This document shows positions 1 through 64,000 of a stretch of 64,000 nt of DNA, piece by piece. A program made the position numbers and the translations under genes. Numbering within the stretch: the first letter of the stretch is position 1; every line of letters starts with the position of its first letter. Under the pieces are notes generated by a model. It saw nothing but the letters and a program-made list of their open reading frames with translations, ran no database searches and was not told the DNA's origin. Location: contig NIVC01002371.1 of the NCBI GenBank assembly GCA_002269645.1, forward strand, positions 1-64,000, written 5' to 3'. The DNA comes from Macrostomum lignano (lineage: Eukaryota).

Positions 1-324
1 TTTGAACTGCTTTTTTCGACCCAAGATTTGTCCAAGCCAAGTATAAGATGCTCCCTTCTCGGCTAGAAAGGCTTTGCACAGCGCGCATTAAGATTCTAGC
101 TAGCTATAGTCATGGCCAGCCCTGCTGATCATGTCGGCAGGAACGGAGCTTTTGTAATTTCTAGCTCCGGCGCGAAAAGGTTAATTACATTACAAATCGA
201 TACCCAACTTCAATTACGTGTAAAAACCATGATAATAATATGGGCACGGCAAATACGAGCCAATTGTTTTGATTGACAGCAAGAATTGCGGAACATTTTT
301 TTAGATTAGACTATCGCGGGGTCT

Positions 325-836
<512 letters not shown>

Positions 837-1091
837 TGCCTACTGTAACAGGATTGCTATGAAACAACGAAACAATGAAACAACAACCTATAAATAAGAG
901 ACTAATATGATTGCATAAGAATAGCACGAAACGGGTTGCAAATGAGAGCCTATGTGATTAGCTAGTCTCTAAACTAACTATACAAACTAAGGCTTTACTG
1001 AGCTACACAAAATAACAAAAAATCATTCAGTTGGTCTGAAACTCAAATTTTACCGGCACCAAAGAAAGCACGCAGAGTTCGGCCTGAGTTT

Positions 1092-2276
1092 CTAAGACAG
1101 CTTGCACGCGCTGCCGCCAAACTCTTTGCCCCGTTGGTCCAGTGCAATTTTCTCCTTTCAGCAAGAAAGTTCAAAGCAGATTTGGCAATGAAACTGGAAG
1201 TACCGCGCGGACACAACCGATTCGGTTTTCGTAGAATTTGTTCATCGATTTTTTCGAACTCCGGACCATCCAGACGGTGTTCGATTTTGAAATCGCGCCA
1301 AGCCTATCAACAATGCTGAGCACGTCGAGTTCCTCTTTAACTTTGAGCTCGGATTTCTCTGAAGGATTAGCTCGATAATGACTAGGGCCTCGACCATCAT
1401 CTGGCGCAGAGCGGGATTGGCGTCTCCCTGGCCAGAGTCGATTGGACTGCGAACACGAAGTTGGCATCGTTGCGGGACATGTCGTTCAGGCAGGGTGCTG
1501 CTCAATGAGGGTGTGCCCGATCCGGATGCCGCCTGAGCAGGCCTCTAGAACGCCGTAGACGCCTTCGTAGAAACCGGACGCACTCGCAGAGGCCAGCCGT
1601 CGATACGCCGCTGCCAGTAGGGATGGCGCGACTGCCGATGGTCCAGGATGGACACTATTAGGGATTTCACCTGGGCGGGTGGGAGACGGTTGCGGTTGAT
1701 GAAGATTGTGTGGTTTTATCAGAACTAATTAGTGTAGGGACTGCCACTGAGCAGCGCACACAAGATACGTAGGCTGAGGCACACGCTCACAAAGGTTTTT
1801 CAGCGGCCCTGACTCTACATGTAAGGGATGTACATTCTATCTTGGAGATTAGCGCTCATTAGCATAATCAGTCACCAATAAAATATGTGCTGTCGGCGTA
1901 GGAACAGGGAGATAGGGAGAAGGGGTAGGTGAGACAGGGGAGGGGGGAGCGATGGAAAGGAGAGACGGAGGGACAGTAAGGAGGGAATGACAGTAAAGGA
2001 AATGGAGAGAGGGAGACAGGGAGAGAGAGGGGGAAGCAGGGAGAGGAGAGAACGGGAGAGAAGAGAGGGAGAGACAGGAGAGAGGGAAGAGAGAGATGGA
2101 GAGGGAGAGAAGAGAGAGGGGAGAGAGGAGAGGGAGGAGAGAGACGGAAGGGAGAGAGGGAGAGAAAAGAGAGGGAGAAAAAGAGAGAAGAGAGAGAGAG
2201 AGAAGGGAGAGGAGAGAGGAAGGGAGAGAGAGGAGAGGGAGAGGGAAGAAGAGAGAGGAAGAGAAAAGAGAAGGAG

Positions 2277-2347
<71 letters not shown>

Positions 2348-5300
2348 GAGAGGAGAGAGGGAAGGGAGAGAGGGAGAGGGAGAGGGAGAGGAAGAGAGAG
2401 AGAGGAGAGAAAGAGAAGAGAGGGGAGAGGGAGGAGAGGGGAAAGGGAGGAGGGAGGGAGAGGAGAGAGAAGGGGGGAGAAGAGAGAGAAGGGGGGAGAG
2501 GGAGAGAGAAGGGGAGAGGAGAGAGAAGGAGAGGGAGAGGAGAGAGAAGGAAGAGGGAGAGGAGAGAGAAGGGAGAGAGGAGAGGAGAGAGAAGGGAGAG
2601 GGAGAGGAGAGAGAAGGGGAGGGAGAGGAGAGAGAAGGGAGAGGAGAGGAGAGAGAAGGGAGAGGGAGAGGAGAGAGAAGGGGAGGGAGAGGAGAGAGAG
2701 GGAGAGGGAGAGGAGAGAGAAGGAAGAGGGAGAGGAGAGAGAAGGGAGAGGGAGAGGAGAGAAGGGAGGGAGAGGAGAGAGAAGGGGGAGAGGAGAGAGA
2801 AGGGGGAGAGGGAGAGGAGAGAGAAGGGGGAGGGAGAGGAGAGAGAAGGGGGGAGAGGAGAGAGAAGGGGGAGGGAGAGGAGAGAGAAGGAGGGAGAGGA
2901 GAGAGAAGGGGGAGAGGGAGAGGAGAGAGAAGGGGGAGGGAGAGGAGAGAGAAGGGAGAGGGAGAGGAGAGAGAAGGGGGAGAGGAGAGAGAAGGGGGAG
3001 AGGGAGAGGAGAGAGAAGGGAGGGGAGGAGAGAGAAGGGGGGAGAGGAGAGAGAAGGGGAGGGAGAGGAGAGAGAAGGAGGGAGAGGAGAGAGAAGGGGG
3101 AGAGGGAGAGGAGAGAGAAGGGGAGGAGAGGAGAGAGAAGGGAGAGGAGAGGAGAGAGAAGGGGAGAGGGAGAGGAGAGAGAAGGGGGAGATGAGAGAGA
3201 AGGGGGAGGAGAGGAGAGAGAAGGGGGAGAGGAGAGAGAAGGGAGAGGGAGATGAGAGAGAAGGGGGAGGGAGAGGAGAGAGAAGGGGGAGGGAGAGGAG
3301 AGAGAAGGGTGAGGGAGAGGAGAGAGAAGGCGGAGGGAGAGGAGAGAGAAGGGGGAGGGAGAGGAGAGAGAAGGGTGAGGGAGAGGAGAGAGAAGGGGGA
3401 GGGAGAGGAGAGAGAAGGGAGAGGGAGATGAGAGAGAAGGGGGAGGGAGAGGAGAGAGAAGGGGGAAGGAGATGAGAGAGAAGGGAGAGGGAGATGAGAG
3501 AGAAGGGGGAGGGAGAGGAGAGAGAAGGGAGAGGGAGAGGAGAGAGAAGGGAGAGGGAGAGGAGAGAGAAGGGAGAGGGAGAGGAGAGAGAAGGGGGAGG
3601 GAGAGGAGAGAGAAGGGAGAGGGAGAGGAGAGAGAAGGGGGAGGGAGAGGAGAGAGACATTAGATTGCAGACAGTAAAATCAGTGAGAAGCAGGCAAATA
3701 GAATAAGGTAAAAAACCTTATACGGCGACAGATTCTGCAGTATCTTGCAGCCGCCGAACAGCGGATCGTTGACGTTGGCCAACTCAATATCCAGAGCGTC
3801 AATCAGAGGGTCCAGTCTGATGTAGTGAATGCCACGGAACAGCACGCTGTCTCGGCAGATCAGCGAGCCTAGAAACAGAATCAGCTCCTGAAGCAGCACA
3901 GCCTTGCCAGACGGTCCCGGTGGATAGTGAGCGTAGAGAATCTGGCAGAGCTCCTTGGGTGTCAGCGGCCTGTCAATCACAATGTCCGACCCGATGATGA
4001 TCCGCTTGCCAGCCACGATAACATTGGACAGGGAGGGCGCGAGGCTGTCCACCTCTTTGCGTAGGATGGCCGAGGCATAGCGAACGATGGCCCAGCGCTG
4101 TTGAACCCCGGCAGTCCGGCTCATCTCCTCAAGGCGCTGAGCCACCGTCTCATTGGCGCCTGGCATTGAGGTGTTATGGTGGGGATTCTATGAGTCTAGC
4201 CTTGAGGGTTTGAAAAGTTTGAGAGGACTGATCAGGGATTTAAAAAAATAGCTGGAGCATACTGGGGAATTAACTTTGAGGATCTGAAGGGGAATTAAGT
4301 TTGAGGATCTGAGGGGAATTAACTTTGAGGATCTGAAGGGGAATTAAGTTTGATGATCTGAGGGGAATTAAGTTTGAGGATCTGAGGGGAATTAAGTTTG
4401 AGGATCCGAGGGGAATTAAGTTTGAGGATCTGAGGGAATTAAGTTTGAGGATCTGAGGGGATTAAGTTTGAGGATCTGAGGGAATTAAGTTTGAGGATCT
4501 GAGGGAATTAAGTTTGAGGATCTGAAGGGGAATTAAGTTTGAGGATCTGAGGGGAATTAAGTTTGAGGATCTGAGGGGAATTAAGTTTGAGGATCTGAGG
4601 GGAATTAAGTTTGAGGATCTGAGGGGATTAAGTTTGAGGATCTGAGGGGAATTAAGTTTGAGGATCTGAGGGAATTAAGTTTGAGGATCTGAGGGGAATT
4701 AAGTTTTAGGATCTGAGGGGAATTAGGTTTGAAGATCTGGAGGGAAATTAAGTTTGAGGATCTGGAGGGAATTTAAGATCAAAGATTGGGAAATTAAGTT
4801 TCAGGGTTTTCGAGAATAAATTAGAGGATTTCAGGGGCATGTCAGTGATGAGGAATCTAATTTTGGAAATTGTTATCAAGGATTGTAAAGATTGTATTGC
4901 ATCATGGTCAAATTTAAACAACGCACCAGGCAGAACATAATCAGCGCCGTGCCTGTCAACCAGCATGTGCAGCAGTTGAGTCTTTGGCCCCATATTAAGC
5001 GACGCTGTGTCGATAAGCTGGCAAAGCTGCTCAGAATTGCTGGACTCAACCCGTCTTGTATCAATCCATTCTTCCTGCTCAATGGCCACCGCGGCGTGAC
5101 CTTGAATGTTCATCAGGGAGCGGAACGATTTCTCAACGCTGAGCTCCTCAACGCTGGGCAGGTCGCGAAATGCGTGATTATGATCCTGCAGGTAGTCCAG
5201 GTGGTCCACGCAGGCGCTAGCGAGAAGATTCTGCGCTCGGCCGAGCAGGACTCGAACGTCGTTGACCCAGCCGCTACGCATGCTGGTGAGAAAGGCGATG

Positions 5301-8300
5301 AGCTGCTTGGCTCCCGCTGCCCGATCATGTCTTCTCGAAGCAGAAAGCAGAAAGTTGGACGGCCTTTCAGGCGCCACCAAGTGGAGAGGAACAACAGATT
5401 GGTCCGCACCTGTGGGAATTACCGGTCAGTTGTGCTTAGAATTCTGGGCATTTCACTAGTGTTTGAATCTGAGCACTTCCTGCAAGTATTCCAGATTTGA
5501 GTATGAGCACTTCCTATAGTGCTCAGAGCACTCAGAGTGCTTAAAGGGTCTGAGCACTCCTTATATTCTATATTTGATTCTGAGCACTCCTTGCATTTTA
5601 TATTTGATTCTGAGCACTCCTTGCATTCTAGATTTGAATCTGAGCACTCCTTGTATTCTAGATTTGATTCTGAGCACTCCTTAGACTCTAGAGTAAAGTC
5701 TGAGAACACTATTAATAGTTCTGAGTCAAAGCGCACACCTCATCGATGACCATGTCCATATCGTGCAGCAGGTAGAAGTCGCGCATCTCGAACAGCAGCG
5801 GGTAGCACAGCACGGTGCGGCCCGGGACCCTGTAGAACTTGGCCGTGCCCAGCTGCCCAATCGGACGGAGCGGCCGGCCGGACAGGCTAAGGCGGTCGCA
5901 TCTGCCCAGGCATTCCTGAACGCGAATCAGATTCTTTGACGGCCACAGGGTGATGGGCTCCACCTGCGGTTCAAGGCAGACACTGTAGGTATAACAGACT
6001 GAAAGATTAAATCACAGACAGACAGACAGGCAGACAGACAGACAGGCAGACAGACAGAGGCAGACAGGCAGACAGACAGACAGGCAGACAGACAGACAGA
6101 CAGACAGACAGGCAGACAGACAGACAGACAGACAGACAGAGACAGGCAGACAGACAGACAGACAGGCAGGCAGACAGGCACAGACAGACAGACAGACAGA
6201 CAGGCAGACAGGCAGACAGACAGACAGACAGGCAGGCAGACAGACAGACACAGACAGAATAAACATCTCACCTGAGTAGGAGTCTGGCTCTGCACACCAA
6301 AGGTAGCCAGCATCTGCTGCAGCCGCACAGACTCGGAAATGAGCACCACCTGCACCACCAGATCCTGCAGCTTGTTAATAAACGGCACGCGCCTTGACAG
6401 ATCCAACGGCCGCTCGTGAAACGGCTTATGGCGGCGAAGTAGATCCAAATCGTGCGCCATGAGGTAGCCGGACTCCATCAGGTCGGCGATGAGCATGACG
6501 GCTTCGCCCCACAGGAAGATGGGATCGCCAAGTTGAAAGTTGGGCCGGCGCGTCTGACTGCCCGGGTTGCTGTACTCGTCCTGCAGGTAGTCGCGAGGCA
6601 CAAAGTAGAACTTCGGCATCCAACGGCGTGGCTGCTGCTGCTGCTGACGCGAACTCGGATCCCAGGGGGGCGGGCTGGATGGAGCAGGGAGTTCGATCGA
6701 CTTCAAATAGGGATTAAGATTTCGAATGGGGATTTGGGGCTGCATTTGTGGTTGCATCAATCTGCATCAAGGATTGGGATTAAGCTACGGAATGAGGATT
6801 AAGCTACGGGATGGGGATTAAGCTACGGAATGAGGATTAAGCTACGGGATGGGGATTAAGCTAAGGTGATGGGAATTAAGCTACGGGATGGAGATTAAGC
6901 TACGGGATGGGGATTAAGCTAAGGTGATGGGAATTAAGCTACGGGATGGAGATTAAGCTACGGGATGGGGAATAAGCTACTGGATGCGGATTAAGCTACG
7001 GGATGGGGATTAAGCTACGGGATGGAGATTAAGCTACGGGATGGGGAATAAGCTACTGGATGCGGATTAAGCTACGGGATGCGGATTAAGCTACGGGATG
7101 GGGATTAAGCTACTGGATGCGGATTAAGCTACGGGATAAGGATTAAGCTACGGGATGGGGATTAAGATACGGGATGGGGATTAAGATACGGGATGGGGAT
7201 TAAGCTACTGGATGCGGATTAAGCTACGGGATGGGTATTAAGCTACGGGATGGGGACTCAAAACAACTCACACGGCGCCATCGGAATCCAGTTCCACCAG
7301 CAGCGAGTCCAGCTTCCGTTTGTACACCGTGGCAGTCTTCGTATCGCCCTGCAGACAGTGCTCAATGACCAGGAAAGCATAGAATATCGGCCATTGACAT
7401 TCCACATGCTCGAATGTCTTCAGCTCGCCGTGGGAGTACTGAACCCGCCGGTGCGGCCCAGTGCCGCTGGTCTCCATAGCGCAGCCGTAGCCGTCTCTGG
7501 AGAACCGTTTGAAGCCGTAGTCGCCACGGAACCGGTCGAACACGTTCTGCAGAGCGGATTTCCTCACAGACTCGTGCGTAGCGTGACCCGGCCAGCACAG
7601 GGTGGGTATTAGCGAACTATCGCAGCCTTTGGTGGCGCTCTCCCTAGGCAGCAGATTAGTGAGAATAATCCGATTCCTAGAATGGGCATCGATGTCAACG
7701 TGGATCACGGTGGTGTGATCGCCAGACTGGCCGAACACGTTGAAACTGTTGGCCGCTTCCAGGGCGGCCTTGGCGAAGCCAACGGAGCTGGCGTGCAGCT
7801 CCACGCTGCCAGTGTTCTGCTTGGTGCCGCGCTCCCACATGCCGAAGTCCGGGATGCGGTAGGCCCGCTCTAGGTAGAATATCAGGTTCTGGAATACGTT
7901 TACCTGCCAATGGGGATTGGTTTGGAATTAGGGAAGCTAGGTTTATTGAGCAAGCGCGGCTTTAACGCTCAAGAATCGGACACTTTGACCTTCAAGAATC
8001 GGACACTTTGATACTCAGGAATCGGACACTTTTACAGTCAAGAATCGGACACTTTGACACTAAAGAATCGGACACTTTGATACTCAAGAATCGGACACTT
8101 TGACAGTCAAGAATCGGACACTTTGATACTCAAGAATCGGACACTTTGACGGTCAAGAATCGGACACTTTGACAGTCAAGAATCGGACACTTTGATACCC
8201 AAGAATCGGACACTTTGACAGTCAAGAATCGGACACTTTGACAGTCAAGAATCGGACACTTTGATACTCAAGAATCGGACACTTTGATACTCAAGAATCG

Positions 8301-10172
8301 GACACTTTGACAGTCAAGAATCGGACACTTTGATACTCAAGAATTGGACACTTTGATACTCAAGAATCGGACACTTTGACAGTCAAGAATCGGACACTTT
8401 GATACTCAAGAATCGGACACTTTGATACTCAAGAATCGGACACTTTGATACTCAAGAATTGGACACTTTGATACTCAAGAATCGGACACTTTGACAGTCA
8501 AGAATCGGACACTTTGATACTCAAGAATCGGACACTTTGATACTCAAGAATCGGACACTTTGACAGTCAAGAATCGGACACTTTGATACTCAAGAATCGG
8601 ACACTTTGACAGTCAAGAATCGGACACTTTGACAGTCAAGAATCGGACACTTTGATACTCAAGAATCGGACACTTTGATACTCAAGAATCGGACACTTTG
8701 ATACTCAAGAATCGGACACTTTGATACTCAAGAATCGGACACTTTGACAGTCAAGAATCGGACACTTTGATACTCAAGAATCGGACACTTTGATACTCAA
8801 GAATCGGACACTTTGACAGTCAAGAATCGGACACTTTGATACTCAAGAATCGGACACTTTGATACTCAAGAATCGGACACTTTGATACTCAAGAATCGGA
8901 CACTTTGACAGTCAAGAATCGGACACTTTGACAGTCAAGAATCGGACACTTTGATACTCAAGAATCGGACACTTTGATACTCAAGAATCGGACACTTTGA
9001 TACTCAAGAATCGGACACTTTGACAGTCAAGAATCGGACACTTTGACAGTCAAGAATCGGACACTTTGACACTAAAGAATCGGACACTTTGATACTCAAG
9101 AATCGGACACTTTGATACTCAAGAATCGGACACTTTGACACTAAAAAATCGGACACTTTGACACTAAAGAATCGGACACTTTGACAGTCAAGAATCGGAC
9201 ACTTTGACACCCAAGAATCGGACACTTTGACACTAAAGAATCGGACACTTTGATACTCAAGAATCGGACACTTTGATACTCAAGAATCGGACACTTTGAC
9301 AGTCAAGAATCGGACACTTTGACACCCAAGAATCGGACACTTTGACACTAAAGAATCGGACACTTTGATACTCAAGAATCGGACACTTTGATACTCAAGA
9401 ATCGGACACTTTGATACTCAAGAATCGGACACTTTGACAGTCAAGAATCGGACACTTTGATACTCAAAAATCGGACACTTTGACACTAAAAAATCGGACA
9501 CTTTGACACTAAAGAATCGGACACTTTGACAGTCAAGAATCGGACACTTTGACACCCAAGAATCGGACAGTTTGATGCTCAAGACTTGACGCTCACCTCA
9601 GTCTTAGTATGAACAATCTCCAAACCAGAGCTGATCATCTGAATGCTCATCAGCACAAACAGACCGACAGAGTCCAGCTGGTGATGCTGGTAGCCCTTAA
9701 AAGCGGAGTCAATCAGCTCCCCGCCAGTCCGATAGTCGAACACAGTCAGCAAGCATCGCCTTGGACTTTGCTGTTCTTTAAAAGCTTCCAGCCGATCAGT
9801 TTGCGTCATCCAGAAATTCAATATCGATCGCATGCATTTCAAGGCGCGCTGACGCAACTCCCAGCAGCGACCGCTGTCCTGATCGGTTTTGCGGTACACC
9901 TGAGCCAGAGCCCAGATGCTAGTTGCTATGTAGATATTGTCACGAACGTGTCCGGCATAGCAAGGGGGATCGGACTCAGGGTACAGAGGGAACAGGCCAG
10001 TGATCGGGTGCTGATAAGGCAGGATCTGGCCTGAGCAGCGCTGATAGAACTGCTGCAACACTGTCTGATTATACTGGGGCAGCTCGTTGGATAAAATGCC
10101 GAATATGTCCGACGATGTGGCGCTGTTCCTTTTTGACATTGTTCTCTGTTCTGCTGCTTGGTGAGGTGGCAT
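1092..10172 (-). CDS. PHKB: Phosphorylase b kinase regulatory subunit beta, 7 exons, about 1110 aa; frameshifts in exons 5 and 7
   Basis: Exons: 10172-9597, 7903-7272, 6674-6272, 5963-5739, 5409-4927, 4159-3717, 1670-1092, all GT-AG with consistent phases. Motifs YQHPITGLFP, YLERAYRIPDFGMWERG, VDIDAHSRNR (beta-type rather than alpha-type), GFKRFSRDGY, LSGRPLRPIG, RRIDG. C-terminal CAAX-like CKLS*. Confidence 0.92.
1895..3657. repeat. GA-rich low-complexity tandem array in PHKB intron 6
   Basis: Near-pure A/G, with GAGGAGAGAGAAGGG units. Confidence 0.95.
4262..4800. repeat. 23-24 bp minisatellite (ggggaattaagtttgaggatctga) in PHKB intron 5
   Basis: About 22 tandem copies. Confidence 0.95.
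5455..5722. repeat. 30 bp minisatellite (tctgagcactcc...tttga) in PHKB intron 4
   Basis: Tandem copies; the ORF track shows a 10-aa period. Confidence 0.9.
6015..6257. repeat. (CAGA/CAGG)n microsatellite in PHKB intron 3
   Basis: Direct inspection. Confidence 0.95.
6768..7253. repeat. 19 bp minisatellite (ggattaagctacgggatgg) in PHKB intron 2
   Basis: About 25 tandem copies. Confidence 0.95.
7968..9585. repeat. 23 bp minisatellite (caagaatcggacactttga-tact/cagt) in PHKB intron 1
   Basis: About 70 copies in two interleaved variants. Confidence 0.97.
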
Positions 10173-10225
10173 GAGCCATATGATGGGATAATGTTATTCG
10201 GTTAACCAGCAGGAAACAAAAGCGC

Positions 10226-11768
10226 CACTATTAGTCTACAAAAGTGGCACTATAAGTCTACAAAAGTGGCACTATAAGCTAACAAAAGTGGCACTATAAG
10301 TCTACAAAAGTGGCACTTTAGTCTACAAAAGTGGCACTCTAGTCTACAAAAGTGGCACTCTAGTCTACAAAAGTGGCACTCTAGTCTACAAAAGTGGCAC
10401 TCTAGTCTACAAAAGTGGCACTATAAGTCTACAAAAGTGGCACTTTAAGTCTACAAAAGTGGTACTCTAGTCTACAAAAGTGGCACTATAAGTAAACAAA
10501 AGTGGCACTCTAGTCTACAAAAGTGGCACTCTAGTCTACAAAAGTGGCACTCTAGTCTACAAAAGTGGCACTCTAGTCTACAAAAGTGGCACTATAAGTC
10601 TACAAAAGTGGCACTATAAGTAAACAAAAGTGGCACTCTAGTCTACAAAAGTGGCACTATAAGTCTACAAAAGTGGCACTCTAGTCTACAAAAGTGGCAC
10701 TCTAGTCTACAAAAGTGGCACTATAAGTCTACAAAAGTGGCACTTTAAGTCTACAAAAGTGGTACTCTAGTCTACAAAAGTGGCACTATAAGTAAACAAA
10801 AGTGGCACTCTAGTCTACAAAAGTGGTACTCTAGTCTACAAAAGTGGCACTCTAGTCTACAAAAGTGGCACTCTAGTCTACAAAAGTGGCACTATAAGTC
10901 TACAAAAGTGGCACTATAAGTAAACAAAAGTGGCACTCTAGTCTACAAAAGTGGCACTATAAGTCTACAAAAGTGGCACTATAGTCTAGTCTACAAAAGT
11001 GGCACTCTAGTCTACAAAAGTGGCACTATAAGTCTACAAAAGTGTCACTCTAGTCTACAAAAGTGGCACTCTAGTCTACAAAAGTGGCACTATAAGTCTA
11101 CAAAAGTGGCACTCTAGTCTACAAAAGTGGCACTTTAAGTCTACAAAAGTGGCACTCTAGTCTACAAAAGTGGCACTTTAAGTCTACAAAAGTGGCACTC
11201 TAGTCTACAAAAGTGGCACTATAAGTCTACAAAAGTGGCACTCTAGTCTACAAAAGTGGCACTTTAAGTCTACAAAAGTGGCACTCTAGTCTACAAAAGT
11301 GGCACTCTAGTCTACAAAAGTGGCACTATAAACCTAAAAAAGTGGCACTCTAGGTCTACAAAAGTGTCACTCTAGTCTACAAAAGTGGCACTATAAGTCT
11401 ACAAAAGTGGCACTCTAGTCTACAAAAGTGGCACTTTAAGTCTACAAAAGTGGCACTCTAGTCTACAAAAGTGGCACTTTAAGTCTACAAAAGTGGCACT
11501 CTAGTCTACAAAAGTGGCACTCTAGTCTACAAAAGTGGCAACATAAGTAAACAAAAGTGGCACTTTAAGTCTACAAAAGTGGCACTCTAAGTCTACAAAA
11601 GTGGCACTCTAAGTCTACAAAAGTGGCACTCTGGTCTACAAAAGTGGCACTCTGGTCTACAAAAGTGGCACTTTAGTCTACAAAAGTGGCCCTATAAGTA
11701 AACAAAAGTGGCACTCTAGTCTACAAAAGTGGCACTATAAGTCTACAAAAGTGGCACTCTAGTCTAAA
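10226..11768. repeat. 21-22 bp minisatellite (agtctacaaaagtggcactct) immediately upstream of the PHKB start
   Basis: About 70 copies. Confidence 0.97.
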
Positions 11769-12480
11769 AAACGCCTGGGCTAAAAATATAAAAATGACAA
11801 TATACGACACAAAAGCAAAATTGAAAGTCTGCTTTTAGCAATCTTTCATTGTGGCCAGAGGCCCATATTTTAAAACCACATATATTATTTTCTGGCGTTT
11901 GACATAACCAACAAAACACGGCATCAACAGAAACTCAAGTCCATAGTCAATAATAATCATTTCATTATTATTTAAAAACATATTACAATAGCAAATAGGA
12001 AATGAAGTAGTAAGTTTAGGAACAAAACTGTCATAATATATAAAAGACCAAAGCTGTCATTTACAGCGGGCAGACTTTGTTATTTATCTTTGACAAAAAT
12101 CTTTCTCAATAATAGCTTTTATATAGTTTTGCATTAAAAAAAACGCATTACATAAATGACAATAATCAAAACTTCGATTTCCGTAGATTTAAAACTCATA
12201 CTACTGAAAATCAAAAACAGTAGTAGTATGAGGAGAATAAGCAACATCTAATTTCTACCACTAATTAACAATAATCGATCTGATCAAGGAATTGCTAATG
12301 TGCAAAAAGTGTTTGTGTACCAATAAATATAGTTTGAAAAGATTCAGAGCAGATCTAAGAACGCGATTAAATATTAATATTAATAAATAGTAAAAATTAT
12401 TATGATTTATTAGGAAATAAGCAATTTAAATTTTAACTGAGTTTCACTATGATGGTTTTGAATCGGTGCAGTGCTAGATT

Positions 12481-12707
12481 TTGAATTTGACAGCTGTTGA
12501 ATTTGAAGGCTGCGTACGGCTGTTCAAAGGCTGGGGGGTCGCCACACACAGCCTCAATTACCCCAGTTAATGCTGGCACCCATTTTACAGCTGGGTGAAC
12601 ACTGAAGCAATGCAGAATTAAAGTGTCTTGCTCAAGGACACAGATTGTTCAGAGTGGGATCGGGAATCGAACCCCCGACCATCAAATCGCTAGTCCACAA
12701 CAACCTC
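12481..12707 (-). mobile_element. tRNA-derived CORE-type SINE, copy 1
   Basis: On the minus strand: B-box GGTTCGATTCC, CORE-like block TGTGTCCTTGAGCAAGACACTT...TTCACCCAGCTGTAAAATGGG, and tail TTCAAATTCAACAGCTGT shared with the copy at 23305. Confidence 0.85.
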
Positions 12708-14249
12708 TTGTTACAATCACTGGCTTGCAGTTTATACTATAAATAGTAATTTCAATTTCAATTAAAATTATTGTGTTCAAAAGAAAACAGACACAACGCA
12801 CTGGCATATAGACTGGAATGCCACCAGGCCAAAGGCAGAAAGCGGTGTACAAACAACAGGTACTCGGGGAGAAAAAATAATAGTACAATATAAAGCCAGT
12901 AAAAAGTCGTACTGTAGCAGCAAAAGAAAGATGAAAATTACAACAATAGAGAATTTACAATTATTAAAAACCCGCAATTGAGGCACAGACTGTGTACAAT
13001 ACCACTAGAAAGTCAGTACAATGCCCCCCCCCTGGATCCCTTCGCGACCAACTAATTAGAGAACAGTAAAGGACACCTTAACAATATCCGATGTTATTGG
13101 GAAGACTGCTCCATATATACTGCAAATATATGGACTGCAAATAAACTATTCTTTTAAAAACAAAAGCGATATTTCGTACCTTCTACTACTACTATTACTA
13201 CTAAAGTTAGCAGTAGTATGTGAAGGAAATCTTAAAAGAGACAAAGGTTGTTGTATAAATAATAATAATTAATAACAATGAACTACAAAAACAGCATTTT
13301 TATTAAAACATTAAACCAAACAAGTTAACTAAGCAAGACAAGCACAAGACGAAAATGAAAAACGCCAAAAAAAATAGCCGAGGTATATATTTTTATTAGT
13401 TTAGAGCAAGGGTTCGTAGGCCTTATTGATTCAAGGGCCAGATGGAAAATTAAGCGCATGACTGCGAACCAAAGGAGGGGAGAGGAGAGAGGGAATGGAG
13501 AAGACAGAAGAGAGATAGTAGAAAGTAGAGGCGAGGTAATAAAGGAGAAGAGAGGAAAGAGGAGAGAGAGAGGAGAGAATGGAGAAGAAAGGAGGAATGA
13601 GAGGAGAGAAGAGAAAAGAGAGGGGAGAGAGGAAAGGAGAGATTATTAGAGAAAAGAGCCCCCCTGAGCAGGCACACAAACGCGCGGATGCGTACGCAGT
13701 CATACGCACAGGCACACACTTACACAGGAGTGCACAGCAGCCCTGACTTTATTTATCGTTAGGCATGTGCATTTTACTGTGCCTTGGGTTGCAGTTGCAC
13801 GAGCAGAGCTGCAGCCAAGATTTCAATTTAGCGCCAAATTAACGTGACTGCACTTGGAATCGAGCCTGGGCCGCTGGCACATGAGACTGCAAATGTGGCA
13901 TTTTCAAAAAGCACAGAAACAATGCAAAAATTACAGAAAACAAAGCCCAACAGTAACTTTACTATCTGTATGTACAAAGCTGATCATTTAGTTAGCAAAC
14001 AAAAAAACTTGGAAAATTGTAACAACACTACTTATCAGTAGCAATTCAATCAGTTAGAAATTGAACAATTTCCAAGGAATGAGACTTTCCTGTTGCCTAA
14101 GATTGGCCATGACACTACCCTTGTAGAGCTTCATAGTCTATAATAATTGAAACTAAAACTAACAGAAACTTTTGAGAGCGTCATTACTAGCACCTGGGAT
14201 GGCACAACTGTTAGGCATCTGTTGGGGCACAGTATAAACGGATTTCAAC

Positions 14250-15425
14250 TCAGATAGCTCTAAGCAGGCTAGAGTAGAAACAGTAGCCATAATAGTCTCC
14301 ATCAGCTAGCCGGCTGATGCTCATCAGTCTCAGATAGTCCAGCAGATTTCTCACATCAACAACTACTGGTTCGCCAGCGCCGCTGCCGCCGCCAGATGTT
14401 GTCGTAAGAGCAGCGCCGACCCCGACTGAATTCCCATTGCTGTTGCTGTTGTTAGCGGCGGCTGCTGCTGCTGCTGCTGCCACTGCTGCAGCCGCGGCGT
14501 GAGGATTCTGATGATGATGCTGCTGATGCTGATGATGCTGCAACAGTAGCTGATGCTGATGATGCTGTTGAGCATGATGATGAGGATGAGTATGCAGCCC
14601 AGACAGCTGTGGAGGCGGCGGCGGTGGTGGCGGAGGTGGCGGCGGAGGCGGCGCCGCAATCGGAGCCTGTTGAAGCGGTGGAGGCGGTGGCGGGGGCGGC
14701 GGCGGCGGAGGGGGCGGCGGGGGCGGCTGGGGCGCGGGCCCCGGCGACTGCCTCCTTGGCGGCGCCACCCGAACACGCCTGAGCAGTCGTTCAGAGCCGA
14801 CCCTTGGTCGAAGGCAAATCGACGAGAATCGACGCCGATCCAGCGGGCAAGCATCGCTAGCGCGCGACCATCGACGAAGACAGGGCAGGCAGAAGGCGTG
14901 CCGGCAGCAGTCGGGACTGGCGCACTGGCCAGCCAGAGGCTCCCGACAGATCGGACAGGCAAAGCTCTGATCGGCGTGCAGGCGTTGGAGCACCCGGCCG
15001 CCCGGACGGCGACGGACGCACACGTTGGCGAACGGGCGACTGCAGGCCTCGATGGGACAGACAGGACTGGACCGAGTCTCCAGCCAGGCTGTCATGCAGG
15101 CCAGGTGAAAAGTATGCCCAGTGCAGGTGTCCGGGCTGGCCAGGTCAACTCCGGTTTCTAAACTCTCGGCGCACAGGGAGCAGTAGAGGCGGACATCCAG
15201 ACGGGGGCTTCTGGGTCTGGTGCACAGGCGTTTTGATCTACGCAACTGTTGCTGCTGCTGCTGCTGTTGCTGCGGCTGCGGAGGCAGCGCAGTAGTTGGC
15301 GGCGGGTGACTCAACGGCGGAGTAGGGGGCGGAAACGGGGGCGGCAGAGGCGGCGGAGGCGAGGGCGGATCGTAGGAGGCACCAACGCCCAAGTCGCTGT
15401 TGCGTCTGAGACGTTTTGGTTTCAT
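14250..15425 (-). CDS. Intronless 391-aa protein with two tandem RING fingers (PHRF1/SCAF11-like RING) and poly-P/Q/H/A tracts; probable E3 ligase
   Basis: RING1 CSLC...CTGHTFHLAC...CPIEAC. RING2 CPIC...CRHAFCLPC...CPLD. Strong acceptor ttattttccag at 15472-15471, 45 nt upstream of the ATG. Confidence 0.85.
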   Translation of the reverse strand: MKPKRLRRNSDLGVGASYDPPSPPPPLPPPFPPPTPPLSHPPPTTALPPQPQQQQQQQQQLRRSKRLCTRPRSPRLDVRLYCSLCAESLETGVDLASPDTCTGHTFHLACMTAWLETRSSPVCPIEACSRPFANVCVRRRPGGRVLQRLHADQSFACPICREPLAGQCASPDCCRHAFCLPCLRRWSRASDACPLDRRRFSSICLRPRVGSERLLRRVRVAPPRRQSPGPAPQPPPPPPPPPPPPPPPPPLQQAPIAAPPPPPPPPPPPPPPQLSGLHTHPHHHAQQHHQHQLLLQHHQHQQHHHQNPHAAAAAVAAAAAAAAANNSNSNGNSVGVGAALTTTSGGGSGAGEPVVVDVRNLLDYLRLMSISRLADGDYYGYCFYSSLLRAI

Positions 15426-15574
15426 TTGAAGTGTGTATTATGCTGCTGATGCTGCTGCTGCTTGGAGTGGCTGGAAAATAAGTATATGTGCGTGTTACTA
15501 ATGAGTAGTGTTTGTGATTTTAATACTAGCCAATAAAACTAGGAGACTATGGTTTTTTGTTAGAGTTGAATGTC

Positions 15575-16357
15575 AGATCAGGTGAGTCAGGTGACTCTCA
15601 GGTATTGGTCAGGTGATTGTCCGATAATGGTCAGGTGATTGTCAGGTAATGGTCAGGTGATTGTCAGGTAATGGTCAGGTGATTGTCAGGTAATGGTCAG
15701 GTGATTGTCAGGTATTGGTCACGTGATTGTCAGGTATTGGTCAGGTGATTGTCAGGTATTGGTCACGTGATTGTCAGGTGATTGTCAGGTATTGGTCAGG
15801 TGATTGTCAGGTATTGGTCAGGTGATTGTCAGGTAATGGTCAGGTGATTGTAAGGTAATGGTCAGGTGATTGTCAGGTAATGGTCAGGTGATTGTAAGGT
15901 AATGGTCAGGTGATTGTCAGGTAATGGTCAGGTGATTGTCAGGTAATGGTCAGGTGATTGTCAGGTATTGGTCACGTGATTGTCAGGTGATTGTCAGGTA
16001 TTGGTCAGGTGATTGTCAGGTATTGGTCACGTGATTGTCAGGTGATTGTCAGGTATTGGTCAGGTGATTGTCAGGTATTGGTCACGTGATTGTCAGGTGA
16101 TTGTCAGGTATTGGTCAGGTGATTGTCAGGTATTGGTCAGGTGATTGTCAGGTGATTGTCAGGTGATTGTCAGGTATTGGTCAGGTGATTGTCAGGTATT
16201 GGTCAGGTGATTGTCAGGTATTGGTCAGGTGATTGTCAGGTATTGGTCAGGTGATTGTCAGGTATTGGTCACGTGATTGTCAGGTATTGGTCAGGTGATT
16301 GTCAGGTATTGGTCAGGTGATTGTCAGGTGATTGTCAGGTATTGGTCAGGTGATTGT
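15575..16357. repeat. 11/22 bp minisatellite (tcaggtgattgtcaggtattgg) between RPUSD2 and the RING gene
   Basis: Direct inspection. Confidence 0.95.
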
Positions 16358-16600
16358 AAAAGAGGTGAGCGTCAGAAGTTTTATAGTTAATTGTACGCAC
16401 AGTAAACTAAAAATGAATACTTGAAATTAACAAAAAAGGTGTGTATTTTTAAATGCCTATACCAGTGCATTATCAGTATCGGTGTTTACTTTTTCAGGAA
16501 AGTATCAACGTCGATTACTCAAAGTTATTATCAAAGATTGCAAAACAAATGCAACAAACAGCCTATCAACAGTAGTATATAGCTGGCAACGAGCTTTGAA

Positions 16601-17027
16601 TTAAACAAAGCTAGAACAGTCGAAGTAATCATCAGCCCAGTCGGGCAGCGGGGCACAATAGTCAAAGTCCGGGCCGCGATATCTGGCAGCGTGCAGAAAC
16701 AGCACCAATTCGTTATGCCGAGGATCTCTGTAAAGTCGGTTCTGCTGAATCTGAATGCAATCTTCGCAGTGCGGATCGCTGCGCCAATGCTCACAGTTGT
16801 AGCGCTGGTCCGGGTTGGGTCGGTCGACAAGTCTGTAGCAGACAGCGTCGGACAGTCTCGGTCGTTTAGCGGCCACGTCTGCTGAGTCTTTGTCGTCATC
16901 AAGAAAGTCTTTAGTCCGCAGGCTTAATAGGAAATTATCGCTGTCGTGTAGTCGCATTAAATCTGCTAGCAGCTGCTCATTGGGCTTGCCGAATCTGAAG
17001 CGTGGGGGAGGGGAAGGAATCTAGGCA

Positions 17028-17089
<62 letters not shown>

Positions 17090-17130
17090 GGTCTGTCTGT
17101 CTGTCTGTCTGTCAATCTGTCTGTCTGTCG

Positions 17131-17217
<87 letters not shown>

Positions 17218-17636
17218 AGTCTGTCTGTCTGTCTGTCAGTCTATTTATCCATCTATTTGTCAGTCTATTTATCCATCTATCTGTCAGTCTATTTATCCAT
17301 CTATTTGTCAGTCTATTTATCCATCTATTTGTCAGTCTATTTATCTATCTGTCAGTCTGTCTGTCTGTCTGTCTGTCAGTCTATTTATCTATCTGTCTGT
17401 CAGTCTGTCTGTCTGTCTGTCAGTCTGTCTGTCAGTCTGTCAGTCTATTTATCCGTCTATCTGTCAGTCTATTTATCTGTCTATCTGTCTGTCTGTCTGT
17501 CAGTCTATCTGTCTATCTGTCTATCTGTCTATCTATCCATCTGTCTATCTGTCTATCTATCTGTCAGTCTATCTGTCAGTCTATCTATCCATCCATCAAT
17601 CAATCAGCCCAGTAGATAGAACAGATCCTATCTATG

Positions 17637-17674
<38 letters not shown>

Positions 17675-20600
17675 ATCTATCCATAAACCCAGTAATTAAT
17701 CAATATACATCTACAATCTCTCTATCTGTCAATCAGCGCTGTCGCAGCCCCTCACCTTCCGCCCCGGCCTTTCTCGGGTCCCCAGACCTCGCTATTATAA
17801 AGCGGATCGTTGGCGATAGGAAAGCCCAGGTACTGCAGGTGCACCCGCAGCTGGTGGGTCCGCCCAGTCAGCGGCTGGCATTCAACTAAACTGGTGCGGC
17901 CATTGTAAGACAGCCGACGAAACAAAGACTTGCTGGGTTTGCCGCCTTCGGCCTCAGTTAGCACGGCTTGTAGGCCGAGTTTTCGACTCAGATGGCCAAG
18001 CGAACCGGAGCAGACGATTGCGTCATCTTCTCTAGAAATTAAATCGTCTTCTGTTTCGAGTTCTGCTGCTTCAGGAAATCTAAAAAGAAAAATAGATATT
18101 TTTTAGATGCGGATTCGAACTCAGAACTGTTATCGGGTTTATTTTATAAAATATGACACATTCTATACGAAGCGAAATGTGCTAATAAGCTACTGACAGT
18201 ATTTATTTTATTTTATGATATTTATAATTTTATTGACATTTGGGCGTTAAGAAGGTGAAAAAGATAAGAGCTCTCTGAGATGCTCAGTGGAGGAGATGCT
18301 GAGATGCCATAGGCTCAGGGGGGGGGGAGATGCTGAGATGCCATAGGCTCAGGGGGAGATGCTGAGATGCCATAGGCTCAGGGGGGGAGATGCTGAGATG
18401 CCATAGGCTCAGGGGGGGGGGGGGAGATGCTGAGATGCCATAGGCTCAGGGGGAGATGCTGAGATGCCATAGGCTCAGGGGGGGGGAGATGCTGAGATGC
18501 CATAGGCTCAGGGGGAGATGCTGAGATGCCATAGGCTCAGGGGGGGGGAGATGCTGAGATGCCATAGGCTCAGGGGGGGGGAGATGCTGAGATGCCATAG
18601 GCTCAGGGGGAGATGCTGAGATGCCATAGGCTCAGGGGGAGATGCTGAGATGCCATAGGCTCAGGGGGAGATGCTGAGATGCCATAGGCTCAGGGGGGGG
18701 AGATGCTGAGATGCCATAGGCTCAGGGGAGATGCTGAGATGCCATAGGCTCAGGGGGAGATGCTGAGATGCCATAGGCTCAGGGGGGGGGGGAGATGCTG
18801 AGATGCCATAGGCTCAGGGGGGGGGAGATGCTGAGATGCCATAGGCTCAGGGGGAGATGCTGAGATGCCATAGGCTCAGGGGGGGAGATGCTGAGATGCC
18901 ATAGGCTCAGGGGGGGAGATGCTGAGATGCCATAGGCTCAGGGGGAGATGCTGAGATGCCATAGGCTCAGGGGGAGATGCTGAGATGCCATAGGCTCAGT
19001 GGAGGAGATGCTGAGATGCCATAGGCTCAGGGGGGGGGGGAGATGCTGAGATGCCATAGGCTCAGGGGGAGATGCTGAGATGCCATAGGCTCAGGGGGGA
19101 GATGCTGAGATGCCATAGGCTCAGGGGGGGAGATGCTGAGATGCCATAGGCTCAGGGGGGAGATGCTGAGATGCCATAGGCTCAGGGGGGAGTTGCTGAG
19201 ATGCTATAGGCTCAAGATGACATAGGCTCAATGGGGGAGATGCTGAGATGCCATAGGTTCAAGATGACATAGGCTCAATGGGGGAGATGCTGAGATGCCA
19301 TAGGTTCAAGATGACATAGGTTCAATGGGGGAGATGCTGAGATGCCATAGGCTCAGGGGGAGATGCTGAGATGCCATAGGCTCAGGGGGGGGGGAGATGC
19401 TGAGATGCCATAGGCTCAGGGGGGAGTTGCTGAGATGCTATAGGCTCAAGATGACATAGGCTCAATGGGGGAGATGCTGAGATGCCATAGGTTCAAGATG
19501 ACATAGGCTCAATGGGGGAGTTGCTGAGATGCCATAGGTTCAAGATGACATAGGCTCAATGGGGGAGATGCTGAGATGCCATAGGCTCAAGATGACATAG
19601 GCTCAATGGGGGAGATGCTGAGATGCCATAGGCTCAAGATGACATAGGCTCAATGGGGGAGATGCTGAGATGCTATAGGCTCAAGATGACATAGGCTCAA
19701 TGGGGGAGATGCTGAGATGCCATAGGTTCAAGATGACATAGGCTCAATGGGGGAGTTGCTGAGATGCCATAGGTTCAAGACGACATAGGCTCAATGGGGG
19801 AGATGCTGAGATGCCATAGGCTCAAGATGACATAGGCTCAATGGGGGAGATGCTGAGATGCCATAGGTTCAAGATGACATAGGCTCAATGGGGGAGATGC
19901 TGAGATGCCATAGGCTCAAGATGACATAGGCTCAATGGGGGAGATGCTGAGATGCCATAGGCTCAAGATGACATAGGCTCAATGGGGGAGTTGCTGAGAT
20001 GCCATAGGCTCAAGGGGGGAGTTGCTGAGATGCCATAGGCTCAAGGGGGAGTTGCTGAGATGCCATAGGCTCAAGATGCCATAGGCTCAAAGGGGGGGAG
20101 TTGCTAAGATGCCATAGGCTCAAGGGGAGATGCTGAGATGCCATAGGCTCAAGATGCCATAGGCTCAAAGGGGGGGAGTTGCTGAGATGCCATAGGAAGG
20201 GGGAGTTGCTGAGATGCCATAGGCTCAAGATGCCATAGGCTCAAGGGGGAGTTGCTGAGATGCCATAGGCTCAATGGGGAAGATGCTGAGATGCCATGAC
20301 TCAATGGTAAAGTTGCTAAGATGCCAAAAGTGATCCCAAAAAGTTTAGCTTACCTTCCTTCAACCCTGGCCAGGTACCATTTCTGCACAGCCCGATCGCG
20401 AACCAGACCAGACAGAGTCGACGCTCTCTGAGACGATTTGCCAATAATTAAAACGCCAGAAGTCATGCGATCCAATCTGTGCACAATATGCAGACCGGTG
20501 CGCTTGTGCTCGCACTCTAACAAGTAGGACAGAGAGTTGCGATTGAATCTGCCGCACGGATGTATCGGCAGGCCTGGCGGCTTATTCACGACTAGGACTT

Positions 20601-23600
20601 CGCTGTCTTCGTGTACTATGTCCACTGGCGCGTCTGCAGGAATAGGGGGAATGGGGATGAGACTGGCTAAATACACTACTTTCTAAAGACAAAATGGGCA
20701 AACATGACGCAAAGGACAGCCTAAAGACACAAAGAAGGGCGAACAAAAGACACAAAGAAAGCCGAACAAAAGACACAAAGAAAGGCAAACAAAAGACAGA
20801 AAGAAGGGCGAACAAAAGACACACAGAAGGGCGAACAAAAGACACAAAGAAAGGCAAACAAAAGACACAAAGAAGGGCGAACAAAAGATACAAAGAAAGG
20901 CAAACAAAAGACAGAAAGAAGGGCGAACAAAAGACACAAAGAAGGGCGAACAAAAGATACAAAGAAAGGCAAACAAAAGACAGAAAGAAGGGCGAACAAA
21001 AGACACAAAGAAGGGCGAACAAAAGATACAAAGAAAGGCAAACAAAAGACAGAAAGAAGGGCGAACAAAAGACACAAAGAAGGGCGAACAAAAGACACAA
21101 AGAAGGGCGAACAAAAGATACAAAGAAAGGCAAACAAAAGACAGAAAGAAGGGCGAACAAAAGACACAAAGAAGGGCGAACAAAAGATACAAAGAAAGGC
21201 AAACAAAAGACAGAAAGAAGGGCGAACAAAAGACAGAAAGAAGGGCGAACAAAAGACAGAAAGAAGGGCGAACAAAAGATACAAAGAAAGGCAAACAAAA
21301 GACAAAGAAGGGCGAACAAAAGACACAAAGAAAGCCGAACAAAAGACACAAAAGGCAAACAAAAGACACACAGAAGGGCGAACAAAAGACACAAAGAAGG
21401 GCGAACAAAAGATACAAAGAAAGGCAAACAAAAGACAGAAAGAAGGGCGAACAAAAGACACAAAGAAGGGCGAACAAAAGATACAAAGAAAGGCAAACAA
21501 AAGACAGAAAGAAGGGCGAACAAAAGACACAAAGAAGGGCGAACAAAAGACACAAAGAAGGGCGAACAAAAGATACAAAGAAAGGCAAACAAAAGACAGA
21601 AAGAAGGGCGAACAAAAGACACAAAGAAGGGCGAACAAAAGATACAAAGAAAGGCAAACAAAAGACAGAAAGAAGGGCGAACAAAAGACAGAAAGAAGGG
21701 CGAACAAAAGATACAAAGAAAGGCAAACAAAAGACAGAAAGAAGGGCGAACAAAAGACACAAAGAAAGCCGAACAAAAGACACAAAAGGCAAACAAAAGA
21801 CACACAGAAGGGCGAACAAAAGACACAAAGAAGGGCGAACAAAAGACACAAAGGGCGAACAAAAGACACAAAGGGAGAACAAAAGATACAAAGAAAGGCA
21901 AACAAAAGACAGAAAGAAGGGCGAACAAAAGACACAAAGAAAGCCGAACAAAAGACACAAAAGGCAAACAAAAGACACACAGAAGGGCGAACAAAAGACA
22001 CAAAGAAGGGCGAACAAAAGATACAAAGAAAGGCAAACAAAAGACAGAAAGAAGGGCGAACAAAAGACACAAAGAAGGGCGAACAAAAGATACAAAGAAA
22101 GGCAAACAAAAGACAGAAAGAAGGGCGAACAAAAGACACAAAGAAGGGCGAACAAAAGACACAAAGAAGGGCGAACAAAAGATACAAAGAAAGGCAAACA
22201 AAAGACAGAAAGAAGGGCGAACAAAAGACACAAAGAAGGGCGAACAAAAGATACAAAGAAAGGCAAACAAAAGACAGAAAGAAGGGCGAACAAAAGACAG
22301 AAAGAAGGGCGAACAAAAGACAGAAAGAAGGGCGAACAAAAGATACAAAGAAAGGCAAACAAAAGACAGAAAGAAGGGCGAACAAAAGACACAAAGAAAG
22401 CCGAACAAAAGACACAAAAGGCAAACAAAAGACACACAGAAGGGCGAACAAAAGACACAAAGAAGGGCGAACAAAAGACACAAAGGGCGAACAAAAGACA
22501 CAAAGGGAGAACAAAAGATACAAAGAAGGGCGAAAAAAAGACACAAAGAAGGGCGAACAAAAGACACGAACATACAATGATACCCCTAGTAACTAACCTA
22601 GCACTGGCAGCTCGTGCCTGTGCACAGTTCTCTGAATGTGCTCATTGTGATCCAGAACGTGACCCTCTGCAGCGGGCTCGCTATTAATCGTGATTCGTTC
22701 AAGTTGAAAATCTCTGATCTAACTGAAACAAGGGATTAAAATAAAGTCAGTTCTTTTAAAATGACACAAAAAACATAGCAATCGGTTTCTAACTGAGACG
22801 AAGTCATTACCACAGCCTCCTCCGTAGTGCCTCTGTACTCGTCCAGAAGAACTTCTTTCAGCTTCTTGCCCAACCAACGCCGTTTGGTGTAGGTTGAATA
22901 GACAAAGTAGTACGGGTATACCTGGCGATTAGCGGTTGGGAACAGAAGTTTAGACAGCTGATTTATGGGGCGATGAATAGGTTTATGGGGCGATTCTTGA
23001 ATGGATTTATGGGGCGATTCTTGAAAAGGTTTATAGGGCGATTCTTGAAAAGGTTTATGGGGCGATTCTTGAATGGGTTTATGGGGCGATTCTTGAAAAG
23101 GTTTATGGGGCGATTCTTGAATGGGTTTATGGGGCGATTCTTGAAAAGGTTTATGGGGCGATTCTTAGATAGGTTAATGGGGCGATTCTTGAATAGGTTT
23201 ATGGGGCGATTCTTAGATAGGTTAATGGGGCGATTCTTGAATGGTTTTATGGGGCGATTCTTGAATGGGTTTATGGGGCGATTCTTGAAAAGGTATAATC
23301 TAGTGGAGGTTGCAGCCTAGTGGCCAGAGCGTCGGACTCACGACTGAAAGGTCGGGGGTTGGATTCTCAATTCCACTTGGAACGATTTGTGTCCTTGAGC
23401 AAGACACTTAACTCTGTATTGCTTCAGTTCACCCATCTGTAAAATGGGTGCCAGCATTAGCTGGGGTAATTGAGGGTTTGTGTGGCGACCCCCCAGTTCT
23501 TGGACTGAACAGCCGTACACAACCTTCAAATTCAACAGCTGTGGCCTACATCTGGCCATATAAATAGTAATTTATATATTTATTATTACACTAAATTAGT

Positions 23601-23918
23601 TTGATTTCCAGATACCTTAGGATTATTCTTATAAAAATGTACATCAATAAATTATTAATACGAGTACAACCCATAAAACCAAAGTGCACTCACTTTACGA
23701 AGACCATTTTCAAAGTAGAACTGTGGCTTAATATTAGACTCTTCAGAAGCATTAGCAACATTGTCTACTGTAGTGACTACTGAAAAGTCAGTAGTATCAG
23801 CAGTAGCAACAGTAGCAGCCATGCAAGCTGACCGTGATGCTGTCAATTTCAGATAGGCCTTAAAGCTTAAGTGTCTATGCAATCGCGCAAGGCACAGAAG
23901 CTGACTGCCGAAAATGCT
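16601..23918 (-). CDS. RPUSD2: RluA-family pseudouridine synthase (RPUSD2-like), 6 exons
   Basis: Exons: 23918 (first genomic ATG 23822)-23694, 22921-22811, 22718-22598, 20633-20354, 18079-17756, 16994-16601. Motifs [36 protein letters not shown], catalytic [33 protein letters not shown]. Confidence 0.93.
17028..17690. repeat. (TCTG/TCTA)n microsatellite in RPUSD2 intron 5
   Basis: Direct inspection. Confidence 0.95.
18280..20330. repeat. About 28-50 bp minisatellite (gatgctgagatgccataggctca + variable G run) in RPUSD2 intron 4
   Basis: Direct inspection. Confidence 0.96.
20700..22570. repeat. A-rich 22-23 bp minisatellite (aagaagggcgaacaaaagacac) in RPUSD2 intron 3
   Basis: Direct inspection; explains the overlapping spurious 600-aa ORFs. 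Confidence 0.96.
22960..23295. repeat. 27 bp minisatellite (ttatggggcgattcttgaa...) in RPUSD2 intron 1
   Basis: About 12 copies; 9-aa period in the ORF track. Confidence 0.93.
23305..23542 (+). mobile_element. tRNA-derived CORE-type SINE, copy 2 (most complete; antisense in RPUSD2 intron 1)
   Basis: A-box-like TAGTGGCCAGAGCG, B-box-like GGTTGGATTCTC, MIR-like CORE TGTGTCCTTGAGCAAGACACTTAACTC...CAGTTCACCCATCTGTAAAATGGG, tail TTCAAATTCAACAGCTGT. Confidence 0.88.
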
Positions 23919-24636
23919 CTGCAAAAATTATATTTTTTATTCGATATGAACTTTTATAATGCAACGAATGACAAGGAAAAAATTCATAAAGAAATTGGAT
24001 TTTACTGCAAAAATAGAAGAAAATCAGTTAGCTATTTTTGCTAAAAATCAGTTACTCATATTTCATTTTTTCAAGACTCATTTTTAGTATATAGGACTAG
24101 CCATCAGATTTTCATATTAACAAATATTTAATTATTAGGAATAGTATTCCCACAATTGCAAATGATGCAAACAAACTTTTTGATCCAATTTATTCCAATG
24201 TAGAGATGCCATGATCCTGACTATGTGATTAGAAGTATATTTAATTTTAGATTTTACACTGCATGAGTTACATAGACCCCTTTATTACTGATTTAATAAA
24301 CTACACATAATTGTTTTATGGTTGCTTCTAACTTGTTTGATTGGTAGATGATGAAACCACTAAAATAAGATAATAAATAACAAATTGGTCAAGACTCAGG
24401 TGATAATAGCAAATAGAGTCCAACCAAGATCAGATTTTCGTTTTTGAGCAAGATCATACAAGAATTTTATTAAAAAATTGGGATCAAGAATAAGTTGATG
24501 AAGAATTGCAGATCTAGCTGTGGAATTGTAAATTTGTATAGGAAGAATAGTACTTATGATAAGATATACATAAAATTTAGCCTATATTATACACAAATAA
24601 ATAATAGTACAAAAGAAATGGCTCAAATGTACTATC

Positions 24637-24672
<36 letters not shown>

Positions 24673-26191
24673 CAATATACAAAAGTAAGCCACTAACTCT
24701 GGCTATGCCACTATATGCCACTGTAAAATAAATAAATAGGTTGAAGGTTGGTAATAGCCTACAGGGTAATTGATAGTCAAGATCATGGCACACCTATGCC
24801 AGAACAAATCCTATCAAAATAGTTTGATTGCACCATGTGCTAAAACCTTTTTGCAAAAAAGACAAACAGTAAAATCTGTATTTTCCCTTTAAAAATACCT
24901 CTAAAACTTGCATTTTGTGGTAGGCCAAACTACCACTAGGTGAATAGATTGGAGGCCAAACTCTGGTGCAAAAAAATTTCCTATTGGTGATATTTTTCCT
25001 GACGTCACTCTGTTCTCTTGCTTGGTCCACCTGTGGGTTTTTCCTTGTTCCCCAGTTGACATTGCCAAGAAATAGGACAGACTAGACAAACAGACTGGGA
25101 CAGAAATTGGACATTTTTGGACATTGGACATTTGGACATTTTGGCCTCCTAGTCAACAAAATTTGGTGTCGCGTTGCACTTTTGAGGGCACAATTTTGGG
25201 ACCCGTGTTGCGCATCCTTGGGTTTTTGAAACTTATTCCAATAGGGCAAGGCGCAAGGGTAAAAACTTTAAACAATGTTTAATTAAAACTGTATTTGACA
25301 ACATGGCATCACCAAATCATGCATGCACCTTTGTCAAAAAGAGACAATACTCTGAAGGCAGAAAATGCATGCTTAGCAGCTATGCTTGTGGGAGGATAAT
25401 TAATGAATAAGATTGTTTTTATAATTGGAATTTTTTCTTGCAGATAAATCACCATTTTTTCTTTGTCTAATAGGGAGTATTTTGTTATTGTATGATACCC
25501 CTTATGCATCAGTGACTGACTGATGCAGGACCAGCACTATGCCTGCGTCAAATGTGTCAAGCTTTCAATGCAGACCAACATAATAGATAGTAAGGTTTCT
25601 TTTTCCTGATGGGTTTCTATATGCAATTTGCTTGATTTAAAGACTTGTAGTGAAAAAACATTTAAATATGTAATGCATTTGAAATAATACATTGAAATAA
25701 GCAGTTATGTGGTAAAAAAGCATAGACAGAGTTTCAATCAGCTTTTTGTGAATAATTTCCTTATTTAAATGGCAAAAATAAAGTCAAAAATGTATTTTTT
25801 TTTCTTCCTAGAGTCCCCAATCTAATTCTTTGAAGACTTTTCCCCAACAAGGAATATTCCTTAACAAGCTCCCCTGGGCCCCAGAGAACACTCTCCAGGG
25901 TTGACATCCCTACTTAGATATCAACTAATATATAAAAAAGCCAAGACTAGGGCCTAGCTAATTATAAATCAAATATAAAAATAAAACAATTTTAGGTCTG
26001 TTATAGTCACTGTAGTGACATTGTCAATATCAATGTCACTCATTGTAATCATATATGTGCAATCTCCAAAATTCGGTTGGCCATGCGACTTAGTTTTAAC
26101 AAAATGTGACGTAGTTTTTGGCCAAAATGCAACTTACATGTAAAAAAACCCTAGCGTAAGTAGCGTAAAGCAAAATGAACGCTACTTTGGA

Positions 26192-26249
26192 TAAATGGCA
26201 GGAGTAACTATAACTGTCTTATTAAGTCTAAATGCCTCATCAGCTACTT
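26192..26249 (+). pseudogene. Decayed short 28S rRNA fragment around the R2/I-PpoI target site
   Basis: TAAATGGCAGGAGTAACTATAACTGTCTTA-ttaagtct-AAATGCCTCATCAGCTA versus recalled conserved 28S TAAACGGCGGGAGTAACTATGACTCTCTTA-aggtagcc-AAATGCCTCGTCATCTA; 41/47 identity outside the central 8 nt. Confidence 0.7.
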
Positions 26250-28899
26250 AGTACTACTACTTGGGTATTTTTTGGGTAGGCATTTTTGCGACTTCCTTGT
26301 TTGGCCGCCAAATCAGTCAGCTGGATTGGCCGACTTAGCCGACTGTTGCGCATGTATGATTGTGATAGTATGGCCTGGACGTTTCAAGTCAATCTGGCAA
26401 CAGACAATCTAATGATAGTTAAAGTGGCGGCAATGGCTAGAGTTCTGGCACTGGAACCCATTTTCTAATGGCTATAGATTCGCAATGGTATTCTAGTAGT
26501 GCAATCTATGGGTAAAATATAATAACTTTTTAATCTAGGTAGTTGACATTGGGATTTTGTTTAAAGGTATAGCTTAAGGAGGGATACTGGGGATATATCC
26601 TTCCCTAGAAAGGAAATTTTTTATTGCCTTTGTATTTTGCTTCTATTGCTAACATTGGAGATAGTTTAAGGTCATCTGTCCTCTTCTGACATGAAATCTG
26701 GTAGTGTAGGACTAAGACTACCATACACCAAGACTACTATACTTGAGGAGCTAGGGTCATTATATTCTCATTTTAATCTAAAATATTTATATTATACAGA
26801 CCTAGTGCAATATTTACTAATTAGTGGAAATATCTGTCACTTAAAGCCAAAGCCAAAAGTAAAAGATAGGTCTATGCCTATCAAAAAACATTCCAAGATT
26901 CAAGGATGGGCACTAGGACTAACAGTCAACACTTAGGCCCTACACTAAGTACTCCAAGCTCCAACTATACTATAGACTCCATGTCTTGGACACTCAAGTC
27001 AAGAAGCGTCGATCGAAACGGGGATTCGTTAAACTCAAGCTAATTTGACCTAGTAGGCTTGTACAACATCAATTAAACTGGCAATTAGGCCTAGCCTAGC
27101 TTTTATTTATTTTTTAGGAAGGCGCTGCAAGAAAACAAAGAAATTTTACGAACTAGCAGCAGAGACAAGTATATTCAGTAATCTTGCTAAATAGTCAAAT
27201 TAATAAGCTAAATGAAACTTATGAACATCTAACGATATATATATATATATTAGTGTAATTATTCAAATTATTAGGACCCGTCCCGTCTAAGCCTGTATTT
27301 CTAAGCCTGTAGTTGCAAAAAAAATTGTGATGTGTCTTAATTAAAAAAAGTTTCGGGAGTTTCGGGGTTTAGGTTTAGTCCCCCTATTATGCCAAACGTA
27401 GTTTTCCTATATAAAACCAAGAAGTAAATAACTGTAGTTTTACTGTATTAGTCAATACTTTAGTTTGTATTTACTGTAGCAATACAGCTGCATTAATGAA
27501 TTTGTTTAAGTTTTCTAATTCAAAATTCCGGCTTTGCTCATTCAACTTAAAATCAAAAGGCAAAATCAATATGCTGATCAGCAAAGGTAAAGTATTGAAT
27601 ATTGTCTCTCTGTGACTTGAATCGACATTTATATGTCGTTGCAACATTGAGTATTGCTCTAATGTATCGCCGTATATTAATAAGTTTATTTTTCCGCCTT
27701 AAATTAAGAGGACTGAGCTGTTCTTACGTGATGTAAAGTTTCTGAACTCATCACCCTTTTCTAAGCACGTGAATCCAATTGATCACATTTGTACATGTAC
27801 ATGTAGATAGAACATAAATGCGTAATCACAGGTATTACGCGTGTAACCAGATGGACCGAATGGCATAGCACGTTCAAAAAATTCACTCATTTCACTCAAG
27901 TGCACATTCACTTACAGCTAGAAAGCTATGCACTTAATTATACACCGATACAGTTTCCTGTCAGATTGCAGGAATTCTAAAGACTGCATTATTGTCAAAG
28001 GCGGAGCTAAAGCCCGCAGTCCGGTAACAGTGTACATGCATGCTAAAAAGTTCTTTACTAATCTGGTACAGTACTGCAGTACACATGCGCACGTGCACAT
28101 GTAATTCAAAATCGTTATTATAATTTTTAACATACTATCGCATGGCTCCAAAATTCGTTTACAGATTCGGCATCTGATTTGCACGTTCGAATCCGGCTAC
28201 CGATCCTGCAGCTGCTCTAAAGTTAAAAAAAATTAAGTGATGATGAAGCCACTTGCTGAATCTAACATCCAATTTTCGATACGATCGGATTTGCAGCTTC
28301 TTAACTCCCTACACATTACATATTTATCATGTACATGTATCTGACTGCTCAAATATCACACGATCATATTACACATGTCATTATAGATATGTGAGAATAT
28401 TACACATGTCATTGTACAGAGCAGTCAAAATTATACAGAACGTCTGCTTAAAATGCTGAAAACACAGTAATTATCCTATATAGTTTAGTGGAAAGCAAAA
28501 CTTGCGTGGGGCAGCCAACGTTTGTAATTAAATTGCTCATATAAATCCTGCAAGTGCATTTTGATCAGTGGACGAATTGACTCACCTTAACGGTATAGCT
28601 GCTACATGTACATTGTACGCGCTTGAAAATTTTCCTTTGGAAGAGGTGTTATGTTGTAATCCGTGCCTTTAATGTTTTTATTTTTTTAGGCATTTTTGTG
28701 AATACATGTAGCTGCATGATTGGAGTCTTTTGACAACATCAAAGATGTGCATATGTAAATGTGGACTACTGACGCACCCACTGTCGGGCAAATGTCGATC
28801 AAAATCACCTGCCTTCGTATTGAATTCTTATTCATGCAGCTGCGATCACAAGGAAGATTTTGTATCTCCTCTGTGTAAGAATTACATCCGCTGCAGCTC

Positions 28900-29200
28900 T
28901 GAGTGCTTGTGCAAATGTTTCTGGCTGTGTTGGGGTGTGATACTGTCACATATTTTCCGCTGAGGATTAGACCACCAACATCCAAGTATCCAGGTCTACT
29001 GTGGACTTCTCCAGTCAGTGTGGTCGATGTGTATGTACATGTACATCATTTATGGTTCGATTTTCCGCTGCATGGTCGGAGCACCAGCACACAACAGCTA
29101 CCTCGTCCAAAACTGGTGTGACGAGAGCGTGGACACTTGGCTGCCAACTTCACCAGACTTAGAGCCGCTGGACTCTTATTTTGCGGGGGAGACAACACCT
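28900..29200 (+). mobile_element. Degenerate Tc1/mariner-superfamily transposase relic
   Basis: GAPAHNSYLVQNWCDESVDTWLPTSPDLEPLD matches the DGAPAH...WPPxSPDLNPLD catalytic region; interrupted by stops, frameshifts and a deletion. Confidence 0.65.
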
Positions 29201-29325
29201 GACTTAATACATGTAGCTCGAATCGTAGTACATGCAATTAATATTATTAATAATAATTGATTACACCTGCTCTAATGAGCAGATGTGCAACCGACAGCTC
29301 AGCCGCACCTATTGCACGGCGCATC

Positions 29326-29541
29326 TGAAGGCTGCGTACCTATAAGGCTGCTCAGTCCATAGACTGGGGGTCCCCACACACACCCTCAATTACCCCAGCT
29401 GCTTGCATCCCGTTTTGCAGCTGGGTGAACTAAAGCAATTTAAGTGTCTTGCTCAAGGACACAAACTGTTCCAGTGGATCAGGAATCCAATCCCTGACCT
29501 TCAAGTTGTGAGTCCTACGATCTCACCACTAGGATACCTCC
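29326..29541 (-). mobile_element. tRNA-derived CORE-type SINE, copy 3
   Basis: The reverse complement aligns with copy 2 over the head, CORE block and 3' part. Confidence 0.82.
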
Positions 29542-30194
29542 TTGCAAACATGCCATCGCTTTAGGTCAAGAATTGATGCTATATATTTGAGGCAGTGGGG
29601 GTCACTTCGGATATTTTAAATGCTTGTTGTAATTGCATGAATTCCCAATTCAAACACAACACGGCCAGCCTGTATTGTACATTTACATGTGCATCTTTCT
29701 AGGCAAGAGCCACCTCATGTCGCCTGACCGGTCTGAAAATTGAGCGACAACATGTTCTGCCGAGGCTGGGGCTCATCGCCACGATGGTGAACGAGGGTTG
29801 CAGCTGTGCCTTCGATAGTAGGGGGCCCTTGGCTCTCTCGTCTGCTTTAAAGACCGGAGAAGCTTCGGTTGAATTAAGTCCAGCCGCCTCTCCAGCGTGC
29901 AGGTCATCAGCGTCCACGCCAAACACGCCGACGCACTTCTTCGTCTGTGCAGCGGGAGCCTGCCTGACTTACCTAAATCAACATGTACCTCTGAGGTTAT
30001 CGTACAGAGCCTATCTGTGTCTGAGACGGATGTTTCAAACAGATCGTACATACTGCCGCTGTCCTAACAGCCACTTGGGTGTCGAGATGCTGCGACATGA
30101 CGGCCGACATCGATCAGCTGCTGAGGAAACCGAAGAAAGTGCGAAGCAGGAATGACAGAGAAACTTTCAATACCGAGATCTAACTGTCTCTTGT

Positions 30195-30480
30195 TGGGCG
30201 CCCCTATCTCTTGGCCACATGGTGCCCCGCCCCTGTCTCATGTTAGGCGCCCCTGTCTCTTGTTAGGCGCCCCTGTCTCATGTTAGGCGCCCCTGTCTCT
30301 GTTTAGGCACCCCTGTCTCTGTTTAGGCACCCCTGTCTCTGTTTAGGCGCCCCTGTCTCTGTTTAGGCACCCGTCGCCCGTCGCTTAGTTGACGCCCCTG
30401 TCTCTTGGTTGGTGCGCCTGTCTCTTGGTTGACGCCCCTGTCTCATGGTGGGCGCCCCTGTCTCATGGTGGGCGCCCCTG
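30195..30480. repeat. About 21 bp minisatellite (ggcgcccctgtctc...)
   Basis: Direct inspection. Confidence 0.88.
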
Positions 30481-30857
30481 TTTTGAAGCTTGAAAGGATT
30501 TGAAAAGACTTACAAGGACAAGGTTTCAAAGCTATGTTTCAAATTCTTAAATTACAAGGTCTCATGCACAATCATCTTCCAGCTTCGGTTAAAAGTACAT
30601 CGCTTCGTAAAGCTCTATCGCTCCTCCGCGCGCCCATAGACAAAAAATCGAGTTCTTTTCAAACAGCTCTGCAAAGTCTGTGGCCAAAGCCGATCCTGTC
30701 CCTGTTCGAGCATCGGTCCGCTGGCTCAAGTAGCGGCAATTTGTTTAGTAATCAACTAAACAAGACCTATTGTCGTATTGACAGAGAATCGCAACATCAA
30801 AAAATTGACTAAGTCAAAGCGCTAAACATAAGCCTCTTCATTGTTTTGAAGACGCCG

Positions 30858-33800
30858 ATGGACAAGCAAATAACCATGCGATTGGTACTAAAGCATCTAT
30901 CGATGCTTTTAATTGCGTTGGCTATTAGCAAGCCAAACGTTGCGGCTGAGGAAACCCTGACTGTGTTCTGGTACACCGACGTCATCGACTTGGTTCCTGG
31001 AAAAAAAGGAGACGCTAGGTTCGACCCAGAGATCGGCCGTTTTACGGTGTCGTCGACAAGGATACGGCCAAAGAGAGGGAGGACGCCATCGATACTATGA
31101 ACAATTTTCGCGCAAATGCTGATCCTCCAGCTGGCGACATGGGATATCTGGTAAGCCTTGCTTTGGGCCCTGGCTGCTCCAAATTCACAACCTGATGATG
31201 CCAGTCCTGTCTGTCTCTTTATCAGTCAGCCACCGATGCTACCCCCACCCCATTCCTGCCCGTCTCTTATCAGTCAGCCACCGATGCCTACCACCACCCC
31301 ATTCCTGCCCGTCTCTTATCAGTCAGCCACCGATGCCTACCCCCACCCCATTCCTGCCCGTCTCTTATCAGTCAGCCACCGATGCCTACCCCCTCCCAAT
31401 TCCTGCCCGTCTCTTATCAGTCAGCCACCGATGCTTACCCCCTCCCCATTCCTGTCTGTCTCTTATCAGTCAGCCACCGATTCTCATTCAGCTCTCTAGA
31501 AAGTGCAATATTTTAGCTTGGTAAAGCTCAATAGGATCTAATAATAGCAGTCGCTTATCGCTATCTACCTCGGCAGACCTGGGACGAAACTGTCGACGCA
31601 CATTGGCAATCGCAGCGCTGCGACTCCTCCTTGCAAACCAGATTGTCAACATTTGTGGCTTCAAAAACAAAGATAACTTATTCGGAGGCCATTTCGATCA
31701 TAGCAAAGGAAGGCAAAGCAGCTTTGGCTGCGGGGAAATGCAAACCCAACGAATTCTATCGGCCGTGCATGTTCTATCGGAACATGATGCAGAACGTTTC
31801 TATGACATTTGCCTGCGCCAGGTCTACTTGCGAAGGTGCCAATAAGCCTTACAGAATTTATTGCGATTTTCGCGGAAAGTAAGAAGCTGGTGCAAATTGT
31901 TTTTTTTAGTTCTAATTTGTTGAATTGTTTCGGTTGTTACAGGGACTGAAGTGTTAGCAAGGTGTCAATACATGTAAGGTGTCAGTAAGCCAAGAGACAG
32001 ACAGGAATGGGGTGGGGTTAGCATCGGTGGCTAAATGATAAGAGGCAGCTAGACAGGAATGGGGTGGGGTTAGCATCGGTGGCTAAATGACAAGAGACAG
32101 ACAGGAATGGGGTGGGGTTAGCATCGGTGGCTAAATGACAAGAGACAGACAGGAATGGGGTGGGGTTAGCATCGGTGGCTAAATGACAAGAGACAGACAG
32201 GAATGGGGTGGGGTTAGCATCGGTGGCTAAATGACAAGAGACAGACAGGAATGGGGTGGGGTTAGCATCGGTGGCTAAATGATAAGAGACAGACAGGAAT
32301 GGGGTGGGGTTAGCATCGGTGGCTAAATGATAAGAGACAGACAGGAATGGGGTGGGGTTAGCATCGGTGGCTAAATGATAAGAGACAGACAGGAATTGGG
32401 TGGGGTTAGCATCGGTGGCTAAATGATAAGAGACAGACAGGAATGGGGTTGGGTTAGCATCGGTGGCTAAATGATAAGAGACAGACAGGAATGGGGTGGG
32501 GTTAGCATCGGTGGCTAAATGATAAGAGACAGACAGAAATGGGGTGGGGTTAGCATCGGTGGCTAAATGATAAGAGACAGACAGGAATGGGGTGGGGTTA
32601 GCATCGGTGGCTAAATGATAAGAGACAGACAGGAATGGGGTTGGGTTAGCATCGGTGGCTAAATGATAAGAGACAGACAGGAATGGGGTGGGGTTAGCAT
32701 CGGTGGGCAGGGCAACTCAGCGGTTACCCTATGTCGGACGAATGCTTTGGGCCAGGATGTTTGGAATAGGCGTCAATAAGGTATCTATTCGGCGTGCACA
32801 ACCTGGCTTCAATAGTTTTGTCACATCCACATTCACAGGGACGACATGATGCCCAAAGTATTTACCGGTATGTTGTACCAAGAGTCCACTCCGTGCCAGC
32901 TGTGCCCTAAAGAGCGCGGTTATTGTTACAAAAAGTTGTGCGTCAGCGGATCTGAGAAGGCCGAAATAATCCGCGATAATCCATCAGCCGTTGTCAGTAA
33001 GTTTTCATAATATCCACTTTTCATTTTTTGTTGTCTACTGCCGCTTAAAAATATAGAACATATTAATTTAACTTTACGTAAATGATTTTTTCTTAAGCTT
33101 GCGACGCTCCGTGCATGAACTGCGGTGAAAGAAAGGATGTGGACAATGTGTGCTCCTGCCACTGCACGAAAGGCTTTACAGGGCTCGATTGCTCAGGTAA
33201 ATTTTTATTTCGATACTGAGATAAACAGGTAGATAATGTAGTAGATAATGAGGTAGACGATAAATTAGATAGTTTGGTAGACAATAAAGGGCGTACATAA
33301 TAGGATAATTAATTGCATAGATAATTCGGTAGATAGTTAGTTATATAATGAGGTAGATGATGGGATAGATAATGGGGTAGACAATGGGGTAGATAATGGG
33401 TAGATAATGGGGTAGATAATGGGTAGATAATGGGTAGATAATGGGGTAGATAATGAGGTAGATAATGGGGTAGATAATGGTTAGATAATGGGGTAGATAA
33501 TGGGTAGATAATGGGTAGATAATGGGGTAGATAATGAGGTAGATAATGGGGTAGATAATGGGTAGATAATGGGGTAGATAATGGGTAGATAATGGGGTAG
33601 ATAATGGGTAGATAATGGGGTAGATAATGAGGTAGATATTGACATAATAGTTGGATAGACGATGGCATAGTTAATAAATAAGATCAGGTGTTCATCAGTT
33701 GTTTGTCTCCCTCAAAATGAAGGAGGCAGCGGCACCGTGTCGCCAACCTGCGGCGCTTGTCGCAGAAAAGGCACACCCTGCCTGAACGGCGGCCGAGACG

Positions 33801-35635
33801 CCGGGCCGCCAACGGAGCCGTGCAAATGCCTGTGCCACACCGGCTTCTTTGGCGAGCGATGTGAAATACCCGAAGTGTTGATTAGCGGCGGCCTTAAGGT
33901 GCCAGTCGCCCCTGAAGGGGACAACGCCATCCCTGGCAGCGATGTAAGCAGCCTGCCCGACTGCATACTGCCGATTATGTACCCCGAGTATCTACCGAAC
34001 TACATGTATCTACCTACTAGCTACCCTACTGTCTACCCTACTATCTACCCTATCACCCACCCTATTATCTACCCTACCGTCTACCCTACTATCTACCCTA
34101 TTATCTACCCTACTATCTACCCTATTATCTACCCTACTATCTACCTTGTTGCTCACCATATTATCTACCCTATTATCTACCAAGCTATCTACCCTATTAT
34201 CTACCCTTAATATTTTCCCTTTTAGCCACCTTACTATTATCTACCGAACTATCTACCCTATTATCTACTCAACTATTTATCATATCATCGACCCTATTAT
34301 AAATCTTACTTACTATCTACTAAACCATCTAACCTACTATACGCATCCTACTCTCTACCATATTATCTACCCGACTATCTACTCTAATATCTGCAGTTGG
34401 TATATTTAACCCACAAACCCACAACCTACAATCGAACAAATCTTAATACCCAATTTTATAGTCTAATTTTTAGCAACATCTGCCCTCTCTCCAGCTCCCC
34501 AAGATAACTAATGAACTTAAAAACAAAGTCGCCGACGACGTAAACAAATTTTGCAAGAGGAACCAAGAAAATTACATCAAATGCTGCGGCTCCGGTACGC
34601 TGCCAACCTCCGGCCCGATGGACTTCCTAGATTCTTCTAAAGTGCACGTGCTGAAGCCAGTCAAGAGAGACAGCGGCGGCAAAATTATCACCACAGTGTA
34701 CACAGCTGTGCCAGGCAACAATGGGCTGTGCAGGAAAAACAGTAAGTGCTTAAAGTGCATTTCTAATGTACATAGTTGCGTTTTCTTCTTGAGACAGACA
34801 GGGAGAGACAAACAGGGAGAGACAGACAGGGAGAGACAGACAGGGAGAGACAGACAGGAAGAGACAGACAGGGAGATGCAGACAGGGAGATGCAGACAGG
34901 GAGAGAGAGACAGGGAGAGAGAGACAGGGAGAGACAGACAGGGAGAGACAAACAGGGAGATGCAGACAGGAAGAGACAGACAGGGAGATGCAGACAGGGA
35001 GATGCAGACAGGGAGAGAGAGACAGGGAGAGAGAGACAGGGAGAGACAGACAGGGAGAGACAAACAGGGAGATGCAGACAGGGAGATGCAGACAGGGAGA
35101 GACAGACAGGGAGAGACAGACAGGGAGAGACAGACAGGGAGAGACAGACAGGGAGAGACAGACAGGGAGAAACAGACAGGGAGATGCAGACAGTGAGATG
35201 CAGACAAGGAGAGACAGACAGGGAGAGACAGACAGGGAGAGACAGACAGAGAGATGCAGACAGGGAGATGCAGACGAGGAGATGCAGACAGGGAGATGCA
35301 GACAGGGAGAGACAGACAGGGAGAGACAGACAGGGAGAGACAGACAGGGAGAGACACAAGTTAATGAAGATCTTGCCTGAAACTGACGCATCGCGAATCG
35401 CCACCCTGTTACCATGGCAGCGGCCAAGCCCACCCCAATCGTACCTGTGCCGCCCGAGGTAGTGAAGACCGCCATAACAGACAATCTGGCCAACAAGAAG
35501 CTGGACTGCTGCGAAGCCAAAGTGGATGAGCCGATAACGAATGCCAGGGACAGTGACTTGGAGAGCTATGCCAAAGCAAAGGTGAACTGCATCAAGGTGA
35601 AGACGGGCCTAACTGCGACCATCCACAAAGTCTGA
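30858..35635 (+). CDS. Secreted CAP (SCP/TAPS, venom-allergen-like) protein with hinge, two EGF-like domains and an unrecognised Cys-containing C-terminal region; 7 exons, about 510 aa; one frame discontinuity in exon 1
   Basis: Exons: 30858-31150, 31577-31878, 32839-32996, 33098-33196, 33723-33943, 34495-34741, 35421-35635. Signal peptide MRLVLKHLSMLLIALAISKPNVAA. CAP motifs MNNFRANADPPAGDMGYLTWDETV and FACARSTC...YCDFRG. Hinge PCQLCP...CYKKLC. EGF CSCHCTKGFTGLDC and CKCLCHTGFFGERC. Confidence 0.8.
31205..31480 (+). repeat. 49 bp minisatellite in CAP intron 1 (inverted partner of 31995-32706)
   Basis: Unit ttatcagtcagccaccgatgcctaccaccaccccattcctgcccgtctc, about 5.5 copies. Confidence 0.95.
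31995..32706 (-). repeat. 48 bp minisatellite in CAP intron 2 (inverted partner of 31205-31480)
   Basis: Unit gagacagacaggaatggggtggggttagcatcggtggctaaatgataa, about 14-15 copies. Confidence 0.96.
33220..33660 (+). repeat. 11-12 bp minisatellite (gtagataatggg) in CAP intron 4
   Basis: Direct inspection. Confidence 0.93.
33990..34390 (-). repeat. 12 bp minisatellite (ctaccctattat) in CAP intron 5; reverse complement of the intron-4 array
   Basis: Direct inspection. Confidence 0.92.
34790..35357. repeat. 14 bp (gacagggagagaca / gagatgca) array in CAP intron 6
   Basis: Direct inspection. Confidence 0.94.
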
Positions 35636-36939
35636 GATCGAGTTGATTCGGCGGCTGACATTGACATGAACATTATTAATTTTTCCTAATAACAGCTAAA
35701 CCTATTTGTACTCAGATGCGGCTAATATTATACCCGTATAATCCAATTGAATCATAATTCATAAAATTGCGTAACTGCACACCTGCCCACTATATTGTAA
35801 TGTGATGCATGCCCAACTCTTTCTCTAGAAATTTACGCACAAGCACACTTAGGGACTTTGAATTTGCAGATGAACGAAATTTCGAATTGGCGCTGATCTT
35901 CAATTTGCTTTTGTTCAAATGCACCCGCAGGCCCTGCCCAAACCCAGATAAACGAAACCATTTATTTTAAATCTCTAATACTTGAATACAATAGTTCAAG
36001 AGAATATAATAATAGAATTTGCTATTATTGACCATAGGTGCATTTTCAGTGGACCCAATTCTCTACTTAGCTAATATTAACAATATACCGCAAATTAATT
36101 AATTAATTAATGCAAAAGCGTCGTCAAAATACACGCAATGGTGTTGACTTGCATAGTTATTTGTCTAGTTACTGTTAATATTTTAAAGTTATAATTATAA
36201 CAACACTCGATGACAAAATATTTTTCATTAATCTCCTTTTCTTTATACATTTACGGAAAAAAGCAAAAAGTACTATAAAAATAATACAAAAATCATAATA
36301 AATTGCGTCCCCGGGTTCGAATCCGCTCCAAGGACGACTTAAGTAGAAGGACGGGAAACCTCGTTTCTTAGAAAGGTTTTGAAGGCACTTTTTCCCGAAA
36401 AAATACACTACGGAGATAGGAAGTTTTCATTTTTTCAGCACAAAAATTATTATTGCGTTTGATAGGAGGCAGATCCAGTGTTCATCTTTTGATATGTTGT
36501 GCCTTTTTTATTGCTCTATCGATATTGATAAAGCTTTTCGTTCAGAAAATCAGGATTCTATGTTAATTTTGGGGTGGGTTGGTTCTATCAAGCCTTCCTT
36601 TCCTAGATTCTGTGGGACAAACCCGCAATAAATGGCAAAGAATTGGTAAAGTGCCCTTCAGCCTACTTAGTTTTTCTTCAGAACAAGAGTAGCTAGTATA
36701 GAATGTGATTCTTGTGCAAGAAATTTTCTCAAAATGCGGGATTTGCCATTCTGTGTATATTCTGTGGTTTACATAAGTCTACTTGATTTCCAACTCTAAC
36801 ATGTCAGTTGGTTATGCAATTTCTAGTGTCAAAATACAGCCTGATCTGCATGAAGAACTGGTCAAGGCCAGGGGCTGGAGTGATACCTGCGGGCAACTGA
36901 AAATAAGCGGAATAGTTAGTCAACAAGACTAAAATAAAA

Positions 36940-38894
36940 AATAGAATAAACTACACTAAAATAAACTTAACTAGACTAAAATAAACTAGCCTAAAACGAA
37001 CTTGTCTAAATCAAACTAAGTTAACTAAACTAAACTAAACTAAACTAAACTAAACTAAACTAAACTAAACTAAACTAAAAAAATTAGTCTAACTCAAACT
37101 AAGTTAACTAAACTAAACTAAACTAAACTAAACTAAACTAAACTAAAAACAAACTAGTCTAAATAAACCAAGTTAACTAAACTACACTAAACTAAACTAA
37201 ACTAAACTAAACTAAACTAAACTAAAAACAAACTAGTCTAAATAAACCAAGTTAACTAAACTACACTAAACTAAACTAAACTAAACTAAACTAAACTAAA
37301 CTAAAAAAATTAGTCTAACTCAAACTAAGTTAACTAAACTAAACTTAACTAAACTAAACTAAACTAAAACAAAATAGCCTAAATCAAAATAAGTTAACTA
37401 AACTAACTAAACTAAACTAAACTAAACTAAACTAAACTAAACTAAACTAAAAAATTAGTCTAACTCAAACTAAGTTAACTAAACTAAACTAAACTAAACT
37501 AAACTAAACTAAACTAAACTAAACTAAAAAAATTAGTCTAACTCAAACTAAGTTAACTAAACTAAACTAAACTAAACTAAACTAAACTAAACTAAAAACA
37601 AACTAGTCTAAATAAACCAAGTTAACTAAACTACACTAAACTAAACTAAACTAAACTAAACTAAACTAAACTAAAAACAAACTAGTCTAAATAAACCAAG
37701 TTAACTAAACTACACTAAACTAAACTAAACTAAACTAAACTAAACTAAACTAAAAAAATTAGTCTAACTCAAACTAAGTTAACTAAACTAAACTTAACTA
37801 AACTAAACTAAACTAAAACAAAATAGCCTAAATCAAAATAAGTTAACTAAACTAACTAAACTAAACTAAACTAAACTAAACTAAACTAAACTAAACTAAA
37901 AAATTAGTCTAACTCAAACTAAGTTAACTAAACTAAACTAAACTAAACTAAACTAAACTAAACTAAACTAAACTAAACTAAACTAAACTAAACTAAACTA
38001 AAAACAAACTAGTCTAAATAAACCAAGTTAACTAAACTACACTAAACTAAACTAAACTAAACTAAACTAAACTAAACTAAAAAAATTAGTCTAACTCAAA
38101 CTAAGTTAACTAAACTAAACTTAACTAAACTAAACTAAACTAAAACAAAATAGCCTAAATCAAAATAAGTTAACTAAACTAACTAAACTAAACTAAACTA
38201 AACTAAACTAAACTAAACTAAACTAAAAAATTAGTCTAACTCAAACTAAGTTAACTAAACTAAACTAAACTAAACTAAACTAAACTAAACTAAACTAAAC
38301 TAAAAAAATTAGTCTAACTCAAACTAAGTTAACTAAACTAAACTAAACTAAACTAAACTAAACTAAACTAAAAACAAACTAGTCTAAATAAACCAAGTTA
38401 ACTAAACTACACTAAACTAAACTAAACTAAACTAAACTAAACTAAACTAAAAAAATTAGTCTAACTCAAACTAAGTTAACTAAACTAAACTTAACTAAAC
38501 TAAACTAAACTAAAACAAAATAGCCTAAATCAAAATAAGTTAACTAAACTAACTAAACTAAACTAAACTAAACTAAACTAAACTAAACTAAACTAAAAAA
38601 TTAGTCTAACTCAAACTAAGTTAACTAAACTAAACTAAACTAAACTAAACTAAACTAAAACAAACTAGCCTAAATCAAAATAAGTTAACTAAACTTAACT
38701 AAACTAAACTAAAATAAACTAGTCTAAATCAAACTTAGGTAACTGAACTAAACTAAACTAAACTAAACTAAACTAAACTAAACTAAAACAAACTAGCCTA
38801 AATCAAACTAAGTTAACTAAACTAAGCTAAACTAAACTAAACTAAAACAAACTAGCCTAAATCAAACTAAGTTAACTAAACTAAACTAAACTAA

Positions 38895-38925
<31 letters not shown>

Positions 38926-39120
38926 ACAAACTAGCCTAAATCAAAAAAAGTTAACTAAACTAAACTAAACTAAACTAAACTAAACTAAACTAAACTAAAC
39001 TAAACTAAACTAAAGTAAATTAAAATAACATAAAATAGTCCTTACGAAACTAAACTAAACTTAGCTTAACTTAAAATAAACAAAGCTATACTAAAGTAGA
39101 TTAAGCTAAACTAAACTAAA
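36940..39120. repeat. (CTAAA)n satellite with higher-order blocks
   Basis: CTAAA runs punctuated by recurring spacer variants. Confidence 0.95.
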
Positions 39121-39669
39121 CTCATTTTCTTGCCAACAGATATCATGCAAGACTGCATCAAGGAATCTGTGTTGGCCGAAAACACCTGCAATAATTAAAC
39201 TCAGAGCAAGACAACACGGACTGGGACATTCCTTGTTAAATTTTAGTCTTGTCAAACTTGACCTGGAACTCGTTAAGAGTAACAAAATTTGAACACTATA
39301 AAGGCGGTGTTGTGAAACGTCTTCTCGGAGATTGGATCCCGGCATCAGCCCTATGTCAAGAACTGTTGCTTCAGCCATTTTTGTGTCCCTACTAAAGCAG
39401 ACTTAAGTTAGCAGTTTTCTTTCGTTGAAGCTTTTAAAGGTAGTTGCAGAGGCCTGAGGGTTAGTCTAAGTGAGATAGCACAAGCCCCGCTCCAACGAGC
39501 TCGAGCCCTCAGCTCATTGCTGTTACGTAATCGAAACCTGAGCCCTGCGGGTTTTTTGAGGGGCCTTTCAACTACACTTAACCCTAGCTCTCGGTGTGAT
39601 TTTTGTTACCTTTAGGCAGTCAAGTTTGATTCTCAATGTCTTATTCGGCTTATAGTGATGGCTGGATAG

Positions 39670-39760
39670 CAGTTCGAGTGGTAATGTAGAGAGTAATGTA
39701 GAGAGTAATGTAGAGAGTAATGTAGAGAGTAATGTAGAGAGTAATGTAGAGGGTAATGTA
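39670..39760. repeat. 12 bp repeat (gtaatgtagaga)
   Basis: About 7 copies. Confidence 0.9.
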
Positions 39761-39809
39761 GAGTTTCTGTGACAGGAGCTGTGCGCAGCTGGCGAGTTTG
39801 TAGATTGAG

Positions 39810-41000
39810 AGTTTGAGAGGAAAGGAAAGGAGAAGAAGGGAGAGGAAAGGAGAGAGAGAGAGAAGAGGAGAGGAGAGAGAGGAGAGGAGAGGAGAGGAGA
39901 GGAGAGGAGAGGAGAGGAGAGGAGAGGAGAGGAGGGGAGAGAAGGGGAGAGGAGAGGGGACAGAAGAAGGGAGAGGAGGGGAGAGGAGAAGAGAGGAGGG
40001 GGAGGAAGGGAGAGGAGGGGAGAGGAGGGGAGAGGAGGGGAGAGGAGGGGAGAGGAGAAGAGAGGAGGGGGGAGGAAGGGAGAGGAGGGGAGAGGAGGGG
40101 AGAGGAGGGGAGAGGAGGGGAGAGGAGGGGAGAGGAGGGGAGTGGAAGGGAGAGGAGAAGAGAGAGGAGGGGAGGAGGGGAGAGGAGGGGAGAGGAGGGG
40201 AGAGAAGAGAGAGGAGGGGAGGAGGGGAGAGGAGGGGAGAGGAGGGGAGAGGAGGGAGAGAAGAGAGAGGAGGGGAGAGGAGAAGAGAGAAGAGGGGAGA
40301 GGAGGGGAGAGGAGGGGAGAGGAGAAGAAAGAGGAGGGGAGGAGGGGAGAGGAGGGGAGAGAAGGGGGAAAGGAGGGGAGTGGAAGGGAGAGGAGAGGAG
40401 AGAGGAGGGGAGAAGGGAGAGGAGAAGAGAGAGGAGGGGAGGAGGGGAGAGGAGGGGAGAGGAGGGGAGAGAAGAGAGAGGAGGGGAGGAGGGGAGAGGA
40501 GGGAGAGGAGGGGAGAGGAGGGAGAGAAGAGAGAGGAGGGGAGAGGAGAAGAGAGAGGAGGGGAGAGGAGGGGAGAGGAGGGGAGAGGAGAAGAGAGAGG
40601 AGGGGAGGAGGGGAGAGGAGGGGAGAGGAGGGGAGAGGAGAAGAGAGAGGAGGGGAGAGGAGAAGAGAGAGGAGGGGAGAGGAGAAGAGAGAGGAGGGGA
40701 GGAGGGGAGAGGAGGGGAGTGGAAGGGAGAGGAGAAGAGAGAGGAGGGGAGGAGGGAGAGGAGGGGAGAGGAGGGGAGAGGAGAGAGGAGGGGAGGAGGG
40801 GAGGAGGGGAGAGGAGGGGAGAGGAGGGGAGAGAAGAGAGAGGAGGGGAGGAGGGAGAGAGAGAGGAGGGGAGAGGAGGGGAGAGGAGGGGAGAGGAGAA
40901 GAGAGAGGAGGGGAGGGAGGGGAGAGGAGGGGAGAGGAGGGGAGAGGAGAAGAGAGAGGAGGGGAGAGGAGAAGAGAGAGGAGGGGAGAGAAGAGGGGAC
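39810..41000. repeat. GA-rich array (gaggagggga)
   Basis: Direct inspection. Confidence 0.95.
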
Positions 41001-41711
41001 AGGTCCAGGGGAGGAGACTCACAGAGAAGCAGAGAGAGAGATTGGATTGCAAAGCCAGCACACAGCAACAGTGGAAATTGCTCAGAACACATGCAATATA
41101 GCGTTCCACCCTCAGGCTGGCAGGCTAATAAGTTATACAGTTGAGAAATACTCTCAGCCAAGCAGAGATATGCTTGTAAGGCAGTATGCAGATTCCAGCG
41201 CAATTATTAATTATTAGTCCTCCGATAAGCCGGAGATTGCCACTATCAGCCTTCATCTTAGCTTTGCCAAGGGATTTGATGTGTTTTTTACATTACCTTA
41301 CTTATTCAGAAAAGGAAAAACACACCTTGGCAACAAAGACAATCTGCTTGCATGGTAAGTAGCCAAAAAGCAAACAGATTCATTGTTTGCCAACGCAATG
41401 CATACATGCACAATCATTTTTAGCTGCCTTTGTTTCCACTCGTGTCGAAGCTACAAGCAGTTTCCAGCGAGAGACAGCTGACCAAAAGTCCCACCCGGTT
41501 CCAAACTCACACGGATTTTCCATACTCCATCAGCTGACAAATTGTCTGGCAAAAATTGGTTTCCGCGTTAGCAACAACACCTCTCGGAGAAATATTTGAC
41601 GGGTTGTTAGGAAAAGAAAATGGATTGAAGTTTACGGGGCATTCATCATTAGTGTGCTTGGTTGCGTTTCACATCATCTCCCTCTCCACTCTTGGCACTC
41701 ACTTCAGCCCC

Positions 41712-42430
41712 TATTCCCCTCTCTGTTCCCCTCTCTGCTCCCCTTTCTGTTCCCCTCTCTGCTCCCCTCCCTGTTCCCCTCTCTGTTCCCCTCTCTGTTC
41801 CCTTCTCTGTTCCCCTCTCTGCTCCCCTCTCTGTTCCCTTCTCTGTTCCCCTTTCTGTTCCCCTCTCTGTTCCCCTCTCTGTTCCCTTCTCTGTTCCCTT
41901 CTCTGTTCCCCTCTCTGTTCCCCTCTCTGCTTCCCTCTCTGTTCCCCTCTCTGTTCCCTTCTCTGTTCCCCTCTCTGTTCCCTTCTCTGTTCCCCTCTCT
42001 GTTCCCCTCTCTGTTCCCCTCTCTGTTCCCCTCTCTGCTTCCCTCTCTGTTCCCCTCTCTGTTCCCTTCTCTGTTCCCCTCTCTGTTCCCTTCTCTGTTC
42101 CCCTCTCTGCTTCCCTCTCTGTTCCCCTCTCTGTTCCCTTCTCTGTTCCCCTCTCTGTTCCCCTCTCTGTTCCCTCTCTGCTTCCCTCTCTGTTCCCCTC
42201 TCTGCTCCCCTCTCTGCTCCCCTCTCTGTTCCCCTCTCTGTTCCCCTCTCTGTTCCCCTCTCTGCTCCACTCTTTGTTCCCCTCTCTGCTCCACTCTTTG
42301 TTCCCCTCTTTGTTCTTCTCTCTGTTCCCCTCTCTGTTCCCCTCTCTGTTCCCCTCTCTGTTCCCCTCTCTGCTCCACTCTTTGTTCCCCTCTTTGTTCT
42401 TCTCTCTGTTTCCCTCTCTGCTCCCCTCCA
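41712..42430. repeat. 12 bp pyrimidine-rich array (ctctctgttccc)
   Basis: Direct inspection. Confidence 0.95.
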
Positions 42431-42839
42431 CTTCTCCTTCTTCATTTCTATTTCATTCCGTTCCCCATACCTATGGCTTCTTTAAACCCATCTAAATACG
42501 TGTACTGGGAAACCGTTCCACCCTCTGATTAAGTATGATTGTGTTTGAGTGTAAAAAATGATTTATTAATGAAGAGTAGCTGGACTGATCTGGTACAGAA
42601 TTGAAGCTATCGCTATAAAGAGATTAAGACGGCGTTAGAAATGACTAAAAAGAATAATTAATTAGCTAACTGCTAACAGCTGAATTTTCCCTTGTTCAAA
42701 ACTAGTTTCTTTAATTTCTTACTGTTAGTTTTTTCTACTTACTCGTAGAAAGGATTAAACTTAATAAGTACTTATGTTAGAAAAATTCAATTTCAAATCT
42801 ATTTGTTATAACTCTGTATTGAAACTTTGATCTGAACGT

Positions 42840-43620
42840 TAACGATGGCGTCTAATCTACCGTTAATCTGGCGCCTGATCTACTGTTAATCCGGCGCCTA
42901 ATCTACCGTTAATCTGGCGCCTGATCTACTGTTAATCCGGCGCCTAATCTACCGTTAATCTGGCGCCTGATCTACTGTTAATCCGGCGCCTAATCTACCG
43001 TTAATCTGGCGCCTGATCTACTGTTAATCCGGCGCCTAATCTACCGTTAATCTGGCGCCTGATCTACTGTTAATCCGGCGCCTAATCTACCGTTAATCTG
43101 GCGCCTGATCTACTGTTAATCCGGCGCCTAATCTACTGTTAATCCGGCGCCTAATCTACCGTTAATCTGGCGCCAATCTACCGTTAATCTGGCGCCTAAT
43201 CTACCGTTAGCCTGGCGCCTAATCTACCATTAATCTGGCGCCTAATATACCATTAATTTAGCGCCTAATCTACCATTAATCTGGCGCCAGTCTACCATTA
43301 ACCTGGCGCCTGATCTACAATTAATCTGGCGCCTAATCTACCAATAATCTGGCGCCCAGTCTACCATTAATATAGCGTCAAATCTACCATTAATATAGCG
43401 TCAAATCTACCATTAATTTTGCGCCTAATCTACCGTTAACCTGGCGCCTAATCTACCGGTAACCTGGCGCCTAATCTACCGTCAACCTGGCGCCTAATCT
43501 ACCGTTAATCTGGCGCCTAATCTACCATTAATCTGGCACCCAGTCCACCAATAATCTGGCGCCTAATCTACCATCAATCTGGCGCCTTATCTACCAGTAG
43601 TGTGGCGCCCAATCCGCCAT
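42840..43620. repeat. 22-23 bp minisatellite (ctggcgcctaatctaccgttaat) upstream of the neprilysin-like gene
   Basis: Direct inspection. Confidence 0.94.
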
Positions 43621-43851
43621 TTCTGGCGTATGATTTCAGAATAAAATTCAACAGAATCCTAGATTCCATAAATCCTTCTCTCTCCCTCACCCGGATCTGT
43701 CACTCAACAGTCATAGGCTTGGAAAGCTCTCAGCCAATCAGAAACCGTCTAGGGACGCATTGGTGGCATTTCTAAGAAACTATATCGCCAGAGACCTCCG
43801 GACCCCACGCAGAATCTCTTCCTTACTGGACTGACTAACTCAAAGATAATC

Positions 43852-46607
<2,756 letters not shown>

Positions 46608-46880
46608 ACGATTTTGTGGGAATCGGGATATCGTTGGAGGGTATTGTGATATCGTTGGAAGCATTGGGATATCGTTGGAGGCATTGGGATATCGTTGGAG
46701 GCATTGGGATATCGTTGGAGGCATTGGGATATCGTTGGAGGCATTGGGATATCGTTGGAGGCATTGGGATATCGTTGGAGGCATTGAGATATCGTTAGAG
46801 AGGATTGGGGTATAGTTAGAGGGTTATTGGGATATCGTTAGAGGGTATTGGGATATCGCTGGAGGGTATTGGGATATCGT
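46608..46880. repeat. 20 bp minisatellite (gcattgggatatcgttggag) directly after the neprilysin-like stop codon
   Basis: Direct inspection. Confidence 0.92.
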
Positions 46881-47879
46881 ACGAAAAGGGTGAGAGAACT
46901 GGGATACCGTAAGATTATAAGGAAATCGCAAGCATACTTTAGGTAACAGAAAAAAGAAAACAAAGAAATAAAATTTAAAGTTGTTTTGACATGTGAGTTC
47001 TGTTTCCGCAAACAATTTAAATTGTTCATTGTTTTTAGTTTAGCGTGCGTTTTTTTTTTAAATTGTTTGTAAAGTTTTGTACTTGTTTACTTCCTGTTTT
47101 GTGATTCTTTTAAGGATATTTCTGGTAGTAACAAAATTCAACAACTTAATAATTTAAGATTGCCACACTGAATTAGCATTGTTAACAACTTGGGACCATG
47201 GAGAACTCGTGCAATTTTTTTTAGTTAGAGGCCAATAATTATCCTCTGACTATGAGTTGGTCTATTGTGATTTTTGTGCTTGCTTTTAGAATTCTTTTCG
47301 AATTTTTTCCCATGTTAATTGTGTTTTTTCGTATTTATCCGCAATCAATCGCAAATATTTGTTCGTTTCGTGCAAGTCTAACGCTTTTAATATTTGTCTT
47401 GAGGCTGATTCCCGATGACTGCTTGTTTTGCGGTCTATATATCATTATTATATCCAACTATATACGAGCTGGTTTTGTAGGTCAGCTAAGCTGTTTGTGT
47501 TTTTTAATTGGTTTATTATCCAGAAGAAAAGTTCTAAACAAAAATATATTGTCGTGTCCAGATGTTTAAAATAAATAGAGTTTTAATTTTCTTCTTTTGG
47601 ATTGGCTACTAATTGGCATAGTTAACTTAAAACAGAGAGTATCGGATGAGGCATGGTTGCGATAATGCTAAGTGCATTTAGTTCTCTCTAGAAAATGGGG
47701 TTTTACCATGGACAAATTCGTCGAACTGTCGACTGTCACCTTGACTTGCGCAAGTAATGTTGGTGGATAGAAGTATTAGCCACTTTTAGTAACATTGGTA
47801 GTCCAATACAGTAGCAAAAACACTGTGTATTGAACCTGTCATAAAAATTCTAGCGAATAATTGCGTCTCAAAATCGAAT

Positions 47880-48105
47880 CTGATAATTATCCAGCAAGTT
47901 TAAAAAATAGAATCTGACGTAATTATCCAGCAAGTTCTAAGAATAGAATCTGACGTAATTATCCAGCAAGTTTAAAAATAGAATCTGACGTAATTATCCA
48001 GCAAGTTCTAAGAATAGAATCTGACGTAAATATCCAGCAAGTTTAAAAATAGAATCTGACGTAACTATCCAGCAAGTTCTAAAAATAGAATCTGATGTAA
48101 CTATT
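47880..48105. repeat. 35-36 bp minisatellite (atagaatctgacgtaattatccagcaagtt...)
   Basis: About 6 copies. Confidence 0.92.
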
Positions 48106-50597
48106 CAGATATCTTTTTTTAAAATATAACCGTAAAAAGTTAATGGTTTCACTATATATAGCTTTTTTAAAATCCAGTTTCTCAGTCTGAAATTTGTGTT
48201 GACTATAGCCCAACTTATCCTTATTAAATCTACAGGATTAAAAGTTTTCCTGTCCTTTTTTCTAACAGCACGTGTCAAATAACGGCTGAGCAACAGGTAA
48301 AAAACGGAATTTTTCACAATTCGTTGATAGTACCGTCGACCATTTTGAGTCTCTTTCGCAATTAAGAGCAATAAGAATAGTATCTCTCGGGTTAGGAAAT
48401 AACTGAGGGAAACTATAAAAAATCAATCACTATCTATATTTTCCTACTTTCGCAGTTCGGTGAGCGCCTACAGTAGAATCAAATTCTAGATATATCGCAT
48501 TGCCAGGCCTTTATATCTCTGACTGGACGAGTATCCGATAAGTGTGCCGCGAGGGCCGCTCTGGGGTCAGTTTAGGTCAGGGGAGGGGGGAGAAAATCCC
48601 CACGAAGACTCAGACCCGCTCAGCAGGCTGTGTATTCGAGGATTAGCGACTGTGTTTTAGACGAGTTGGTTCTCAGTGCTGGGATAATAATAAATGAAAA
48701 AAGGAAATTTATCCTCTCTCTATCGGCTCCCCCTGTTTTCGTTCCCCATCTGTTTTCGCACCCTCAGCTGACTGAGTCTTAGAAATTCGAACTTGGCATA
48801 GGGATAGGGGCGATAATCCTCTACGGGAACTGCTCACCCGCCAGCTTGCATGGATTTTCCCGCATCAAATTTCTGAGCAACAAAATACCTGTATGAATGG
48901 GCTGCCGAATACAAAACATGAACTTGGGGAACTATTGTTCAATAATACAAGAAAAATTTCAATCAGGGACATTATATAATTACAGCTATGGACAGAGTGG
49001 CAGGCGGAGCGGGGGAGCGAGAGGGAGAGGAAGTTGATAATGAAAATGAAGAGTGTTTGCATGCCGGAATTTTGCCCATCGACATACACCCGCCGTACCT
49101 CACCGACACTTGCCCACCGACGTTGACCCACCGACATTTACCCTCCGACATTTAACCACCGACATTTACTTATCGACATTTACTCACCGACATTCACCCA
49201 CCGACACTTACCCTCCGACATTCACCCTCCGACATTTACCTATCGACATTTACCGACCGACATTCACCCACCGACACTTACCCTCCGACATTCACCCTCC
49301 GACATTTACCCTCCGACATTTACCCACCGACATTTACCCACCGACATTTACCCACCGACATTTACCCACCGACATTTACCCACCGACATTTACCCACCGA
49401 CATTTACCCACCGACATTTACCCAACGACATTTACCCGCTGACATTTATCCACCGACATTTACCCACCGACATTTACCCACCGACATTTACCCACCGACA
49501 TTTACCCACCGAAATTTACCCACCGACACTTACCTATCGACATTTGCCCAACGAAATTCGCCCGCCGACTTTTGCCTGCCACACAATTTTCTTAGCCTAT
49601 ATTTTTTACTTTCTTGTTTAACACGAGAGAATATTTGGCGTTATGAACTCTCTAAAATGTGTCACATGTATTTAATTTGGAATTGTGGCTAACTACTTGC
49701 AGTAGCTGAAAATAAATATGTATTTCTGTTTATGCTAAGGAGAATGAAATCTGTTTTATAGCAGGCAACTTTGAATGCTAATTTTCCCGTAACTATAAGT
49801 AACGTGGTCAGCAATTTTTAAGTAAACAGTTTTGTCTTGTTGAAGCTTCTTTGAAGTAAAGAAATGCGTCTACTAAGTTTGCCTGCCGGACGTTTGCCAG
49901 CCGACGTTTGCCTGCCGGACATTTGCAGGCGGCAATTGGTTAAAGAAGTACGCCCTCTCTAGGCTTACATGTATTTGCATTTGAAAGCTGTGGACACAGC
50001 ACTTATCTAATTTCACCTCGCTCCCTACTACTGCTATTAAATATGCAGGTTACTAACAAACTACTATTCAGGCTTATTGAAGTTATTGCTCTTGTCTGCC
50101 TAAATAGAAAGGTAAAAATACAAAATAGGATTTTCCATTGTCACGGTTGATATCTATGTATGCCATGGAATGGCCCTTTCCATCTCAGTGGCCAAACAAG
50201 CTAAATGGGAAAAGACTGAGACATCCATAATGGTAGATTAAGTCTATGGTTTCAGACTTGGATAATGATCACAGTCACGAGTGGCGAAGCCACGAGTGAC
50301 TGCTGATCATTATTTAATTCTGAAACCATAGACATAATCGCATTATCATATAAACTAGCGTTTTCGGTTGATCATTATGTAACGCCATTAAGCCACGCCA
50401 TTAAGTAACGCTGCAGTGTCTTCGTGCCATAGATATTGGCTCGGCAGTGAGCAGGGACAAGGGGGCGCAGCTCCCTTGCGGGTGTGGGGGCAGAGCCCCC
50501 ACTAATTGGACCATAGACAATTTTTTAGAATACAGTTCTCTAAAAGAAAAGCTCGACCATGAAATCTGTTAGGAAGTTAAGAACTAGAAGCAAGAAC

Positions 50598-50605
50598 TAT
50601 AAATA
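50598..50605 (+). promoter_or_regulatory. TATA box candidate for the knottin gene
   Basis: TATAAATA about 100 nt upstream of the ATG at 50705. Confidence 0.5.
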
Positions 50606-50704
50606 GTTTGGTATTTATACTGAAACAATTCTCTGCATACACAACCCTAGCTACACTAGATTTTGCGATCTAAAGCAACAAGCAAGCAGACCTACTTCTT
50701 TGCG

Positions 50705-51006
50705 ATGAAGTACTTCATAATGCTGTTAGCCATTGTCATGTTCTTCGGTAAGCTCAGTTAGAAAGCTTAGATAGATGTGTTTTTAATTCAAAAAAAAATA
50801 TTGCGCACATGTTTCTCATATACTACTCACCCGTCAAAGCAGGTCTCGGATCGCGCGCCTGTCCGCCCAAGTTCTGCACAAAGACCGGCCGTCTCTGCCA
50901 GTCCGACAATGACTGTTGTTCGAAAAAATGCAACCCGATACTATCGAAGATGGGCAACTGCGCACCTGGTGGTAACCCGCCTGGTACTCAAGAGTACTAT
51001 GATTAA
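50705..51006 (+). CDS. Secreted inhibitor-cystine-knot (conotoxin-like) peptide, 68-aa precursor, 2 exons
   Basis: Exons 50705-50747 and 50843-51006, phase-1 GTAAG...GCAG intron. Sequence MKYFIMLLAIVMFFGLGSRA-CPPKFCTKTGRLCQSDNDCCSKKCNPILSKMGNCAPGGNPPGTQEYYD; cysteine spacing C-x6-C-x5-CC-x3-C-x9-C. Confidence 0.88.
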
Positions 51007-51477
51007 CAAACTATCAATATACCGACTTAAGAATTTATCATATTTCGTAAAATGTTGCACGATTGATGCAAGGTACTTTTGTGTCGCAAGTTTTTGTATT
51101 GTCAAATTGTTGCAAACTATTAAAATGTTAGTTGACTAAATTGAAACTTAATGATCTTCAATTTCCTTTTTTCTTAGCAAGCCTGAGTTTATACACGGCA
51201 CACGTAACAGTAAAGATGACAATTAACCTGCAGCTGTAGCTAGCAGTAATAAAAATCGTATCAAGCTATGAGCGTGCAAAGTACATACACTGTAGCTGAT
51301 GAATATTTCCGCTAGATTTTAAAACCACTTGAAAGACTTATACAGCAATTGTTACACCGTAAATTTGACACAAATGTTATATAGCTAGTAGCCCATCACA
51401 AAAAGACACTAATTACGAGTACTTTGTTTACTTTGTTGCCTGGCATCAGCGGATGATTGAGGTTATTGAGGTTAAAA

Positions 51478-52425
51478 GTCCCTTCCCTTATCTCCTTTCC
51501 CTTATCTCCCTTCCCTTACATGTATCTCCCTTCCCTTATCTCCTTTCCCTTATCTCCCTTCCCTTACATGTATCTCCCTTCCCTTATCTCCCTTCCCTTA
51601 TCTCCCTTCCCTTATCTCCCTTCCCTTACATGTATCTCCCTTCCCTTATCTCCCTTCCCTTATCTCCCTTCCCTCATCTCCCTTCCCTTATCTCCCTTCC
51701 CTCATCTCCCTTGCCTTATCTCCTTTCCCTTATCTCCCTTCCCTTACATGCATCTCCCTTCCCTTATCTCCCTTCCCTTATCTCCCTTCCCTCATCTCCC
51801 TTCCCTTATCTCCCTTCCCTTGTCTCCCTTCCCTTATCTCCCTTCCCTTATCTCCCTTCCCTCATCTCCCTTCCCTTATCTCCCTTCCCTTGTCTCCCTT
51901 CCCTTATCTCCCTTCCCTTATCTCCCTTCCCTTGTCTCCCTTCCCTTATCTCCCTTCCCTTATCTCCCTTCCCTCATCTCCCTTCCCTCATCTCCCTTCC
52001 CTTATCTCCCTTCCCTTATCTCCCTTCCCTATTTCCCTTCCCTTGTCTCCCTTCCCTTATCTCCCTTCCCTTATCTCCCTTCCCTTGTCTCCCTTCCCTT
52101 ATCTCCCTTCCCTTATCTCCCTTCCCTTGTCTCCCTTCCCTATTTCCCTTCCCTTGTCTCCCTTCCCTTATCTCCCTTCCCTTATCTCCTTTCCCTTATC
52201 TCCTTTCCCTTATCTACCTTACCTTACATGTATCTCCCTTCCCTTATCTCGCTTCCCTTATCTCCCTTCCCTTATCTCCTTTCCCTTATCTCCTTTCCCT
52301 TATCTACCTTACCTTACATGTATCTCCCTTCCCGTATCTCCCTTCCCTTATCTCCCTTCCCTTATCTCCTTTCCCTTATCTCCTTTCCCTCATCTCACTT
52401 CCCTTATCTCCCTTCCCTCATCTCA
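51478..52425. repeat. 14 bp pyrimidine array (ccttatctcccttc)
   Basis: Direct inspection. Confidence 0.95.
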
Positions 52426-54751
52426 GCAAAAAAATCAGCAAAAATCAGAATCAGTAAAAAAACTGGGGAAAACACTAGTTTAATGCTTCTGGTGTATGCC
52501 AAGCGAGTCTGTCAGTAACTCGCTTTCCAAAACTGCTGTCCGAATATTCATTTCCCTTTACAGGAATTAGGGGCACAGGGCGCACCTACTTTGAGAATGA
52601 GAGAAGAACCGCGAAACACTTTTTATGATTTTTCTTGACAACTTATGGTTTGCTATCTGAGCCAGTCTGAGCAGCCTTGGCTTTTGACACTTGACACGAC
52701 TGACAGTTTGCAGTTTGCTGTCGATTTGCCTTTTGTTTATGGGTAAAGTTGCTCTATATATGAAGATTTTTACAAAAAAATCAATCTACAAGTCGGAACC
52801 AAAATAATCATGTCTTTATCGATTGCATGCAGTTATGTAAATAATAAACGCCGTTTAATTCACATTCTGTGGTTAGAATGTCTGAGGCTGCGTTTAATGG
52901 TATTGGCCTAGTCTCGCCTATATATGCTTAACTCAAAAGCCAAACTCTGCTTAACGGAGTTTGGCCATGACAGCGTGCACTTGACAAGCTGCATTGGAAT
53001 TAATTCGCTTACTTTTGGATCTCCCAATGAACTGGGAAATATATAAGCCAGAATCATGGTTCAGCAGGTCTTTTGTTTGCTCAAAACTTGGCTCGCTGGA
53101 GATTCCCTTTTTAAATTTGCGTTGCCTTCATTCGCAAATCAAAAATGAAACATCTCAAACTGGGAAAAGCGATGCAAAACTGTCAGAAGTAAACTTTATA
53201 ATATTTTCACATTCAAAGAAATTGTTGTTAAACTGGATGCTAGATTGATGAACTGAATTATTTGCATAGATTTTGCTTTCGGAACTTTTATACATGCGAA
53301 TAATCGTTAAAAAGTTAGACTAAAAAACCGTTTTTTTTCAAACGGCTAAACTGAAAATATTTCAGTATCAAATTCAGTATCACTGACAATGTCGGCTGGC
53401 AAACATCGGCTGGCAAACGTCCCGCAGGCAAACGTCCCGCAGGCAAACGTCGGCTGGCAACGTCGGCTGGCAAACGTCGGCTGGCAAACGTCGGCTGGCA
53501 AACGTCGGCTGGCAAACGTCCCACAGGCAAACGTCGGCAGGCAAACGTCCCGCAGGCAAACGTCGGCTGGCAAACGTCGGCTGGCAAACGTCCCACAGGC
53601 AAACGTCGGCAGGCAAACGTCCCGCAGGCAAACGTCGGCTGGCAAACGTCGGCTGGCAAACGTCAGCTGGCAAACTTCCCACAGGCAAACGTCCCAAAAA
53701 ATGGAGTCTACATAAGAAAGCTCAAATACAGAATCATGGAGTCCGTCTATAAGAGCAAAGGACAGTATTCTCGCATAGGACAGTAAATTACATGTACGTC
53801 GTAAGTGAAAACTCTTTAGGCTAAGCTAAAATTGATCTATGAATTGCGGTGGGCAAATGTCGGAGGGTAAATGTCGGTGAGTAAATGTCGGTGAGTAAAT
53901 GTCGGTGAGTAAATGTCGAAGGTGAGTGTCGGTGAGTAAATGTGGGTTGCTAAATGTCGGTAGGTAAATGTCGTTGGGTAAATGTCGTTGTGTAAATGTC
54001 GTTGAGTAAATATTGGTTGGTAAATGTCGTTTGGTAAATGTGTTGGGTAAATGTCGTTGAGTAAATGTCGGTGGGTAAATTTCGTTGTGTAAATGCCGGA
54101 GGGTAAATGTCGGAGGGTAAATGTCGGAGGGTAAATGTCGGAGGGTAAATGTCGGAGGGTAAATGTCGGAGGGTAAATGTCGGAGGGTAAATGTCGGATT
54201 GTAAATGTCAGATGGTAAATGTCGGTTGGTAAATTTCGGTGGTAAATGTCGGTGGTAAATGTCAGTGAGTACATGTTGTTGGTTACATGTCGGTGGGTAA
54301 ATGACGGTTAGAAAATTTCGTTGGGTAAATGTCGTTAGGTAAGAGTCGGTGGGAAAATGTCGGCGGGCGAAGGGAGATTCAAGCACAATATACATAAATC
54401 TGTCTAACGAGTAAACGTTATAGTGCGAATATTACACAAGTAACCAAAATTGGCATAATTTAATACACCAATGGACTTCGTTGCATGCAGATGACTCACG
54501 CTAGCTTCATTAGTTTAATTCCATTCAGTATATACGAGCGTAGTTACACCTGACGAGTGTAATTCATACAGCGCCAATTCCAACTTGCGAAAAGTTAACT
54601 AACTAATTGTATCGAATGTCATTTTCGGTCTAACAAGAGCTAGAAAAACATTAATTGTTATTAATTGCAAGATTTAGACTGCCGTGGCTCATGCTACACT
54701 TGTATAAAAATACCGGCTTAGTTGTGTCGGATTCTGTGGGTTTCTGAAAAC

Positions 54752-57700
54752 ATGAACAGCGACTGCCCTCCTGGCTGGCAGCCGGGCGCTGCGGTCACCG
54801 TTATTGGTGAGTGAAGCTGCTGGTCTGTTGCACACCTGCGACTTTCTTAGAATTTAGCACAGCTTGAGATAAGGGAGATCATCGATTGGTATTGCTTCTT
54901 AACACTCTCAGTCTATTTCTCCCTCTTCCCCTCTACCTCTCTCCCATCTACCTCTCTCCCATCTACCTCTCTCTCCCATCTACCTCTTTCTCCCATCTAT
55001 CTCTCTCCCATCTATCTCTCTCCCATCTACCTCTCTCCCATCTACCTCTCTATCCCATCTACCTCTCTCCCCTCTGCCTCTCTCCCATCTACCTCTCTCT
55101 CCCATCTATCTCTCCCCCATCTATCTCTCTCCCATCTACCTCTCTCCCATCTACCTCTCTCCCATCTACCTCTCTCCCATCTACCTCTCTCCCATCTACC
55201 TCTCTCCCATCTACCTCTCTCCCATCTATCTCTCTCCCATCTACCTCTCTCCCATCTACCTCTCTCCCATCTACCTCTCTCCCATCTAACTTTCTCCCAT
55301 CTATCTCTCTCTCCCATCTAACTCTCTCTAACCCTCTACCCCTCTCCCATCTACCTCTCTCACTCCATCTACATCTACCCCCACCTCCTCTCTCCCCTCT
55401 AACTCTCTCCTCTCTACCTACGTCCCTCTCAACCTCTCTCCGTCTCTATCTCCCTATTCCCTTTACCTTCCTTTCCCTCTCTCTAGCTCAATACTCTCCT
55501 TCAAGGAACCTACCTCTCGATCAACACATCCAACGAAGCCTATAGTTGTAAATTCTATTTGCCAATTGAACTGCAAAAAATACACCCGGTATTATCAATA
55601 GTAGTTTCCATGACAATCATTCCATTCATATTTACAGTTTTTCGAGCAGTGGGACTTCGCGTTCCGACGTTGCCATTCAGTAATAAGACCCCTGATTTTC
55701 TGAATTTTGTTTTAGATAATATTTAGTGAGACGCAGCAGTGTATTAAAAAGTTTCTAAAATGATTTTAGATTTTAACAAAACCGCCAGATGGCGCGTTAT
55801 GATCAGTCTCGGTCGGGAGAAACGAGTCTCACCTGTAGACGTGGAGGCCGTCAATGGCAACCCAGTGTGGGACACTGCCGCTACTTTGTAAGCTCTCTTA
55901 TCTCTGTGTTTCTGTCTTATCTATGTGTTTATCTCTCTTATCTCTGTGTTTATCTCTCTTATCTCTGTGTTTATCTCTCTTATCTCTGTATTTCTGTCTT
56001 ATCTATGTGTTTATCTCTCTTATCTCTGTGTTTATCTCTCTTATCTCTGTATTTATCTCTCTTATCTCTGTGTTTATCTCCCTTACCTCTGTGTGTTTAT
56101 CTCTCTTATCTATGTGTTTATCTCTCTTATCTATGTGTTTATCTCTCTTATCTATGTGTTTATCTCTCTTATCTATGTGTTTATCTCTCTTATCTATGTG
56201 TTTATCTCTCTTATCTATGTGTTTATCTCTCTTATCTATGTGTTTATCTCTCTTATCTATGTGTTTATCTCTCTTATCTATGTGTTTATCTCTCTTATCT
56301 ATGTGTTTATCTCTCTTATCTATGTGTTTATCTCTCTTATCTATGTGTTTATCTCTCTTATCTATGTGTTTATCTCTCTTATCTATGTGTTTATCTCTCT
56401 TATCTATGTGTTTATCTCTCTTATCTATGTGTTTATCTCTCTTATCTATGTGTTTATCTCTCTTATCTATGATTATCTCTCTTATCTGTGTGTTTATCTC
56501 TAGCCTATATGAGTCTAATCTGTTTGACTCTGCATTTTTTTGCAATGAGGACTGTCTGGCAGTCATCTCTGTACGCATCCGTGTGCCTGTTCGGGGCCGT
56601 GGGCGAGAGGTAGGGAGGTAGGGGAGAGAGTAGGATCAGAGGTAGAGTGGGGAGGTAGATGATAGAGAGGTAGATGGGAGAGAGGTTGAGGGCGGAGAGA
56701 GGTAGATAGGAGAGAGATACAGAGGGGACAGAGGAGGAGGGGGGAAATGGTAGAGTGGGACAGAGAGGTAGAGGAGGGGGAGGAGGAGAGAGGTAGATGG
56801 GAGAGAGGTAGATCGGAGAGAGGTAGATGGGAGAGAGAGGTAGATGGGAGAGAGAGGTAGATGCGAGAGGTAGAGGGGAGAGAAATACAGAGGGGACAGA
56901 GGAGGAGGAGAGAGGTAGAGGGGGAGGAAGAGGAGGAGAGGTAGATGGGAGAGAGAAAGAGAGGGGGAGAGAGGTAGATGGGAGAGAGTGGTAGATAGGA
57001 GAGTGTGGTAGATAGGAGAGAGAGGTAGATGGAGAGAGAGATGTAAAGGGAGGAGAGGTAGATGGGAGAGAGAGGTAGATAAGAGGGAGACGTAAAGGGG
57101 GGAGAGGTAGATGGGAGAGAGAGGTAGATGGGAGAGAGATGTAAAGGGGGGAGAGATAGATGGGAGAGAGTGGTAGATAGGAGAGATTAGTAGATCGGGG
57201 AGAGAGGTAGATGGGAGAGAGAGGTAGATGGGAGAGAGAGGTAGATAGGAGAGATTGGTAGATAGGAGAGAGAGGTAGATGGGAGAGAGAGGTAGATAGG
57301 AGAGAGATGTAAAGGGGGGAGAGGTAGATGGGAGAGAGAGGGAGAGGGAGAGAGAGGTAGATGGGAGAGGGATGTAAAGGGGGAGAGGTAGATGGGAGAG
57401 AGAGGTAAAGGGCGAGAGGTAGATGGGAGAGAGAGGGAGAGGGAGAGAGAGGTAGATGGGAGAGAGATGTAAAGGGGGAGAGGTAGATGGGAGAGAGAGG
57501 TAAAGGGCGAGAGGTAGATGGGAGAGAGAGGTAGAGGGTCAGCTGTCGCTTTTTGATTTGCGACATCGCCAAAGCCCGCGAACGGGAGTTCCAGCAAGCA
57601 CTGCACCCCCCACTCCGCTCTGCTAAACACTGAAGCAACCTGCCAACAAAACACCGCGACGTCAGCGAACCGGACGACCGTCTTCGCATCCGCATTCTGT

Positions 57701-59459
57701 GCCGCGGCACCGCAGTCGGTCAGGTCAGCCTGCGAATCGCCCAATTGGCTGTCGGCATCACCAACGCCGAGGAGCGTCATGAAATTCTCGAACCAATCCG
57801 ACGTGTAGGAGGCGGCGGTTCGAGACCACCCGGAGCCGTGTTCTACAAGTGCTGGCTGCACTGGGAGTCCGAGATGCAGCAGCAGCAGCCGCCGCCATCG
57901 CGGTGTTTGAGCACGCCGCAGCTCAACGTCCTCGCCATCGACAGCGGCCCGTCCATGTTCAAATCGTTGCGGCGCAAAATTTGTCAAAGCAACAACAACA
58001 ACAAGCGAAAGCAGACAACTTCGCAAGTGACCAGTGCCAGATGGATGTCCATGGCTGATCTGGGCAGAGAGGCCGCCCACCAGGATCCTGCAGCCACCGT
58101 CTACGCTGACAATGTCGAAGATGTCGACGCGCAGTGCAGGCGGTTGAGCCGCGATCTCGGCGAACTCTGCCGCCGACCCAGGCCGCTGACTGTCGAGGCC
58201 ACGACGGAGGGTGCAACAGCCCTAGCGGACCAGGAGGACCATGGCTCCCGCGCACGTAGGTTTCATGTTTCTCTGTGCTGTACATGTGCGCAATCCAAGG
58301 ACTAGTCAAGTTGAAGGACGGGAAAGTACCTTTCTAAGAAAATGTTGATGAGGCTGGTTTTCGCCGTAAAATGCACAACGGAGATAGACTTTTCACTTTT
58401 TTCATATTCAAATTGTATTGAATCATATGCTCATCACATGCCATACTCATCACATGCCATACTCATCACATGCCATACTGATCACATGCCATACTGATCA
58501 CATGCCATACTGATCACATGCCATACTCATCACATGCCATACTGATCACATGCCATACTGATCACATGCCATACTGATCACATGCCATACCCATCACATG
58601 CCATACCCATCACATGGCATACTGATCACATGCCATACTCATCACATGCCATACTCATCACATGCCATACTCATCACATGCCATACTCATCACATGCCAT
58701 ACTCATCACATGCCATACTCATCACATGCCATACTCATCACATGCCATACTCATCACATGCCATACTCATCACATGCCATACTCATCACATGCCATACTC
58801 ATCACATGCCATACTCATCACATGCCATACTCATCACATGCCATAATTTTTCAGCTTGCACACCGCCAACGCTGAGTTCACTCAGCCAGCCTCCAAGAAC
58901 GCCTCATCATCGCGAGTTCCGCCCAGACTCCATGGTGGAATCCTACTCAGCCGTCGAACTGGACGCTGATGAAGGCGAAGCGGCTTCGAAATCGGGCAAA
59001 AAGTGGCTGAGCATCCTCAGCTTAGCTGGCAGCCGGAGCAGCAACCGAAAGCAACGGCAGAAGACTAAGAAACAGCAACTGGAACAACTGGAAGAAGACT
59101 GGCGCAGACAGAAGCAGCAATTGGAAGAGCAGTTGACAGATCATCAGCAGCGTCTGTTGCAGCAGCAGCAACGATGCCAGCTGCTTCAGACTCAGCTGCT
59201 CACGGTGACTGAGGAGAATCGGCGACTGCAGCAGCGCCTTCAGGAGACCTTCGACAGGCTGAGACAGGCCAAGCTGGCGGCTTTGGACGCTGAGAACCGA
59301 GCCGAGAAGCAGCAGCTTGAGTTGGAATCGCGAATACTCGAGCTCAACAACTTTATCGATGGACTGGAGAGACGAATAATCGACAGCGGGGACCTGGAAC
59401 TGCTCGACAGGTCGCCGGGAAGGTCGCCGAATAGCAAAGAAGGACAGTTCCAGAAATAG
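54752..59459 (+). CDS. Class I Rab11 family-interacting protein (RAB11FIP1/2/5, Rip11-like), 5 exons, 479 aa
   Basis: Exons 54752-54806, 55638-55679, 55770-55887, 57636-58255, 58855-59459 sum to 1440 nt in frame. N-terminal C2 domain WQP..VTVIVFRAVGLR...VMISLGREK...GNPVWDTAATFNLP...LRIRILCRGTAVGQV. Coiled coil. FIP-RBD ILELNNFIDGLERRII. Confidence 0.85.
54905..55450 (+). repeat. 15 bp array (cccatctacctctct) in FIP intron 1
   Basis: Direct inspection. Confidence 0.93.
55893..56500. repeat. 21 bp array (ttatctatgtgtttatctctc) in FIP intron 3
   Basis: Starts immediately after the GTAAG donor. Confidence 0.95.
56605..57540 (-). repeat. 15-17 bp array (gagagaggtagatgg) in FIP intron 3; reverse complement of 54905-55450
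   Basis: Direct inspection. Confidence 0.93.
58428..58846. repeat. 16 bp array (atcacatgccatactc) in FIP intron 4
   Basis: Ends about 8 nt before the acceptor. Confidence 0.96.
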
Positions 59460-59544
59460 ACAATAGATGGAGATTCACTCTTCTTTGGCAATGAAAGAAA
59501 CACAAGAAAATCTTCAAGCCCAATTTGCTTGTTTTAACAGACTT

Positions 59545-60575
59545 TTTAGAGAGGATCATTCTCCGTGTAAGATAGGATCATTCTCCCCTGTTAGATATGA
59601 TCATTCTCCGTGTAAGATAGGATCATTCTCCCCTTGGTAGATAGGATCATTCTCCCCTGTTAGATAGGATCGTTCTCCGTGTTAGATATGATCATTCTCC
59701 GTGTTAGATAGGATCATTCTCCGTGTTAGATATGATCATTCTCCGTGTTAGATAGGATCATTCTCCGTGTTAGATAGGATCATTCTCCCCTGGTAGATAT
59801 GATCATTCTCCCCTAATAGATATGATCATTCTCCGTGTTAGATAGGATCATTCTCCCCTGTTAGATAGGATCATTCTCCCCTATTAGATAGGATCATTCT
59901 CCCCTGTTAGATAGGATCATTCTCCCCTGTTAGATAGGATCATTCTCCCCTGTTAGATAGGATCATTCTCCCCTGTTAGATAGGATCAGTCTCCCCTGTT
60001 AGATAGGATCATTCTCCGTGCTAGATATGATCATTCTCCCCTGTTAGATAGGATCATTCTCCCCTGTTAGATATGATCATTCTCCGTGCTAGATATGATC
60101 ATTCTCCGTGTTAGATAGGATCATTCTCCCCTTGTTAGATAGGATCATTCTCCCCTGTTAGATAGGATCATTCTCCCCTGTTAGATAGGATCATTCTCCC
60201 CTGTTAGATTGGATCATTCTCCCCTGTTAGATAGGATCATTCTCCCCTTGTTAGATAGGATCATTCTCCCCTGTTAGATAGGATCATTCTCCCCTGTTAG
60301 ATAGGATCATTCTCCCCTGTTAGATAGGATCATTCTCCCCTGTTAGATAGGATCATTCTCCCCTGTTAGATATGATCATTCTCCGTGTTAGATATGATCA
60401 TTCTCCGTGTTAGATAGGATCATTCTCCCCTTGTTAGATAGGATCATTCTCCCCTGTTAGATAGGATCATTCTCCCCTGTTAGATATGATCATTCTCTGT
60501 GCTAGATAGGATCATTCTCCCCTGTTAGATAGGATCATTCTCCGTGTTAGATAGGATCATTCTCTATTTTTAGAC
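59545..60575. repeat. 23 bp array (gataggatcattctcccctgtta) downstream of FIP
   Basis: Direct inspection. Confidence 0.96.
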
Positions 60576-61029
60576 AGGATCATATCTTTAAAATCTATAA
60601 TATATATTCAACACCACATATATTAAATTCATAACTTTTATGATATGCTCGAAGTTTTATAACAGTTTGAGAAAGTTCGCTAAGTAATTTTTCCGCAGAA
60701 AAAAGTATATATGATTTGAATGTGCGCGTTGCTACTAATTACCGGGTACAAGTAGCGTGTGACTCATCTTATTTGTCTTTCTTAATTACATGTAGTTGAT
60801 GGACAAACTTATCAGCAAACTTATTCACCTCAAGGGCAAGATAAAGAATCTAGCTCGTGACAGAGGAACAGATGAGAGCGAGGGAGAGGGAATAGAGGAG
60901 AGAGAAGAGGAAAGAGGAGGGGGAGATGAGACAAAGGAAAGCGGCGATCGAGGTGAGAGAGGCTCTAGGAGGAGAGATGTAAGGTGAGGAGATATGGAGT
61001 AAGAGAGAGGAGAGATAGAAGAGGGTGGT

Positions 61030-62415
61030 AGGCACTGTGGAGATGGGGGGAACTGGGTATTATGGGGGCACTGTGGGGGCACTGTGTTGGTATTATGGGG
61101 GCACTGTGGGGGCACTGTGTTGGTATTATGGGGAGCACAGTGGGGGCACTGTGTTGGTATTATGGGGGGCACTGTGGGGGCACTGTGTTGTATTATTGGG
61201 GGGCACTGTGTTGTATTAATGGGGGCACTGTGGGGGCACTGTATTGGTATTATGGGGGCACTTTGGGGGCACTGTGTTGGTATTATGGGGAGCACAGTGG
61301 GGGCACTGTGTTGGTATTATGGGGGGCACTGTGGGGGCACTGTGTTGTATTAATGGGGGGCACTGTGGGGGCACTGTATTGGTATTATGGGGGGCAGTGT
61401 GGAGGCACTGTGTTGTATTAATGGGGGGCACTGTGGGGCACTGTGTTGGTATTATGGGGGGCAGTGTGGAGGCACTGTGTTGTATTAATGGGGGGCACTG
61501 TGGGGGCACTGTGTTGTATTAATGGGGGGCACTGTGAGGGCGCTGTGTTGTGTTAATGGAGGGCACTGTGGAGGCACTGTGTTGGTATTATGGGGGTCAC
61601 TGTGGGGGCACTGTGTTGGTATTATGGGGGGCACTGTGGGGGCACTGTGTTGGTATTATGGGGGGCACTGTGGGGGCACTGTGTTGGTATTATGGGGGGC
61701 ACTGTGAGGGCGCTGTGTTGTGTTAATGGAGGGCACTGTGGAGGCACTGTGTTGTATTAATGGGGGGCACTGTGGGGGCACTGTGTTGTATTTATGGGGG
61801 GCACTGTGGAGGCACTGTGGTGGTATTATGGGGAGCACAGTGGGGGCACTGTGTTGGTATTATGAGGGGCACTGTGGGGGCACTGTGTTGGTATTATGGG
61901 GGGCACTGTGGGGGCACTGTGTTGGTATTATGGGGGGCACTGTGGAGGCACTGTGTTGTATTAATTGGGGGCACTGTGGGGGCACTGTGTTGTATTAATG
62001 GGGGCACTGTGGGGGCATTGTGTTGTATTAATGGGGGGCACTGTGAGGGCACTGTGTTGTGTTAATGGAGGGCACTGTGGGGGCACTGTGTTGTATTAAT
62101 GGGGGCACTGTGGAGGCACTGTGTTGGTATTATGGGGGGCACTGTGGGGGCACTGTGTTGGTATTATGGGGGGCACTGTGGGGGCACTGTGTTGGTATTA
62201 ATGGGGGGCACTGTGGGGGCACTGTGGTGGCACGGGGGCACTGAGGGGGCACTGTGGGGGCACTGTTGGGACACTGAGGGGGCACTGTGGGGGGGCACTG
62301 TTGGGACACTGAGGGGGCACTGTGGGGGCACTGTTGGGACACTGAGGGGGCACTGTGGGGGGGCACTGTTGGGACACTGAGGGGGCACTGTGGGACACTG
62401 AGGGGGCACTGTGTG
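61030..62415. repeat. Compound minisatellite (gggggcactgtg + ttggtattat/ttgtattaat)
   Basis: Direct inspection. Confidence 0.94.
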
Positions 62416-64000
62416 GTTTTGAACGCCTTGTATCCCATCACTGGTTTCAGTTAACAAACTTGAGCCACTAACCATTGCTAACAGACTTTTTATGCTGGAT
62501 TGCACAGCACAACTAATTCCAATGCAGTATGAAGGGCATTCTGGGGACAAGAAAGAGCCGTCAGTCCGTCACCTTCAAATATCTACTTCTGTTGTGACTC
62601 ATACCAAAAAAGCAAAAATCTAAATTAGGAAGTTCTTGCGCTTGATATGAGTAGTCAAAATTTGTATCAGTGAACTAATAGTATGATAACAACCCCCTAA
62701 ACCCCCTACATAAAGTCTGATAACAGCTCTGCCAATTATCTATGATCCGAGCCAAGCCTTGTTCAAAAAGTTTTTTGTTATTTTTTAGACTGCGGTAGTT
62801 ACGTTGTTGCACTGCCAGATTATTTGCTCTTATCAGCATGCTCTTATCAGGAATTTTCCGACCAAACTGCCACCTTCCTGACTATGGTAACCCCGTTTGC
62901 TTGCCTTATGAGTTTTTGGTTATATAAGTGGTTAGGTAACCCCCCGTTCGGTTCGTGACCGGGTCACGCCGGGACAGTTGGGGTTGAAAATTGAGGGCCA
63001 GGGGGACGGGGGCGCGGTTTAACCAAAGAAAGAGAAGGAGAGCGAGGAGAGGGAGGAATGGACAGAACGCGCCATGGGGGGTTCCCCGATTCACTATTGG
63101 GCCACGCACTGACCCCACAACCCACCCTCCAAATAGCTGGGCCTTTTGCAAAGATTCCCTCCCCCCGCGGGAGGAGGGGGAGGCTGAACGGCGCCGGCTG
63201 CTCGTGCGCGTGTATCAGCGGGGGTGGAGGTGCTGGGTGTACATTACAACAACCCCCAATTCGTCCGACCCCTCACCAGCTGTGCCTATAATATATATTG
63301 TGAATTCTTTATAACTGTCCGACCTCTAACGTCCTTCAGTTCACCTCTGGTGCCCCCTTATTCTGGGGACGCCGGATAGCCTGAAAGAAAGGCCCTACCT
63401 AAATATCCCAAATAAAAATTGATCAAAGCGGACAATTAATAAAATTATGGTAAGTTCACGTTTAAATTGCTTTGAAAGAGAGAAGTTAGCTATTAATGAT
63501 TCCCTTTTAAAGATGACTCTGGCTTGCAAGAGGATTCGCCTGATACTGAAATCCTTTTAAGCTTAATTGGCGGATTAATGTTCGCCCGGTGTCACTGACG
63601 ATTCTGAAGAAAAAACAATAACTGAATGAAACTTTCTTTGTCACCGGGTGGTCATTCATCCGCCGAAGCCAGATTGTACAACTAACGGCCTTTTAGACCT
63701 TAAGGCCCCCCCGTTGCATACCGAAATTATATTGTTTCAATACTTGAAGCTTTCTGCCGCTTTTAATGACAAGCGACTCTTCAAATTCTATTTCAGTAAC
63801 CTCTGCACAGTAAATCTACAAGCGACGGTGGCTGATAACTTATATTATCTTGAAAATGCTTGTGGTGTTGGTTTTAGTGCGTGCGTAATTAGTAAATACT
63901 TTTGATTTTAATCAGTATTTCTTGACTTTTCTAGTGCGTTTTATTATTTTTTTCTGCGTTATACTACTGTTAAGGTTTTTGTCAGTAGTTTAGTTAGTCA

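What the first reader, a model, noticed from the sequence alone, without database searches (positions are those of the whole stretch)
23823..23924. RPUSD2 has a Met-less 32-codon presequence that a spliced-leader AUG would switch on
Seen: the acceptor tttttgcag is followed in phase 0 by [32 protein letters not shown] before the first ATG (23822). An in-frame TAA lies just upstream (23930-23928), so no genomic ATG can translate this stretch. The peptide has 3 Arg, 2 Lys and no Asp/Glu, like a mitochondrial transit peptide. Established: flatworm SLs end in AUG, which can act as the initiator. Inference: trans-splicing yields a mitochondrial isoform, while initiation at 23822 gives a non-mitochondrial one.
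Basis: partly seen in the sequence, partly recalled or inferred. Interest (0 to 1): 0.7.

Follow-up and report, generated by a model that had tools for sequence, protein, structure and literature searches.

The report
Spliced-leader AUG opens RPUSD2 presequence
In the flatworm Macrostomum lignano, the tRNA-modifying enzyme RPUSD2 has a 32-codon open stretch with no start codon of its own, which the AUG at the end of the spliced leader would translate into a probable mitochondrial targeting peptide; this is a neat but unproven new example of two known mechanisms.

Summary
On the minus strand, TTTTTGCAG (23927-23919) is followed by 32 sense codons (23918-23823) that run in frame into the first genomic ATG (23822). 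An in-frame TAA lies at 23930-23928.

The window is M. lignano scaffold NIVC01002371.1. GenBank already lists this gene (PAA58471.1, Mlig008671g2) as a 5'-partial CDS starting exactly at 23918. The M. lignano spliced leader (SL) ends in ...TTGCATG. Use of the acceptor is supported only indirectly. The annotation pipeline sets 5' ends from SL reads. In the paralogous scaffold the acceptor reads TTTTGCATG|AGC, which looks like an imprint of SL-bearing reads left by RNA-seq polishing.

An open, in-frame leader of this length is not rare (about 10% by chance). The peptide is acid-free, carries five Arg/Lys and is rich in Ala/Leu/Arg/Ser (joint about 0.5% of random open frames). Its amphipathicity is unremarkable.

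The strongest support is comparative. About half of 122 animal orthologues have an acid-free N-terminus. In 32 of them it ends exactly at an internal Met. Human RPUSD2 modifies both cytosolic and mitochondrial tRNAs.

Verdict: plausible, partly supported, and a new member of a known kind. Both isoforms more likely come from leaky scanning on one trans-spliced mRNA than from a splicing switch.

The parts
23919..23927 (-). 3' splice acceptor TTTTTGCAG; proposed SL trans-splice site (the junction lies between 23919 and 23918)
   Evidence: Read directly. It matches the top trans-splice acceptor motif [T/C]TNCAG of M. lignano (PMC8629364). The GenBank CDS starts at the next base. The paralogue has TTTTGCATG at the same place.
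23928..23930 (-). In-frame TAA that closes the frame upstream of the acceptor
   Evidence: No ATG lies between it and the acceptor.
23823..23918 (-). 32-codon extension without a Met ([32 protein letters not shown]); candidate mitochondrial presequence once headed by the SL AUG
   Evidence: Translation. Identical to the first 32 residues of PAA58471.1. GC is 0.48, against 0.27 in the outron and 0.32 in the 3'UTR. 96/96 nt are identical in the paralogue.
23820..23822 (-). First genomic ATG, the start of the 452-aa short isoform; context CUUGC-AUG-G
   Evidence: UniProt A0A1I8HUL8 (P0122), from the paralogous copy, starts at the equivalent Met.
23694..23822 (-). RPUSD2 exon 1 coding part ([14 protein letters not shown]...GLRK), donor AAA|GTGAGT
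   Evidence: My exon model equals the GenBank protein exactly (100% identity, 100% coverage).
22811..22921 (-). RPUSD2 exon 2
22598..22718 (-). RPUSD2 exon 3
20354..20633 (-). RPUSD2 exon 4 (contains the HRLD catalytic motif of the RluA family)
17756..18079 (-). RPUSD2 exon 5
16601..16994 (-). RPUSD2 exon 6 with stop TAA at 16603-16601

Best explanation
The RPUSD2 pre-mRNA of Macrostomum lignano is trans-spliced to the 35-nt spliced leader at the acceptor ending at 23919. The leader's last three bases, AUG, then sit directly in front of AGC at 23918. They are in frame with 32 sense codons and with the first genomic AUG at 23822.

Ribosomes that start at the SL AUG would make a 485-residue protein. 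Its first 33 residues ([33 protein letters not shown]) would act as a mitochondrial presequence and send the enzyme to mitochondrial tRNAs. Ribosomes that scan past the SL AUG would start at 23822 and make the 452-residue cytosolic or nuclear form. The SL AUG has U at -3 and A at +4, which is a weak context by the vertebrate rule.

Shown here: the anatomy, the identity of the gene, the SL sequence (from the literature), and the family-wide layout of presequence followed by Met. Supported indirectly: use of the acceptor. Inferred: initiation at the SL AUG, leaky scanning, and import.
For: (1) Anatomy is confirmed. The SL AUG and the 23822 AUG would be the first two AUGs of the mature mRNA, with no other ATG between them.

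(2) The SL is CGGTCTCTTACTGCGAAGACTCAATTTATTGCATG (PMC8629364).

(3) GenBank PAA58471.1 (Mlig008671g2, 'partial', 484 aa) equals the extension plus my exon model exactly. The annotation pipeline TBONE cuts 5' ends at peaks of SL-containing reads (PMC5730564).

(4) In paralogous scaffold NIVC01000702.1 all three annotated 5' ends are preceded by CATG. RPUSD2 reads TTTTGCATG|AGC where the window has TTTTTGCAG|AGC. The RING gene reads TTTTCATG|CC where the window has TTTTCCAG|CC. The assembly was polished by Pilon with RNA-seq reads. These are best read as imprints of SL-exon junction reads.

(5) The peptide has 0 Asp/Glu, 5 Arg/Lys and 19/33 Ala/Leu/Arg/Ser. This combination occurs in about 0.5% of random open frames. 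By eye, R-H-L|S and R-S|A fit the R-3 and R-2 cleavage patterns.

(6) 58 of 122 orthologues have an acid-free N-terminus of at least 20 residues. In 32 of them a Met sits at the boundary, for example ...RHLA|MEAAG and ...PLKN|MENN. Short isoforms that start at that Met are also annotated.

(7) Human RPUSD2 installs pseudouridine 31/32 in both cytosolic and mitochondrial tRNAs (PMC12716993). MitoFates finds a targeting signal in two of its isoforms (PMC13022450).

(8) The flatworm SL AUG is an accepted initiator. It is in frame in 28% of S. mansoni trans-spliced transcripts and required for more than 40 cDNAs (Cheng 2006, as cited in PMC9851317; PMC3510090).

(9) The short isoform's N-terminus ([14 protein letters not shown]) is acidic and nothing like a presequence.
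Against: - No SL-junction read, transcript or protein starting with M-SIFG was seen. Exact look-ups of the 485-aa, 452-aa and 262-aa forms found nothing.
- An open in-frame leader of this length has about a 10% chance. It is common nearby: the neighbouring phosphorylase-kinase-like gene also has an in-frame open SL extension of 10 codons.
- The hydrophobic moment is ordinary, reached by 28% of shuffles.
- A composition score trained on orthologue presequences puts the peptide at the bottom of the positives, and 24% of random open frames reach it.
- Conservation is uninformative. The extension is 0/96 different between paralogues, but introns differ by only 2% and the CDS by 1.6%.
- The imprint reading of the paralogue is an inference. 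If the T is real, that copy has no AG acceptor.
- Start-codon context rules for M. lignano are unknown.
Confidence: 0.45

Rival explanations
1. The 96 nt are simply a 5' leader that happens to be open and in frame with the SL AUG. Some N-terminally extended protein may be made, but the extension has no targeting role. Mitochondrial tRNA pseudouridines 31/32 in this worm are made by another enzyme, or not at all.
For: About 10% of such leaders are open and in frame by chance. One of the two neighbouring trans-spliced genes also has an in-frame open SL extension. In S. mansoni 28% of trans-spliced transcripts have the SL AUG in frame. Amphipathicity and the orthologue-trained composition score are unremarkable. 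Paralogue conservation is uninformative.
Against: The combination of no acid, at least 5 Arg/Lys and richness in Ala/Leu/Arg/Ser is rare among random open frames, about 0.5%. The layout of a presequence of about 33 residues, then Met, then an acidic region matches many orthologues. The short form has no other possible source of a targeting signal. GC content of the leader is like the CDS (0.48) and unlike the 3'UTR (0.32).
Confidence: 0.35
2. The acceptor at 23919 is used, at least partly, in cis. An unannotated upstream exon supplies a genomic ATG in frame with the extension, so the SL AUG is not needed.
For: In parasitic flatworms trans- and cis-splicing often share acceptors (PMC12582326). 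TBONE would cut away upstream exons at an SL peak. About 7 kb of unannotated sequence lies upstream, before a divergent gene.
Against: The genome-guided and de novo transcript models gave no upstream exon, and the CDS is flagged partial. The upstream 1.3 kb is AT-rich (GC 0.27) with no coding-like ORF on this strand. The paralogue model starts at the same base.
Confidence: 0.07
3. The extension is translated from the SL AUG but serves another purpose, such as a different sorting signal or a stability element, and not mitochondrial import.
For: No import predictor or experiment was available. The N-terminal [10 protein letters not shown] stretch is moderately hydrophobic.
Against: A tRNA pseudouridine synthase has no known role in the secretory pathway. 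The family-wide precedent is mitochondrial.
Confidence: 0.08

Closest known systems
Flatworm SL 3'-terminal AUG used as initiator methionine (Cheng et al. 2006, J Biol Chem 281:733; 'slORFs', PMC9851317; Echinococcus survey, PMC3510090)
   Same: The SL ends in AUG. After trans-splicing it is in frame with an ORF that has no start codon of its own for its N-terminal part. In E. granulosus the in-frame cases include mitochondrial proteins: an NADH-ubiquinone oxidoreductase subunit and COX6B.
   Different: Here a good genomic AUG follows 32 codons later, so two isoforms are possible. The SL-dependent part would be a whole targeting peptide. No dual-localised enzyme of this kind was reported in the papers read here.
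Dual targeting of isoleucyl-tRNA synthetase in Trypanosoma brucei by alternative trans-splicing (PMC3273800)
   Same: SL trans-splicing decides whether a mitochondrial presequence is part of the translated mRNA of an enzyme needed in both compartments.
   Different: In T. brucei two acceptor sites include or exclude a genomic AUG plus presequence. The SL gives no start codon. Here a single acceptor is enough and the SL itself supplies the AUG.
Human RPUSD2, and animal orthologues with an N-terminal presequence followed by an internal Met (PMC12716993, PMC13022450)
   Same: Same enzyme family and the same layout: an acid-free basic N-terminal peptide of about 25-40 residues, an internal Met, then an acidic region. 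The enzyme acts on both cytosolic and mitochondrial tRNAs.
   Different: In those species the first AUG is genomic. In M. lignano it is absent from the genome, and TAA lies upstream.
Alternative in-frame AUGs for dual localisation of tRNA enzymes (yeast MOD5, TRM1, CCA1, from my own knowledge; genome-wide screen in PMC3575844)
   Same: Two in-frame starts on one mRNA. The longer product carries the mitochondrial signal.
   Different: Both AUGs are genomic in those cases.

Membership tests
RPUSD2 (RluA-family pseudouridine synthase) | PseudoU_synth_2 domain (PF00849) | tested here: met
   The precomputed Pfam hit is on the identical GenBank protein.
RPUSD2 (RluA-family pseudouridine synthase) | Catalytic HRLD motif of the RluA family | tested here: met
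   [11 protein letters not shown] is present in exon 4 of the translation. The motif assignment comes from my own knowledge.
RPUSD2 (RluA-family pseudouridine synthase) | Best full-length matches are proteins named RPUSD2, including the N-terminal YYxENGLRKVYPYY block and the C-terminal LHAxRYxGPxFxY block | tested here: met
   One search gives 40-45% identity over about 85% of the query to RPUSD2 of fishes, insects and birds. The shared blocks are visible.
RPUSD2 (RluA-family pseudouridine synthase) | Pseudouridine 31/32 synthase activity on tRNA | not testable with these tools
   Needs an enzyme assay or pseudouridine mapping after knock-down.
SL-AUG-initiated reading frame (slORF) of flatworms | The species' SL ends in AUG | tested here: met
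   The 35-nt SL ...TTGCATG is reported in PMC8629364. There is no SL gene in the window.
SL-AUG-initiated reading frame (slORF) of flatworms | SL-exon junction reads at the acceptor | tested here: inconclusive
   No reads were accessible. Three lines are indirect. The GenBank 5'-partial CDS starts at 23918. TBONE defines 5' ends from SL reads. The paralogue carries CATG at this and two other 5' ends after RNA-seq polishing.
SL-AUG-initiated reading frame (slORF) of flatworms | The SL AUG is in frame with the main ORF with no stop between | tested here: met
SL-AUG-initiated reading frame (slORF) of flatworms | Ribosomes initiate at the SL AUG on this mRNA | not testable with these tools
   Needs ribosome profiling or N-terminal proteomics.
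Mitochondrial matrix-targeting presequence | No acidic residues, net positive charge, rich in Ala/Leu/Arg/Ser | tested here: met
   0 Asp/Glu, 5 Arg/Lys plus 2 His, and 19/33 Ala/Leu/Arg/Ser. The joint frequency is 0.5-0.6% in two null sets.
Mitochondrial matrix-targeting presequence | Amphipathic helix | tested here: inconclusive
   The maximum 18-residue hydrophobic moment is 0.39, reached by 28% of open shuffles.
Mitochondrial matrix-targeting presequence | Positive call by a trained predictor (TargetP, MitoFates) | not testable with these tools
   No such predictor was available. A home-made composition score was inconclusive.
Mitochondrial matrix-targeting presequence | Import into mitochondria and cleavage | not testable with these tools
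   Needs an experiment.
Dual targeting by alternative translation initiation | Two in-frame AUGs with the targeting peptide between them and no other AUG in between | tested here: met
   This holds only if trans-splicing occurs at 23918.
Dual targeting by alternative translation initiation | Weak context of the first AUG that allows leaky scanning | tested here: inconclusive
   The SL AUG reads UUGC-AUG-A and the second AUG reads UUGC-AUG-G. Context rules for M. lignano are unknown.

The most novel reading that the evidence does not exclude
M. lignano has no genomic start codon for the mitochondrial isoform of RPUSD2. Targeting of this tRNA pseudouridine synthase to mitochondria would then depend entirely on the SL RNA donating the initiator AUG. 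An ancestral layout of presequence followed by Met would have been kept while its first AUG was handed over to trans-splicing. The output could possibly be tuned by choosing between the acceptors at 23919 and 24005. At 24005 the SL AUG would sit directly before TAA.
Probability: 0.4. Interest if true: 0.55.

Novelty: new member of a known kind. Interest (0 to 1): 0.35.

Why it matters
If confirmed, this would be a clean case in which the conserved AUG at the end of flatworm spliced leaders has a concrete job. It would supply the start codon for an organelle-targeting peptide of an enzyme needed in two compartments. That bears on the old question of why flatworm SLs keep a terminal AUG.

There is also a practical point. 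M. lignano proteins flagged 'partial' at an SL site may in fact be complete once the SL AUG is added. Gene models that start at the first genomic ATG may be missing targeting signals.

M. lignano is transgenic-competent, so the test is feasible.

Tried and rejected
- Searched the window for the SL sequence itself with up to 3 mismatches: none. No SL RNA gene is here.
- Looked for transcript-derived proteins carrying M+SIFG. An N-terminal search found only the paralogue and distant species. Exact look-ups of the 485-aa, 452-aa and 262-aa forms found nothing.
- Tried to use paralogue conservation as a test of coding. The extension is 96/96 identical, but the two copies are too close (introns 2%, CDS 1.6%, outron 5.5%) for this to discriminate.
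- Built a composition log-odds score from 23 non-redundant orthologue presequences. The extension scores -0.12 bits per residue, the lowest of the positives, and 24% of random open frames reach it. I dropped it as uninformative. The positives are mostly AT-rich insect sequences.
- The hydrophobic moment is not distinctive.
- Looked for gene-level trans-splicing tables naming Mlig008671 or Mlig018862 in papers and supplements: none held.
- Cheng et al. 2006 could not be read directly, so I cite it through PMC9851317 and PMC3510090.
- I considered that the paralogue's genomic ATG (TTTTGCATG|AGC) is a real 'hard-wired' start. I rejected this as the main reading. All three annotated 5' ends on that scaffold carry CATG, and the assembly was polished with RNA-seq.
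- No other Macrostomum species turned up in the protein searches, so conservation in relatives could not be tested.

Full report
OBSERVATION. Reading the minus strand and translating it confirms the finding at every coordinate.
- TTTTTGCAG occupies 23927-23919.
- AGC at 23918 opens [32 protein letters not shown] (32 codons, 23918-23823).
- The first ATG is at 23822-23820.
- A TAA at 23930-23928 lies in the same frame, with no ATG between it and the acceptor.
- The 96-nt leader has no ATG in any frame. The other two frames contain stops.

WHAT THE GENE IS. Six exons can be joined with canonical GT-AG borders into a 452-residue protein: 23822-23694, 22921-22811, 22718-22598, 20633-20354, 18079-17756 and 16994-16601. 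A database search with the extension plus this model returned a 484-residue protein at 100% identity and 100% coverage. It is named 'hypothetical protein BOX15_Mlig008671g2, partial [Macrostomum lignano]' (PAA58471.1). The next hits are RPUSD2 proteins of fishes, insects and birds at 40-45% identity over about 85% of the length. All carry PF00849. The locus look-up shows that the window is NIVC01002371.1 of assembly GCA_002269645.1 (Mlig_3_7) with identical coordinates. The public annotation already holds the open extension, as a CDS flagged 5'-partial that begins exactly at 23918.

IS THE ACCEPTOR A TRANS-SPLICE SITE? I could not see reads. Three indirect lines point the same way.
- First, TTGCAG fits [T/C]TNCAG, the top motif at 21,754 M. 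lignano trans-splice sites (PMC8629364).
- Second, the annotation pipeline (TBONE) sets 5' ends of genes from peaks of SL-containing reads that were trimmed and mapped. It then runs TransDecoder (PMC5730564). A model that starts at the first base after an AG, with a 5'-partial ORF and no upstream exon, is what that procedure yields at an SL site.
- Third, there is a paralogous copy (PAA protein Mlig018862g1, also 'partial', starting with the same SIFGSQ). It lies on NIVC01000702.1. There the acceptor reads TTTTGCATG|AGC, where the window has TTTTTGCAG|AGC.

On that same scaffold the downstream RING-finger gene has TTTTCATG|CCACTCC, where the window has TTTTCCAG|CCACTCC. The next gene, a phosphorylase-kinase-like gene, starts right after GGCTCATG. 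Four given bases before three 5' ends by chance is about (1/256)^3. CATG is the 3' end of the SL. Mlig_3_7 was polished with Pilon using RNA-seq reads mapped by STAR. The simplest reading is therefore that SL-exon junction reads overwrote the last bases of the outron (the 5' stretch that trans-splicing removes). If so, this is an accidental record of SL junctions at exactly this site. If the T is instead real, that copy has a genomic ATG at exactly the SL-AUG position, which would also argue that the extension is translated. I rate use of the acceptor for trans-splicing at about 0.85.

THE SPLICED LEADER AND THE FRAME. The M. lignano SL is CGGTCTCTTACTGCGAAGACTCAATTTATTGCATG. Joined to 23918, it gives AUG-AGC-AUU..., that is MSIFGSQ...[12 protein letters not shown].... 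In the mature mRNA the SL AUG and the 23822 AUG are the first two AUGs.

How special is this? 29% of dinucleotide-preserving shuffles of the leader stay open. With the 1/3 chance of being in frame, about one leader in ten would look like this. In S. mansoni the SL AUG is in frame in 28% of trans-spliced transcripts (Cheng 2006, cited in PMC9851317). Of the two neighbouring trans-spliced genes here, one has a 10-codon in-frame open extension. In the other, the SL AUG opens an 11-codon upstream ORF that ends at TAA. Openness alone therefore proves nothing.

IS THE PEPTIDE A PRESEQUENCE? With its Met, the 33-residue peptide has no Asp or Glu, 5 Arg/Lys plus 2 His, and 19 residues that are Ala, Leu, Arg or Ser. 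Taken one at a time, these values occur in 15%, 18% and 5% of open shuffles. Taken jointly they occur in 0.6% of shuffles and in 0.5% of 1,259 open 96-nt windows from this 64-kb sequence. I chose the features after seeing the peptide, so these figures are generous. The maximum helical hydrophobic moment (0.39) is reached by 28% of shuffles. A composition score trained on orthologue presequences was uninformative. By eye, R16-H-L|S and R30-S|A fit the loose R-3 and R-2 processing patterns, and F-K-A-Y-L fits the loose TOM20 pattern. The leader's GC (0.48) is like the CDS (0.51). It is unlike the outron (0.27), intron 1 (0.24) and the 3'UTR (0.32). No TargetP or MitoFates was available. On intrinsic evidence alone the case is suggestive only.

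COMPARATIVE EVIDENCE. This is the strongest part. Among 122 orthologues that start with Met, 58 have their first acidic residue at position 21-70. In 32 of those a Met lies within six residues before it. Examples come from teleosts, aphids, mosquitoes, bees and mites:
- MYLACFIPSRSIYKLLGPCFIYSQTKQRHLA|MEAAGK
- MVRRTGLGIQRFIHLFSKKLFAVPLIN|MENNIL
- MLLRAAISFVKSIKPSVFSKSLAPT|MEKQ
- MLKLIYWSNKISSVFRYPLLSNWLANKSAKLSNHKPVPG|MDQT

Short isoforms that start at that Met are annotated too, for example P0003 and P0071. The M. lignano arrangement is a 33-residue acid-free basic peptide, then Met, then an acidic low-complexity stretch. It is the same design, except that its first AUG is missing from the genome.

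Function fits as well. Human RPUSD2 installs pseudouridines 31/32 in both cytosolic and mitochondrial tRNAs (PMC12716993). In another study its knockout abolished three mitochondrial tRNA sites, and MitoFates predicted a targeting signal in two isoforms (PMC13022450). The yeast relatives Pus6 and Pus9 are listed for mitochondrial tRNA positions 31 and 32 (PMC9917222).

PARALOGUE CONSERVATION. The extension is 96/96 identical between the two copies. The outron differs by 5.5%, introns by about 2% and the CDS by 1.6%. Zero changes in 96 nt is unlikely at the outron rate (about 0.005). It is unremarkable at the intron rate (about 0.14), and there are no substitutions to classify. This test is inconclusive. 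No other Macrostomum species appeared in the searches.

MECHANISM. I commit to the following.
- The pre-mRNA is trans-spliced at 23919/23918. This is indirect; I rate it about 0.85.
- Part of the ribosomes start at the SL AUG (context UUGC-AUG-A) and make the 485-residue precursor, which is imported into mitochondria. This is inferred.
- The rest scan on to the 23822 AUG (UUGC-AUG-G) and make the 452-residue form. This is also inferred.

The precursor's last 600 nt of outron hold 11 ATGs, so it would be a poor template for the short form. The overall probability of the full chain is about 0.45. The main rival (0.35) is a fortuitously open leader with no targeting role. A cis-spliced upstream exon (0.07) and some other role for the extension (0.08) remain possible.

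COMPARISON WITH WHAT IS KNOWN. The SL AUG as initiator in flatworms is established (Cheng 2006, cited in PMC9851317, PMC3510090 and PMC12582326). In E. granulosus the in-frame cases include mitochondrial proteins. Control of a presequence by trans-splicing is known from T. brucei isoleucyl-tRNA synthetase, where two acceptors include or exclude a genomic AUG (PMC3273800). Dual targeting by two in-frame AUGs is classical for tRNA enzymes (yeast MOD5, TRM1 and CCA1, from my own knowledge; PMC3575844). This case combines them. It is a new member of a known kind, not a new principle. The combination of an SL-donated start codon with the mitochondrial isoform of a dual-localised enzyme was not described in the papers I could read.

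VERDICT. Interest is moderate (0.35). The decisive data, SL-junction reads and a localisation test, already exist or are easy to obtain for this model organism.

Noticed in passing
L001:9996-10000 (NIVC01000702.1) against window 23921-23919; L001 about 17181-17188 against window 15478-15471; window 10173-10170 and L001 about 22486-22489: On the paralogous scaffold all three annotated 5' ends are preceded by CATG, the last four bases of the SL. In two cases CATG replaces the CAG acceptor seen in the window. The window itself has CATG 6 nt before the annotated start of the phosphorylase-kinase-like gene. Mlig_3_7 was polished with RNA-seq, so these look like SL-read imprints that destroy true acceptors and create false genomic ATGs. 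This could affect many trans-spliced genes in the assembly.
   Followed up: partly
window 15478-15425 (minus strand); RING-finger gene CDS about 15425-14250: A RING-finger gene lies 1.1 kb downstream of RPUSD2 on the same strand, behind its own TTTTCCAG acceptor. In the paralogue it is Mlig018862g2 and RPUSD2 is g1, so they share one transcriptional unit and form a likely two-gene operon. Here the SL AUG would open an 11-codon upstream ORF (MPLQAAAASAA) that ends at TAA 15 nt before the main ATG.
   Followed up: partly
window 10169-10137 (minus strand): The phosphorylase-kinase-like gene (Glyco_hydro_15 domain; the paralogue product also hits KPBB_C) is also annotated 5'-partial. The SL AUG would be in frame and add MPPHQAAEQRT before its first genomic Met. 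This second in-frame open SL extension within 14 kb shows how common the arrangement is.
   Followed up: partly
window 24013-24002 (minus strand): A second TTTTTGCAG lies 86 nt upstream, followed directly by TAA. Trans-splicing there would give AUG-UAA and exclude the extension from translation. In the paralogue this site reads GCAT and is lost.
   Followed up: no
window 23827-23819 against the SL 3' end: The genomic start has the same five bases before and including the AUG as the SL: CUUGC-AUG against AUUGC-AUG. This may be chance. It means both AUGs share their upstream context and differ only at +4 (G against A).
   Followed up: no
L001:14610-14616: In the Mlig_3_7 paralogue, exon 5 reads ATTTTTTAAG where the window has ATTTCTAGAG. 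This gives an in-frame TAA and a 261-residue product. The UniProt protein from the older assembly (A0A1I8HUL8), of the same allele type, reads through (LISREDD). The cause is an assembly error or a polymorphism in a T run, or else a decaying copy.
   Followed up: partly
window 16000-16356, 17028-17586, 18282-20326, 20723-22567, 22974-23294: The introns and the 3' flank of RPUSD2 are mostly tandem arrays. There is a 23-nt unit x 81 copies (1.8 kb), units of 29-47 nt over 2 kb, (TCTG)n of 560 bp, a 24-nt unit x 13 copies and a 22-nt unit x 16 copies. These explain the extreme GC and AT skews in the composition profile.
   Followed up: no
window about 23300-23560 (intron 1): A GC-richer block of about 260 nt inside the AT-rich intron looks like a short interspersed repeat. 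ARAGORN finds no tRNA in the window.
   Followed up: no
window 2001-4000, 20001-22000, 40001-42000: Windows of 2 kb with very strong strand skews, for example GC skew 0.85 and AT skew 0.82 at 2001-4000. These are probably further satellite arrays. Only the 20-22 kb block was inspected (it is the 23-nt array listed above).
   Followed up: no

Follow-up and report, generated by a model that had tools for sequence, protein, structure and literature searches.

In other animals, it is well established that circular RNA formation can be driven by repeats that are complementary between the introns flanking an exon. In the inverted Alu-type cases, the repeats are dispersed and common to thousands of introns, with many competing pairings. 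Drosophila hairpin-RNA (endogenous siRNA) loci are dedicated non-coding genes that transcribe long inverted repeats; the arms, in some loci tandemly repeated, derive from target genes. Transposons such as Foldback, Galileo and Tetris carry long inverted arms that are repetitive within, differ in length and expand independently of each other (PMC3573991, PMC4079207). Such foldback-type elements form dispersed families with shared termini, 7–9 bp target-site duplications and element-derived loops.

The window analyzed here is a 64,000-nucleotide stretch of Macrostomum lignano DNA (contig NIVC01002371.1:1-64000). Tandem Repeats Finder places 43% of it in tandem arrays (n = 39, nearly all with private units) and recovers, in position, every array named in an initial annotation of this DNA. 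Five array pairs are found at four loci, one of which is nested; each unit is common only to the two partners, always as the reverse complement, and the partner arms lie 0.3–4.3 kb apart (Table 1). In a CAP-EGF gene, P1 brackets exon 2 and P2 exon 5; a whole two-exon knottin gene lies within the nested P3, and P4 brackets exons of a C2-domain gene. For P1, P2, P3 outer, P3 inner and P4, respectively, the left-arm consensus matches the reverse complement of the right at 43/49, 10/12, 14/14, 13/15 and 15/17 positions, versus 21/50, 4/12, 6/15, 9/15 and 4/17 in direct orientation. The initial annotation had described paired arrays in opposite orientation with coding sequence between them, and inverted identities from 10/12 to 14/14 bear this out. 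Probes of two units, allowing as many as 3 mismatches, were compared with the 64 kb and with an unrelated 26.5-kb M. lignano locus; they match the + strand in the left arm only and the − strand in the right arm only, with no other match in either sequence. The units are absent elsewhere in the window, as had been claimed. Sharing of 10-mers and self-BLAST agree with this picture of inverted, private partner arms, and the same two methods reveal no complex units arranged as a separated direct pair in the 64-kb window. The left 30 kb had been described as lacking a convincing pair, which holds for complex units but not for (GTCT)n/(ACAG)n microsatellites, present in both orientations at 321-836, 5994-6263 and 17020-17587.

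Table 1. Positions of paired arrays and of the sequences that they enclose, in window coordinates.
Feature	Positions	Strand	Description	Basis
P1 left arm	31201..31484	+	49-mer x5.7, C-rich orientation, CAP intron 1	Tandem Repeats Finder
CAP exon 2	31577..31878	+	302 nt, within P1 loop 31485-31991	gene model; matches PAA70790 and related models
P1 right arm	31992..32706	-	48-mer x14.8, CAP intron 2	reverse complement of left unit, 43/49
P2 left arm	33219..33638	+	12-mer TAGATAATGGGG, CAP intron 4; core 33318-33638, 12-mer x27.5; outer portion degenerate	Tandem Repeats Finder
CAP exon 5	33723..33943	+	221 nt, second EGF-like module, within P2 loop 33639-33967	acceptor site set from annotated models
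P2 right arm	33968..34392	-	degenerate 12-mer TATCTACCCTAC x31, CAP intron 5; begins 24 bp past exon 5 donor site	10/12 inverted identity
Candidate sixth pair, low complexity	39815..42443		GA-rich 39815-41041 and CT-rich 41711-42443	inverted BLAST
P3 outer left arm	49095..49583	+	14-mer TACCCACCGACATT x34	Tandem Repeats Finder
Unique DNA adjoining outer left array	49584..49680	+	inverted-homologous to 53745-53839	local alignment
P3 inner left arm	49875..49932	+	15-mer GTTTGCCTGCCGGAC, about 4 units	Tandem Repeats Finder (x3.4)
Knottin-like secreted peptide gene	50705..51006	+	exons 50705-50749, 50842-51006	sequence reading
P3 inner right arm	53388..53695	-	14-mer GTCGGCTGGCAAAC x20	inverted copy of inner left unit, 13/15
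P3 outer right arm	53840..54372	-	14-mer CGGTGGGTAAATGT x37.5	consensus is exact reverse complement of outer left unit
P4 left arm	54912..55500	+	15-mer TCTACCTCTCTCCCA x32.5	first intron of C2-domain gene
C2-domain gene exons in P4 loop	55638..55887	+		sequence reading; tblastn of A0A1I8H9W7 against window
P4 right arm	56600..57539	-	17-mer GAGGTAGATGGGAGAGA x54; stops ~95 bp short of next exon (~57636-58254)	inverted copy of left unit, 15/17

The arms of each pair share a common descent, and their relatedness is far beyond chance. The orientation bias by itself is only suggestive: all 4 independent loci are inverted (binomial p ~0.06; counting 5/5 pairs gives 0.03). The sample is small, with ~90 kb and ~53 arrays in all, and includes the unrelated 26.5-kb locus, which has multiple introns and 14 arrays and no inverted pair. 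The bracketing of exons is partly a by-product of genome layout: arrays occupy 67–84% of five of the six CAP introns, and because they fill most of the introns, the DNA between two arrays is usually an exon. The low-complexity candidate sixth pair has inverted BLAST matches of 108 bits in the window and 167–176 bits in gene copy g3, with units 9/12 identical when inverted; no recognizable exon lies between 39815-41041 and 41711-42443, and this pair is indistinguishable from compositional convergence.

The CAP gene model splices cleanly on the + strand with GT-AG introns and is 97% identical to the annotated M. lignano protein PAA70790. Both bracketed CAP exons are normal, lying in frame on the gene's own strand, and are retained in all five annotated CAP protein models. 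In the P1 left arm, the units at the edges still have TGTCTG, as the right arm does, whereas those in the center have changed to TGCCCG; TGCCTG is seen in the other two gene copies. Fixed differences separate the partner consensus units at 6/49 positions in P1 and 2/12 in P2. An inversion with one breakpoint inside a single ancestral array could also produce two opposite half-arrays around an inverted segment. In its favor, the last letters of the P1 left arm are ...CCACCGAT, and CCACCGATGC comes first when the right arm is read inward from its outer end, so that the two halves are nearly contiguous in unit phase, although a phase coincidence this large has a prior chance of ~1/3. Such an event would flip the segment between the arms, whereas CAP exons 2 and 5, like the C2-gene exon, are in frame on the gene's strand. 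Array fission by inversion is contradicted by this exon orientation and also by both P3 inner array edges, which run into homologous unique DNA, and we consider it very improbable.

Local alignment detects no inverted homology in the unique flanks of P1, P2 and P4. At the knottin locus, inverted homology continues from the inner edges of both outer arrays at the same unit phase: 49584-49680 aligns with 53745-53839 (z = 3.4, equalled by 2 of 300 shuffles), starting at the array edge on both sides and reaching ~90 nt in the gapped alignment. In turn, the inner left and outer units are related, agreeing at 10/14 positions in the same orientation. Homologous unique DNA at the inner array edges argues for duplication rather than fission, and P3 appears to be a block of DNA duplicated in inverted orientation, the related inner array pair included. 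The enclosed knottin-like gene lies entirely inside both P3 pairs, has a six-cysteine framework and a TATA-like motif ~100 bp upstream of its start codon, and shows a weak match to Pfam Toxin_18 (E = 5e-5, below the curated cut-off). It corresponds to the N-terminus of UniProt model A0A1I8H9W7, a chimeric model in which the P3 inner right arm appears as an 'exon'. By tblastn, the same model backs a C2-gene exon at ~55789-55887, and 55638-55679 is probably another; this C2-domain gene was called 'FIP' in the initial annotation.

The composite P3 arms (outer array, unique DNA and related inner array), with inverted homology that enters unique DNA, resemble the architecture of Foldback, Galileo and Tetris. 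The pairs might thus be foldback-type non-autonomous DNA transposons, or locally hopping array-bearing elements, with long terminal inverted repeats of tandem units; the exons or gene would then sit in the 'loop', or two single-armed copies would occupy neighboring introns. Against this, no target-site duplication beyond chance is present at any of the five outer boundaries, different pairs have no terminal sequence in common, the units are private in the 64 kb plus 26.5 kb, and no transposase-like reading frame occurs in or near the P3 loop. Moreover, the host exons inside the P1, P2 and P4 loops are on the correct strand and in phase with the flanking exons, so an element cannot have inserted there as a unit, and the model would call for two local insertions, oppositely oriented, in every one of four distinct families. 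The foldback origin offered as an alternative in the initial annotation therefore matches in architecture but not in target-site duplications, shared termini or transposase, and we regard it as unlikely, if still worth weighing.

Three contigs that were assembled separately (NIVC01001206.1, NIVC01002371.1 and NIVC01000702.1) all contain P1 and P2, in the same order and orientation. These gene copies are 93–98% identical in unique DNA, and the two pairs are older than their divergence. Across the three copies, the P1 left arm has 3.7, 5.7 and 8.8 units and the right arm 26.8, 14.8 and 10.8; the P2 left arm has 17.5, 27.5 and 37.8 and the right arm 15.4, 31.4 and 17. Copy number differs 2–3-fold between arms and among copies, and the length of a left arm does not track that of its right partner across the three. 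Each arm behaves as its own minisatellite, evolving independently of its partner. The M. lignano genome is highly repetitive and was assembled from early PacBio data (PMC5730564), which could raise the suspicion of palindromic long-read chimeras or mis-joined repeats, and the gene-copy comparison covers two of the pairs, P1 and P2. Recurrence of P1 and P2 in three contigs with different copy numbers speaks against such an artefact. A chimeric read would also mirror everything at near identity, whereas in most pairs the two consensus units diverge, by as much as 17%, and each loop is single-copy. In addition, the older ML2 assembly yielded a protein model that runs through the knottin, the inner right array and the C2 gene with unchanged order and orientation, at 99–100% identity. 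We therefore find an assembly artefact scarcely credible.

Cognate arms would be expected to pair strongly and specifically in RNA. Predicted duplex energies run from −98 to −418 kcal/mol for partners versus −3 to −214 for non-partners, and the predicted fold of 33293-34392 encloses CAP exon 5 in a loop (−498 kcal/mol). The arms might form a selected device that pairs in the primary transcript and loops out an exon or gene, with circular RNA from back-splicing, regulated exon skipping, or double-stranded RNA feeding small-RNA or editing pathways as output. Flanking-intron complementary repeats have the first of these effects in other animals, and each intron concerned has just one arm of its pair, so that arms could pair across the exon without competition within the intron. 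Both arms of P1 and P2 are kept in the three diverged gene copies, although neutrality alone would predict retention across 2–7% divergence. Polycistronic precursors make up about 7% of M. lignano transcripts (PMC5730564), so even the arms flanking the knottin gene could share one transcript. Conversely, the bracketed exons are present in all annotated models, skipping of CAP exon 2 (302 nt) or exon 5 (221 nt) would shift the frame, and P3 surrounds a whole gene, with the TATA-like motif before its start codon, rather than an exon. The low-complexity candidate pair has no visible exon between its arms, arm lengths vary 2–3-fold without co-variation between partners, and the unrelated locus with its 14 arrays lacks any pair. 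The exon-specific RNA staples suggested in the initial annotation are not supported by these data, and we think a selected device of this kind improbable. With such complementarity, long double-stranded RNA, back-splicing or exon looping must be possible; we regard this as a by-product and not as a selected function.

Our preferred reading, to which we give about an even chance, is local inverted copying of array pieces, with later independent expansion of the arms and loss of direct pairs. The setting would be DNA-level turnover in a minisatellite-saturated genome; high turnover is supported by the 43% array content, the private units, one 14-mer array with 40 copies in the window versus 368 in another gene copy, and the published figure of 15% simple and tandem repeats in the genome (PMC5730564). 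A piece of an existing array may be copied in inverted orientation into a non-coding interval 0.3–4 kb away, by templated insertion during break repair, template switching or reinsertion of an excised array fragment; at the knottin locus, ~1 kb comprising an array, adjoining unique DNA and a second array would have been copied. Afterwards, each copy would expand, contract and homogenize alone, like an ordinary variable-number tandem repeat. Direct pairs would be short-lived, as recombination or single-strand annealing would merge the arrays or delete the exon between them, and selection would remove such deletions; we propose that this is why only inverted pairs are visible. Survivors would be insertions in introns or intergenic DNA only, and, with most introns here filled by arrays, whatever unique DNA remains between arms would usually be an exon. 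The suggestion that private minisatellites are copied in inverted orientation across an exon thus fits the data, with inverted, partner-only units and block homology at P3. No direct-orientation pair or 'empty site' that would mark the copying step or the filter was seen in the DNA compared here. Local copying also has points against it: inverted 'copy and paste' of array DNA over 0.3–4 kb has no single textbook mechanism, the sample is small with an orientation bias of p ~0.03–0.06, and the four loci cluster in 26 kb, with none in the left 30 kb or the unrelated 26.5-kb locus, a clustering that a uniform background process does not predict.

As in ordinary minisatellites, each arm consists of head-to-tail units of 12–49 bp with degenerate edges and a homogenized center, and its copy number varies between gene copies. 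Minisatellites are usually described as single arrays, whereas here inverted partner arrays flank functional DNA. Literature searches found no earlier description of recurrent inverted partner minisatellite arrays across functional DNA, and we know of none. Like Drosophila hairpin-RNA loci, the arms are predicted to form long double-stranded RNA, but they are intronic or intergenic and not exon-derived. With foldback-type transposons (Drosophila FB, Galileo of the P superfamily, Tetris), they share inverted arms of short tandem units with unequal lengths, arms with several domains, as at the knottin locus, and variable loop content (PMC3573991, PMC4079207). Unlike those elements, the unit is specific to each pair, target-site duplications are lacking and three of the four loops hold in-frame host exons. 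As with the inverted Alu pairs that circularize exons in mammals, complementary sequences sit in the introns flanking one or a few exons and the predicted pairing draws the splice sites close to each other; unlike them, one pair (P3) spans a whole gene, and the complementarity, as read from the DNA, is private to one pair, extends over hundreds of bp and offers many registers.

The inverted array pairs on this Macrostomum lignano contig are a real structural feature. Tandem Repeats Finder resolves 39 non-redundant tandem arrays that make up 43% of the 64-kb window, almost all of them with a unit of their own, and every array named in the initial annotation was recovered at its place. At four loci (P1–P4, with P3 nested as an outer and an inner pair, hence five pairs), partner arrays have consensus units that are reverse complements of each other, as had been claimed. 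Partners are identical in inverted orientation at 43/49 (P1), 10/12 (P2), 14/14 (P3 outer), 13/15 (P3 inner), and 15/17 positions (P4), and in direct orientation at 21/50, 4/12, 6/15, 9/15, and 4/17 positions, respectively. Two-unit probes, searched with up to three mismatches in the window and in L006 (an unrelated 26.5-kb M. lignano locus), match the left arm on the plus strand only and the right arm on the minus strand only; they have no further match in the window, in keeping with the claim that the units occur nowhere else there, and none in L006. On these unit comparisons, the relatedness of partner arms far exceeds chance, and orientation bias alone gives p ~0.06 for four independent loci or 0.03 if the nested pair is counted twice.

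Self-BLAST and 10-mer sharing reveal no separated direct-orientation pair of complex units in the window. Three exceptions are of another kind: a compound array, GA-rich low-complexity cross-matches, and the (GTCT)n/(ACAG)n microsatellites, the first two of which flank exons of the minus-strand phosphorylase-kinase gene that the window also carries. The (GTCT)n/(ACAG)n copies were left out of the pair count because an independent origin is possible for them. The earlier statement that the left 30 kb holds no pair is correct for complex units, of which no inverted pair was found there, and needs amending for this tetranucleotide, which is present in both orientations. L006 (NIVC01000089.1), where 14 arrays lie within or next to a gene with several introns, has neither an inverted pair nor a separated direct pair. 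Since pairs are missing from L006 and from the left 30 kb of the window, the phenomenon is not general to M. lignano introns.

Positions of the paired arrays and of other features in the window
Feature	Position	Setting
P1 arms	31201-31484; 31992-32706	CAP introns 1 and 2; bracket exon 2 (302 nt)
P2 arms	33219-33638; 33968-34392	CAP introns 4 and 5; bracket exon 5 (221 nt)
P3 outer arms	49095-49583; 53840-54372	intergenic; bracket an entire gene (two exons) that encodes a knottin-like secreted peptide with six cysteines
P3 inner arms	49875-49932; 53388-53695	intergenic; nested in the outer pair
P4 arms	54912-55500; 56600-57539	introns of the C2-domain gene; bracket at least one exon
(GTCT)n	321-836	plus strand
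(ACAG)n	5994-6263	minus strand
(TCTG)n	17020-17587	plus strand
Compound array	18282-20326	
GA-rich and CT-rich arrays	39815-41041; 41711-42443	possible sixth pair
Dispersed ~190-bp repeat	12490-12685; 23316-23542; 29343-29533	three copies, both orientations
CAP exon 1 frameshift	31020-31035	1 nt
Spacer, exon 5 donor to P2 right arm	33944-33967	24 bp
14-mer array	34790-35356	CAP intron 6
ORFs	43852-44442; 45063-46607	196 codons (upstream); 514 codons
Hairpin	50236-50339	knottin locus
Knottin gene exons	50705-50749 (signal); 50842-51006 (second)	TATA-like motif ~100 bp upstream of start codon
Model A0A1I8H9W7	50705-59042	array-derived part 53376-53783
C2-gene exons	~55789-55887; ~57636-58254	spliced to each other
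Probable C2-gene exon	55638-55679	42 nt
Splice-site-like unit, P4 right arm	56600-56610	GAG|GTAGAT

The possible sixth pair consists of a GA-rich and a CT-rich array 670 bp apart that align in inverted orientation; its scores (108 bits in the window, 167–176 bits in g3, another assembled copy of the locus) come from sequence too low in complexity for certainty, and no recognisable exon was found between the two arrays. A core motif common to the arrays was considered and rejected as unconvincing: across otherwise unrelated units of the window and L006, GGGAGA recurs in 9 (shuffles: 95th percentile 6, maximum 9) and GAGACAG in 5 (95th percentile 4) of 39 families, an excess that is only modest and compositional. 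The seeds of some arrays may have been (GACA)n or GA-rich tracts. The dispersed ~190-bp repeat, one copy of which has an inverted match in L004 (the contig of g3), probably represents a family of short interspersed or miniature elements.

The gene that carries P1 and P2, the CAP (CAP-EGF) gene, is present in three assembled copies: g1 (L001, NIVC01001206.1), g2 in the window (L005, NIVC01002371.1:21097-45635), and g3 (L004, NIVC01000702.1). The arrays of L005 coincide with those of the window at a constant offset (assembly Mlig_3_7). L001 and L004 are collinear with 21–47 kb of the window at 93–98% identity, and the copies belong, as alleles or homeologues, to the partly duplicated karyotype on record for this line (PMC5730564). 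P0128, which derives from a different assembly (GCA_041260155.1), was left out. P1 and P2 are found in all three separately assembled copies with order and orientation unchanged, and copy numbers alone differ. For g1, g2, and g3, respectively, the P1 left arm has 3.7, 5.7, and 8.8 units and the right arm 26.8, 14.8, and 10.8; the P2 left arm has 17.5, 27.5, and 37.8 and the right arm 15.4, 31.4, and 17. For P3 and P4, the one support from outside the contig is a protein model of the older ML2 assembly (99–100% identity), which runs from knottin through the inner right array to the C2 gene in the orientation of the window. An assembly artefact from a chimeric-read palindrome would have near-identical arms, mirror the entire neighbourhood, and be missing from the other assembled copies. 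This explanation was rejected: unit-level differences of up to 17% between the arms of most pairs and single-copy loops (the DNA between the arms) are unlike such a palindrome, and P1 and P2 recur in three contigs.

The gene copies differ in other respects. Copy numbers of the 14-mer array GAGACAGACAGGGA are 40 (window), 42 (g3), and 368 (g1, where the array reaches 5.1 kb; L001 14098-19260), a very large gap. Extra DNA of 2.9 kb in g1 (L001 3067-5955) and of 1 kb in g3 (L004 5430-6414) has no counterpart at ~26756 of the window, and this length difference is an insertion/deletion polymorphism between gene copies. In CAP exon 1, g1 and g3 read GDARFDPRDRPFYGVV, whereas the window changes frame past GDARFDP, so that its annotated protein PAA58472 (431 aa) begins at an internal methionine; the frameshift reflects either a pseudogene or a homopolymer assembly error. 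For the 514-codon ORF, which has the 196-codon ORF upstream of it, a protein search detected no homologue and Pfam no domain; its region has 96.7% DNA identity in g1, and the public record has no annotated gene at this place.

The spliced CAP model has seven plus-strand exons, GT-AG ends at every intron, and a continuous reading frame; along its entire length it shares 97% identity with M. lignano PAA70790 (BOX15_Mlig019681g1). Five models from annotation or UniProt agree with this structure except at the exon 5 acceptor, which they move to 33723. Pfam matches no CAP domain in PAA70790 at E <= 0.01; P0122, which is 42% identical to it, has PF00188, and the UniRef name of the protein is "SCP domain-containing." The knottin peptide has only a weak Toxin_18 match in Pfam. 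At P4, splicing of the two exons has the support of a UniProt model. UniRef names this gene model "C2 domain-containing." Of the two domains that mark a Rab11-FIP, C2 and a C-terminal Rab11-binding domain, Pfam matches none in this downstream gene; the Rab11-FIP label of the initial annotation comes from a reading of motifs and is not confirmed by Pfam. Coding DNA inside every loop shares its strand with the rest of its gene. Arrays fill 67–84% of five of the six CAP introns, which makes the bracketing of an exon nearly the default for any two neighbouring arrays.

Several features of these loci deserve mention in their own right. The public model A0A1I8H9W7 (P0127) is a chimera in which 136 residues read off the inner right arm lie between the knottin and exons of the C2-domain gene; it is probably an annotation artefact, or else reflects a read-through or polycistronic transcript. 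The hairpin in the knottin locus is near-perfect, with a stem of ~55 bp and an RNA fold of -70.4 kcal/mol (z = -14.9 relative to shuffled sequence). Either a miniature inverted-repeat element or a hairpin RNA could account for it; Rfam has no match for the hairpin and finds no known RNA family elsewhere in the window. The P2 right arm begins close to a splice site, 24 bp past the exon 5 donor, and the unit of the P4 right arm, repeated ~50 times, resembles a 5' splice site.

The anatomy of the arms bears on their origin. In P1, P2, and P4, homology is restricted to the arrays, and the unique inner and outer flanks have no inverted or direct similarity above shuffles; an inverted segmental duplication with exon remnants was rejected for want of inverted homology in these flanks. 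At P3, both outer arrays end at the same unit phase on their inner edges and are followed by homologous unique DNA (local alignment of ~30 nt, z = 3.4, equalled in 2 of 300 shuffles; gapped alignment of ~90 nt), and the inner pair has a unit 10/14 identical to the outer unit and co-oriented with it on each side. By the shared junctions and the related inner pair, P3 is an inverted duplication of a composite segment of ~1 kb and not a pair of independently arisen arrays. The orientation of the exons, like the P3 junctions, contradicts a split of one array by inversion. Six positions distinguish the left consensus unit of P1 from the right one. At both ends of the left arm, the outermost unit keeps the right-arm TGTCTG; the centre of that arm reads TGCCCG, and g1 and g3 have the intermediate TGCCTG. 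This pattern is the usual one for homogenisation of an array from its middle, with no recent conversion between arms. Each arm evolves independently, and the pairs are older than the split of the three copies.

The main rival explanation is a foldback-type transposon (FB, Galileo, Tetris), and elements of this kind had been proposed to form around host exons. The long inverted arms made of tandem repeats that all five pairs have are expected of such elements, and the composite arms of P3 with their unique segment fit them well. Of the proposal, these arms are what stands. Target-site duplications, sought as identical 7–9 bp at the outer ends (where boundaries are fuzzy and array edges degenerate), were not found: outer junctions share direct words of at most 3–6 bp (P = 0.13–0.96 against random window positions). 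No termini are common to the five pairs, ORFs in and near the P3 loop have no transposase-like reading frame and no Pfam match, and in-frame host exons occupy the loops of P1, P2, and P4. Within the window and L006, the five units have no copies beyond the pairs themselves.

Most likely, the pairs arose by inverted copying, followed by independent evolution of the arms and loss of direct copies. An array fragment, and in one case a larger composite block, would have been placed as an inverted copy in a non-coding interval nearby, and both copies would thereafter have behaved as independent minisatellites. Copies in direct orientation would vanish, as recombination between them merges the arrays or removes the intervening exon, which is the proposed reason that none are seen; inverted copies would not be lost by that route. 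Candidates for the copying step are templated insertion while a break is repaired, template switching at a stalled fork, and reinsertion of an excised array fragment.

The arms had also been read as exon-specific RNA staples. Duplex energies of cognate arms (plus-strand RNA, first 280 nt) are -411 (P1), -279 (P2), -327 (P3 outer), -98 (P3 inner), and -418 kcal/mol (P4), and the same calculation gives -3 to -214 kcal/mol for non-cognate combinations. In the predicted fold of the 1100 nt from 33293 to 34392 (-498 kcal/mol), the P2 arms are paired and exon 5 is looped. By these models, the arms would tend to pair when present in one transcript, and the pairing idea is physically sound. Reverse-complementary sequence in both flanking introns, as required for back-splicing, is present at P1, P2, and P4 and not at P3, which surrounds a whole gene; a literature search on circular RNA in Macrostomum found nothing relevant. 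The pairing part of the staple idea is consistent with predicted RNA structure; a selected function is not supported. Exons 2 and 5 are kept in all annotated models, and skipping of either would shift the frame; one pair encloses an entire gene, and the GA/CT-rich candidate pair encloses no recognisable exon. Arm lengths vary 2–3-fold between the three copies with no co-variation of partners, retention of the pairs across 2–7% divergence is explicable without selection, and pairs are absent both from L006 and from the window's left 30 kb. Pairing may nonetheless have consequences at the RNA level.

It is judged rather improbable that a recurrent, possibly selected process in M. lignano places a private, many-register minisatellite "clamp" around exons or small genes, controlling circularisation or skipping or feeding small-RNA or editing pathways. 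If it does, each arm in a primary transcript would form a duplex of hundreds of base pairs with its own partner. Such locus-addressed pairing would be an alternative to the mammalian kind, which relies on shared repeats (Alu-type). Should the pairs prove to be genome-wide, they would reveal how arrays spread locally in a minisatellite-rich animal genome and why inverted copies alone persist; in a model organism for regeneration, this would give repair and recombination a signature that can be measured. To RNA biology, they would offer natural, partner-specific intron pairings of known geometry, ideal for tests of circRNA, exon looping, and dsRNA. Since M. lignano is open to transgenesis (PMC5730564), deletion or flipping of arms is feasible. 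Even as a local curiosity, the pairs are a warning to annotators, as one UniProt model takes an array arm for a coding exon and fuses two genes.

No account of inverted minisatellite pairs was found in the literature, for Macrostomum or elsewhere, and a published description could not be found for the combination of pair-private units, many-register arms, and several adjacent pairs across functional DNA. Each component on its own has precedents, namely minisatellites, inverted arrays of the foldback kind, and intronic repeats whose complementarity promotes circRNA. As in minisatellites (VNTRs, with units of 10–100 bp), the arms consist of head-to-tail units, here of 12–49 bp, whose copy number differs between gene copies, and as in Galileo and Tetris, the arms of P3 are internally repetitive and expand independently (PMC3573991, PMC4079207).
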